DNA of 63,701 nucleotides, filler included. It is 16 parts of 16 records of this genome, joined end to end, with 100 filler letters (N's around TTAATTAATTAA, not from the genome) between each part and the next. Parts side by side here need not be neighbours in the genome. Positions count along the whole stretch, not along the records: positions 1 to 5,237 come from SRR7504441_128042; positions 5,338 to 8,734 come from SRR7504441_128063; positions 8,835 to 12,588 come from SRR7504441_128067; positions 12,689 to 19,492 come from SRR7504441_128111; positions 19,593 to 22,614 come from SRR7504441_128200; positions 22,715 to 26,024 come from SRR7504441_128528; positions 26,125 to 29,268 come from SRR7504441_128879; positions 29,369 to 33,032 come from SRR7504441_129083; 8 more parts are not named here. The stretch is one strand, 5' to 3'. Of this stretch, positions 1-63,701 are shown piece after piece. A program made the translations under genes and the position numbers. Each line of letters starts with the position of its first letter. Within the stretch, counting starts at the first letter, position 1. The notes below the pieces were generated by a model, which was given only the letters and a program-made list of their open reading frames with translations, made no database searches and was not told the DNA's origin.

Positions 1-976
1 GCCACTGCTCCCAGGCCATCGACAGCTTCCGATTCCGCATCCTGCTCAGCGCGCCCCTCAGAATGTACCGCTGCCGCCGCATCTCAGCACACCAGCTTCG
101 CCAACTATTCCATGCAGCAAACATCTTAGCGTTGCGGAACCGCCTGGCCGCTCGGCCCAACAGCCGACGCTGGGCCCGCATCTCGGCAGCGGTCTGCTGC
201 CACTGCTCCCAGGCCATCGAGAGCCTCCGATTGAGCATTCGCATGACGGCGCCTCGCATCACGAACGCTCGTCGCCGCCCCGCAGCGGCCAGAGCGCCCC
301 AGGTGGCCATGGCCGCCGCATAGCCGGCGTACCGCATCCGCATCGCCGCGCACTTCATGAGCAGCCGCTGCCGTCCTCGCAGCTTCCCGTGAGAGTTCCA
401 GTGCCTGACTCCTCGCCGTCTCTGCCTCTTCTTCCAGTAAGCAACAGCCCTGTCCATCCCACGCCCGGTGCCCAGGTCCCCGCGGCAGCCGGCTCCCCAC
501 CGCCCGACCGCCAGCCGCACTCTGTGCCGCCGGCTGGCCACCGCCGCCTGATCACCGAGCTTGCCGAGCACCGCGCCGCGGCATAACTGCCGGGACCCGA
601 GCCGACTGGCGCAGTTGGCCCGGCTGAGTTCCGCCTCTAGCCGGGCCACCCGCTGGGCCAGCCGGTCGTATGCCTCGGCCGCTTGCTCCAGCCGTAGCGC
701 CTTGACCTGATCGGCCTCCTCGGACTGAGCTAACTCGTCCTGCAGAAGCTCGTGGAACAAACTCATCTCGCCCAACCGGCCATTCATCTCCTCAAAATGC
801 TCGGCCGGTATAACGAGCCCCGGGCTGGCCGGCACCACTGCCAGCTCCGGTTCTGGGAACCGTACCCCCGGTGGAGGCAGGCTGGGATGCCGCATCGCGT
901 CGATCGCCCTCTCGATGTCAATCAGGTTGCCGAGCGGGGCCAGCTCCAGCGGCTCCGGGAGCACAGGGCTCGCCAT
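1..976 (-). CDS. Sfi1-type (centrin-binding) repeat / coiled-coil protein, 3' truncated at window edge
   Basis: Open minus frame absent from the ORF track because it has no stop. Reads ...RGAVMRMLNRRLSMAWEQWQQTAAEMRAQRRLLGRAARRFRNAKMFAAWNSWRSWCAEMRRQRYILRGALSRMRNRKLSMAWEQW, i.e. ~33-aa repeats ending AW..W. First in-frame ATG is 976, but the frame stays open upstream, so the start is uncertain. Confidence 0.7.
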   Translation of the reverse strand, partial: MASPVLPEPLELAPLGNLIDIERAIDAMRHPSLPPPGVRFPEPELAVVPASPGLVIPAEHFEEMNGRLGEMSLFHELLQDELAQSEEADQVKALRLEQAAEAYDRLAQRVARLEAELSRANCASRLGSRQLCRGAVLGKLGDQAAVASRRHRVRLAVGRWGAGCRGDLGTGRGMDRAVAYWKKRQRRRGVRHWNSHGKLRGRQRLLMKCAAMRMRYAGYAAAMATWGALAAAGRRRAFVMRGAVMRMLNRRLSMAWEQWQQTAAEMRAQRRLLGRAARRFRNAKMFAAWNSWRSWCAEMRRQRYILRGALSRMRNRKLSMAWEQW

Positions 977-1144
977 CCGGCCGTTTAGCTCGCGCCGCAC
1001 CTCTGCGCGCAGCGCGGCCACCTCCCCCGTGAGCGGATACAGCCTGTCGCCCGCTACGCCAGCCAACCCCCCTGGCGTACCCGCTTGCCCAACTGTCTGG
1101 TAGCTTTTCCTATCTATTTTTCTTTTCTGGGAAGAGGTCCGGGA

Positions 1145-2146
1145 ATGGAAGCCGCACCGGTCGAGTTCACCCCGCTCAAGGCCGGCCTCGCGAGCCTGGG
1201 CAGCAGCGAGCTGGCCGACCAGCTAGCCAAATGGTCGGGCGCACCCCCCGGCCGGTCCGAGCGGCCAGCAGGGGCCTGGATCACCACCGTCGAGTGCTAA
1301 AGTTCCGTTTCGACCGACCGTTCGATCCGCTCGAGGCCCAGAGCTTCATCCGAGACTTCTTCGCCGCCCCCGCGGTGCAAGAGCGGTTCGAGGCCACTGC
1401 CTTCGCTCTGGATGGCGCTGAGTCTGACGATGCAGGTCCTGGACCGGCAGGGTGGATGGACAGGGGGCCCCGGGGCGCCGGCCGCAGTGCAGTCAGAGCA
1501 CCTGCTCACCACTGTGACCAAGCTGAGCTATTTCGACATGCTCAAACAGTCCGGTGTGCTCGCGTCCCTCCCGTGCACTGAGCGGTTGGCGGCAGATATG
1601 CCCGGCGGTCCGATTGTGCATGAGAATGGAAGAATCGCTGGCTGCCTCGAGGAGTGGGAGGAGGGCATGCTATTGCCCGACCGGCTGCGGGTGGCGCTGG
1701 CCAAGCCAGACGCCGAGGAGTACGAGGCATTCCCGCTCAGCGCCCGTCGTGAAGTGATTACGACGCTGTTCCGGTGTGCGGGCCGAGGGTTGGGAGTGAC
1801 GTGGGGCTAGGCACTTGGCATTGGGGGGTGGGATGAACCAATGGGAGGAGGAAATCGGGCCGTATATCGCGGCGACCAAGGCGCTGTACAAGGACATGCT
1901 CACTGTACGGAAGAATCGTGACACTAAGCAAATTGAGATCACCACTCAAGTCTACAAGGCGAGTTGATTGATTGGAGTCGTTGGGGTACGCTGTACTCAC
2001 GGTGGCGGCAGGTCGAAAGCGTGGATGCGCAGGTATCACTGTTCGCGCGCCCGGAATCGCCGAACAATTTGTGCCTGCTGTGTGTGGATCCGGTGCCACG
2101 TACGGTGCTCTGTTACTATTTCAGCTGGTATAACGCGCTTGTTTGA
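1145..2146 (+). CDS. CFAP300: Cilia- and flagella-associated protein 300 (C11orf70/DNAAF17) homolog, 4 introns
   Basis: Spliced product has KWGL, FRFDRPF, SYFDML, DRLRVAL, LFRHLALGGGMNQWEE, TKALYKDMLTVRK and CLLCVDP, matching CFAP300. Introns 1393-1435 and 1959-2011 have GC donors. Confidence 0.9.
1393..1435 (+). other. GC-AG intron (43 nt) in CFAP300
   Basis: GAG|GCCACT...CTGACGATGCAG|GTC joins PAVQERFE to VLDRQGGW. The only in-phase GT alternative would delete VQERFE. Confidence 0.75.
1959..2011 (+). other. GC-AG intron (53 nt) in CFAP300
   Basis: AAG|GCGAGT...GGCAG|GTC gives TQVYK-VESVD. Apart from +2 C the donor is a near-consensus U1 match. Confidence 0.85.
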
Positions 2147-2283
2147 TTGCACTAACCAACCAGATAACTGATTACTTGGTGTTATCGGTGACGAACGAGT
2201 TTAATTGAAGCCCATACACCTCGCCTTGTATGCACACGCGTTTAATAATAACTGGCCATTGCACACATGCAGCCAGCGCCTCA

Positions 2284-3464
2284 TCACACAAAGTTGCTAT
2301 CCAAATCGCGGCTATTGTACAAGTAAACCGAGCAACTGACCACACTCATGCCCAGCAGATACTCGAAAGAGAGGTGCGTCCCAAACACCAGCCCCGAGAG
2401 CATCCCGGTGAACACCACGGAGATGGCCGTCCCGTACCCCTTGAGCACCGCATCGGCGAACTTGAGCACCCCTGCTACGACCAGCCCTCCGACCGCCGAA
2501 TTGACGATCGCAATATACGCCGCCGTGTTGAAGTTATGCCAGAGTCCGTTGGCTAGGATCTTTTCGTGATCTTTGACCATAGCGTACGGTCCGATGATCA
2601 TCAGCGAAGCCAGCGCCATCTGAACTTGCATGTACGCCAACGAGTAGTTCGATCGCCTGAATTGTCCGCTCTCCTGCTCGGCGGCCTGTGCAGCGGTGTT
2701 AGACTTGATGACCCGTTCGGTGTAGACCGACGCAAAGCCCGAGAGCAGCGCGATGCAGATGGTGGCCACAAGACCGATCATCTCCTGGGGAATTTCGCCC
2801 CCGCGTAGAGAGACTAGTGAGACTAGCAGCGCAGTGCCACTCCGACCAGGGATCCTATCCGATCGGAGATTGGCTAGCATCACACCACACGTGAGCAGCA
2901 GCAGCGACACCCCCTGCGCCTTGCGGAGGTGCTTCTTGAGGAGCACCACCGAGAACACGGCCGTGGTGATCAATTTAGACTGGACGACCACCGAGAACAT
3001 AGAGGCGTCGATATTGGACAGCGCCACGTATTCTAGGGTCTGCTGGATAATGTAGACGGTGGCCGGTACCATCAGCAGCAGCATGGTGTACCAGTCGTGC
3101 CGGAGAAACTTGGCGATAGACCCGAGCGAGCCCCTGTCCACAGCCAGCACGTACCCTACCGAGAGTAGGCATTTAGTCAGCTCACACCCGATCACCGCGG
3201 CTGAGTAAAGGATGTCTGGCTTATCCTGCCCCCCTGCTCGCCCGGCCCGCCGGTGCGGCCGCGCGCCTTGAGCGCGGCGCGGATGGCGATGTTTTTGAAG
3301 GTGTTTTGGAATACGAGCAGTGCGAGGACCCGCAAGCCCATTGGGGAGATCCCGCCCCAGCCGACCGACTTGGTTTTCTCATCCTTGGTCTTCTCATCTT
3401 CGAGTGTCCCGGCCGGCTCGGTCCCGGGCACGACCTCCCCCTTCTCCGGATCCTGAGCGACCAT
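2284..3464 (-). CDS. SLC35A-family nucleotide-sugar transporter
   Basis: AVIGCELTKC, MVPATVYIIQQTL, QSKLITTAVFS, LSGFASVYTE and GGLVVAGVLKFADAVLKGY motifs; multi-TM. GC-AG intron at 3226-3266. Alternative ATG at 3524. Confidence 0.9.
3226..3266 (-). other. GC-AG intron (41 nt) in nucleotide-sugar transporter
   Basis: AAG|GCGCGC...GGGGGCAG|GAT joins IRAALK to DKPDILYSAAVIGCE. No GT lies within the interval. Confidence 0.85.
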
Positions 3465-3534
3465 TCGCCGTCTCGCTGGGTGGCTCTGGTGCCTTCGTGG
3501 AATCCGAATAACGGCATCATCCATCTGCCGGACA

Positions 3535-4077
3535 ATGACGCTCCCGCCGTGGTGGATTCTGAACAGTGCGGCGCCGCCAGGGGTCGCCTCACCGGGTGGC
3601 AGATGTGACCCCTGCCGGGCCCGATCGGGACATGGGTGGGTGGACGGCCGTCTCCTTCTCGCCCGAGCAGCAAGCCAAATACGGCGTCAACGAAGCCGGT
3701 GCCCCATCCCGCCGCCGCCGGTCAAGCCGTGGCCAGGAGAGATTGTTGACCAGGCCAAGCACACGGCCGCGCTCGCCGAGGGCCCTCCGGCGGCCGTGAT
3801 CGCCGCCCCAAAGACCAGCTGGCCTGAACTAGTCGGCAAGCCCGGCCCCGAGGCGGTTGCGGCCATTCAAGGCGCGAAGGGCTAGGGGCGGGGGCTGATC
3901 TGGGGACAGCGGATCGGCCGGACCTGACCAGCGTGTGCGAGGTGCCGCACGACGCGATGGTGACGATGGACTTTCGGGAGGACAGAGTACGGGTGTTTGT
4001 TCAGGACGGCGCGGTGCGGCTGGCCTCATCTTGGCACCAGCGGGAGGCAGGTGCAGCGGCCACCCCAGTGCGGCTGA
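3535..4077 (+). CDS. Potato inhibitor I (MEROPS I13) family protein with N-terminal extension, 4 introns
   Basis: Spliced C-terminus KTSWPELVG...EAVAAIQADRPDL...VTMDFREDRVRVFV...PPQCG is the I13 signature. Confidence 0.9.
3872..3909 (+). other. GC-AG intron (38 nt) in I13 gene
   Basis: CAAG|GCGCGA...CTGATCTGGGGACAG|CG restores AIQ-ADRPD and removes an in-frame TAG. Confidence 0.85.
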
Positions 4078-4262
4078 GCAGCCGACGCAAGAAGCGGTTA
4101 TTGTAGAATGTGATGTTCGTGTCTCGTGACGCTAGGTACTACTGCGTTTACTGAACGAGACGAGTACGCGCTTTATGTATTGTATCAACTTCCTGTACAA
4201 TCCTCTTTCTTTAGAGTGTGCACATAAATATCTACAAAGGCTCGGAGTACATCTGCTGGAAG

Positions 4263-5180
4263 CTATTCTATGAAGTCTTGCGTTGCAATTATTATTGGGT
4301 ATTTATTATTCAATAGATCTTCATCGAGCGGTTGCGGCGCCGCCGTTCTGATAGTTGGTTCCCAAATTTCTCGCCGGCGCTCTCCTAAACAAGATAGACC
4401 GCCGCCCCGACCCGAGCGCTGCCCACCACCAGTCAGTGGCCCACCACTGCAACACCACTGACCGGGCACTGCATTACTTCTTACAGTCGACCGCTTGAAC
4501 CCGATTGGCCGACTGACTGGTAGCGGCGGGGTGGCTTTGATAGCTGCAGCCACACTAGCCGCCACTGCCGGCTCTTCTAGACTTGACTCGGCCGCTGCCA
4601 CCAGGCTCGGCTAGTGAGCGAGGCAGGCAAGTGCCTGAGACGGCTGGGGAGGCGTCGATCACGAAGCTAGCGGTGCGGCACTCCAGATGGGTCCGCACCT
4701 GGCTGCTGCTTCGGCCCTCGAATTCATCCAGTTGTCTCCCTAACTCCCCCCACGAGCCGCGCAGCCGCGAGAGCTCGTCGGCCCGCGACTGCCGCCACTC
4801 AGCCCGTGCCCAGTATCTAGGAGAAGCGCCTGATGCAGCTGGCTACCCACTAGAGTTAGCTGGCTGCCAGGCAGATCGCCAGGACTGCTCGTTGGATCGC
4901 TACTTCTAGTAACCTGCCGCTGCACCGAAACCAAGCTGCAGCCCTGGGTCTCAGGCAGGGGCCGGCGTTGCATGCTGCCTGTTGCCCAGTCGGGAAAGAT
5001 CCCTCTGGAGCCCCTTGACCCCTCGAGTCCAGCCCTCCCCCACCACCGCCTTATGCTCAGCCACCTGCCCACGCTGCCTTAACTTTGAGCCGGGCTCAAT
5101 ACTAGAGACACTCCACAAGCGTTTCTTGCATGAGACTGAGAAAAAGATGCACAAGGTTTGGGATGAGATACTGTCTGTCC
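4263..5180 (-). CDS. Hypothetical multi-exon protein (model unresolved)
   Basis: Coding-like segments in different frames (RYWARAEWRQSRADELSRLRG...; ...LLNNKYPIIIATQDFIE*). No family recognised. Confidence 0.3.
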
Positions 5181-5237
5181 TTTAGAGTGATGCTCTTGTA
5201 CTGTACTGGTGGGGCTCATTACTACGATCAACTTTGG

Positions 5238-5337
5238 NNNNNNNNNNNNNNNNNNNNNNNNNNNNNNNNNNNNNNNNNNNNTTAATTAATTAANNNNNNN
5301 NNNNNNNNNNNNNNNNNNNNNNNNNNNNNNNNNNNNN
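5238..5337. other. Artificial contig-joining spacer (first of 15)
   Basis: N-run + TTAATTAATTAA (stops in six frames) + N-run. Recurs at 8735, 12589, 19493, 22615, 26025, 29269, 33033, 36751, 40375, 43486, 47625, 52159, 56511 and 60504. Confidence 0.99.
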
Positions 5338-5453
5338 TTATGATAGCTATAGTAAATCATGACTCGTGTGCAATCACAAGAATTAGATGAGTATTAGATG
5401 AGAGTGAACCTCTTCATACTCGTATCAGCGCGGATTGCACTCAGACTCGAACC

Positions 5454-7392
5454 TTACTTCTTCTTCTTCTTCTTAGCCTTGACACCTCCACGCACATAAG
5501 CTTGCACATAGAGCAGCTGAACTTGTCTGTACCCCACAGTCACAAACCCCGGCGCTTGCATGCAGATAAGTTTTAAGAAATATCAAAAGGAGCACAATCC
5601 AGACCTGTCGAGCGAGCACTTTGTGCCTCGAAGGTCGAGCTCTGTCAACTTTGGAAGGAAAGAGATCCCCTGCACTCCTTCCATTAGACCACAATTCTCG
5701 CTAAATAATCAGCCAATCACCTCCGGTAGCTTTTTCAGCGCCTTATTGTCCCTCAGGATGATTTCCTCGCACTTGGCCCAGCCTTTAATGCTCTCTGGAA
5801 CCTCCTTTAAAGAATTCTTCACCTGCCACACAGTTAGCGCCATCAAGTAGTTCATCTGCCGCACCATCCACAACTCCTGAAGTTCGGTACAGTTCCCAAT
5901 TTCTATCGGCAAGCCCGAGATTTTGTTGTTTGACAGTGACAGAATTTTCAGCTGCGTCAAGCACCCAAATTGGGCCGGCAACACCCCTGATATCTTATTA
6001 TCAGCCAGAAAGAGCTCCTGCGCACCCCCAGCAATCAGTCCAAGACTAAAGCATTGAATCAGCTACTAAACTACTTGTATGATCGAGTCACCTGCAGCTT
6101 GCCCAGCCCCTCTGCAACTTCCCCGGGGAACTCCGTCAACTTGTTCTTACTCAGATTCAACTTCTCTAAATTCACCAGCCTGCCATCCCATCACCCCAGC
6201 TTCCGTTAAATGCCGTTACCCCCCGAGCTCGATTGGTATGTGGTCCAGAATGTTCTCCCGGAGCTCCAGTTGCTTCAGCTTGACACAGCTTCGGATGATC
6301 CCGGGGATGGTGGTCAGCTTATTGTTGGACAGAAACAGCCTCTCCAGCTGCCACAACGGTCACACACCGCCACTTAATCATTTGATTATGCAATAATTAT
6401 GTTAAAACAATATTGATAGCACCTGCACCCAGCCCTCGACCGCAGCTCCAGGCAGCACCGCCAGCATGTTATCCCTGCACCCGACAATTAGTAAAGAATG
6501 AATAAGATTGGATAATCAGTACCGGAGGTCAAGCATTCGAAGCTCCCTCATGTGACACAGCTCCGGCCTGCAACCAATCCCCAACCGACGCTCGAGCTTT
6601 AGTCACCGGAGCTCAACCACGCGATTATATCTCAAATGCAGCTCCTCCAGACTCCCGAGCGCCGCCAGCTGCTCCGGGACCGCCTGTCCTCCTGTTATTA
6701 ACAGTAAAAGCCGTGCTTATGACCTCAATCCGATTCTGGTTGAGGTTCAGCACTTTGAGCCCCGAAAGGTTTTCAATTGTCTTCGGAATTGAAGTGATCG
6801 CGTTCCGTTCCAAGTTGAGTCGCTCCAGCCGCTCGAGCGGGTATACCTGTCATCGGTGTCCGTTAATATCAGCCGGACTGATCGCCAGCTCACCGCCTCA
6901 GGGAACTCTCTCAGCCGGTTGTCAGGCAGATCGATCTGCGCAGCGATTATCAATTACTCGCGCGCACACAGCAACGGCACACTCAGCCCAACGGACACAG
7001 CAACGGCAGGGGTATGTAGCGGGTGCGCCCTAGGCCCGGACAGACCTCGGTGAGTGTGGTCAGCCCCGAAACCATCTCGGGTAACTTCATTATCCGGTAA
7101 CCTACCAAAGCTCAACCGAAATCCCAACGGACAGTCGCACCGGGGAAGGCCATCCTGTCCACCCGGCCGGACATCTCCATCTGTCCCAACCGTCAGCCCT
7201 CCCCGGGGCTGCCTGTCACTTGGATGGCCAGCTCCTCAACCCTGGTCTGCACGGAGGCCTCCACCAGCAGCCGGACCTGACCAGGGCTGTTACCCCGACC
7301 GCCGGGCTATAAATAACCTTGTGGTCCTTCTGCCGGTCGAGTTCATCCGGGTCCGGCCCCTTCTTCTTCTTGCCCTTCTTCTTCTTGCCCAT
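5454..7392 (-). CDS. Leucine-rich repeat protein with Lys-rich termini, ~14 GT-AG introns
   Basis: Starts MGKKKKGKKKKGPDP, has repeated LxxLxLxxNxL/IxxL/IP units (LERLNLERNAITSIP, LKILSLSNNKISGLP), ends RGGVKAKKKKK*. Confidence 0.85.
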
Positions 7393-7654
7393 CCCGCCGG
7401 GCCGTCCGTCCGTCCGGCGGTGCGCGAGCCTGTGCGAGTGTGCCCGACTGCCGGCCGTCCGGTGCCTGCCACGACAGCTCTTAGCTCCAGGCTCTGCCCC
7501 TGACCCCTGGGCCGTGCCACCCGCCGCTACCTAACTGCCCGGCACCCCCGCGCACCTCGCTCAGTGCAGGCGCCCTTGTGAGTACAAAAATAGAACGAGA
7601 TCCACACAGAGCCGTTGGACGATCACTGCAGTCGCCGCCGGCCCCCGGGCTGCT

Positions 7655-8670
7655 ATGGCGCACGAGAATGTCTATTTCATGGAGAAGCAGCTGTGCGGGC
7701 ACGGCTGCGGGCACAACAACCAGGCGCCCGCCGACCCCCCGGCGCTGTCACCCCCGCGGCTGCAGACAGACCGGGCTATCACGGCGGCCGCAGCCATGCG
7801 CGGCGGCACCGACGGTGTGCTGCCCGGGGGCGAGCCCAGCTGGCAACGGCAGCGGCCGGCCGCCGGCTGAAGCACTGGAAGCGCCAGCGACCAGTGGACG
7901 AAGCGGTCGAGGCCGCCGCGACCGCGCAGGTGGGCTGGCCGCTCGGCTGGACGGAGTGCGGTATCAGGCGGTGGCCCGGACGGGGCGTCGGAGCGACCCA
8001 TCCGTCGCGCACCGGGGTGCGGGGGTGGGTGGATCGAGCTGACAGGGGGGTCGGCAGGCAAGTGGATGGCGCGAATTGAAGAGGGGCAGCAGCCCCTGGA
8101 GGAGAAGAAGCGGGGCCGAGGGAAGCGGTGCCGCGGCCCGAGCGTGGGCGGGGCTCAGAGGCGGGTCAGCCGGCGGGGCGGCGGGACGCAGCAGTCAGAG
8201 GCGGGGCCGTTGTTGATTGTGGATCCGGTACTGCGCTGCCATTGATCGATTGATCGATTGATTAGTTGAAACCTGATGAATCAGCTAAGCTGGTTGGGGC
8301 CGCAGATGGAACATTTAAAATGGAATTCAGACGAGTCCGTTGTTCAACGGACGCAACCGGCCGAAGCCCTGCCAGTGGCGCCCAGCGAGGTTATTTATAG
8401 AACAGCGCGTAACAGTCAGATGATTCGTACTTTTAGGAGGTCGAACCAGACGATCGACACCTGTTGTTTAGTACAAAGGTGAGCCGTCTCAGGCCTGTCT
8501 CAGCATGCGGCGCAGGCGCGGAGTAAGTGGTCCGAGCCCCAGCGGAAGCGAGGGCCGGTCGGCTCTAGTCTCAAGGTGCGGCAGGCCGTGGCGGGGCGTA
8601 GAGGCGAGCTCAGGTTGCGAATAGCGCACTGCTCTCTTTTGGAGAGGACGAGGACGACCCTGGCGGCTAG
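7655..8670 (+). CDS. Hypothetical multi-exon protein ending in ALLSFGEDEDD motif
   Basis: Chain of short GT-AG introns links basic coding-like exons; last exon VANSALLSFGEDEDDPGG*. Internal structure uncertain. Confidence 0.4.
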
Positions 8671-8835
8671 TAGGCGGCTAGTAGAAGCACCCTTAGCGCA
8701 TTAGCAAGTGTCTTGTAGAGCAGTAGCCGTTGTCNNNNNNNNNNNNNNNNNNNNNNNNNNNNNNNNNNNNNNNNNNNNTTAATTAATTAANNNNNNNNNN
8801 NNNNNNNNNNNNNNNNNNNNNNNNNNNNNNNNNNG

Positions 8836-11800
8836 GTCGATTTCGATATCCCGCTGTGGAGTGGAGCAAATTTGCAGAACATCTCGCTGACGTTTACTGA
8901 AGCTGATGGACAGAACATGGTTTTCGACATTGCTGCCACTGCCTCTATCTTGTTGCCGATGAGTGAACACCCGAAGGAGCTGCAAGTGGAAGGCAAGCTG
9001 GCAAATGACATCATCACTGTTTCTTCCGAATTATTTGATAGTTCTCGTCAGGTTTGGAGCTTTCAAATGCAGCCTGGACGACGCAGCAGTAATACATTTG
9101 ATATGCATGATCTCATGATAGAGCTCGCCGTACCCCTGGCGCACCCTGCTGAATCACACGCGACTCTCAGTGGTACCATGGAGTTTGATACTGTTATGCT
9201 GAACATGAAAATGCTCATGCCGTCATCTGACGGTACTTTCTGCCTACTTGGTGATGCAGCAGCAAACCAGGACACCAGCAACATCACTGCTTTGAGCGCA
9301 GCTGCAGCAACTGGTGGCGCCCTTACACCCTATGGGAATACTGCTTTATTCGACAAGCTGGCATCAGTTGCCTTTGTTGGAGCTCAGTTCAATTTCACCT
9401 TTAAGCCGGCGACGAGCGAACTAGATTTATTTGTGGCGGCTCAAGTATTGCTGTTCCATGGCAGCGAGCTTCTGGACGCTGAGCTATTTGTAAAAAAAGC
9501 ATCTGGTAATGAGCTTGGCGTGGGGTTTGCTGTGGCCTTGTCATCACAATTCCAGTTCTCGGATATTGCCACTGGCTTGCAGGCTTTGGACCAATACAAT
9601 TGGGGCTATGCTGTGCTTTGCCTGTCAAGCTATGCTAACCAGTTCTTCTTCCCGCACATGAACCGTACAGTGAACATGAACGCGCCTGGAGTTAGCTTTG
9701 ATGCAATCTTCCCAGTGACAGAGCATTCTTCTCTTGCACCACTACAAAAATGGTACGGAAGTGGTGACATCCAAGTATACGCACGCTTTGGCGCCGATGA
9801 CGACTCACTGACAATAGGGTCTCAACTCGATTTTACATGGAAATGGACCGACACTGTAAGCATGACCTCAGCACGCCTCTTCTTTACAGTGGGGCAGTCC
9901 AAATTGATGGTTTCTGTGGATGGCACCCTGAGCATAATTAACACAGCAGACAACAGTGTTGTTCCATTCACAGGAGGTCTGGGGTTCGACTTTGCTACTA
10001 GTTCAATCGACGCCAAGTTTAGCATGCAAGCAGACTGGGAACAACCCCTTGGCCTCAAGGGGGTGACTCTGAAGCAGAGCGAGCTCGAGGGTGCGATCAA
10101 CATTGAAACAGGAATCCCAACGAAGTTTGGAGTCTCTTCTGGTCTGATGATTAGGCATCATAGTGGCAGTGCTAGTGTCGTAATTGACGTGGCATCCCCC
10201 AAGAACGACCTATTTGCTGGTGAGATTGATGAGCTGGATGTTGCTGGCATCGTTCGTGACCTCACATTCCACACAATCCCGGATTCAATCGACACGACCC
10301 TATTCAATATGAAGGCATCCAAGATTGCAGCCTCTTACTCAGCTAGCCCAGCACCAATCACTTATGCAGGTCACACCTATGCCCCAGGTTTCCACCTGGA
10401 AGTGGACCAGCTGGACCTCTACGACAAACTCAAGGGCAACGGCAGTATTGACGTGCTACCTTCAGCAGGTGTCGAAGTCCGCGCATCAGTGGCCCCCTTC
10501 AGTATCGCAATGCTCACTTTTGAGGGCTTTGGTAGCTCCTCAGGGAACCAACTCCCAATGACTCTGGATGTGACTGTGATGAAAGGCAAGAGTGTCGCAC
10601 TAGGATTGAGTGCCGAGATATCGATCTGGCAACATGACAACCTCGGTGTACTGCTCAACGTATCAGACAACGGCTATGAGGTGCAGATCGATAACCATCT
10701 GATCGATAACATGCTGAATGCTTCATTTGACCTCAAGAGCGTGGGCCCGAACAGTCATCCCACCGATTTTTCTGTTACGGGAAGCGCTGAGCAAAGCCTC
10801 TGCGACTGGCTTTCTACGGAAGGTGTTGCTTATATCGAGAACATCAAAAATGCAATCGAGGGCCAGCTCACAAAAGACAAAGAAGCTGTGGATACCTGGT
10901 TTAGCAATCCTGATGGACAGGATGCACTTGACAAGGTCGATGACCAAATTGATCGTGCAGAGCAAGCGATGCTGGGAGTTTTTAGTGCTGTACAGCAAGA
11001 TCTGGCTAAAGCCCAACAAAAGCTATCAGACCTAATTCAAGCCAATCAGAAGCTGAGCGCCCAAATCGCCCAGGAAGAGACGGAAAAGCGCTCATGCCAC
11101 TGGACCGATGTCGCGTGTGACGTGCACAATGCTTGGGTCGATACTAAAGTCGAAGCCCTGCGGGTAGAGCAAGGCCTCAAGAGCGCAGCGCTGAATCTAG
11201 CAAAGGATGTAGTTGAAGGGCTCAAAAAATCTGTCGAAGGGGCCTCGTCAGTAGTTGTCGATGCAGACTTGGATGCCAAGTACGCAGCAAAAGCCACGCT
11301 CAGTGCTGCTCAGTTCGTAGTCGACGCAGCCCTGAACGCCAGCAAAACACTCACTGCAGACATTGGCCAGCTGACCGAGTATGCCGCTAGCAAAGCTTCC
11401 ACTGCCATCAACCTCAAAGAGATCAGCTTCTCAGGTGAGCTGTCGACAATCAATGGCGACGGTTCTCTCTCTTGTCGCCTGCAGGGTGTGTTCTTTGGGC
11501 ACGTCCTGGATCGCACCTTCTCCACCAAATTTGGCGACAGCCAAACAATCCTCAAGGAAATCCAGGATATGATGAAGAAAAAGTGGATCTCGAGCGACAT
11601 TCAAGTCGCAAATGGCACCGGCACCGATCCAGGGTCTGGAGGGTCGGTATTCGACTTTTGCAATTCGTACGGCAGCTGCACAGAGTGCAACGGTGCCAAG
11701 AGCCAGGATGGTACCAGCTGTGGCTGGTGCCAGCTTAGCGACGAGGACGGCATCTGCTCTGCTGGCTCAGCGCAAGGGCCAGCAACCGAGGCTGGGATCT

Positions 11801-12252
11801 CCTCATGCGACGATTGGCGGTTCGGCACATGCAAGGCGCCACCCCCGCCCCCTCCAGCACCGCCAGCATGTCCACTAGACTTCAATGATCAGACTTGCGC
11901 TGGCTCAGCCGGTGGCCAGTGCGATACGTCGACGTGGAAGTGCAACTGTCGCGAAGGGCGACAGGGCGATGCCTGTGAATTCGACTGTCACACACTCACT
12001 ATCCCCAACCCGAGACACGACGGCAAGCCTGTCGACATAGATGGAGGCAGCTCTGCAGCAGATCAACTGTGCAAGGAGACGTATGGTAGCCACAGCCGGC
12101 AACTACACTACAGCAAGAGCGGATGTGTCAATGAAGCTAGTTACATGGTGAAAGGTGGCACCTGTCAACACCATTGGTACAACTTTGGTGCATGTGTGTG
12201 CCACGCAATCATCAATGTTCAGTGCAGCAATCCAGCTGCTTACTGCACATAG
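8836..12252 (+). CDS. Large mosaic protein (5' partial): beta-rich region, amphipathic helical region, PSI-like and EGF-like Cys modules
   Basis: Uninterrupted >1130-codon frame from the contig start. PSI-like CNSYGSCTEC...CGWC...C, poly-Pro linker, EGF-like CAGSAGGQC...CNCREGRQGDAC. Confidence 0.85.
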   Translation, partial: VDFDIPLWSGANLQNISLTFTEADGQNMVFDIAATASILLPMSEHPKELQVEGKLANDIITVSSELFDSSRQVWSFQMQPGRRSSNTFDMHDLMIELAVPLAHPAESHATLSGTMEFDTVMLNMKMLMPSSDGTFCLLGDAAANQDTSNITALSAAAATGGALTPYGNTALFDKLASVAFVGAQFNFTFKPATSELDLFVAAQVLLFHGSELLDAELFVKKASGNELGVGFAVALSSQFQFSDIATGLQALDQYNWGYAVLCLSSYANQFFFPHMNRTVNMNAPGVSFDAIFPVTEHSSLAPLQKWYGSGDIQVYARFGADDDSLTIGSQLDFTWKWTDTVSMTSARLFFTVGQSKLMVSVDGTLSIINTADNSVVPFTGGLGFDFATSSIDAKFSMQADWEQPLGLKGVTLKQSELEGAINIETGIPTKFGVSSGLMIRHHSGSASVVIDVASPKNDLFAGEIDELDVAGIVRDLTFHTIPDSIDTTLFNMKASKIAASYSASPAPITYAGHTYAPGFHLEVDQLDLYDKLKGNGSIDVLPSAGVEVRASVAPFSIAMLTFEGFGSSSGNQLPMTLDVTVMKGKSVALGLSAEISIWQHDNLGVLLNVSDNGYEVQIDNHLIDNMLNASFDLKSVGPNSHPTDFSVTGSAEQSLCDWLSTEGVAYIENIKNAIEGQLTKDKEAVDTWFSNPDGQDALDKVDDQIDRAEQAMLGVFSAVQQDLAKAQQKLSDLIQANQKLSAQIAQEETEKRSCHWTDVACDVHNAWVDTKVEALRVEQGLKSAALNLAKDVVEGLKKSVEGASSVVVDADLDAKYAAKATLSAAQFVVDAALNASKTLTADIGQLTEYAASKASTAINLKEISFSGELSTINGDGSLSCRLQGVFFGHVLDRTFSTKFGDSQTILKEIQDMMKKKWISSDIQVANGTGTDPGSGGSVFDFCNSYGSCTECNGAKSQDGTSCGWCQLSDEDGICSAGSAQGPATEAGISSCDDWRFGTCKAPPPPPPAPPACPLDFNDQTCAGSAGGQCDTSTWKCNCREGRQGDACEFDCHTLTIPNPRHDGKPVDIDGGSSAADQLCKETYGSHSRQLHYSKSGCVNEASYMVKGGTCQHHWYNFGACVCHAIINVQCSNPAAYCT

Positions 12253-12688
12253 GATCTGCTGACACTGTAAGAATCCGCCGACAAGTTTCCTCGGTACAAC
12301 TTCGGTACAACACGCAAATGGCGCATTGCATGCCTGGCAAGGCACACAAACAAGACAAACCCTGGAAGAGTTAGAGAACATGTACATTTATTTCCAATGA
12401 TGTAAATCATCAATGAACAAAAATTAGAATACTATATATATATATGACTCCGGAACAGCTTTATTCAAGTACCGGTAAAGGTCCTACGAGTATCAACTCT
12501 ACCTCTATGGGTCGCATAGGTTTGCCATATTAAATGGCCGTAATGGCTTAGTTCGGTATGCGCTGGCCAGGGCTGCCCGAGCGCAGGCNNNNNNNNNNNN
12601 NNNNNNNNNNNNNNNNNNNNNNNNNNNNNNNNTTAATTAATTAANNNNNNNNNNNNNNNNNNNNNNNNNNNNNNNNNNNNNNNNNNNN

Positions 12689-15600
12689 AGGCTCTGTGGG
12701 AGGCTCTGTGGGAGGCTCAGTTTCAATTTGCTTCACAGCAATGCTCAACACTGTTTGGCTTGTGGTGGTTTTTGGAAGGGTTGTGATGCCAGCGCCCACT
12801 GTCTTGGAGAACACATGCAACAAATTGCCACTGCCGTGATTGGTGCCGATTGTTTCATCATGATTCAACCGAACAAAACCTGCATTTGGTAAACTCGATA
12901 CGAGGCCACCATCACGGTTATTACGGTCGCCTGATTCGACTGAGACAAACAAAGTTGCAGCCGAATTTACTGTGATGGTAATTTCCGTGTTCCTGTCAAT
13001 GTGCTTGTGTGGCCCCACGAATAATGTAGCATCCTTCATCTCGTCAGGGACGCTCTGTACTCTGTAATTTCGATCGTCCCATATGAGAGCCCCGGTATTC
13101 AGAGTCGCTTGTGAATTTCTGATCCCATGGACAGATGATGTAAAATCGCTGAGAAGCCGCCGAGAGCTCTTCTTCTGTCCCTGTACATCCAGTAACTGGT
13201 CTGTTTCTTCTGGTTCCTCGCAATAAAAGTCTGCGGCATATCTGTGCGGCCCCTCAACCATTGTTTCATCAGTGTCTGAAGGCTGATCTGCTGCTCGCTT
13301 GTTGCTCCGGCCGAGGTAGCACTTCTGACCATTGTCGTTTCGTGTATATATTGGTGACTCCTGCTGCAACGGCGTACAAACAACCCCAATGTTGTCATTT
13401 CCAGGTTGTCGATCATTGTTGACTTCGGAATTGCACTGGGCTATAGTGTGCTCGGTGCTGGAGCAATCAATATCCCCCATAACTTGTGGTGCGACCACCT
13501 TGGCATAGCATGTTGTGCATCCTTCTGAAGTCGTCAGAGTGCACGTGTCCCCATTCAGACAACGGATTTTACCCTGGTCGGTTGCATCAGCATTGCCATC
13601 AACCACAATGTCGTTAACACCAGACCCAATGGCGCAATCCTCACAATGCATCGAGTACGTCGGGTATTGCTCGTCATCCTCACAATGCCCCCAGGAGCTG
13701 GTCAACTTGTGGCACCACCTGACAGACCCAGACCAAGCATCGTTGTTCTCATTTCTGAGTGAGACAGTTGGACAATGGTCCAGACACGACTCCCACACTG
13801 TTTCGCCTTTGCTGAACAGCTGTGAACTTATCTCTTCTTCGCCATCAATTATAACCGTGAGATAACCATCGTTCTGGTCATCATTGCCAGTCACAATTCT
13901 GATGCATAGTCCCCGCTCATTATGTCCCTCGGTGAAATACCCATGGTTTGTCCAGGAAAAAGTCAGTGGTACTCTCAATGATCCAAAAAAATCCACGGCC
14001 GTTGTCATGGTGATTCGATTCGCGGATGACGACGATCCGTCTTGGTCGCACAAACCTTCTTTGGTGTGGCAGTAAACGACAAAAGAAGACCTTCCCCTTC
14101 GCTGGAAACCGATGCACGACGGTTGTTTACGACACTTCTTTTGCATCACCAGGGTATCAGATGCTTCGAAAATTCCATGGGGTGGAATCTGCAAGCCGCT
14201 GTCCCGACATCCACCAATCCCGATGCCTCTAAAGTCACCACTCCTGTCACCGAAAACGCCACCAGTTGTCGCCTGGAGTGCTGAACCAAACCCAAGCTGC
14301 CGGCAAATGACCTCTGCACCTTTGTAGGCCTGCTGGTTCCCGTCGGTTGAACCTCCTTGAGTCCAGTCTTTGTCGGCAACTCTCCACAGTAATATAACCA
14401 TCATTATAAGTGCCACCTCCTGTTACAATCCTGACACAACTGTTGTGGTCGTCTGTTCTGAAGTCCAAATCAACTCCTTTCGGATAAGGCTCGTCAAGGT
14501 CATCAATGATCCACCGAGGCCCAACATCCGCTTGATTGCAGTCTGGATCCCAATAGATTGATGCAGTGTTGTCATCTGATCCGTACCAGAACCGGTTATT
14601 ACCCCCATCATATGGTTTGACGTCTCTGGGGTAAAATTTCTTGCTGAAAATGGCATTGTCATTCGTACATGTGGTTCCACTTATTTCAAACGCTGTTGCT
14701 ATCGTTTTACCTGCTTGATTACACACACTATTGCTAGTGGTGCAGTATACTTTGCAAGTATTAAGGTGACAAGTGAATCCTTTGCACGATTCAGAGTTGC
14801 GACACCAATCCTCAGTAGGCCCTGGACCACCCTGATAGCTTCCCCAATATGGATGTACAAACGTTGTTTGATCACCTTGACCTGAATCACTAGCTATGTC
14901 CTCTCCACGGCATTCTCCTCGTCCAATCAGCTCGAAACGAGGTTCTGTTGAGGTTTGGTACACTTCGACTCTGCCTCCTCTGCCCTGGCTGTTGCCCTTG
15001 GATGAATGGTCAACCAGTCGGACTGAGCTTGACACTATTGTATCCAAAGACTCAAACTCACATTCTATGCTCACATCCTCCGTGTGTTTACAGTCATGCA
15101 TTCCATGCGAACCATGCATTGACCTACTTGAGGTATACAGTCCTTCTTTGAGAGGACAGTATAACAAACCTGCCTCATTGCCATTGCAACCAACTTCATC
15201 CAAATGGATCGGGCCTTGACCGGGGCCGTAATGAGCAGTAGTAGCACCACTAGAACTACCGTAAATATGAACAGCATGACCCATGCCAAGCTGCCGACAG
15301 ATCACATGTGCAGACTCTGCGGTAAATCCATCGTCGCACACAGTCCCCCAATCGCCATTGATCAGAACTTCCACACGACCTGCATTTCTCTTGTTGTCTC
15401 GGTCGTTGACTAGTCGAACAAACGACCTAGTATCTGCTTTGACCATGCAGTCCCCAAACTGGCTATCACCATTACCAGTAGTCACATGAGAGGCACCTGT
15501 ACCTTTATGAATGCAAAGCCCACCAACAGCAGTGCAGTAAACAATAGCACTGGTTTCCGAGAACGAATATGCCAAACATGAATCGTCGAGAAGACACTGA

Positions 15601-18600
15601 GTCTGCACCGTAGCTTCGTCAGCCTCGAGGAATGCATGTGGAGGAATTTTCTGGTCTTGATTGATACATTGGCCTGATCCAGCAGATGACCACCGCTGTG
15701 GCACCTGGGAGTCCGTCTCAAAGGATGACCACAGTTCTTCCGAAAGATTGCATTGGACATCTACTCCGTACTGATTCGAGCCTTCATCTTCCTTAGATGT
15801 GCTTGGGTCATATGCAGTGGCTTGATTCCTTGGCCCCACTCCCACTGCACAGATATTTGGCAATTGTGAGAACCCTGGCGGCGCAACGTCGGATGACTGG
15901 TGGTCCTCGAGTGTGCACTCATCGGTGCTGTGAAGATCCCCGATGACCAACTTGTTACCTTGCAGCGTGAATGCAGCTCCCTCAGGCTGGTTGCATTGGA
16001 ATTCCATCCTCTTTATCGTGGTTGGTTCAGGCGGATCACAATGCGTGTCAGATTCTTCACACTCCCTAGCCGGAACTTCCTCCTCTACCATCACCAACCC
16101 GCACTTTTGCTCGTCCACTGTGGTAGACATCTGGAATGCATCTAATCCCCACTCAAGTCCGCATGTAACACCTGAGAAGTCAATTGACACCCGTCCCATC
16201 TCGCTGGATGTGTCGTCGTGCTCCAACGTGGTCCCATCAGACGGCCCAACTGCATCTTGCTCCTGAGCACCAGGGGTGTTCCCGCCACACCCGAGCTTGG
16301 CATTTGGGAAGCACGAGTTGGCCGGTTCCGCAGCATAGGTCAAATCGCATTCAGATCCATGCAAAAATGCTTTAGTTCCGTCTGCGCTTGCAAAGAACCC
16401 TACACCGTCGACTGGGCTTGCTGCACAGTCAAAGGCAAGAACGCCGTTTCCTGTTGCTACCAGAGGGCATGCAGGTTGACCAGCACGTATTGGTGCAGAC
16501 AGGGAGAAGTCTCCAGGACCGCTGATCCGCAGGTGGTATGAGTGGTCAGACCAATATGCCTTGTGTCCGCCATTCCACGTACTGCTGCGAGCTGCGAGCC
16601 AGCGGCCTCCGATTTTGATCTCAGTGTCAGTGGAAGAACTTTGGATGTGGACTGGGTCTCCCTGACCAGCTCTACAGTCAAACACCAGATGGTTCACATT
16701 TTGAGAATATTTCATGTAGCACTTTGACCCCAACACATATGCAAGGACATACCTGATACACAATGGTTAATGCTACTAACAGTCCCCAACAACAGGCAAT
16801 TCTACTGGCACAGATTAGCACTTAATCCTACTATTACCGATCAGTGCCACGATGCTCAATCTGAAGCTTGTGAGAATCGCCATCGCAACTAAACCAGCCA
16901 GCACGCAAGTTGTCGCCACATTTCAGTGTTTGATGGTTGTTATTGCTTTGTCGGCATTCGGCAGGACTGCATTCGTGATCGATCTTGATGCCGCAGTTCG
17001 TTTTGTAAGGCACATTCATCCACAATTGGAAGTTCCCGCCTTCTTTGTCACATCCCAGGCCTTGTGCACACACTTGTATAGGATTCGCCTGGCCTTGACT
17101 TGTTTGCTCGAACACCGCTGGGTAGTTCTTAGCAAGCAGCTTGGAACCATACGCGCCTGCTCTTTGGTCGAACTTTTCTTGGAGGGCAAGCTGTTGGCCA
17201 TTTGGCCCCGTTGCCACAAGCCTCCCGTCATCGTCGAATTTGAGTTGTCGCTTCCAATCATCAGGAACCTGTCTATCCCCTGTGATTGCGCCGAACAACG
17301 CAGCTTGCGCATTGTCTATTTGATAGCTGTGCGTCATTAGCCACGCCGCAACATCTTCCGCAATGCAGTGATGGCGATTATAATAATAATTGAAATCTTC
17401 AGTGAAATACTTTCCATATGTGAGGATAAAATCACCATCAAAAGTGTTCACTTTGCTGTCAGTCAACTTGAGCTCTGCTTGCAGAAGCTTTTCCCCCTGT
17501 TCGACTCCACACTGGAATGTGGCTCGCTTCGTCTGATAATCATTGTCAAACTGGTAGCAAGTCCCCACAGTTTTCTCTTTACGCAGGAGACACCGCCGAA
17601 TCTTGCCATCCTCGTCATCAGCACGGTTACCTCCCCACATTTGAAGCTCGAAAGGACTGCCATGGCCGGCAGGATGTTTCATCGCGCAAAACAACCAATC
17701 GGGGATAAATTTACGAACACTTAGATCAGGGAATCCCCAGTACTCGCCGACTTGAGAGACCTCCTCTGGGAATGCTGGTATGTTGAAGCTCAGAAAGTGA
17801 CTGAAAATGTTGCCGATCTCGCCAAACGGGTTTTCAAACTTGAATGTATTTGTAATCTCATGAGTGACCGTATCTGCAAGGCCATCCACGAAACTGAAAG
17901 CGGGTTCCAAGATGGCTTCTATTAGGTCGAAGGCCCATCCGAGTAAGTCCTTGATGAAACCGGATACTGTTTCCATAACCTCTCTTCCAGTGAAGCACTC
18001 TTCCCCAGCAAATGGCACATCCACGCAAAACTTTTTATCCAACACACCCATGACCGTGTTGAGTGGGTCACCAGCTGTGCTTATGAACTCGCCAAAATCT
18101 TTCAGTTTCTGGATGACTTCATCGAGGAATTCGATGATTTGCGGAGAAACTGAGGCCGCGAAGTCCTGGAATGCTTCTCCTGCTAATTGAAACGCCGAAT
18201 TTGGAGAATTAAAGACATCTCTCATCTTACAGACCACCTTGTCAATCTCATCTGCTGCCCAGTGGAGCCGTTTACACTCAGATGCTGACTTGTCCATACA
18301 CGTAAGCAAATCCATGACGTCAGTGTTGATTGGGTCAGCGACAGATTTGATCATTTTGAGTCCTTGCAAGGTCGCATACATTGCAGTGTTACCAACATTG
18401 CAAGTTGTGCATATGTATGAAGCCAGGGTATATCCCGACGATTTCCTGGCATCACAAGCTTTTTGGTCTATGTAATCCGCCTTGTCATGCACTGACTCAC
18501 TTACCTTGCCCATCATCCTGATGATTTTTTCAAACATAGGGCCCACCGTTGGGATTGATTTGAGCAGAGCTTTCATCTTCTCCAGGAAGTTAAAGGCCTG

Positions 18601-19180
18601 TTCCATCACCCACGATTTCTCTGAGGCCTCCTCAGTAAAAACTGTCGCCTCATTCACTTTTTTCACGAAATCACACCAGCTTTGCAATTCAGTAAAATGG
18701 GTCTGCGCAGCTTTGGCCATAGCAGCTTTGATGATGTCGTCCTTCGGTTCGTCTGCAGATGGCATTGCGTCGGTCAACATCTTTTTCATATATACGCCAG
18801 TGTCCCACATGATGAAGTTCCAGAAGTCACTGGTGTACATTTCCATCACACATTGTTGAGCATGGTCCGCTTTTGCCCACGCGGGACAAGGATTTGTTGG
18901 CGGCGTAGGGTTTACCGTGCCAGATTGTACCAATCCATAATAAAACCTATTCGCCTTCATTCCATACCCTGCTGCCTTGTAAACTGTTTTAAACATAGAG
19001 TCCGTGACATCGTTGGAGTTGGCATCTGGGTCGATCTCAGGGCACTTATCATATTTGCGACCGTCTTCTTCATTCCCGCCGACCTGCTTCCACGAAGGCT
19101 TGGGCTGAATTCCTTTTGTTTTGACTTGCGCTTGGATCAACTCCTCGATGCCAGCACACCAGTTCGCCGTGCACCACTCT
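12689..19180 (-). CDS. Giant Cys-rich mosaic protein with SRCR domains (3' partial, 5' end unresolved, frame break at ~14381)
   Basis: ORFs 16834-19140 and 14247-16763 are joined by GT-AG intron 16753-16837 (HRGTDR-YVLAY). Intact SRCR at ~15055-15425 (VRLV...GRVEV...WGTVCDD...VICRQLG...IHLDEVGC...DVSIEC). Continues in ORF 12641-14416 to PTEP repeats. Confidence 0.8.
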
Positions 19181-19592
19181 TTGATACGTGATCAGGAGTT
19201 GCACGGGGGTCTCTGGGACTGAGCGCTGCGTCACATAGATTGTCGGGCTTGACGAGAGCTTGAAGGCGAAATGTGCTGGGAGACCCCTGAGATGTATGCA
19301 CAGCCTCACATTGTTGATATCGAGTACAGACACAGACACGCACCTCGAAGGGGAATGTTCCGGGAGCACGGAGCCACTGGGTGGTACTTCAACGGGAGAT
19401 TTCGGCTGAGTGAGCTGCGAGCATCACGTGATTTAGCATTGGGAGCAGCGGTACCGCAGCGGTGCCCTCTGGGATGACTCGGTCTGCTTCGANNNNNNNN
19501 NNNNNNNNNNNNNNNNNNNNNNNNNNNNNNNNNNNNTTAATTAATTAANNNNNNNNNNNNNNNNNNNNNNNNNNNNNNNNNNNNNNNNNNNN

Positions 19593-21440
19593 CTGTGGGC
19601 TGGCAGCAGACCGGATACACAGAGGGGCCCGGCTGGTCCTCTGCAGCGGCCGCTGCGCCGTCCAAGACAGACTTGGCCAACCTTCACCAGAAGATGGAGC
19701 CCCCGATTCAGGTGCTGAATCTGGTGCCGGCCAGCATGCGGCCGGTGCCCAACTCGTCCAGCTTCGTCGGTGGGTTCGCAAAAGAGATCATGGGCGGTGT
19801 CCGTCTCTCTGTGCAGGACGGGTCTGCCGGACAGACGGTGCACATCGTGTGCGGCGAGTCGCTGATCGAAGGGGTCGTGGGGTCCACTTGGGGCTGGGAG
19901 TTCGACTGGACACTCCGGGAGGGCGCGCAGGTCTTGGAGCAGCACAAGTACATGGAGTGCCGGTTCGTACAACTCACGTTCAGCGGCCGAGCGCCCGCGC
20001 AGTTTGCACTTTCCGGGTGGCAGCTGCACTACCCATACGAGGATGCGGATTCGCACTTTAGCTCGAGCGATCCTATCTTGAACGCTGTCTGGGAGCTCAG
20101 TCGCTACACGCTCGAGGGCGCGTCTCTCGACACGTATACGGACTCAAACACTCGCGAGCGCCGGCCTTACGAGGCAGATGGCATTATCGCGGCCACCGCG
20201 AGGCTGTTGGTGCAGAGGGACGTGCTCTGGGCGCGGCATTCGCATGCCTGGGTGATCAACGATCCGACCTGGCCGGTGGAATGGCAGCAGCTCAGCCCGT
20301 TCCTCGGGTGGCAAGACTACATGGCCACGGGTCAGCCTGACTTGTCGCTCGCCTTCATGCAGCAGATGCACGACAGGACTAAGATCAGCTTCCTGGACTC
20401 GACAGGCCTGCTTGAAACTGACAAAATGGGCCGGCACATTGTGAGCCAGCGCTTTTGACTGTGCTCTGACTGCTTGGCAGGTCGACTGGATGCCGGACAC
20501 CCCCAGCTCGTCCGGGGAGCGCGACGAGACCGTGGGGTTGGGCGAATTCACGGCCAGCAAGCACATGTCGGTCTCAAACGGTTTCGCCGCGCACGGGCTC
20601 GATCTGCTCTCGCAGGTTGTCAAGGCGGGCGGGCGCGAGCAGAACGCCACGCAGTTCGCGGCTGAGTCACAGGCACTCCGTGAGAACATCAAGAACCAAA
20701 TGTGGAATGGGACGCACTTTTGTGACGGAATCTGCTCCGAAGTGAACGGAAGTTCGCTGGTGATGAGCAACATGTTCTTCCTGGTCTTCGGGATGGTGCC
20801 AGACCAGAATGTGGCCGATGCCTGGAAAGTGGTCGCCGACTGGGGGCTCGAAAAGATAGGCGACTACGGCGCCTTCTGGTACCTGACAGCTCTGTCGAGC
20901 GGCTATTACGCTCCTGAGTATGATACGCCCGGTGACGGCTCTGCCATCTTGACTGCCCTGACCAAGTGCGACCGTTACTCCTGGTGCAGCGGACTGAGAG
21001 ACGACAATTTGACCATGACCCGTGAGTCTTGGCATCAAGGGACCTACTCGCACCAGTGGGGCACCTCTCCGATCGTTGGAGTTGTTTTTGGATTGATGGG
21101 GGTGCACGTCACAGCGCCAGGCTGGGCCAACTTTACAGTCAAACCGAAACTTGGCAGCCTCGGTCACGCTTCGGTGCTGGTTCCAACCCTGCGTGGCTTC
21201 ATTTCGGTTGATGCCAAGCCCTCCAGTCTGGAGGTTGGGGTCCCGTGCAACACGGCTGCCACCTTGTGTCTGCCTCGCTCTTCTCAGGACACCACGCTCT
21301 TGACTGTTGAGAATGCACGCATGCTACTCGATGGTCAAGAGGTCGAGGCCGTCAATCAAGGCGAGCACTTGTGCGCGGCACAGCCAGTGAGCTGTGGCAA
21401 GGACGGCGCGAAACGCCAAGTAAGCGCGCAGGCTCGGTAA
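19593..21440 (+). CDS. Alpha-L-rhamnosidase (GH78), 5' partial, one intron ~20441-20480
   Basis: YMECRFV, FSSSDPILNAVWEL, YTDSNTRERRPYEAD, IVDW, TMTRESW and SHQWGTSP motifs, plus C-terminal VPTLRGFISV. Confidence 0.9.
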
Positions 21441-21806
21441 GCAACAAGCATGTACTCGTACACGTATACGTATAGCACAATGTCATGTATTATGCATTCA
21501 TGAGTGAATCTCACAAGATTAATTAAGTACATGTACAAGTACATCCATGATGATACATCCACATGTGAAATGATATAAAAGGAATCCACAAGTCACTTCA
21601 TACACGTATTAATTTTATGGACGGCTCGCATAGGCTCGCACGCATGATCATGGATTTATTCAAGTAGCACTTACATGATTGTAAGAAGCACCAACTGGTA
21701 GCCTAGTTGTCGACTTCCTCAGGGACTTTTATTCTCGATAGCTATAGCCACAGCTGCAGACGGGTACTCGTATATCTCACTCGACTTTCCCACCATGTAC
21801 ATTACG

Positions 21807-22570
21807 TCAGCGCGAGTGAAGAGTAAGTAGCACCCCCGTACGCGGTTGCAATGCTAGCCCCACTAGTCCACCCATCAGCCCCCCGCTTTGCACCATCGGT
21901 ATACTCGGCGCCTCCACAATCAGCTGAGACTCTGAAGATGCGTTCCATCCTCGCACTTTCGACTGAATTTTGTTCAAATCTAGTGTGAGATCAAAAGTAG
22001 TATTCACACTGGCCCAGCTTGCTACTGCTAGAATGACATGCCCTGGAGCTGAGACAGCCGGCTGTACAAGATAAGCAGTGGCTTTGATGTCAGGGTCCGT
22101 GCTTGTGACCACAGAGTGCCAGTCCGGCTGATCTGCCCAATAGCCTAGCATTTCGGTACTGTTTGCTGACATTCCTGACTGGTCGATCCATGCCCACAAG
22201 TGCTGATTCTGTACACCCTGAGAGTACGGCGGTCGCCCCCACATCCCAAAGACAAGTCCACGATGAAGATTGACGTCATTCAGCATGTCATTAAATACTC
22301 CGAACTGCAGGCCAGAGGTGGCAAGTAGCATCCAGTCTGCATCCCCGCAAATCCCCGACGTCAGGTTGGTGCACGGTTTGGTGCCACCGTCGTCAAAGCC
22401 CTCACCTGCGACAGGTCAGCCATCAATAGCTCCTGCATGTGTGAAGTACTGACCAAACATAACCGAGTCCATGAGAGACATGTGCTGAGCATACTCCAAC
22501 ACGTCGATCTCTCCTGCGCCTGATGGCCAGCGGTTCCCACAGTGGAGGTCGAGCATGCCGCGGCTGCCTG
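21807..22570 (-). CDS. DUF6067 / GH123-related glycoside hydrolase C-terminal part, with introns
   Basis: Spliced: MLDLHCGN...DSVMFGEGFD...DWMLLATSGLQFGVFNDML...RGLVFGMWGR...MLGYW...KATAY...LAVASW. Confidence 0.7.
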
Positions 22571-22714
22571 AACATAAAACAAGCATGAATCATTCAAGGG
22601 GTCGATTCCAAATGNNNNNNNNNNNNNNNNNNNNNNNNNNNNNNNNNNNNNNNNNNNNTTAATTAATTAANNNNNNNNNNNNNNNNNNNNNNNNNNNNNN
22701 NNNNNNNNNNNNNN

Positions 22715-25300
22715 TATATAGTGGGATATCGCCCTTACACATCTTGTCCAAAGCAGAGGCGTGTGGGTGTCGTGCAGATCCACTGTTGAGCGAACTCTTA
22801 CGCATTTGACTGGAGTTGCGTACAACCGTATCAAATGTTAGCACATTGAGTGTGTGAGAGAAGATGTCCTGCGAAAATGAAGCAAAGGCTACAGCACCTG
22901 AATTGGTCCGTTTCAATTGATTGGTCGACTTCCGTGTCAACCGGGCACGCCCGCGTTGTGAAACACGGAGGTTAGCAGGTTCAAGGGCAACGGCATCACC
23001 AGGAACAGGGGATGAACTAGTATCAGCGGACTCTGGCTTTCTGAGTGCTCGAAAGCATTTTTTATGTCCACCTTCTAGATCCTCGGCTGACAGGCGTAGG
23101 GTTGTCTCGCCAATCCGATGATGTGTGACGCCGACACCGTCCGACTCGAGTGAAAGAATAAGCTCAAGACCACCGTCTAGATCCGGAGCAGTTCCAGCCT
23201 GGAGCTCCTGCAGAACATCAGGGCTGAAATGCAGGTATTCGTTCCATTCTGCGTCTGAATAGAATGAGGGCAGGCTGTACATCCATGACGTCTTGCCAAG
23301 AATGGCGACCGCTCCATTAATCTCCGAGGACACCCAGACCCGGATTCGAGGCGCCGCAACGTCATCCAAGTAAGTACGTAGGCGGTAAAGGAACGCCTCT
23401 TTGATAAGAATAGTCAGACCCGTTGGAGGGAAGTCAGTAAAGGGGTGGTCCAAGCCCCCTCTTAGCTTTGCCTTCTCGACAGTGCGAAGCAAAACTGTGC
23501 TGCTCTCTCGCGTGTACAGGTAAGGCAGGAACGGCATCTGCGGCGTTCTGGCACGTCGGCAGCATCTCAAAAATAGCATGAGGATCCGATTTACAAGCCT
23601 GTCACATTCGAGGAAAACAAGAGAATCGAGACGGCTGATGCGTACGGAAATGGGTTTCCAGAAATCTATGGAGGACTGGTGCATCAGAGACACTGACTGC
23701 GGGTCTCTCTGGGACAAATATCCTGGAATGTCTTCCTCGTTACCCTGATCATCGAAATTCAGCAAGCGGCTTAGGAGGTAGCGCATGTTGGTCATTGAAA
23801 CACCAACTCCAGATGTCATCTCTAGGTATTTGAGCATAGTCGTCAGATTCCTGGTGATGAACAGCTTGACGAGCAGGCCCGGCGTGAGCTTGATGTCAGA
23901 CGCGAGCAGCTGGTTCACATAAAACCTAACAACCTGCAATTCGAAACTCACTTACCATCACAGCCACTACGCTATATACGCTCATGCTTTTACTCCCTCA
24001 CCAGTTTCTTGGTCTCGATTTCTTGTTGCCCAGTGAACGGTAGATAATGGCCGACGCTGATATACTATCCGTTAAATGTCAGTGGCACGCTTCACACAGC
24101 CTGGCTTACCTCTAACAGCTCCTTTACTGCAACGTCTGCATTCACAAGTGATCTGATGTTATTCACAAACACGAAGAACATCATCACGTCCCAAATGTTA
24201 CAGTCGCTGCCACTTGGGAAGTCGCAGTCGAGCAGTGGTTTAAGTTGGTCCAATTTGACGAAAATATTAAACGCCACCTGCCAGCCCTCCGAATCAAACA
24301 TCCGCAGTCCGGATTGGGTTAAGCTTGCTTACAATCGTGAAAAGGGCGAGATGCGCGGACGCAAACCCGATCAGAACAAACGCCACTGTGGTCAAACTTC
24401 TGTTGTACTGTCACAGGAGCAACTGAGCACCTCTGCCGCATCAGGGCACACCAGGCGCTCCCTCATGTTAGAAATCCTGCGCGACAAACTCCTGCCGCCC
24501 GCGAGTCTCAAGCACTGACGGTAGGCACAGCCATCCCGAGCCGGGCACCTCATGTCAAATATTCGAATGCCCATCAGCAGGTTGCGGTCGGCCACCTGGC
24601 TGCAACATTAGGTCAATAAACATCGTCGGGTGACCTGATCCGCGTAGTAAGCGAAGTTCTTAGCAGCCAGCACGCAGTGCGTAAAGGCAGCCCGGCACAC
24701 AACAGGGTCATATTCACACGACAGGGTCATATGCTGAGCGCTTAGCAAGTTCCTGTGCGCGGTATCTCGCAGGAAGGCTTCGTACCCCATAGGCTCAACT
24801 GCCGAGCGCATTACAGAGCCCGGAGTGGGACGGAGCTCACCGGGTCGGAACAGCCGCCACGCGCAGTGCACCAGCGCCACCAGCGCCGACCCGACCATGG
24901 CGCACTCCAGGAGGTAACAGCAGCTGACGATGATAGACACTGGCCTCTCGTCCTCCCAGCGCATCGCGGGTGCTAGGATGACGCCGATCACGTTCACCAC
25001 GCAGCGCAGCACCAGCTGGAACATCTGGGCGTAGTCGTCCCCGTCGTTGTCGTCCAGGAACACGTAACGGAACAGGTGCTGCTCCTGCAGGCTGGGGTAG
25101 TATGGGAACCGGTCCCGGTCGCTCACTATCGCCCGGCGGCTGATGCTGGACGAGCCGTACATGAACGGCAGCTGGCACTTGGCCCGCCCAGCTCGTCCGG
25201 GCTCATGAAGCTCGTCCAGGCTCATGGCGCCTGCCGCGCTCGGCGGCCGCCACTCGTCCTCGAGCACGCTCTCGAGTGAGGGGGCTGCCCAGCAAGGCAT
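22715..25300 (-). CDS. Large hypothetical multi-exon protein with C2-like domain (3' partial)
   Basis: Several minus ORFs linkable by GT-AG introns. Region ~23050-23420 (GLTILIKEA...IRVWV...LGKT...EWNEYLHF...HRIGETTLRL) fits a C2 pattern. Confidence 0.55.
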
Positions 25301-25395
25301 GATCTCGTCGAATCACTTGACGGCCATGGCCACAAAACTGAAAAGCTCTGGATCTGCCGTTGCGCAGTGGCGGGGTCGCTCTTGAATCTGGGCCG

Positions 25396-26024
25396 ATGGC
25401 TGCAGCCGGGGTGGCGGGGCCGCTGCATGAGCTGGAGGAGGAGCACGCGGACGACGCACGCGAGGCGCTGCTCTCGGTGCTGGCCGAGGTGCCGGTGGCC
25501 CCCTCGGCGGTGGCTGCGATGGCCGCCGCCGCCAACCTGACCGCTCGCGTGAGCGCTCGAGTGGAGCGACTCCGCGGGGACGACTGCCAGTACGTGACCG
25601 ACGACAGCGGGAGCACAAGCAGCGGATCGAGCAGCCATTCGGACGATCGGTACCCGGCGGACATGCTGGACCCGCGGTACGATCCAAAGAACATGAGCAT
25701 GGCCGAGCGCGGCAGGCTGAGGACCGAAGTCCGCCAACTCGTCCGGGGCGGGCTCGGCGGCCAGTGGACCGGGGAGGATGCCCCGCCGCCCACGATCCCG
25801 GGCATGCCGGCCCCGAGTCCGCCCAAGCGCCCCAGGCCGGTGGCCAGCCAGGCAAAGCCCAAGAAAAGGGTTAAGCCGGTGCTCGTGACTCCGGCCACCA
25901 GCGCCCCCGCCGCCGACGGCCAGCGGTGTCAGTTTGTGCCTGGGCTGATCCACTCGGTGCCTCCCCCCGCACCGCCAGGCTCTGAATCTGGGCGGGCAGG
26001 AACCCTTTTACTTTTGCTCAGAGG
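25396..26024 (+). CDS. Hypothetical low-complexity protein, 3' partial
   Basis: GC3-rich open frame divergent from the previous gene. No family recognised. Confidence 0.45.
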
Positions 26025-26366
26025 NNNNNNNNNNNNNNNNNNNNNNNNNNNNNNNNNNNNNNNNNNNNTTAATTAATTAANNNNNNNNNNNNNNNNNNNN
26101 NNNNNNNNNNNNNNNNNNNNNNNNTACTGCAAGGGGAACAAGGCACGCAACACCCGGATGGCCGTGCCTGATCCCTTGGGCAGGTGTGTCAAGGATGGCC
26201 CGACTTTTCTCTGTTTGATCTGGATCATCGCTGCTGTGGCAACCTTCCACAAGTGGTCGAGATCCACGCCGAGGAAGAAAAAGGCTTGAGCTGAGCTTCA
26301 AATGAGCAGTCCCAGTCTCCGTGAATGCAATGATTAGAGTGTTGTATAACGGCTAGGCTCGGAGAT

Positions 26367-26428
26367 AGTTAGTTAGTTAGTTACTGAGTTAGTAAGTTAG
26401 TTAGTTAGTTAATTAATTAGTTAGTTAC
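26367..26428. repeat. Imperfect (AGTT)n microsatellite
   Basis: agttagttagttagttactgagttagtaagttagttagttagttaattaattagttagttac in intergenic DNA. Confidence 0.9.
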
Positions 26429-26640
26429 ATATAACGATAGGAATAGCAGGCTAGCACAAGCCACTTCGTAAGGTACCAACGGTTACTATTGATGATATCG
26501 ATGAATCGGAGTGTTCAAGCGTTCAAGCGGAGCCCAGAAAAATCATCAGCGCGTGCTTTTCGTTAAGGCGCGCCTCGATCTGTCACTGGCATCATCAGGA
26601 GAAGATCATTCTGGATCCTGGACTCTCACAGGCACGCTCG

Positions 26641-28947
26641 ATGGCTGAGCCTGCCGAACCAGAAGCGCCTGTCGCGGAGGAACCGGTGGTCGAAACAGCC
26701 GCGGAGCCGGAGGCGGCTGCACAGGCGCCGGCTGGGGTGCCGTGGGGCATCGACTTCGGGAGCTTCAAGTGCTGCGTGGCGGCGGTGCCCGAGCAGGTGC
26801 CCGGGATAGTGCTCGACCAGGAGTTCTCCCGGGCCGAGACTCCGAGCATCGTCTCGTTCAATGCGGACCCGGCCCGCCGAATGGTCGGCGAGGCCGCTGC
26901 CGGCCGTGTCGCCGCTCACATGGCCAATACGTTCGTCGAGCTCCCCCGATTGTTCGCCCCCGCGAGCGAGCCGGCCGGGTACCCCCATAGCCGGCACGCC
27001 CGGGCCGGGGACGGGTACGAGGTGCAGTACGGCGGACAGCTGGCGCTGTCCCCGGCTCAGATCGCAGCTGGGCTGCTGGCCAAGCTCAAGGCCCAAATGA
27101 TCGCCGAGCACCCCAACCCAGGCCCGTGCGTCGTCGCCGTCAGCGGTGCGCTTTCGGCCCAGGAGCGGCAGCGGGTGCTCGAAGCGGCGGCGATCGCGGA
27201 GCTCCCGGTGGTGCGACTGGTGACCAGCGAGGCGGCAGCGGTGTACAGCTACAGGAGCCGGCATCCTCAGGCAGAAGGGGTCGTGATGCTGATCGACGGT
27301 GCGCAAGTGTGCAGGCGGTGCTGACCTGGGGGGCAGTGGGACACAGCTACTCGGCGGTGTCGGTGGCGCTTCATACAGAGGAGGGCGGGACAGCCATTCT
27401 GGCCTCGGGCTCCGCCGAGTGTGGTGCGGCATGTATCGACCAGCAGCTGTTCCAGCTCGTGGCAGCACAGTGCGAGAAGCAGGGGGTCTCCCTGCAGCTG
27501 GAGAGCAAAATTGGGCAGCGAGTACTCAAACAGGTGGTGGCGGCCAAAAAGGTGCTCTCTACAATCGCCCAGACCGCGGTGCACGTCGAGCTTGACGAGA
27601 AAGATATCACTGTGAAAGTGAGCCGAACAGAGCTCAATGCAGCATGCGCGCAGCCGCTGGCTCCGATAGGCGAAATGATCGAGGCGGCGCTTTCGGCGCT
27701 GGAGGACACCTGTCTGATCGGATCTGTCGAAGTGATCGGAGGCGGCTCCTGTATTCCTATTGTGCAGGAGATCGTGGGAAAGGCCCTCGCCAGCAGCAAC
27801 AAGGTCATTGACCCAAGTCTTCGCAAGACAATGGACCTGGCCACCACGTGTGCCTGCGGCGCGGGGCTGGTGGCGGCTGGCGTGGTCGCTGTCGAGGAGG
27901 ATGCTGCACTGGATCAGACCGAGCAAGTCGAGCCACTTCCCGAGGCCGAGATGGCAGCAGCGGTGAGCTTGTTACACAGCCCTGGCTGAATTTGGGGGCA
28001 GTTGGAGCAGGAGCGAGGAATTCAGCAGAGCGAGGCCAAGTGTGTGGAGTACGAGGCGGCCAGGAACAAGTTTGAGAGCACGATCTACGAGGTGCGAGGC
28101 TTGTCTGAGGGCGCCTACCGGGCCGAGCTCCCGGGCGACAAGATCAACCCGATGCTCGATGCCGAGGAGGAATGGTTCTGGGGCGACGGCGAGGCCGCCC
28201 CGCTGGAGGCGCTCAAGGAGCGGCTGGCTGGGATCGAGCAGACAATGCGGGCAGAGTTCCCGAGCTATTATGAGCGGCTGGAGCGAGAGGCTGAGGAGGA
28301 GCGGGTCCAGCAGGAGAAGCAGGCGGTCGAGTTTGCCAAGCACCAAGCGGCCGAGCAGGCTGAACTCGAGGCGAGTGGCGTAGTGCGCGACACTCGCAAG
28401 CTGCCGTTCGAGGACCGGATGAGGATGGTGACAAAGAACAAGGAGGAGGGCACCGAGCTTTTCAAGGGAGGGAACTGGGAGCCGGCCGCGGTCCGTTACA
28501 CCAAGGCGATCAACCATTGCGAACTGATTAAGGAGCCAACGGACGAGCAGCGGGAGGAGATGCGCAAGGTGGCGCGAGCAGTGAGCTGCGGGCAAGCCAC
28601 TGGCAGGTGAAGCTATCTCTCTACCTCAACCTGTCGATGGCCTTCAGCAAGATGAAGAAGTGGGGCAAGGCCATTGGTAAGCCGATGATCTGGCGGGTCT
28701 GAGCCGCTGGACAGATAACTGCCGCTACGCGCTTGAGATTGACAACAAAAACAGTAAAGCCCTGTTCAGGCGGGCCACAGCCTATTATGAGGAGAAGGAT
28801 TTTGACAAGGCAGAAGTGGACCTGAACGCGGCTATGGAAATCGAGCCGGTTGATGCTGCAGTTCCCAAACTGCTCAAGATTGTGCAAAAGGCGATCGCAA
28901 AGCGAGAAAAAAAGGAGAAGGCTACCTATGGCAAGATGTTTGGGTGA
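26641..28947 (+). CDS. Hsp70/Hsp110-like NBD + helical lid fused to FKBP/Cyp40-type TPR domain, 4 introns
   Basis: GIDFGS, ETPSIVSF, IDVGHSYS, AKKVLS, VEVIGGGSCIP and ARNKFESTIYEVR, then KEEGTELFK...LYLNLSMA...KALFRRA...EKKEKATYGKMFG*. Confidence 0.85.
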
Positions 28948-29368
28948 GGTTGACCCGTAGTTGTGTGTAAGATGGAACACGGGGAGATACATTCATGGAC
29001 CGGTAAATGGTCTGGAATACGAGTACTTAGCATGCTCTGGAGAACGACTGAACAAGTTCCATTTAAGCAACAAATTCTTGATTGATTTTAATTTAATGTA
29101 ATTTAAATCGATCAATCGCGATTTGTCCACAAGTACCCAACATCGCTACAACATCGCAATTCTTTGTAATTCTACAATAATTCATTGTATTTATTGAAAG
29201 GTACGTACAAAAACACTCGTACTACAAGTCATGTAATAGTATACAAAAGAAGCCAAATGGCGAGCTTANNNNNNNNNNNNNNNNNNNNNNNNNNNNNNNN
29301 NNNNNNNNNNNNTTAATTAATTAANNNNNNNNNNNNNNNNNNNNNNNNNNNNNNNNNNNNNNNNNNNN

Positions 29369-30654
29369 GAGGACCTTCGGCTTAAGCTGCTGGGATACAG
29401 CGGATCAAACGAGGGCATCCCAAGGAGCATCGGCGTAAGCATGCCTGCAGCAGACCTGGCCTCAGGGTCGTCCTTGGCGTATGCGACAGTGGCAAGAGTC
29501 TTGGCGGCGCTGCTCGTCGACGAGCTGAGGCCGCCGGAGGTGAGCACAGAAATCACTTGTGCAACACCCATCGCACCGTAGATTGCCACGCCCTGGCTTG
29601 CGCGGATAGCGATGTCCACGGGCGGCTTTGGTGTTGGTGCGGCAGAGGTTGGTGGGAAGGTTGGTGTTGGGAAGGTTGGTAGGAGAGATGGTGCTAAGGT
29701 CGGTGCAGTGGTTGGCTGGAGGTAACCGTAAATCGTCCCTGTCATCCCGACCGCGAAGATCGCAGAGGCACTCGCGACTGCCACATCCAATAAATTTGGT
29801 CTTGTCCCCGAGGTTTCGACCACCCAGTTAATCCCTCCGTCAGTTGTTGAGAAGATGGATGAGCCCGAGTTGCCGACCGCATAGCCTGCTGTGGGACTCG
29901 CGAATGCGACGCCGAACAAATCACAGGTGCTCAACCCGCCGTTGTGCTGCATGATCCACGCGCTGCCGCCATCCGTGGTGCTCATAATCACTGCACGGAA
30001 GCCGACCGCCCAGCCCACAGTGGTGCTAAGAAACTTCACTTGCAACAGGTCCTGTGTGGTCAGCCCGGTGCCTTGCACTGTCCACGTGCTGCCCCCGTCC
30101 GCGGAGGCCAGGATGATCCCGTTGGTGCCCACCGCCCAGCCCTCAGTCGCGCTCGGAAAATCGACCCCATTCAGATCGCACCCCGCCTGTGTGTGCAGGT
30201 GCGCCCAGTTGACTCCGCCGTCTGTAGTGCCCACGATCACCCCATTTTGTCCGACCGCGAATCCCACCATGGTGCTTGGGAACGCCACAGCGTACAGACC
30301 GGATATGCCTGCTGGCAGGGTCTGAAGCGCCCAGATGGCGCCGCCATTTGTCGTCGCTACAATCGTCGAGCCACCGGCCGCAAAGCCCACCGTGGTGCTA
30401 GGAAAGGCTACGCCCCTCAGCCCGGCATTCGTTAAGGTTCCAGCTATCTGCACAAACCAAGTATCGCCAGCGGTATCGGTGGATAGGATCGTGCCACCCG
30501 CCCCGACCGCGAACCCGTGAGTGGCGCTCGGGAAGGCAACCCCATACAGCGGCACCGATGTCAGCGTCCCTGAGCCGCCGACCGGAGCCCATGTGGTTTG
30601 GGCCCGTGCGCTACCACAGCAGATCAAGACCAGCAGCAGTAGCCCTGCGGACAT
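29369..30654 (-). CDS. Secreted/surface YCF48-like (Asp-box/BNR) beta-propeller with Pro/Thr linker, 3' partial
   Basis: Signal peptide MSAGLLLLVLICCGSARA; about 7 repeats of L.GVAFPS.T.G.AVG..G.I..T.DGG..W; then PTxAPT linker and a hydrophobic segment. Confidence 0.85.
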
Positions 30655-30714
30655 TGCTCCTGTCGATCCTAACGGCTCGGCCTGCGACCTACTCGACTAA
30701 CGTTGTCCGGCCCG

Positions 30715-32825
30715 ATGCAGGCAAAGGGCTGGATCGATCGGGCGTTCGCCCCTGGCCTGGGGTGCCCGTCCGGACCGTCGCCAGCTGAGTTGGGGGGCAG
30801 TGCGTTGTTCAGGGACCCGGCCAACCCGCCCGCTCCGGCCCAGCTGGGCTACGACCCGCGCGACATCCAGTGGCTCCGGCCGGCCGAGTGGCGCGGCGCC
30901 ACAGCGCCCCAGTAGCCGGCCAGCTGGGCCCAGCCCGAGCTGGCGGGGCAGGCTATTCGTGGACGGGGTCGGGTCCAACGACGTCCAGCAGGGCGGGCTG
31001 TCTGAGTGCTGGTTGCTGGCTTCATTCTCGATCGTAGCTTCATTGGACCTCGTCAGGTCCCGCCAGCCCCGTGGCGGCTGTCAACGGGCCGTAGGGACTT
31101 GTTCGTGACGGCGGACGACGCCCCAGCCGGCAAGCACTCGGTCAGACTGTTCAAGGCGGGCCGGTGCGTCGGATCCGAGGGGGGCGGAAGGGCCGGCCAG
31201 GTGGGTGCTGGTGGACGTGGATGACCGGATCCCGTGCCTTCACCAGACCCCGCTGTACGGACGGAACACCGACCCGAACGAGAGCTGGGTCACAGTCCTG
31301 GAGAAGGCGTACGCCAAGCTGCACGGGTGCTACGAGGCGCTTGTCGATGGCGAGGCGCGCCTGGCCGGTGGGCACGGGCCAAGCATGGGCAGGTCGACTA
31401 CGGACTGCGAGACCTGACCGCGGGCATACCGCGCGAGATCGAGCTGCGCGAGCCGTCGGTGCAGGCCGGGCTGGAGCAGGGCGAGTTTTGGAACCGCTTC
31501 TCACTGCTGCGGGCCGACGGGCATTTGGTGCTAATGGGATGTGCGATTGTGCAAGACGTGGACAGCCACGAAGTGGACGTGGGGCACGGGCTGCTGCTCA
31601 ATCACGCGTACGGCCTGCTCGAGGTCTCGACCGCCATACCAGGCAATGGGCTCCACGCCTGAGCGCCTCACGCTCTGCTTTCAGGCAAGACTCTTCTCAA
31701 GCTCCGAAACCCGTGGGGAACTGGCGAGTGGAAAGGCCGGTGGGCGGACGCAGACAGCCAGTCGTGGACGCCCGGAGCGTGTCAGCTGCTCGGTCAGCCC
31801 AAGGGCGGCGCGGACGATGGGTGGGGCGGCTAGCGAGCCTGTAGTGAGATATGTGGCCAGCACCTTCTGGATGGAGCACACCGACTTTGTCGAGTATTTT
31901 ACGCACGTTTATCTCTGCTTGATTCCAACCGGCTGGTGGACTGTGCACAGGCGCGGCAGCTGGACCGACTCGACAGCAGGCGGCAGGGTAGTGCTTGCGC
32001 CGCCGGGCTGCTGAGCCGCTGGGTGCAGGTCAGCTGCGCTGAGTGGGGCTCCAACCCTCAGCTCAAGGTTGTGGTGAGCAGGCCGACCACCATGTGTGCT
32101 TCGCTCACGCAGCCCGATGCCAGGCACGGCCAACCACCAGCCCGGCTGATCGGACTGGCAGGTTTGAATCAGCCGGGCACGAGTGGAATGTGTATGATCG
32201 CAGCATTGGCTTTGTGATATACCGGCCTGGCCCAGATGGCAAGCCGAAGCGCAAACTCAAGCGCAAAGACATAGTCAAGAAGGAAAGCCCTAAAGCGGAC
32301 AGGGAGGTGAGTGTGATGCTCGATCTGAGTCCAGGCGTCTACTTCATGGTGCCCTACACGCGCAATCCAGGCGAGCAGGCCGACTTCTTCATCATGCTGC
32401 ACTCTAACCAGCCAGTCACAGCCGACGGGCTGACTGTCTGTGAGATGGAGGGCGAGGACGCGGTCACACGATTGAACACCAAGCTGCACTCCATGGCCGC
32501 AAGCGGCGGCGCTCCGCCTGAACAGCCCGCATCGGCAGTGCGCCGGCTGCCGGCTGAGACTGCTGAAGTGCATCTCTCGCGAGACGTGTCTCGGGTGCGG
32601 AGGGATGCGGCTGAGCGATCGGAGCAGCGATCGGTGGTGATTACCGTGCCGGCCGGGGCCAAGCCGGGGATGATGCTCAACGTGAAGCTGCTGGGAGAGA
32701 GCTACAAGATCACGGTGCCGGCTGGCGCAAGGCCAGGCCATAAGCTTAAAGCGTGGGTGCCCCGAGCTACGAGGACACGGTCAAAGAAGCCGCGGAGCCT
32801 TGCAGTTGTTAGAGTTCGGACGTAG
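30715..32825 (+). CDS. Calpain-like cysteine protease (CysPc + domain III + VPxGxxPG module), 9 introns
   Basis: Catalytic motifs QQGGLSECW, NHAY and KLRNPWG; also VDDRIP, LEKAYAKLHGCYEAL, WGSNPQ and GVYFMVPYT. Confidence 0.92.
31355..31392 (+). other. GC-AG intron (38 nt) in calpain
   Basis: GAG|GCGCGC...GGGCAG|GTC gives ALVDGE-VDYGLRDLT. The internal GT gives the wrong phase. Confidence 0.8.
31643..31684 (+). other. GC-AG intron (42 nt) in calpain
   Basis: CCAG|GCAATG...TTTCAG|GC AAG gives STAIPG-KTLLKLRNPWG. Nearby GTs are out of phase. Confidence 0.8.
32124..32161 (+). other. GC-AG intron (38 nt) in calpain
   Basis: CCAG|GCACGG...CTGATCGGACTGGCAG|G gives LTQPDAR-FE...SIGFVIY. No GT within the interval. 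Confidence 0.8.
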
Positions 32826-33132
32826 CGGATCGATACGAAGCCATGTAACTCTAATGTACAGTACGAGTACGAGTACAACTCACCGGTCGGTTGCAAGTAG
32901 ACGCATGCTGTACATAACCAAATCAAAATGAATGACGCTCGTTTTAGCCAATTATTAGTCAATCATGTACGAGTACACATCAATTGCTTGGTCCCGGGTT
33001 GCTCTGGAACGCTCTCTTGCGCTCGGTTTATANNNNNNNNNNNNNNNNNNNNNNNNNNNNNNNNNNNNNNNNNNNNTTAATTAATTAANNNNNNNNNNNN
33101 NNNNNNNNNNNNNNNNNNNNNNNNNNNNNNNN

Positions 33133-34144
<1,012 letters not shown>

Positions 34145-34320
34145 TCGTGATATCCAATACCAACCTTTGCGAACCGTGATGTTGCCCAGTGTGGTAGCGC
34201 CCTTTCTGGGTGGCGCCCCTGAGCATGTCTCTTATCTTGTATATCCGTCTCAACCGCTTCTGAGCACGGCGGGAAGCCTGCAGTCTTTTCTGCGGCGCCC
34301 CGCGTCTTGCAAAGCGACTA
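34145..34320 (+). other. ITS1
   Basis: Lies between the 18S end and 5.8S; boundaries approximate. Confidence 0.85.
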
Positions 34321-34477
34321 ACAGTTTTCACAGTGGATGTCTTGGCTCTCGCAACGATGAAGAACGCAGCGAAATGCGATACGTAGTGTGAATTGCAGAA
34401 TTCAGCGAATCATCGAAACTTTGAACGCACATTGCACTTGTGTGCTTCGGCACCGAGAATGCCTCTTTCAGGGTCAT
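34321..34477 (+). rRNA. 5.8S rRNA
   Basis: CGATGAAGAACGCAGCGAAATGCGATA, GAATTGCAGAATTC and TTTGAACGCACATTG; ends approximate. Confidence 0.97.
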
Positions 34478-34726
34478 CGACCCACACCTCACCCCTCCCC
34501 CAAGCCTGGCTCCGGTCGGGCCTGGGGCGAGCGCGGATCGCAGCATGGGCGTCCTGCGGCACGGTGCAACACCCGAGCCTAAGCACGTCGCCTGAAGCGC
34601 ATCGGCTATAGCAGGCCGGCCGTCCTCGTGTGGCGCGACGCAGTAAGCGCGGCTCCGGCTGCCCTCTCGTCGCCGCCCGGCGGCTGGTCCTTTGCGGGCC
34701 GGACAACCAACCCAAACCACCCCGGT
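34478..34726 (+). other. ITS2
   Basis: GC-rich spacer between 5.8S and 28S; boundaries approximate. Confidence 0.85.
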
Positions 34727-36750
<2,024 letters not shown>

Positions 36751-36850
36751 NNNNNNNNNNNNNNNNNNNNNNNNNNNNNNNNNNNNNNNNNNNNTTAATT
36801 AATTAANNNNNNNNNNNNNNNNNNNNNNNNNNNNNNNNNNNNNNNNNNNN

Positions 36851-37875
36851 ATAGCGAGGCCCGCGCCCGGCGGCGGGACTCGAGGCTGGGCGAAGTCATC
36901 CTATGCACTGAGCAGCTGCACGGAGACGATCGGTCAGGTGGGGCGGTGCTCTGGGAGCGGGCCGGTCTCGGCTTGCGCGGCCGCCGCTTCCTGGGTCGAG
37001 GTTGCCGTTGGCTGGACGGAACAATGGCGGTCTGCGCCGGGCTTGGCGATGGGACGGGGTGCTTGGGCCGGAAGCAGCGGTAGATGTGTTCGAGCAGACC
37101 GCAGACCGCGGCTGGGTCGCCGGCCAGGAGCAGCTCGACTGACCAGAGCCAGGCCGAATCCATGGCCGGCTCGGCTCGCAGCCACTGGAGCGCTCGGCTC
37201 AGATTGGCCCTGGCAGCTGCACGCGAGCCAGCCTGTCTCAATCTCAGGCCGGACAGACAGGGCTGGGGGCACCGGTCTCGGGTGTGGCGGCGGGGTAGTC
37301 TTGTCGCCTTCCAGCGCCCGCACCAGCCGCCAGAGCAGCACCCCATCCGCCCACCGCTCACAGAGCATCGGGCCCCGCGACGTCGCCGGCAGTTTCTCTC
37401 TAATCCAGGCAGCCGCCCCCGCCGATAGACTGGCCGCCGGGCGGCCCTGCGACGGGCTTTCTCTCCGTTGGGGGGTGCGCGCCCGCCGCGGAGTGGCGCG
37501 GGCGGTGGTGTCGACGGGGCGCTGCCTGTGGGGAGGCGGGGTCGGGCCAGCGTCGAGCTTTTGGTCGAAGGCGACGGCCATGTGCTCGAGCAGCAGCTGG
37601 CTGGCCTGGTGGTCGCCCTGCGAGATGGACTCGGCCAGCTTGGAGAACTCGCGCAGGGCCGGCGGGAGCGGTGGCTCCTGCTGGCGCAGCTGGCGGAAGA
37701 CGGCTAGCACCCTGTGGCTGGCCGGGCCCGGGTCCTTGAGCGGCCGGCCCGCGAGGTCGGCGGCCATGGCCAGGAACACCTTACCGTCCTGCAGGTCGGC
37801 CCAACTGCTAACCAGTAGGCACGCCGGGATACGCCCGCCGAGCGAGTTGACCCAGTGCAGCAGAGGCGAAGCCAT
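36851..37875 (-). CDS. Tandem calponin-homology-like domain protein, 3' partial
   Basis: LLHWVNSL...DLQDGKVFL and AAAWI...WADGVLLWRLVRALE...ANLSRALQWLR...LLEHIYR, joined by a short GT-AG intron. Confidence 0.65.
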
Positions 37876-38377
37876 CGCCGAAATTGTAATCGTATTTGAT
37901 CATTTCTCAAAAACCGTTGCTCCGAAGTCCCCCTGCATGATCATGAGCTGACTGGATATTCCGATTCAGCACGGCCACGCGCGCCCACTCACTCACGCAG
38001 TACATGTGGAGGTAGAAGCAGTAGTGTGTCTAAAAGCGTAGGCTTCATGCGAGTACCAATTGCTACTAAACTACTACGTGCTACAATATTCACGGCATTA
38101 TTAAATGGTCCGGCTAGCGATACACTAGTGCTCAATATGCGTATGCTACATGACATTAACATGATGAAATTGTACATGTACTCATGATTGTTGAAATTTT
38201 GTGTTTATGCATACATGTAACTGTGCAAAATTTTGAAACGCGACATCTACGCAAGTCGCATCTAAAAAATTGATGCAAAGCATCGATATACACAATGTCG
38301 TGTACAGTACGTATATCGAGAGAGCTCAGGAATTTTCATCACGAGGCGGCCTTAGAACAGAAAACAAGGACCGACTA

Positions 38378-39280
38378 TCAGTGATCATGACGATAGCACT
38401 GTCTGTTTTTTGCCTTGGCGTTGTTGTTCCGCTCCAGCTGCGACATCCGATGGAGCAGCTGAGCATCCACATGCTTTGCCGAGTCGGCAATACTCCACAG
38501 CCGAAAGTAATTATACAGCAGTGGTCTATTCCAACTCTTGCTGAACTTTCTGAAGCGTGCCTCCAGCGTGGCCTTGTACTTGTCCAGCGCCATGTACAGC
38601 TGATCAACAGTCCTACCGGCTTAGTATTAGTAGGGCTTAGCGCGGATGCGCGGAGGTCGGGCTTAGTCATGAAGCAGCTCCGTCTGGTTCTTGTTGTTCA
38701 TCGCCCCACCCCGAGCCGGTTTTGTCCACTGGGATCCAGCATTGTGCCTGCCCAACATCGGGCTCTGAACTGGCCAGGGATCTATCTGCGGTGGTGATGG
38801 ATCTATCAGTTGGCGAGATTCCACTGGGTCAATGGGTGACAGAACTTGCACCGGTCGTAATTTAGCCATCCGCCGCCTGAGTGCCTGCTCTGTAGCCCGG
38901 GCCCTGCTCAGTTGCAGCTGTGCACGGCTCTCAAAGTCGCGGTGCGCAGTTAGAATCGCGCTTACGCGCTGCTGGTGCTCCCTTTCTGTGCTCCTTCGAG
39001 CTAGCAGGGGTGCCCTGACAGGCATGCCCTGGATAGGCTTCTGGGCTGGCTGGGGCCTGAGCGGTTGGCGGGGAGTGCCCAGACTTGCGGCGAAGGCATC
39101 GGGCGGCTGGCGTGGCCTCGCGATCCGCACACCAGAGGGTTGCTGGCGGCCCATGTTGGGACAGGCACCGAAGGAATTAAGCGGCCCGTGCACCGTGCAG
39201 CTCGGGCTGTGGGGTGATTGCGCACGCGATCAGGCAGGCAGGCCTGGCCCAAGTGCCAGCCTGCCGCTGCATGCGCACCA
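38378..39280 (-). CDS. Hypothetical protein (model unresolved)
   Basis: Coding-like minus ORFs 38663-39193 and 38378-38593; the junction could not be resolved. Confidence 0.3.
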
Positions 39281-39545
39281 TCGCCTCCCCAGGTGCCCAA
39301 AAATGTGCAAAAGATCCGGTGAATACATGGACTGTAGATACCGGAGTCGAGTATGAGTCCAGTTAAATGAAACCCGTCAATCGCCACTCGGAAGTCATGC
39401 AGCTACGACACTAGACTCCAACCGTATTATGGACCGAGCTTGTACTCTTTTATGAAATAGATGGAACAACAAAGCATTCCCCTAACGCTCCCCATCTTTT
39501 TCGTACAGTACCTTAACCCGATTATAACCCGATAACGGTACCACA

Positions 39546-40367
39546 TCACAGCTCCTTGTTGCCTCGGAGGACCTTGATCGCGCCGAGCGCCAACTTGTGG
39601 AACCAGAGCAGGTTGAGCCCCCAGAGCACCGGGAAGTTGACCAGGGCCAGCACCTTCATCCAGAGCGCCCGGTCGGCCTGCCAGCAGAACTGGTGCTGCG
39701 AGTAGAGCCAGAACACGACCGGCAACAGCACCACCCGGGATAGAAAGAACATCAGCGTGAAGAGCGCCCCATTGATCACGTACAGCACGCTGTTGCGGTA
39801 GCCCAGCGTGACCAGAAAGTAGCGCGCCTGCATGAACAGCGTGGACAATTCGTTCAGCAGCAGGGTGGCTAGTGTCCAGCTGCCGAACGAGTGGTGCACA
39901 GCAAGCAGCGTCGAGCCGCCCACCAGCGCGTGGTGGAAGTAATACTCTACGGGGTTGTCTCCGCCCAGCCGCCAGCCTATGGTCACTACCACCGCGTCGG
40001 CTGCTAGATAGCACGCGGTGAAGAACAGCATGGCGTCGCGTTGGATCGATTGTCCGGTGCATATATCGCCGGCCAGCCAGTCCTCCCCGTGGCTCAAATT
40101 CCACCAGCCAGTGTGCACCGCCACCAGCGCATGCGGCACCGACATGCAGTAGTTCGCGAACTCGAGCCTTTTGTGCGTCGGCTGGCCCGCCACAGACTTG
40201 AGCCGGCCAGCCAGCCCCAGCCCGAGGAGCAGCACTCCGCACCAGAGCAGCTCGAGCGTAGCCGCTGCCCAGGGCAGCGAGTGGGCATAGAGCTCCACGT
40301 ACCAGTGCTTGAGCGCCCAGCCCACCCCGACCAACATCGAGGCGTTGACCAGCGTGTTGCACGAGCT
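39546..40367 (-). CDS. TLC (TRAM/LAG1/CLN8) domain membrane protein, 5' partial
   Basis: SVPHALV, YLAADA, YYFHHA, NELSTLFM, INGALF...FFLSRV and LNLLWFHKL motifs. Confidence 0.88.
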   Translation of the reverse strand, partial: SSCNTLVNASMLVGVGWALKHWYVELYAHSLPWAAATLELLWCGVLLLGLGLAGRLKSVAGQPTHKRLEFANYCMSVPHALVAVHTGWWNLSHGEDWLAGDICTGQSIQRDAMLFFTACYLAADAVVVTIGWRLGGDNPVEYYFHHALVGGSTLLAVHHSFGSWTLATLLLNELSTLFMQARYFLVTLGYRNSVLYVINGALFTLMFFLSRVVLLPVVFWLYSQHQFCWQADRALWMKVLALVNFPVLWGLNLLWFHKLALGAIKVLRGNKEL

Positions 40368-40475
40368 CTAGCCANNNNNNNNNNNNNNNNNNNNNNNNNN
40401 NNNNNNNNNNNNNNNNNNTTAATTAATTAANNNNNNNNNNNNNNNNNNNNNNNNNNNNNNNNNNNNNNNNNNNNA

Positions 40476-41265
40476 AGGCAAGTCCACCTCGCCTCGCAGC
40501 CCTCGAGGCAAGTCCACCTCGCCTCGCAGAGATTCACGGTCTCAATCGCCTGGTGGGCGCCAGCGCATGTCGGATCCACGACACCAGTCGCCCACACGGG
40601 CGCGGGATCAGGCTGCCGCGGCTCTGGCCGCAGGTGTGCTCGACGCGACTGAGAGCTCAAGGACCGCATCGCCGCGCTCACAAACCAGCTCGAGGTCTGT
40701 TTCGCCTCGCAGCCCCAATGCAACGCCTCCTTCGGCCCGCAGCCCACGTGCTCTGCAGTCCAGAGGGAGCTCGAGGTCTACCTCGCCTCGCAGCCCAAAG
40801 CGCAAGTCTGCATCACCTCGCACCGTGAAAGGCTCCGCCTCGCAGCCACACGTTGACGAACTCTCAACTGCCACTGTGCTCGGGCACTTCCGGCAGCAAG
40901 CGGCAAACGCGGGCAAACTAAGCTCGATAAGTCCATCACGCCAGAGCTCTGGTTCTCCGCTGGCCGAAAGAAGCTCTCGATCTCCGGGCAGCCCCCGTTC
41001 TTTGCCAAGACTCGAGCGCCGGTCAGCGGAATCCAAAGAGAAGGATTGGATTGTTCATTCGCTCAAGGAGCAGTATGCCACCCAAGTGGCGTTGGTTGAT
41101 ATGCTCGAGCAGAACGTGCTAGGTTTGCTGGAGAAGGCGAGTAGCCAAATCGCGATTGACACATGGATTGGCAACCTGAATGAAAGCAAGGTACTCCTTG
41201 TTAATTTCGAACTCCAAGTTGAGCACGAATTGAGCTACAGGAACTTAGACCCCTGTGGGTTGTAA
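40476..41265 (+). CDS. Ser/Pro/Arg-rich protein with SPR repeats, 5' partial
   Basis: Frame open from the contig start: GKSTSPRSPRGKSTSPR..., followed by a helical C-terminus. 30-bp tandem unit at 40476-40530. Confidence 0.6.
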
Positions 41266-41472
41266 AAAGCAAGTACATGTACTCGGACATGTCAGCACTT
41301 ACTGTACGAGTACGAACTGACTTATTATAGTTTACAATACATGTATTATCAACAGTTTGTGAACTATTGCATGATTACATTATTGCATCCGAATCGCATT
41401 TTTAATCGCAAGCTGAAATTCTATGCATCCGTACTCGGAAGTTGTTACTCAAGTATTGCGCTCAAGTGACTA

Positions 41473-43288
41473 TCAAGGGACAGGGTCATAATGCCCATAG
41501 TTGAGGAGCACTGTTGGATCGTAGTAAGCCAATCTGTCGCGAATCCGTTTGTTGTCCTTGATGAGCGACCTCAAATGTGTTGAGCCTTTAGGTTTGTGCC
41601 CAGAGCGCCACTGCACCACTGGCATAGGTACAACTGTAAATTTGCGCAACTGTGTTTCCAAGTCTTCGCGTTCACGCAGCAAGCGTTTCTGATGGGCCTC
41701 AATCCACTCCCCCGTGGTGCAGTCACACTGCTTCAAGATTGTCGGCTTGCCGAGTAACAGCACTTTTGTTCCGACGTGAAGATCCCAGTGGTCGAGCCGC
41801 CGCCCACCGAGGCCACACACCTCTGGAAGGTCAAATGCAACCCCGTGTTGTACCACCACGTGCCACTTTCCGCTATCTGGATGGAAGAGCACGTCCATAT
41901 ACTGCTTCACCCCTCGTTCGTGGTACCATGACTTGAACGCCAAGACTTTGGGGGTTGCGAGTGCAGCATCCTTTGCCCGCTTCTTCTTCTGAACAGATAC
42001 TGGCACCATGCCAGACGGCTGTGGGGCCTTCACGTTCATTGTATCAGGCAGGTCTGCTGACGGCACAGCAGCCGCCGTCTCGCGAGTGATCACATTGAAG
42101 AAATAGGTGGTCCCTCTATCATCCACAAACTCCAACCAGGGTGATTTATCTGAAGGCGGTGCCATACCTGTTGCCACGATGTTACCAACGCCAAAATAGC
42201 GGTCTCACCGGCAGTGGAACCTTGCGCGTGTAGCGTTGTGAGCCTCTGCCATTTCAGCTGCCGTTCTTGCTTGATTTCATCCAGGAAGAATCTATCAGAA
42301 GGATGTTGACGTGTCACTTTGCCAGTAACCTGGGAAGTAAAGCTTAGGACAAGCGCGCCCTCTATATCAGCTTGCCTTGCAATGAAAATACGGGTGTCCG
42401 GACTCATCCATATACTGCGCCCAGTCTCTAGGCAATGGAGCTATCACCTGCACCCCATTTCAGTTCAAGCCCTAAGGGTGGCTCCACCGCTTGTCGAGCT
42501 ATCCAGAGAAGGTCATACTCGGTCCGCACATCAATCCCGAGGTAATCAGCCATCTCAAGCACTTCTTCTGGAGTCACCGGCAGAGGCTCGCTGCTACTTT
42601 CGGGCAGGTCTGGGTCACTAGGAGCCGGTGTGAAAGGCCGTGTCAGCTCCGGTTCTTCGTCATCCTCTGCAGCGCCAGCTGCAGCTTGGTCCATCTCTAT
42701 TCCAGCTTCCGATTGCAGTACCGACTCGTCATGGTCCTCTTCGGGCCCAACAGGAGGGTCCTCTGTTGGCTCCGCCTCGGGCTCTGCTGTGGCCTCAGAC
42801 TGGTCAGCGCCTGACTTTCCGGTCGCCTCTTCGGCACATGGCTGAATCGCTAACTCCTCCGACGCAGCCGGCTCGGCCTCCGATTGGCTCGGTTCTTCGG
42901 CTGCTGGCTCCTCGGGGCTGGCCGGCTCGGGAGCCACAGGCGCCTCAGCTGGCTCGGGCTGGGCCGCCTGTGGCAGTCCCACTTCGGCTGCTGGCTCCAT
43001 GGCGGCAGCCTGCTCGGTCGGCTCGGACTCAGCTGCAGGCCCGCCAGCTGCAGGTTCGGCGGACTCCTCGGCCGCAGCTGGCTCGGCTGGCTCGGGCGCG
43101 GCTGCTTGGGCAGGCTCGTCGGGCATAGCCGGGGACTCGGCTGCGGACTCTTGGGCCGGCTCAGGCTCGGCTGCTGGTGCCTCGACTGCCTCGAGTGGCT
43201 CGTCGGGTGCCGCCGACTCGGCTGGCACTGAGGCCGATTGCTCCGCCGCAGCTTCCGGCTCGCTGGCCGTCTCAGGGTCCCCTGCCAT
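41473..43288 (-). CDS. Acidic-repeat + CEP164-type WW + WW + DM10-like domain protein, 3 introns
   Basis: EEVLEMADYLGID...LLWIARQA-VIAPLPRDW...YFHCK-VTGKVTRQHPSD; second WW (PWLEF...TYFFN); C-terminal FKSWY...LFHPDSG...DLHVGTKVLLLGKPTIL. Confidence 0.75.
42330..42375 (-). other. GC-AG intron (46 nt) within WW domain
   Basis: AAG|GCAAGC...TTCCCAG|GTT restores YFHCK-VTG and removes an in-frame TGA. Confidence 0.85.
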
Positions 43289-43792
43289 CTTCTATTTCAG
43301 TTGATATGACAACGGACAAAGTGCCCCGGAAGTAATAACGGATTTTTACTCCGCTGCAAGGTCACGGCACCGTTTGGCGCGTCCGCAAGGGCCGGATGTC
43401 CCCGGACCGGCCGATATGGCTCGAGCCGCACCAGGAGACAACTGCTTCGGTGTTGCTCGGATTTTCAGTGGCCAGCGTGGTAGCCNNNNNNNNNNNNNNN
43501 NNNNNNNNNNNNNNNNNNNNNNNNNNNNNTTAATTAATTAANNNNNNNNNNNNNNNNNNNNNNNNNNNNNNNNNNNNNNNNNNNNCCAACACACCGACCA
43601 CGCGTGCCGTCTTGTCCGCATCGGGCGCGAAGCACTTAGCTCACACGGGGCTCGCACCTTTGGGCCAGCCGATCTTGCATGATCTGTGGGCTCCCTCAAA
43701 AAATTGTGGCGTCCACGAAGTCATTTCTCGGTATTATTTGAAGCTACAGCCGTAGACTGCTGAATCCGAGGATTCCAGCCCACTCCCTCAGC

Positions 43793-45809
43793 ATGGCACC
43801 CGCGGATCCAGACGGCGTCAACCCAGCTGTGGTGGCCGAACTGGAGGCGGCGGCGGCGAATGGCGCGCCGGACGCTCCCGGGTTGGCCATGGATCCTGTG
43901 GCACCGACCCAAGACCGGCCTCAGCTGCGATTGGAATGGAGTCTGGATTACTCTGTGCAAGTGGAGGGAGTGGAGAAGAAAATCCTGCAGAAGGTGGCTG
44001 GAGTGGCCCGGCCGGGCGAGCTCCTGGCGATCATGGGCCCGTCAGGGGCCGGGAAGACCACTCTGCTCAATTGCCTGTCCGGCCGCCAGAAAAAGCACAA
44101 CGGCGTGGTGACCTTGATCGATCAAGACGGCACCCGGCACCACTGGAGCAAGCCGATGCGGCGGGTGACCGCGTACGTGCAGCAGGACGACTTGATCCTG
44201 GCTACGATCAGCCCGCGCGAGCACCTGTACTTCCACGCCCGGCTGGTGATGGACCAAAGTCTGGACCAGGAGGAGATCGTCGAGCACGTCGAGAAGCTCC
44301 TGACCCAGCTCAACCTCACAAAGTGCGCAGACACCCCCGTCGGGATGCCCGGGCTCGAGCGGGGCATCTCCGGTGGCGAGCGCAAGCGCGTGAGTTTCGG
44401 GACTAAGCTGCTGGGAGATCCCTCTGTCCTGGTGAGTGGCTCGCGCGGCTGGCCGGCCGCTTGAGGTGCGTGTGGCAGTTTGTAGATGAGCCGACCTCCG
44501 GGCTGGACTCGCATATTGCCGAGGAGGTTATCAGCATCCTGGTCCAGCTGGCCAGCATGGGCCGGCCTCGCACCGTGATCGCGACGCTCCACCAGCCTTC
44601 GTCGCACGCTTACTATCAATTCGATCAGTTGATGCTGCTCACTGAAGGTTTTGGGGTTTATCTCGGACCCGCCGCGGACGCGGTGGAGCACATTGGGCGG
44701 TCCGCCCCCCAGTTGGTCTGCCCGAAATACATGAACCCAGCTGATTTCTTTCTACACATCCTCGCTGCAAAGGACTACGAAGAGGGGCGTGAGACACTGA
44801 TCGAAGCTTACCAGAAAGAATGGCCGATGGACGACACCGCGGCTGCCAATAAGAAGATTGACGCCACAGAGATGATGGAGGGTCCGATGTATACGTCAAG
44901 CTTCTGGAAACAGTATCGGATGCTTGTCTGGCGGAACTTCATTTGTCGGATGAGGAGTCCTCGCGAGTCTCAGATCCTGATAATCATCACTTTGTTCTTC
45001 TCACTGATTCTAGGCTGCGTTTACTGGCAGCTGGATAACACGCAGAAGGGGGTGATGAGCATGAACGGCCTGATCTTCATCTCCTTGGTCAACATCGCGA
45101 TGATGAACGCATCGCCAACCATCACTAGCATTGCCCGGGACCTGCCAATGTTCATGCGCGAGCACAAGGACGGCAGCTACACCATGACCGCCCTCTTCTG
45201 TGCGGTCAACACCGTAGACTTGCCCTGGCAGTGTGTGTTGCCGGTGGTCTACGTGTTGCCCATGTAACGCCTTAACTAGCCAGAATCGCTGAGCATGTTG
45301 ATGTCAGGTACTTCATGGTTGGATGGCCTATCGTGCCGATAGTTTTCTTCCAAAGCGTGCTCGTCACTCTTCTTTGCGTCAATGTTGCCTGCGCGTTAGG
45401 ATACTTCCTTGGTTGCTGCGCCAAAAACGCCGAGCTTGCCCAGGTGCTGATACCTGTGGTGCTGATTCCAAATATGCTGCTTTGCGGTTTTGTCATCAAT
45501 CTGGACGACCTGCCAGTCTGGATGGTGCCCTTCTCTTATGCCAGCTTCGTCAGGTATGCGTTTGCTGCCTCTGCGGTCAACTTGTGGTCTTCTTCAGACT
45601 ACGACTCAATCAGCTGTAAAGATAGTGAGGCCACCAACGGTGTGTGCATGTTTGTGGACGGGGACCAAGTGCTCGATTACTTGAGCATCGGGAGTCAGAA
45701 GTATTGGGAAAACTGCTTGGTGCTGTCTGGGATGCTGGTCGGCTTTCGGTTGTGTGCATACATTGCGCTACTGCTAAAGGCGCGGAAATATAGGACTGTG
45801 GTTTCTTAA
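43793..45809 (+). CDS. ABCG (White-family) half transporter, 2 introns
   Basis: Walker A GPSGAGKTT, signature ISGGERKR, DEPTSGLD, TLHQPS and NPADF, plus an ABC-2 TM domain. Confidence 0.95.
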
Positions 45810-45984
45810 TTAATTATTGAATTAAAAATGCGCGTAAAAACGCGCTTAAAGAATCGGTACAGTGTAAAAAAACATTGCGTAAATATGAAGTTTAAGTACC
45901 CGTACATGTACAAATCTCTACTCACGAACCTTAGTGAAGGGTAGCTGTTGACACGTCCAGGGACTATGCATCGCGTCCCTGAGG

Positions 45985-47110
45985 TCACCATGTGTACAAG
46001 TGTCGAATTGCCCGCTCATTGCCGAGCGACGCAGCACGGCGAAGCCAAGCCCTGCCCTCGACTGGATCTCCTGATGCCTCGAGCATGAGTCCAAGAGCGG
46101 TCTGGGCTTGATGCATGCCTTGCTCAGCTGCCACCCGGTACATCTGCACAGCTCCAGCCAAATCCACTGGCCCAGCCTCACCCCTCTCAAGCATCACGCC
46201 TTTATTATATGCCGCTCCCGCATGATTCTGCTCCGCTGCAAGCCCATACCAATGGAATGCTAGCCCTGCATCCTGGGGTAGCCCCCGGCCATCGTATCGC
46301 ATGTTCCCCACGTTGAATTGGCTCTGAGGATGACCAAGCTCAGCTGCTCGACTGAACCAGACCACCGCTTCAGCATCATTCTGGGCACTGCCTTGGCCAA
46401 CAGAGAGGGCATAGCCCAGCCGGAATTGTGCTTCCACCATTCCTTGCTGCGCTGCCTGTCTGTAGTACGCTATGTGCTGCGCGCTCCAGCCAGCGGACAG
46501 CTTTGCTATGCTCATCCTGTCTGATCAGCAGCAGTGCTAATGCCGTCTGGGCTGCGGTGTGCTCCTGCTCGGCCGCCTTGCGCAGCCAGTGGGCCGCCAC
46601 GGCGGGGTCGTGCCGGCAGCCCTCCTCTGCGGCCTCCATCTGGCCGGATTGGTCGACACAGTGCGAGGTGCGAGTGGCGCGATGACCTAGCACGTACTGT
46701 GCCTGTGCGTCTCCCCGCTTGGCTGCAAGCTGGTACCATCGCACTGCTTGCAACTCGTCTCTCATGCAGCCCCGGCCCTCTTGCAGCATCCGAGCCAGCC
46801 GGGCCATCCCGGTCGGGGCGCCGTCCCGGGCCGCTTTAACATAGTAGGACACAGCCTCCTCCTCGTCCTGTCCCTGGGCGAGCAGCATGTCCCCGAGCAG
46901 GACCTGAGCTTCGGTGTCGCCAGCCTCGGCTGCTATGGCGGTCTCAGTCACATGTAGCAGGTTGCGTTCGGCGGACAGCTTGGGGAGCGTGGTGGTGCTG
47001 GAGGCCGCCACCGAGACGCCCGGACTGCCGGTGGCCGGCGCTATTTGGCTGGCCCAAACGGTGGCCGACCAGCAGCAGCACACCAAACCAGCCAGCGCCA
47101 GGCGCGGCAT
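45985..47110 (-). CDS. Secreted SEL1-repeat protein (frame break at ~46471)
   Basis: Signal peptide MPRLALAGLVCCCWSATVWA and multiple A..W...AA..G...AQ..LG repeats, split across two frames. Confidence 0.85.
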
Positions 47111-47395
47111 AGAAATGACCGATTGGGTCTCCAGAGCGATTTCAAGCGGCTCGTCACTGCGTCTGTTCGGGTCTCCGACAGATAAAATCGTAGATAAAAA
47201 TGGGGCTGATGTAGCCTCTCACGCATAATGTAACCACTCTAGATGATCATCACATATGATTGTAAAATGTCAGTAGACACGTAGACAACACGATATTAAA
47301 AATCGGGGGCGCGATCTCCTCGTCCACGCGTCCACCGGTCCACTACCGAAGCGCAGGTCTCGACCCATTGTGGAAGCAGAGAAGCTGCTAAAAAT

Positions 47396-47465
47396 GAGGA
47401 TGCTAGTGAGAATGCTAATGCGCATTCTAAGTACACCTTCTATTGAGAATGCTAATTAGAATGTT
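47396..47465. promoter_or_regulatory. Cluster of (G)AGAATGCTA-like motifs upstream of the SEL1 gene
   Basis: Five direct/inverted copies or near-copies in 70 bp. Function inferred only. Confidence 0.35.
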
Positions 47466-47724
47466 CCTCAGGTGAGTTTTGCGTCCGGTCACTCCGGTGC
47501 ACTCCACGCGGCCGTTGGCACCGGACCGGAGAGCTGAGCACGTAGAGCTGACGCGGGTGGCTACGACCCGGTCAGCTGAGCTGCGACCCTCATACCATGG
47601 CGGCGGAGGGTGAGGTGCAGCAGCNNNNNNNNNNNNNNNNNNNNNNNNNNNNNNNNNNNNNNNNNNNNTTAATTAATTAANNNNNNNNNNNNNNNNNNNN
47701 NNNNNNNNNNNNNNNNNNNNNNNN

Positions 47725-49090
47725 ACCAGCTGGTGCTCGAGTACGGGTGCCCCCGCCCGAGCTGGGCTAGTGCGACCTGGCCCGCCAGCTCGGTGGATAA
47801 CTACTGGATCACCCGCAAGCTCGGGCGCGGCAAGTACAGCGAGGTGTTCGAGGCTGTCAACAAGGGCAACGACGAGCAGTAGCCCACGGCCCAACAGCCT
47901 CGGCGCATCGCCCGGGGCAGGTGCGTGGTCAAGGTGCTCAAGCCGATCAAGAAGCGGAAGATCAAGAAGGAGGTGAAGGTGCTCATCAACCTGACCGGCG
48001 CCCCCGGGATCGTCCGGCTGCTCGACCTGGTGCCCCGACCGCTCGGACGCCCGGAGCTGCGGCTGCCAGGTGCGCAGCCGCAAGGCCAAGATCCCGTGCA
48101 TGGTCTTCGAGTTCATCAACACAACCGCCTGGAAGGTCGCCCGCCGCCCGGCCCCGCCCGAGCCCGGCCAGGACATCATCCCGGACATAACCGACGAGGA
48201 CCTCAAGCTGTACATGTACCAAGTGCTCAAGGTGCGGCCGGGCGGCTCGGGGGCCCAGCGGCGGGCAGACGCTTGACTTTGCGCACTCGGTCGGGATTAT
48301 GCACCGGGACATCAAACCGGACAACATCATGATCGACCACGGGGCCAAGACGGTGGGCCCCGGGCTGCCCGGCTGAGCCGGCCGGCAGCTCAAGATCATC
48401 GACTGGGGTCTGGCCGAGTTTTACCTTCCCGGAACCGAGTACAATGTGAGCGTGGCCACCCGCCCGTTCAAGGGCCCAGAGCTGCTGGTCGGATACCGGA
48501 CGTGCCCGGCCGCTCGACCGGCCGCTCAGCCGGATGGCAGGTACGACTACTCGCTGGATCTGTGGGCTGTGGGCTGCGTGCTGGGCGCGATCCTGTTCAA
48601 CAAGGACCCGTATCTCTTCTACGGCAGCAGCAACCAGGTGCCCACACCCCGCCGCCCAGCCCCCAGCCGCGTGCAGGACCAGTTGGTCAAGATAGTGAAG
48701 GTGCTGGGCACCGACGGTCTGGATGTGCGCCGCCAAGCTTGCAGAGCAGCTGACTGGCTGAGCAGAGATATCTGGACAAGTACGACATCGAGCTCGACCC
48801 AGCCTTCGACGACCTGATCGCCGAGTGAGCCGCCCAGCGGCGTTGGCTGACTTTGGCAGGCGGGAGCCGCAGACCAAGTGGGAGGAGATGGTCGAGCAGA
48901 AGACGGCGCACCTGGCGCACGCGGACGCGCTCGACCTGCTCGGCCGGCTGCTCAAGTACGACCACGGGGCCCGGCTCACCTGCCAGGAAGCGATGGAGCA
49001 CGAGTGAGACTCGAACGCTAGACAGCGTCAGTCCCTGACGCCACTGACGGGTTGTGCCGCAGGTACTTTGCAGAGGTGGATTGGGAGTAA
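47725..49090 (+). CDS. Casein kinase II alpha-like kinase, 5' partial, 11 introns
   Basis: Spliced: [74 protein letters not shown] and EAMEHEYF. Confidence 0.95.
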
Positions 49091-49266
49091 GATCACAAAG
49101 TTTTAACCGTATGATAGATGCCTCAGAGTGGATCCGGCACCGGCCGTTGCGGCTACGGTGGACGGAGCGGCGGAAGCTATCGTACAACTCCACGGTGTGT
49201 GTGTAATAAGTTACTCGGACGTACGTGAACATTATAATTAATAAAATTTTGTTGGGAACGTAAGTA

Positions 49267-49304
49267 CTTTATTTAGGCCATATTTCTTTATTTAGGCCAT
49301 ATTT
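49267..49304. repeat. 19-bp tandem duplication
   Basis: ctttatttaggccatattt twice, intergenic. Confidence 0.9.
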
Positions 49305-49498
49305 TATTCTATGGACATGCCGAATGTCCAGTATCATAGGCTAATCATCCGCGCGGCTATTCCGTCTGTGGTGGACTCCTCCTGACACCCCCACGTACCC
49401 CCACGCCTCATGCACGCCAGTGCGTGCCAGTGCGTGCATATCATTTCACCTTGGTGGGACCCCGGTGGAGCTTTTCACCGACAGAGGAGGCCGCTGAG

Positions 49499-52031
49499 AT
49501 GGATCCTGGGAGCACCCAGGCGTCCAGGGCGGCGATGGTGCGCGTGTTCGCCCCAGACCCAGACCTGCGGTTGGTCAAGTCCCGGTGCACCGGCTCGGGC
49601 CTGGCCTCTGACTGTGCCGGGCGCCAGGGCCTTCTACGATGCGTGCGACGGTGTGACTGTGTTGTCGGCCTCCGGAGTCTGGTGCGACGGGTACGTGCTG
49701 ACCTCCACCACGCTCTTCGGGCCGTTCATCCAGCCCGGGCCCGAATCGGCGCTCCGGCTCCACCCGGCCGCCCAGATCGAGGTGCTGCTCGAGGGCGACA
49801 GCCGCTGGTGCCCGGCCGCGCTACTGGAGAGCGTGCTGCTCCCCGAGGCGGCCAGCGCGGCCGAGACGCTGCTGGGACGGGGCAGCTGGGAGTACGTGGG
49901 GCAGGCGGGCGGGCCGAGCGGGCTGAGCTGCTGGGAGCTGTTCACGTGCATCTCGGTGCTCAAACTGGACCAGAGCAGCAGCCCGCAGGCCAGGCTAGTG
50001 GTGCGGGACGCCGACAGCTTGCAGCGGGGCGAGCAATGCTGGGTGTTTGCCAGCCCTTTCGGACTAGTGGCTCCATCAGTGTTCCACGGCAGCGCGAGTA
50101 CAGGTGGGCTCATAGCTTAGAATCGGACTGTGCTGTACTGTGGCTGCAGGCGTGGTCGCCAATCTGGTCCCGATTCAGAAGCCGCACATCCTGCTCACAG
50201 ATGCTCGAACCATGCCGGGTGCCACAGACCGAATCAGATGCTGCGCCCGAGCGTTTGGCGGTTGCAGGGAGTGAGGGAGGAGGGGTGTTTGATCGAGATG
50301 GCCGACTGACAGCAGTGGTCGGCCTTCCGTGCTAGTCTTGCTTACTGTGCTCGTCTGCAGATGGCGCCGCCACTCCGGCGAGCCTCCGATCAGAGCATAC
50401 CAGGCTTGTCGATCGGAGTGTTGATCGGGCCGGTCAGGCCCCTGCCTTGCTCAGCCGCTCATTCTTTTGGGCAGATAATTGCCGCCCTCCGGATCCCCTA
50501 CATCGTCAAAAAGGTCTGCACTGATCGGACTGCTGTGAGCTTTGTGCCAGGAGGACGGTCCCAGCAGACTCATGCAGCCTGCAGCCAAACTAGGATGGTT
50601 TCCCAGACACGCGCTCGCTGGTGCCATCCAGGTGCTCTCTCTAGTAGTTGGAAGCATAGCTCTAATCAGCGCATACTCTCTCACTGACTGTGCCGTGTGC
50701 TTGTTCAGGGCGCAGCCAAGGCAGGTAACAATATCTCAGTTGTCCATGAATTGGTGGGTGCTGATTGATTCGGTGTGGCAGTGGTGACAGTGCGAGTTGG
50801 TGTCAGATGGGGCTCGGGTGTTCTGTTATCGGCTTCTGGCTGTGAGTGACCCTTAATTGCTAGGGGGCTGCAGCCCTGCTGTTGTTGGCTGATGATGTGT
50901 TTATTTATCCGAGCTGTGCTGGTGCAGATGTGCTCACAAACGGGCACGTGCTTCGAGTCAAATCGGACGAGTCGGTCCCGATCGAGACAGCACAAGTCTT
51001 CATCGGCCGCACCTGGCACAATAGTAAAGTGGTGGCAATTTCTACGGGCTGGGTAACAAGCGCGAACCAATCTGCTTGACCTGTCTGTCTTCTCTTTTTG
51101 CACGTGTCTGTCTGAATGATGAAGCTGTCGGTCGCTGTTCTGCGCGTCGTTGACTTCAATGGTGCAGATGGATGTGGCTTTGTTAAAATTGGATTGTAGT
51201 GATGCACAAGAGTGGCCTCACCTCGCTGTGAGTGTTGAGCCTCTCCCTAGTCACAAACTCCAACCTCAATGATTTCACTCACTCTATACCTGTCTCAGCT
51301 GAAACCCTCCAATCGCGCTTACAGAGGACAATCCGTCTATGCTATCGGAAGTGGCCTCTTCTGCCCAACACCAGGCAGTTTGCATCCTGATCCATGTCTT
51401 GAGGTCTCTGGATGTAGGTTGTTTCACACAGTCCTTGACAGGAGGTGTGATTTGTAAAGTCGTCGAGCTTCAAGGTTCCCAAGTAATGCTTCAAAGTTCT
51501 GCCCTGGTACATCAGGTAAGATCAGCTCTGCGGCCTTCTGCCCTCAAACTTGAGTATAGTGGGATAATAGTGTGTAGTGTGTATACTAGTTGGGTATGTC
51601 ATCTCCTTTTTTACATCTGGTTGCCAGGGTGCGAGTGGCGGTGCGCTGGTGGATGCAGCCACAGGAGATTTTGTGGGGCTGATTACCTCGAACGCACGGC
51701 ATGTTAGCGGACAGATCATCCCTCAAATTAACTTCTCGATGCCTGTGAGTTGTCTTACATCTCTAGCTACATTTTTGCAAAGATCTCAAGCAGGTGCGGC
51801 GATGATGATCCATTGCTTTCTGCTTAGATCACCTTTTTTGTTTTGATTTTAGGTGATGACGGATCTGCTGCAAAGCAAATACAAGCTTCATGGAATGTGA
51901 ACAATCAAGAGATCTTGGACATTTGGAACCTCGAACCGCCACCATTCGATGCAATTGTGAAATCTCCAAAATCTTCAATCGAACAAGGGCATAGCGATAG
52001 CTTACACCCTCCCCTTGCGAGTAGATTATGA
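49499..52031 (+). CDS. Peroxisomal processing protease DEG15/TYSND1-like, >12 introns, PTS1
   Basis: N-terminal MVRVFAPDP...AFY...TVLSASG, SPFGLVAP, TDARTMPGSEGG; trypsin-type WGSGV, LTNGHV, DVALL and HQGASGG; C-terminus -SRL*. Confidence 0.88.
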
Positions 52032-52453
52032 GTTTTATGATCCTCGTACGTAGAGGTATAATTGAAGTCAAGGGCGGTGAATAGCGGATAGCTACCCTAG
52101 CTTTATCGCATTAAATGTTTAGCATGTAATTAGTGATCTATTTAGTTTGAGATCTAGTNNNNNNNNNNNNNNNNNNNNNNNNNNNNNNNNNNNNNNNNNN
52201 NNTTAATTAATTAANNNNNNNNNNNNNNNNNNNNNNNNNNNNNNNNNNNNNNNNNNNNCTATTAATTTAACCTCAGGACTTTATCCGTTCGTATTCCGGC
52301 AGCCATCTGGCCCCGACATCCTGCCCCGCGGCACGGCGGGGTCCGGATACCTACTCACGTCGCCCCACCGCCCCGCGAGCTCCATGTGACACCCCGGGCG
52401 AACCTTCAGCATCAACTGAACTCTCCTGAGCATCGATATGTGCTCTTCAAAAG

Positions 52454-53263
52454 GTGCCGTTGATTGTTGTTCATCGGCGCAGCGAGAGCATGCCGCCTCC
52501 CCCAACCACCATGTCTGTGCCGGCGGTGCTGCCGGTGTACGAGCCGGTCGACCACTTGGCCGACCGGTTCATGCGGCCCGCCCGCCCCTCCGCTTCGGCC
52601 AGCAAAATGAACGTGCGGCGGCTACAGCTGCGCCGCAAGCCCTCGCTGGACCACAAACTCAATTTCGCCGTGCGCTCGCACCGGGCGGAACTGGCCTGGC
52701 GGAACTGCCGGCTGGCCGCCGTGCTGGACCGGGGCGGCTGCCCCGAGCTGCCCGAATACCAGCGGTTTTACGCCCGGGCCTCGCGGCAAGAGATGGGGCC
52801 GTTTTTGCCCAGGGCGGATGCAGGACTCCAAGCGGTGCGGCTCCGACTGCGGAACAACACTTCGCAGCCGGTCCGGGTCAAGCTGTCGCACGACAAGCTC
52901 AGCGCCGGGCTGGTGCAAGCCCGGCTGCAGCCGATGCAGACGGAGGAGATGCGGGTACCCGAGTGCGTGGGAACAGTCAACGCTCACATGAGCGCCGCGT
53001 TCGAGGCCTCGAGCACCCGGTCGGAGGGCCAGAACGCCAGTTTCACCCAGGAGCTCGGCGGGGGTGGGCCGGCCGAGCTTGATTTCAAACTTGAGGAGGA
53101 GCAGAGGTTGCTGGTTGCTGTGATTTGCAGGTCGACTGCAGAGCATCATCGGCCCGAGATTCGGTTCTTCTCCAGCATGGAGGAAGCGGTCACCGCGATT
53201 GACGCACCCGCGCCCAGCCCAGGCGCGGTGTACGACCGCAAGCTCAAGGGTCTGATGGCGTAG
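52454..53263 (+). CDS. Hypothetical protein, probably 5' partial
   Basis: Long GC3-rich frame. No family recognised. Confidence 0.5.
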   Translation: MPLIVVHRRSESMPPPPTTMSVPAVLPVYEPVDHLADRFMRPARPSASASKMNVRRLQLRRKPSLDHKLNFAVRSHRAELAWRNCRLAAVLDRGGCPELPEYQRFYARASRQEMGPFLPRADAGLQAVRLRLRNNTSQPVRVKLSHDKLSAGLVQARLQPMQTEEMRVPECVGTVNAHMSAAFEASSTRSEGQNASFTQELGGGGPAELDFKLEEEQRLLVAVICRSTAEHHRPEIRFFSSMEEAVTAIDAPAPSPGAVYDRKLKGLMA

Positions 53264-53549
53264 AGATGTACTCGTGCCTCGAGCGGCGTCCACGGTTGGT
53301 TGATCGGTACATGTAGGAGTCAGACTGCGTCGCGGCATGTGCAATTCGGCAATTAACAAGCAATGCAACTGGACCCGCTCTGCATTTATTAAATGATTAC
53401 TTGCTTCGTGATTAACTCCTCGAGTCACTCGGTTCGGGGCCCATCAGGGCAGCAATCTTCCTCCAGGCCGTGAGGCGGTAACCGTCTTCATATCTCGGCT
53501 ACCGGACTTCCGGGGTGTGAAGCGGTGGGCTAACTCGCCGTCGCGATCG

Positions 53550-54741
53550 ATGCCAGCGCTCGGCGCGATGGCCGTGCTGGCGCTCGCGGTGGGGCTGGGC
53601 TGGTCCGGGCTGCTTGGGCGGCTGGGCGAGTGGATCTTCTTCCCGCAGATCCCGTTCGACCAGTCTGTTCACCCACCCGCCGGCGACTACTCCCGTCCGG
53701 CCAGCTGGGCCTCGCACCCCGCCCACCTCAACAGGGCCTGGTGGGCCCCGCCGGGCGAGTCCGACCGGCAGGCCGACGCCCCGATCGACTGCTTCTATGT
53801 GCGCCTGTGCGCTGGGCCGGCTGAGCGGCAGCAGGTGCACCCTACCTGCTACTTCGTGGGCCATTGGAACGCGCCAGTCGAGAGCAAACTGGCCGCCTTC
53901 GTCACCGACATCGTCCCCATGCGCGAGGGCGCCGCACTCTACAACGGCGTGGCCCGTGTATACGCCCCACGCTACCGGCAGGTGGGCCGGCGGGCGTTAC
54001 TGGCGACTGAGCGGCGGTCAGCTGTCGCAGGGCGCGCAGGATCCGCATCGGTTCTCCAAGCAAGAGCAGGACAAAGCGATGGCGCTGGCCTACGCGGACG
54101 TGAAAGCGGCGTTCAGGGAGTTTCGGCGGCTGAATCCGGGTCGTCCGTTCCTGGTTGCGGGTTATAGTCAGGGGACGCTACATGCAAAGCGGCTGCTGCA
54201 GGAATGGTACACAGAGGCAAGCACCCAGGAGACCAACCTGCTGATCGCAGCTTACTTGATTGGGAACACCGTGCCCGAGGCCGAGATGGCCGGCACGCTG
54301 CCGGTGTGCGAGCACGCGCGTCAGACCCGCTGCTTTGTAAGTTATAATTCAGTGAAGGAGGGCGACGAGGAAGGCAAAGTGCACTGGTACCGGAAAGGCA
54401 AACCGACATGTGTAAACCCGCTCTCGTGGCGGAAAGACGAAGTGCTGGTGGCGAAGGAGGAGCACCTCGGCGCAATCCCGATCATGAGTTCTTGGTACGG
54501 GCAGTGGCCTCTGATAGGCGGAATGCTTTTTGAGCGGCCGCACACTGAGCTAGTGAGTGCCCAGTGCCGAGACGGCATTCTGTACGCCTCCGATCCACAG
54601 GCCGAGTATTGGTGGTCTTATCTATTCAACCCGGGCGATTTCTTGCACGCGATTGATTTGAACCTGTGGTACATCAACTTGAGGCAGAATATTCGGGTTC
54701 GGACAGAGGCTTACTTAAATCAGTCTTTGGGTTGGAATTGA
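53550..54741 (+). CDS. DUF3089 alpha/beta-hydrolase-like protein, 2 introns
   Basis: DCFY-VHPT, VYAPRYRQ, LAYADVKAAF, VAGYSQG, AAYLIG, CVNPLSW and HAIDLNLWY; N-terminal hydrophobic anchor. Confidence 0.88.
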
Positions 54742-54974
54742 GGGATATTCGGGTCGAGAAAGTTTAACTAAAGACAGATAGATCTTATGAGCTCTAACAC
54801 AGCACATATTTTGTACAGAAATGAGATGAGACAGGTGATAGCAAATAGCTAAAAAGTAAAAACTAATAACAATTGCAACTATCGATAAACCTGATTAATT
54901 ACTCAGTTAGTAATTCTTACAAACTCGGTACAACCTCGGCAAGTATTTAGCAAGTAATACTTATTACGAGTAGT

Positions 54975-56510
54975 CTAGCGCATTGAGAGAGCCTCTCGGC
55001 CCATTTCAATCATCCGTTCGATGCTCGGCAGCTCATGGACCGTACTTCCAACATCCAAACCCGCGCTCTGCATCGCTTTGAGCGAGACCCCGTCGCAGCT
55101 AAAGTTTGACCCGGTCGAATAGAACGTGTTCCTTGCTGTAAACGGGACCTGTGCTCGATCCGTGCAGTTGCTGCCCTTGTGGCTCGCAAATGTGTAAAAC
55201 TGGCCATCTCCCTGAACACAGCTGTTGCCTACAAATTGGTCAAAGTTGAACCCGGCGTTGTCGTTAGTTTGGCAGCTCCGGGAGCCAACGGATCGGGAAT
55301 CAATCCCCGGGTAGATAATCACGTTATTAGGGCCACAGATCTTGTGGTCTCCCTTGTAGTTCTTGCAGCCGCCGTACACAAGGAAGTTTGAAGTATCGTT
55401 GTAATAGCTCGAGCCGTCGTCATGATCGAGACACCACACGCCACTGTAGCCGTTGATGATAAAATTCTTAGTGATTTGGTTCCACAGAGGCACATACGAC
55501 TCAGACCCGTCATCGCGTACAGTCTTGTACGGCGTACGATCCCACGAGTTGAAAGGCCCGTGATCTCCCGTCTCTCTGACCATGTTGGCAATCAGATTTC
55601 CGCTGACAGTGGATCCTCCCAGGAAACCGTCGTTGAAATTGATCCCTGAGCGAGGCCCATTGTAGCACGTGTTGTCCTTTATCACGTTTCGCCCGGATAC
55701 TGCCTGAAAATAGCAAGACACCTGTTTACCAAGTGTGCCAATGTCGTGCATCCAGTTGTTGGCAATCGTATTAAAAGCCGGATACGTCTGAGCGGTTCCA
55801 TCGGCTAGGTTACTCACCCCCACCAAGGCCACCGCAGAGTCGCCAGGGAAGCCGAACCGGTTATGTGAGATGGTGCAGTGTCGCGCGTGTTTAGAGAGGA
55901 GCACGCCGTTGCCGCCCACGCTGTCGAAGTAGTTGTGGGACACGTTAATCGCCTCGGCGTTCTCGATGAACACGGCTGCAGTCCGAGCGATTGACCAGTC
56001 GCCTCCGCTTGGAATCTCATAGCGGTCGAGCTGAGTCGTGGCTGCATGCGCAAACCGCACTCCCTCGAAACGAACATTGCGGACTGGGTTGGCAGACGAC
56101 GCACCCACGATCGCCACCAGCCGTTTCAGAAGCGCCGCCTCCACCAAGCGCGGGACTAGACTGCTAGATGAACGGTTAGGGTAAAAGAGCAGCGTTTGTT
56201 CCTCCTGATCGACTGCCCACTCGCCCTCGCTGTCCACCTCCTCGGGCACCCCCTCCACGTAGAAAGTGGACCCACCTCGCACATCGCCGATATCCGCAAA
56301 CTGCCAACCGCCTGGGCCAAGCCGAATCGTGCCCTCCGTTTGGTCCATGCTGGCTAGACCAAACGAATGCGAGCCCCAGTCCGGTCTTCCCAGGAAGCGC
56401 ACCACAGCTCTCTCCGGATGGGCCCAGCTCTTTTTGGTCCATGTGCTCTTGTTGTATCTGAAGGTATCAGTCTGGCCTTGTAATCTGCCATAGTGCGCGA
56501 ACCACCGCCT
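54975..56510 (-). CDS. Right-handed parallel beta-helix protein (GH141-like family), 5' partial
   Basis: FYVEGVPEEVDSEGEW, PSGGDWSI, GPRSGINFNDG, MVRETGDHGPFNSWDR and DHDDGSSYY. Confidence 0.8.
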   Translation of the reverse strand, partial: RRWFAHYGRLQGQTDTFRYNKSTWTKKSWAHPERAVVRFLGRPDWGSHSFGLASMDQTEGTIRLGPGGWQFADIGDVRGGSTFYVEGVPEEVDSEGEWAVDQEEQTLLFYPNRSSSSLVPRLVEAALLKRLVAIVGASSANPVRNVRFEGVRFAHAATTQLDRYEIPSGGDWSIARTAAVFIENAEAINVSHNYFDSVGGNGVLLSKHARHCTISHNRFGFPGDSAVALVGVSNLADGTAQTYPAFNTIANNWMHDIGTLGKQVSCYFQAVSGRNVIKDNTCYNGPRSGINFNDGFLGGSTVSGNLIANMVRETGDHGPFNSWDRTPYKTVRDDGSESYVPLWNQITKNFIINGYSGVWCLDHDDGSSYYNDTSNFLVYGGCKNYKGDHKICGPNNVIIYPGIDSRSVGSRSCQTNDNAGFNFDQFVGNSCVQGDGQFYTFASHKGSNCTDRAQVPFTARNTFYSTGSNFSCDGVSLKAMQSAGLDVGSTVHELPSIERMIEMGREALSMR

Positions 56511-56610
56511 NNNNNNNNNNNNNNNNNNNNNNNNNNNNNNNNNNNNNNNNNNNNTTAATTAATTAANNNNNNNNNNNNNNNNNNNNNNNNNNNNNNNNNN
56601 NNNNNNNNNN

Positions 56611-58106
56611 CAGCTGCAGTTACTCTGATCGAGATGAGCGATACAGCCGAGGTTGTATGTGGTCCGGTGGACATTGACGAGGCATTTCTCAAGTTTGCAA
56701 AACAGCGTATGACGAGAAGGGCTCGGTCGCATGGCAACTATCTACCGGCTCTTGATAAAGTGATTGAGCTGTTCGGCAAAGAAGCTGCAAACCAGAAGCA
56801 GTTGTGGCTTCTCTTCCTGAGCGACGGAGCGCCTTCCGATCACGCTGAGATGTCTTGCAACCATGGTTACCAAGTGTGGCAGCCAGGACCTCCAGGATCG
56901 GCCTTGCATAAGGGCAAGCCCAGATTGCAGAACTGCCCGATTTCAAATACGTGCCGACAGGACCTGCTGGAGCACGTGCGGCTCGAGTGTGTGCGACGAG
57001 TCCGGAAGCTGGGAGACTTGTTTGGGCGAGATCGTGTGCACATTGGTTGCGTCGCCTTTGGTCCCCCAAATGAAGACTATCGTGTGCTGCAGCAAATGGC
57101 TTCGGAGCTGCCAAAGGGGACTTTTCAGAAGCTGGGCCTCGCTGCAACGGGACTCAAGACCACATTCACCTCACTTACCACTTCGCTCACCACTCTGCGA
57201 ACAGACATAGGGAGTCCTCGCTCGCGTCGGTCTGGCGTGCAGAAGCAGACTGCTGCAGAGAGAGAGGAAACGAACATCGACGTATCAGAAGACGAATGGG
57301 TAATGTACAGGCTCGAGGATGCAGCTTGTCGGGAGAAGTTGGTGTACGACCCAACATCGAAATCCCTGGTTAAGACCAGCTTCATACGTAGTGCCGTTGG
57401 AGTTGCGTATGCTCGTAAGTACTTTGGTGCTGGCGCAGAGCGCCACGTGTTCCAATGCACCGAGATCGACTCCAATAACTATTCGGTGGGGCCAACGCTG
57501 GTGGCCAAACAGTCTATATACGAGGATGACGTGGCCGACGGCGGGCGAACATTCCACACTGTCTCTTGTCGCATCCAGTCTGAAGCTGGTGAGCTCGCTA
57601 AGCTTTTCAATCGAAGACTACAAGGGGCTAGCCGTGGAAACCCTGAGTGGAACGTGGAGTTCTTGCAACCTTTTGTCTTCAAAGTACACGACTGGGACTG
57701 GTCCCAGCGTGCCGACGGTCTGTATTATTTTTTTGCAGAGCCTGAACTTGAAGGAACGTTCATCAAGTGGAACAACAACGCTGGTGGCGTTAAGAAAGGA
57801 GGTGGCGTGCTACATGCTATCAGCGAAGAGGCCGAAGATGGGACGAAAGATGATATCCCGCAGGCGTTTTCGCACTTCTCGTATTCAGCAACTCATGGAC
57901 GTAAGCTGGTTTGCGATCTGCAAGGAGTTTGGAATCACGTGGACGGGTTTCTATTGACTGACCCTGTAATCCATACAGCAAGTGGCAAGGGAAAGAATGG
58001 AGCCACAGACAAAGGCCCTGATGGAATCAAAAAGTTCTTCGAGTCGCACAGATGTAACGCTCTCTGCCGCCGTCTCGGCTTGACGAGTGGTTGTGGTTGT
58101 GTTTGA
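56611..58106 (+). CDS. vWA-domain alpha-kinase (eEF2K/MHCK family), 5' partial
   Basis: vWA LFLSDG. Alpha-kinase FGAGAER, VAK, EGTFIKWNNN, QAFSHFSY, VCDLQG, LTDPVIH and HRCNALC. Confidence 0.93.
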
Positions 58107-58657
58107 GCGCGACACTCATGTACAATGTGCTACGTGGAATGTGAAGTAGAATGATTGTACAAGCTACTTGCAGTACACAATCTAGTTAGGATCGCGTAGA
58201 TGGGTCTGGAGGTTAGCTAGCATCACTTAGTTGTACGTTTACAACTTAGTTGTAATAAAGCATGACATTGTACGTATACATGCTTAGTTAACGTTTGCAC
58301 CTTAATTAGCCGAAGCCGGCGCGGTCCCGCGACGTTGGAGCAACGCGTCGGTCTGATGCCGCCTCGTCAGCTCCGACATGGGGCGCGGGGGCTCACCGAT
58401 GATTCGGTGGCGTCCGAAGTGGTCGAGCTCTCCGCGACCACCGTGTCTTCGTAGTCGGGCGCAGGCCGAGCACGCAGATCGTCAGGAGGGCGAACATGAT
58501 GATGTAGGGTGGGTGACAGGGATTCACCATTGTCTTGCTCGAGCGCTTGTTGCTCGAGCTCAACGGAAGGGGGGTTGCGGCGTGGATTTGCTGTATTAGC
58601 CACGCACCCGAGCTGCTAGACACCCACCCCACCGGCCGCGCCTGCTGCCGGCATGGT

Positions 58658-60177
58658 ATGGGCTGCGTCACCTCCTCTTCCAGCAGGCGTGTAATGCTGT
58701 GTGATTTGCCGTCCCGCCTGCAAGCGTGGTGGCGGCAGGCTGCTCTCCGCACCCTGCTCCTGCTCTGGGCGAGCATCTTCTCGGTGTCCACCTGCCAGAA
58801 CCTGATGGCCCCCAACCTCACCGCCATCGCGGAGGCCTACGACATCACGAACCCGGTCGAAAAAGACGCCAAGATGGGCGGCCAGCTCGCCACCGCCTTC
58901 TACCTGTTCAGCATGCCGATCTTCCTCGCCGTTGGCTTTTACACCGACCGCTGGGACCGGCGGCGGCTGTTGGTCGGGCTCACCTTGGCCAACGGGGCGT
59001 CCACGCTACTCACTGCGCTCTCAACCTCGTTCTGGCAGCTGTTTGCGCTGCGTGTCGTATCCGGTGGGAGTGTGATGAGCGTTCTGCCGGTGGCGTACTC
59101 GGTGCTGGGCGACCTCTTCCCGCCGGAGACGCGCGGCTCCATGTCCACAGCGCTGGTGGTGGCTATGGGCGCCGGCATGATCCTCGGCCAGCTGGGGGGC
59201 GGGCTGCTCGGTCCCACGGTCGGTTGGCGCGCCACGTTTGTGCTGGCCTCGGTGCCCAGCTTTGGCGCGTCTGCGCTTGCCTGGCGATGCAGGAAGATTC
59301 CAGCGCACAGGGCATGGGACGCCAGCCAGCACGAGATGGTCAGCAGCGACCTGGAAGAGCCACCACCCAAGTCGGAGGAGGCGTCGGACTCGGTGGCCGA
59401 GGGCACATGTGTGATGGCGGCCACGCCCGTGGGTGATCACGAGACAGACGCACTGCGTTTGAACGACGCCTCTGCACCAGAACTGGCTGATATCGAACCT
59501 GCCACCGACGGACTCGAACCAGGATGCATCCAGTGGGCGCTCATTTCAAGAATCTTTGGCAACCGGACGAACGTGCTGTTGTTTGCACAGTGTATCCCGG
59601 GGAGCGTGCCGTGGGGCGTGCTCTTTGTCTTTATGAACGACTATCTGGCCCAAGACAAAGGCTTGACTGTCGAACAAGCCACTGGCATGATCAGCCTGTT
59701 CGGCGTCGGGGCGGCCTTTGGCGGAGTCCTGGGAGGCTTGTGGGGCCAGCGGATTTACAACCAGCGCTCGCGCAACCTGTCGTTATTCATGGGCGTTGTG
59801 CAGGCGCTGTCAGTCCCTCTCATGTGGCACATCATCGACGCTGATTACACGAGCGCCAACCTGTCAGCTACCCTGTTCATCATCGCCTGCGCTGGGTTGG
59901 TCGCCAGCCTGGCACCAATGTCCGTTTCGTGCTCATCAACGTGAACGGTCCGTCGACACGGGGCTTTGTGATGTCGATTTTCGATGTCTTCAACAACATT
60001 GGGAGAGGGCTTGGCCCGTTGATAGTGAGCTGGCTGGTGCAATCCGTGGGTAGCCGCCGGGTCGGGTACGACATTGCAATGGTGACGTGGTGGCTAGACG
60101 CGGTCTTCATGGCTTGCACCTTTCTTACTGTCGAGGAGGATGAGCGTCGGGCAGTGGCGAGGCTCAGTGCGATATAG
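58658..60177 (+). CDS. MFS (spinster-like) transporter; 5' end uncertain, frame break at ~59910
   Basis: QNLMAPNL, GFYTDRWDRR, GDLFPPETRG, GWRATF, PGSVPWG, then NVN.P.TRG...NNIGRGLGP in the next frame. Confidence 0.88.
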
Positions 60178-60643
60178 GCTCCACGCGCCCATGCACGCGC
60201 CTCCGATTGGAAGTCAACCATGAACAACAACGTATAAGTCCACGACTCCACGAGTCGTAAAAGGACTATAGACCATCTGGGGCCGCGCTCATTGCCACTA
60301 CTCGGGAGCGCCTTGCGCTGCTATTGCGCTGCATGTTAGGGCACGCACTTAGCACGCACTAGGGTCTAGACACTTCGTACACGTAAGGCAGTCGTGTCTA
60401 AGTCGTGTCAACTATCGTTACTTTATATGTATAATTGTAATTGCACCTACATGTATTGCACCCTATTTAAATCTTCATTCTAGGGCAGGTAGGGGATGCC
60501 GGTNNNNNNNNNNNNNNNNNNNNNNNNNNNNNNNNNNNNNNNNNNNNTTAATTAATTAANNNNNNNNNNNNNNNNNNNNNNNNNNNNNNNNNNNNNNNNN
60601 NNNAGTGTTTGAATCTCCTCTTCACCCCAAGCAAAGACCTCGC

Positions 60644-62261
60644 ATGGAAAGCTCTCAGCCTGCTCGTGCGGCCAAGCGGCCGCGGGGTAAGCCGGGAGCT
60701 GAGCGAGCGGAATGGTCGGGTGGGACGGCACCTCATCTAGCCCCCGGCGGTCCCCACCGCTCAAAGGCTCGCGAGCCGGCCGGGTCCGGTCTGGCGAGCA
60801 TGTGGAACTTCCCGATGGTCCGCCTGGTCCTCCGCGGCACCCTGGACCCGCATAGCCCTCTCAGCCGGCTCCGGGGGCTCTCCGAGCTCGTCTCGCTTGT
60901 CCTCAAGCCCGCGGTCGCGGCCTGGCGCGCTGAGGTGCGCTCTTCCCATCCCCGCTCAAGCCCCCCTCCGAGCAACCCTCTCATAGGCGGGGTTCAGGCC
61001 AACGCGATGGATTTGTTTGACGCGGCCAGCGCGGGCCGGATGAACGACATCATGCTCATCCGGTCCTTGGCGCCTCATCGAGTCCACGAGCAAGACATGG
61101 TAGCCCCGCCTCGCCGAGCCCTGAACTAACCCGGCGGCTTGCCAGGCCGACTGGACTCCGCTTCACCACGCGGCGGCCTCGGGACAGAGCGACGCGATCC
61201 TAGCCTTGCTCATGACCGGAGCCAAGCCGGACGCCCGGGATTCGGTGCCTCCTGCTTCTCCCGTCTTGTGACTGACATATCTCGCGTTCTCCAGGCCCAA
61301 TTCACGCCCCTGCACTTGGCTGCTGAGAGCGGTCACCGAGATGCGGCGGCCGTGTTGCTTTTGGGCAGAGCCCGCGTCGATGCGCTCAACTGGGTGAGTT
61401 GCGCGCTCCTCTTGCCTTCTGAATGGGTTGTGTCAGTTTGATTTCACGCCCCTCCATCACGCGGCAAGAGAGGGCCACATGCCCGTGGCCTCAGTGCTGC
61501 TCGAGGCCGGGGCCCAAATAGCGGCCAAAACCGTGGACGGCTCCACGCCGCTCCAGCTGGCCACCAGGAACGGCCATCAACAATTGGCCAACCTGCTGGT
61601 CACTGCGCGGATGCACTCGGACCCTCCTAGAACAGACCAGACCAAGCTCAAGCGAAGGCTCGACCAGCTGGCTGGCCCACCCGCCCCCAAGAGGCAGCAG
61701 CTGGCCGAGTGCGCTGCCGAGATGGACAGGCTTGCCAACACGCTCGAGAGCCTCGCTCAGGAGAAACTCAAGCAAGAGAGAACCGCAGCAGCCGCGTGCT
61801 CACGCGCGCTGGACCTGCCGCCGCAGAGCTTTGAGAGCCATCTGGAGGAGATCCGGGCAGCTCGGAGGTCGCAGATGCAAATGGAGCGGAAGGCGGCGCG
61901 CGAGCAGCGTGTGCGGGCGTCTCTGCAGCAGATCCAGCTGGAGACGGCCTCAGCGATGGGCGCCCGGGTCAAGAGGCGTCAGATGCGGGACCAGGAGAGG
62001 CGGCTTTCGCCGGTGAAAAAGCAGTCGCCTGTGCAGCAGCGGCTGTCGCCCTTTGGTGTGGTGCAGAGGGCGTTGCGGTTGGCTGGGCAACGGCCTACCC
62101 GGCGGTTGTTTGGCCCTTCGGCCAGACTGCCCGAGTGCGGATCGTCGGATGCGGTGGTGGCACCAGTTGGTGAGGCCACCCGCGGTGATCCCAACAATGC
62201 AACATCTGAAGGCATCCAAACTACCAACCGGGTCCAAGATATATTGGGAGGGGAGGATTAG
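60644..62261 (+). CDS. Ankyrin-repeat + coiled-coil protein, 4 introns
   Basis: WTPLHHAA, FTPLHLAA, FTPLHHAA and STPLQLA repeats joined by GT-AG introns. Confidence 0.85.
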
Positions 62262-62470
62262 GTGTACATAGTTACTGAATTGAACCTCGTCATTACATCC
62301 ACTAGCATTCATGTATCAGATCGCTTCTTTCGAAAGAATGAGGTCTAGCCTAGTGAACTTTAATGTAATTGGTTGAGAACATGATTGAGCTGAGATCCTG
62401 ACGCCGGAGTCATCCGCATACGTACTGTACTGCGTACGTACGCGAGCACTGTTTCAGGCTAAGTTTCAGG

Positions 62471-63470
62471 CTACATGACTTGGCACTTATCATGACTAAC
62501 ACACATCCTGCACTTGCCCCGCGGCTTGGCCGGTCCCATAGTCGTATTCGCCCCTGGGCTGATCGTGCCGGGGTTCCAGCGAGAGATCTGGCTGCCACTG
62601 TATTCCACACTCGCGGGCTGTGCTACTGCCTGGCTCTGCCGCTCTGGTGGCTCGTCATCCTTGAGCCGCCCGCTATTTGCCCAGGCCTGGTTCAAAAGGT
62701 CCTCGTACGAGGGCGGCCTGGCTACTGGCACCGGCTCCACCGGCCCCGCTATTCGGGCCGCCGGCTTCCCAGGCTCAGCCGCATTCAGCATCTCGCTCCA
62801 GCTTTCACTGGTCGGCTCGCTATACTCGGCGCTCCCCCCGGACCCAGACCGCCCCCGCCCGCCCTCTGGCTTGGTCAATGTCCGCATCCCCAGGCGCTCC
62901 GGCAGCGCGGCCTCCGCCCAGCCCCCGTCCGGCCTGTCGGCCCAATCCGGTCCTCCCGCAGGGCTCCGGATCGGACTCGGCGGGTCTAGCGCCTCCAGAA
63001 ACATCCCCGAACTGGGGCCCGGGCTGGGCTCGGCCGCCGGGCCGGGCTGGTCGGCGGTGACCAGGTTCTTGCTGGGGGGCTGGGCGGGCTGGGCGAGGTT
63101 GGCAACCAAACCGCCCGGTGCGATGATCGGCCGGAGCTCCGGGGTGCCAGACTCGACGGCCGGCTCTGTCGGGGTGATGGCCGGCAGCTCGTACGCCGCC
63201 GCCGGCCCGGCCGGCAGCCCGGACGGGTACGAGGCCTCACCGCTCATCCCCGCCCCTGGCACGTAATAACGGCCGCGGCCGCTCACGGTGTGCGCCCCGG
63301 CAGGATGGGCTGGGGCGCCGTCGGGGCGGGCCTGCTGGCAGCGGGCTGGGCTGGGGCGGGGCGGCTGCCGGTCAGCGGCGGGTGGGGCACCGAGCAGCTC
63401 TGGCTGGGCTGCACGCTGGTGGTGGCCGCGGGGCTCTTTGCGCTGCTTTGGCCCATCGCGGCCGGCTGCC
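62471..63470 (-). CDS. Pro-rich protein with C-terminal CaaX-like motif, 5' unresolved
   Basis: Long Pro/Ala/Gly frame ending KCRMCVSHDKCQVM*. Confidence 0.5.
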
Positions 63471-63701
63471 GGCTAGGCCGACTGGTCAGGCTGCTGCTGG
63501 GGCTGCTGCTGCTGGCCGGGTGCGTGCTGGCGGCCGAGCTGCTGGCGGGGCTCTGCCGGCTGGACCGGGCCGAGCGGCTGATGCACGCCGACCAGTCGCT
63601 GATCGCGCGCCGGCAACTCCTCCGCCGGCTCAGACGGCCGGCACCACCGGTGCGGCTCCGACCGATCAGACTGTCGGAGGAGCCGCCGCTGTGGCGGGTC
63701 C

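What the first reader, a model, noticed from the sequence alone, without database searches (positions are those of the whole stretch)
1393..42375. High rate of GC-AG introns, all following exonic AG
Seen: eight introns in five unrelated genes on three contigs can be spliced to the conserved protein only with a GC donor: 1393-1435, 1959-2011, 3226-3266(-), 3872-3909, 31355-31392, 31643-31684, 32124-32161 and 42330-42375(-). That is about 1 in 9 of roughly 70 hand-parsed introns (2/4 in CFAP300, 3/9 in calpain). All eight have AG at -2/-1, whereas GT donors here tolerate TG|, CG|, CA| and AC|. Most have little U1 match after +2 (GCGCGC, GCCACT, GCACGG). Established: GC-AG is about 1% in most eukaryotes and usually has a strong consensus; high rates are known in some haptophytes and dinoflagellates. 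Inference: donor recognition here relies on exon-side contacts, possibly an independent case in a poorly known lineage.
Basis: partly seen in the sequence, partly recalled or inferred. Interest (0 to 1): 0.75.

Follow-up and report, generated by a model that had tools for sequence, protein, structure and literature searches.

The report
Frequent GC-AG introns after exonic AG
Eight very short introns in five genes of an uncultured, GC-rich marine stramenopile begin with GC instead of GT and always follow an exon ending in AG, which is a new example of a pattern already known from other GC-rich algae.

Summary
The window is 16 short eukaryotic contigs joined by N spacers. All eight segments sit at the stated coordinates, are 38-53 nt, read AG|GC...CAG, and restore the reading frame.

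Evidence for the junctions:
- For seven, I tried every boundary pair within 30 nt and scored the peptides against homologues. The claimed junction ranked 1-15 of 444-541 peptides and beat every GT-AG alternative.
- For the eighth (inhibitor), Pfam profile positions run on without a gap. The same holds at three of the seven.
- Independent DNA contigs keep the GC at three donors.
- No RNA data exist, so splicing itself is inferred.

Rate and context:
Either is far above 1%.
- AG at -2/-1 occurs in 8 of 8 GC donors against 9 of 34 GT donors (p = 0.0002).

The intron side is not empty: purine at +3 in 7 of 8 and G at +5 in 6 of 8. Stronger flanks around GC donors are textbook.

Best protein hits are ochrophyte stramenopiles. 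High GC-AG rates in GC-rich algae are published for Aureococcus (14-40%), Pelagomonas, Micromonas pusilla and Emiliania.

Verdict: real, ordinary U2-type GC-AG introns and a new member of a known kind.

The parts
1393..1435 (+). GC-AG intron 2 of the CFAP300 gene, 43 nt, GAG|GCCACT...TGCAG|GT
   Evidence: Frame restored. Pfam CFAP300 profile runs 64|65 across the junction. Rank 1 of 540 peptides against two transcript-derived orthologues; best GT-AG alternative 15 points lower.
1959..2011 (+). GC-AG intron 4 of the CFAP300 gene, 53 nt, AAG|GCGAGT...GGCAG|GT
   Evidence: In-frame stops if retained. Rank 1 of 465; gap-free alignment to orthologue P0123 across the junction; best GT-AG alternative 11 points lower. 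A DNA contig of run X3 covers 1773-2023 with one other letter in all, whose place is not listed, so the donor GC is most probably kept.
3226..3266 (-). GC-AG intron of the nucleotide-sugar transporter gene, 41 nt, AAG|GCGCGC...GGCAG|GA
   Evidence: Frame restored. Rank 1 of 541 against 20 homologues; no in-frame GT..AG pair within 30 nt. Donor unchanged in a contig of run X1 covering 3166-3457.
3872..3909 (+). GC-AG intron of a potato-inhibitor-I family gene, 38 nt, AAG|GCGCGA...GACAG|CG
   Evidence: Pfam potato_inhibit profile runs 1-20 | split codon 21 | 22-56. The only GT..AG alternatives delete 16 or more profile positions. A contig of run X2 that ends at 3877 shows no listed difference at the donor.
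31355..31392 (+). GC-AG intron 4 of the calpain gene, 38 nt, GAG|GCGCGC...GGCAG|GT
   Evidence: Pfam Peptidase_C2 profile runs 152|153. Rank 2 of 488; best GT-AG alternative 8 points lower.
31643..31684 (+). GC-AG intron 5 of the calpain gene, 42 nt, CAG|GCAATG...TTCAG|GC
   Evidence: In-frame stop if retained. Rank 15 (or 8) of 444, and every better peptide has boundaries other than G[TC]..AG; best GT-AG alternative 11-13 points lower. Pfam positions agree within 3.
32124..32161 (+). GC-AG intron 8 of the calpain gene, 38 nt, CAG|GCACGG...GGCAG|GT
   Evidence: Frame restored. Rank 1 of 538; best GT-AG alternative 14-21 points lower.
42330..42375 (-). GC-AG intron inside the first WW domain of a two-WW-domain gene, 46 nt, AAG|GCAAGC...CCCAG|GT
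   Evidence: Pfam WW positions 1-19 lie on the upstream exon and 10 downstream residues end at the final P. The spliced domain has the same length as the gene's own intron-free second WW domain. Rank 8 of 447; best GT-AG alternative 15 points lower.
47879..49062 (+). Comparison set: ten GT-AG introns of the CK2-alpha gene, 35-59 nt, three of them in frame and stop-free
   Evidence: Clean spliced frame. Pkinase profile positions agree within 1. PDB CK2-alpha alignment of the unspliced frame shows two 13-residue insertions exactly at 48502-48540 and 48638-48676.
30912..32028 (+). Comparison set: five GT-AG introns of the calpain gene (30912-30951, 31057-31094, 31164-31200, 31821-31860, 31988-32028)
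   Evidence: Spliced frame. Boundary enumeration ranks 1, 3, 1, 1 and 9.

Best explanation
These are ordinary major-spliceosome (U2-type) introns whose donor is GC instead of GT. They belong to an uncultured, GC-rich, intron-dense stramenopile whose introns are only about 35-50 nt long.

In this genome GT donors carry little information beyond GT, a G at +3 and usually a G at -1. A T-to-C change at +2 removes one pair with the 5' end of U1. It is tolerated only where the exon ends in A(-2)G(-1), which together with G(+1) keeps a short continuous helix. GC-biased mutation pressure then fills those permissive sites.

Shown here: the coordinates, frame restoration, junctions fixed by homology, the link between GC donors and exonic AG, and a rate well above 1% in this sample.

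Inferred: actual excision from RNA, recognition by U1, and the mutation-pressure origin.
For: Junctions:
- All eight are the best canonical-type solution by homology. The coincidence has a chance of about 1e-7.

Likeness to the GT-AG introns of the same genes:
- Length is 38-53 nt (median 42) against 35-75 (median 40).
- The acceptor is CAG in 8/8 against 31/34.
- G is the first exon base after the intron in 7/8 against 23/34.
- Total match to the donor consensus is 5-7 against 4-8.

Exonic AG rule:
- AG at -2/-1 is found in 8/8 GC donors against 9/34 GT donors, p = 0.0002.
- Among AG-preceded donors, C at +2 is 8 of 17 (47%). This is not different from the C/(C+T) share of intron interiors, 0.62 (p = 0.22). 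Among the other donors it is 0 of 25.

Not U12-type: none of the eight starts GCATCC.

Not sequencing errors: contigs of independent DNA runs cover the donors at 3266(-), 3872 and 1959. Those over 3266 and 3872 list no difference there, and the one over 1959 has a single unplaced other letter in 251 bases.

Precedent in the literature:
- GC-AG makes up 14-17% of introns in Aureococcus and 14% in Pelagomonas (bioRxiv 10.1101/2024.10.30.620910, passages).
- An earlier annotation gave 39.6% in Aureococcus and 22.2% in Micromonas pusilla, both with a canonical U1 5' end (PMC3033335, passages).
- Emiliania huxleyi has 56-65% (PMC4028052, passages).
- GC donors have stronger flanking consensus (PMC1557818).
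Against: - No RNA evidence exists. No RNA run holds the sequence and no whole genome is held, so splicing and the genome-wide rate are unmeasured.
- The sample is 42 introns. Five of the 13 genes parsed were the ones flagged for GC donors. Where homology was lacking I preferred GT candidates, which may undercount GC donors that lack AG.
- There is one possible counterexample. In the MFS gene a frame change near 59918-59925 has no GT-AG solution that keeps the segment up to 59941 which extends the MFS_1 match; the GT-AG candidates listed remove still more of it, and the only GC-AG solution is a CA|GC...CAG segment at 59867-59907. I read it as a 1-nt indel, because the segment removed adds 6 bits to the MFS_1 match, but that is not proven.
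- Homology-free statistics could not separate even GT from control dinucleotides, so they add nothing.
- U1, U5 and U6 genes are not in the window.
Confidence: 0.8

Rival explanations
1. A lineage-specific change in donor recognition. The 5' splice site would be chosen mainly through exon-side contacts (U5 loop 1, or an altered U1 or U1 protein), and the intron side after +1 would hardly be read.
For: AG at -2/-1 is invariant in the 8 GC donors. GT donors are weak beyond +3. With exonic AG, C at +2 is as common as expected for a nearly free position, 8/17 against 0.62. PMC3033335 calls the GC-AG abundance in GC-rich algae an enigma and suggests base modification or U1 proteins.
Against: GT donors do not need exonic AG: 25 of 34 lack it. 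GC donors keep a purine at +3 (7/8) and a G at +5 (6/8). The same compensation is seen in animals and plants with a standard U1. In Aureococcus and Micromonas the U1 5' end is canonical. No snRNA of this organism could be inspected.
Confidence: 0.12
2. The window overstates the rate. The eight are real, but GC-AG is under about 5% genome-wide and the cluster here is a sampling accident.
For: There are only 42-70 introns on 16 small contigs. The 95% interval for 8/70 reaches down to 5%. Contig 2, which has lower GC, has no GC donor among the five introns parsed.
Against: The eight lie in five unrelated genes on three contigs. P(>=8 of 70) is 5e-7 at a rate of 1%. Related GC-rich algae show 14-40%.
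Confidence: 0.1
3. The GC donors are sequencing or assembly errors, or strain variants, of GT donors.
For: The assembly is fragmented, with contigs of 3-7 kb. At least one probable 1-nt indel exists in the MFS gene.
Against: DNA contigs of three independent runs show no listed difference at the donors of 3266(-) and 3872. The one over 1959 has a single unplaced other letter, although differences are listed elsewhere. Eight T-to-C errors would all have to fall on +2 of donors that follow AG.
Confidence: 0.02
4. The segments are not introns. The genes would be pseudogenes, or would be read by frameshifting or with the segments kept.
For: No transcript data exist.
Against: Removal gives gap-free alignment to transcript-derived orthologues and unbroken Pfam profiles in five genes. 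The segments have the length and CAG end of the GT-AG introns beside them. Retention gives stops or frameshifts in all eight.
Confidence: 0.02

Closest known systems
GC-AG-rich introns of GC-rich pelagophyte stramenopiles (Aureococcus anophagefferens, Pelagomonas calceolata)
   Same: Stramenopile algae with GC-rich genomes. GC-AG makes up 14-17% of introns, or 39.6% in an earlier annotation. The acceptor stays AG. The authors attribute the rate to GC content.
   Different: Those genomes have 0.2-0.9 introns per gene, with introns of 103-177 bp. Here genes carry 8-10 introns of 35-50 nt. One gene tree places the window outside the pelagophyte group. The passages I read say nothing about an exonic-AG rule.
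Emiliania huxleyi (haptophyte) GC-AG majority
   Same: A GC-rich genome (65%), GC donors with an unchanged AG acceptor, and gene finders that miss them.
   Different: There GC is the majority donor (56-65%), in another supergroup. Here it is a minority (11-19% of the introns parsed).
Micromonas pusilla CCMP1545 and Chlorella sp. (green algae)
   Same: High genomic GC with 22.2% and 7.7% GC-AG. The U1 5' end is canonical in M. pusilla.
   Different: These are green algae. The sister strain RCC299 has only 2.7% at similar GC content, so GC content alone does not set the rate.
U2-type GC-AG introns of animals and plants (0.4-0.9%)
   Same: Same spliceosome class. The donor flanks are closer to consensus than at GT donors, on the exon side as well, compensating for the +2 mismatch with U1. 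A similar conserved upstream AG flanks the GA donors of Eurytemora and Oikopleura (PMC7072748, passage).
   Different: The rate here is 10-40 times higher, and the intron side of the donors is much less conserved.

Membership tests
U2-type GC-AG spliceosomal introns | GC at +1/+2 and AG at the 3' end, at boundaries fixed independently of the dinucleotides | tested here: met
   Enumeration of all boundary pairs against homologues for seven introns, and Pfam continuity for four (three of those seven plus the inhibitor intron).
U2-type GC-AG spliceosomal introns | Removal restores an open frame that is colinear with orthologues | tested here: met
U2-type GC-AG spliceosomal introns | The remaining donor positions are closer to the U1-complementary consensus than at GT donors | tested here: met
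   A at -2 and G at -1 in 8/8, against 12/34 and 26/34 at GT donors. AG together gives p = 0.0002. G at +5 in 6/8 against 17/34.
U2-type GC-AG spliceosomal introns | Excised from pre-mRNA by the major spliceosome | not testable with these tools
   No RNA run was listed and no snRNA genes are in the window.
U12-type GC-AG introns | Donor GCATCC and a TCCTTAAC-like branch site close to the 3' end | tested here: not met
   None of the eight donors reads GCATCC. The motif definition is taken from PMC1557818.
GC-AG expansion in GC-rich algal genomes | High genomic G+C | tested here: met
   The three contigs with GC donors are 58-63% GC, and the intron interiors are mostly 50-90% GC.
GC-AG expansion in GC-rich algal genomes | GC-AG makes up several percent or more of all introns genome-wide | tested here: inconclusive
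The whole genome is not held.
Introner-like (repeated, mobile) introns | The introns share sequence with each other beyond the splice signals | not tested
   I only noted by eye that three of the eight begin GCGCGC or GCGCGA. No alignment was made.

The most novel reading that the evidence does not exclude
In this uncultured, tiny-intron stramenopile the +2 position of the donor behaves as a two-state site. It is nearly free to be C or T when the exon ends in AG: C in 8 of 17, against 62% C among the C+T of intron interiors. It is strictly T otherwise: 0 C in 25.

If this holds genome-wide, the abundance of GC-AG in GC-rich algae, called an enigma in print, would reduce to GC mutation pressure acting on a conditionally neutral site of a minimal helix of about 3 bp with U1. 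The GC-AG rate would then be predictable from the share of AG-ending exons and the base composition.
Probability: 0.3. Interest if true: 0.5.

Novelty: new member of a known kind. Interest (0 to 1): 0.3.

Why it matters
Practical: gene finders that allow only GT donors would break roughly one gene in three in this organism. Five of the 13 genes I parsed carry a GC donor. Three of the ten CK2 introns are also in frame and stop-free, so they look like coding sequence.

Biological: this adds an intron-dense, tiny-intron stramenopile to the short list of GC-rich algae with abundant GC-AG introns. It also gives a clean, testable rule (GC only after exonic AG) that bears on why such genomes accumulate GC donors. 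It does not reveal a new splicing mechanism.

Tried and rejected
- Whole genome: none is held.
- RNA evidence: no RNA holder is listed. The three listed runs are DNA contigs with 5-6% of the sampled words. Laid on contig 1, they only show that related strains keep the sequence.
I then sent stop-free exons by reference.
- Codon-usage gene finder of my own. With all 16 donor dinucleotides, with GT+GC, and with GT plus one control dinucleotide at a time (GC 6 introns, controls 2-5), it mispredicted known junctions and recovered none of the eight. I rejected it as a census tool.
- Homology-free scans for AG|XY...CAG segments with coding flanks. In one search, GC gave 11 donors, GT 7 and controls 0-7. 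One search covered all prefixes. GT itself was not enriched over the controls, so these scans have no power.
- The search for homologous proteins with the largest CFAP300 exon found nothing. The full HMMER scan found 12 proteins, two of them full-length orthologues.
- The metagenome locus search gave one transcript-like contig, L001, and no genomic relative, so orthologous introns could not be compared.
- snRNA search with Rfam, at gathering and at E <= 0.5: only rRNA was found.
- Earlier notes of this scan gave nothing on this genome.
- A GC-AG candidate at 59867-59907 (CA|GC) in the MFS gene, and gene-finder GC candidates at 28572, 48727 and 53994, were examined and replaced by GT-AG solutions or by a probable indel.
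- A literature search for 'GC-AG' with 'dictyochophyte' found no paper.

Full report
WHAT THE WINDOW IS

The 63,701 bases are 16 contigs of 3.0-6.8 kb joined by N spacers. GC content runs from 49 to 67%. Contig 9 carries a partial eukaryotic SSU, the 5.8S and a partial LSU rRNA. No tRNA genes and no snRNA genes are present. No whole genome is held.

The eight claimed introns lie on contigs 1 (1-5237), 8 (29369-33032) and 11 (40475-43485).

CHECK OF THE EIGHT INTRONS

Each segment reads AG|GC...CAG and is 38-53 nt long. Read through, six shift the frame and two (1959-2011 and 31643-31684) carry in-frame stops.

I built gene models that translate without stops:
- calpain: 9 exons, 598 aa;
- CFAP300: 5 exons;
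- a nucleotide-sugar transporter: 2 exons;
- a potato-inhibitor-I protein: 3 exons.

Spliced proteins may not be sent to the database tools, so I sent single exons by reference and compared their positions in Pfam profiles:
- Peptidase_C2 runs 102-151(152) | 153(156)-225 across 31355-31392.
- CFAP300 runs 26-63(64) | 65(68)-157 across 1393-1435.
- potato_inhibit runs 1-20 | split codon | 22-56 across 3872-3909.
- WW positions 1-19 lie on the exon before 42375-42330, and the ten residues after it end at the terminal proline.

For a test that does not assume any dinucleotide, I fetched homologues:
- 120 listed nucleotide-sugar transporters;
- two full-length CFAP300 orthologues, on contigs about as long as their coding sequence and so transcript-derived;
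- nine calpains that have both domains.

For each intron I enumerated every donor and acceptor position within +/-30 nt that keeps the downstream frame. This gave 733-994 boundary pairs and 444-541 distinct stop-free peptides per intron. I scored the peptides against the homologues.

The claimed junction ranked 1/540, 1/465, 1/541, 2/488, 15/444 (8/444 with shorter flanks), 1/538 and 8/447. The last value is for the WW intron, scored against the gene's own second WW domain.

All higher-scoring peptides come from boundary pairs that are neither GT-AG nor GC-AG. The best GT-AG alternative was 8-21 points worse, and for the transporter none exists.

The probability that at least one G[TC]..AG pair falls among the pairs scoring as high as the claimed one is 0.02-0.26 per junction. 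The product over the seven junctions is 1e-7.

The same test on seven GT-AG introns of calpain and CFAP300 gave ranks 1, 3, 1, 1, 9, 2 and 1. The method therefore recovers canonical junctions equally well. In poorly conserved stretches its resolution is about one codon.

For the inhibitor intron no homologue sequences were available. The only GT..AG alternatives would delete 16 or more residues that match the profile.

ARE THE GC DINUCLEOTIDES REAL?

Three DNA runs hold short contigs 90-99% identical to contig 1. Records cover 1773-2023, 3166-3457 and 3696-3877. Those over 3166-3457 and 3696-3877 list differences elsewhere but none at their donors. The record over 1773-2023 has one other letter whose place is not listed.

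The same contigs carry indels and substitutions clustered in 3705-3744, inside the GT-AG intron 3699-3739. That fits a non-coding segment.

No RNA run is listed, so excision itself is inferred.

HOW COMMON ARE THEY?

A codon-usage gene finder and two homology-free scans had no resolving power and were dropped. I therefore parsed genes by hand, with candidate lists.

- CK2-alpha has ten GT-AG introns. Pkinase profile positions agree within one. An alignment of the unspliced frame 48377-48814 to solved CK2-alpha structures shows two 13-residue insertions exactly at the in-frame introns 48502-48540 and 48638-48676.
- The Hsp70-TPR gene has four GT-AG introns. The HSP70 profile runs 192 | 193 | 194 across 27299-27336.
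- An ABC-2 transporter has two. The ABC2_membrane profile runs 116(117) | 118 | 119 across 45264-45307, and ABC_tran ends at the exon end before 44432.
- The WW gene has two more.
- A rhamnosidase-like gene and two other genes have one each.
- I took five from an LRR gene.

Some of these rest only on frame logic and on motif periodicity that I recalled. Where no homology decided, I preferred GT.

The total is 34 GT-AG and 8 GC-AG, which is 19% (95% interval 9-34%). P(>=8 | n=70, p=1%) = 5e-7.

DONOR CONTEXT

| Feature | GC donors | GT donors |
|---|---|---|
| AG at -2/-1 | 8/8 | 9/34 (Fisher p = 0.0002) |
| A at -2 | 8/8 | 12/34 |
| G at -1 | 8/8 | 26/34 (not significant) |
| G at +5 | 6/8 | 17/34 |
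| Purine at +3 | 7/8 | 30/34 (G in 24) |
| Match to the canonical nine-position consensus | 5-7 | 4-8 |

The difference lies mainly at -2. The statement that the GC donors have little match after +2 does not hold.

Among AG-preceded donors, C at +2 is 8 of 17. This is close to the C/(C+T) share of 0.62 in intron interiors (p = 0.22). Among the other donors it is 0 of 25.

One unresolved junction could break the rule. The MFS gene changes frame near 59918-59925. The only GC-AG solution is CA|GC at 59867-59907, and the GT-AG candidates remove even more of the frame. That solution would delete a hydrophobic stretch that adds 6 bits to the MFS_1 match. I read the frame change as a one-base indel.

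WHO IS IT?

The best named hits are:
- Triparma, diatoms, Pelagophyceae sp. and Chrysophaeum for the transporter;
- Chrysophaeum and Triparma for calpain;
- one cluster that contains a Pseudopedinella protein.

Identities do not exceed 60-67%.

A maximum-likelihood tree of the transporter puts the window, on a long branch, with unnamed environmental sequences. It falls outside the pelagophyte, Pseudopedinella and Triparma+diatom groups. This is a single gene, so the placement is tentative.

The organism is therefore an ochrophyte-like stramenopile without a close named relative in these collections.

WHAT IS KNOWN

- GC-AG makes up 0.4-0.9% of introns in five model species. Its donors are more conserved on both the exon and the intron side, which is read as compensation for the +2 mismatch with U1 (PMC1557818, passages).
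- GC-AG is 'extraordinarily abundant' in GC-rich algae: Aureococcus 39.6%, Micromonas pusilla 22.2% and Chlorella sp. 7.7%. The two algae whose U1 was examined, Aureococcus and M. pusilla, have a canonical U1 5' end, and the authors call the origin an enigma (PMC3033335, passages).
- Newer long-read annotations give 14-17% for Aureococcus, 14% for Pelagomonas and 0.32% for the low-GC Aureoumbra (bioRxiv 10.1101/2024.10.30.620910, passages).
- Emiliania huxleyi has 56-65% (PMC4028052, passages).
- A conserved upstream AG also flanks the GA donors of Eurytemora and Oikopleura (PMC7072748, passage).
- That dinoflagellates use GC and GA donors is my recollection. I did not check it here.

VERDICT

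The eight GC-AG introns are real features of the DNA and almost certainly real introns. Their rate in this sample is ten or more times the usual one, and the exonic-AG dependence is statistically supported.

The mechanism most likely at work is the ordinary one: U1 pairing rescued by -2A and -1G, with GC-biased mutation filling the permissive sites.

This is a new member of a known kind. What is specific here is the combination with very short (35-50 nt), very dense introns, and the clean either/or pattern at +2. That pattern deserves a genome-wide test.

Noticed in passing
window 48136-48171, 48502-48540, 48638-48676 (+): Three of the ten CK2-alpha introns are multiples of three (36, 39 and 39 nt) and contain no stop, so they read as coding sequence. 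Two show up as 13-residue insertions against solved CK2-alpha structures. Such introns cannot be found by frame logic and would inflate predicted proteins.
   Followed up: yes
window 59867-59941 (+), MFS transporter gene: The reading frame changes by one base near 59918-59925 with no GT-AG solution that keeps the MFS-matching segment up to 59941. It is either a one-base assembly indel or a CA|GC-AG intron at 59867-59907 that would remove a transmembrane-like segment.
   Followed up: partly
window 1-240 (+), start of contig 1: A direct repeat (about 2-42 and 194-238) is covered at 70-80 times word depth in two metagenome runs, against about 3 elsewhere. Contigs skip 152-165 bases between the copies. 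This suggests a high-copy or copy-variable repeat.
   Followed up: no
window 3699-3744 (+): Related-strain contigs differ from the window by two small insertions and several substitutions clustered inside the GT-AG intron 3699-3739 of the inhibitor gene, while the flanking exons are nearly unchanged.
   Followed up: partly
window 8835-19492 (contigs 3 and 4): These contigs are about 50% GC and carry very long frames without evident introns (1138, 839, 785 and 578 aa). This is unlike the 58-67% GC, intron-dense contigs. They could be a different genomic compartment or another organism in the bin.
   Followed up: no
window 33133-36750 (contig 9): Partial SSU, ITS1, 5.8S, ITS2 and about 2 kb of LSU rRNA. 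This would identify the organism against an rRNA database, which was not available here.
   Followed up: no
protein P0122 (Logan contig, relative of CFAP300): This genomic gene call from a related organism (57% identity) seems to read through an in-frame intron at a position where the window has none. It hints that intron positions differ between relatives.
   Followed up: no
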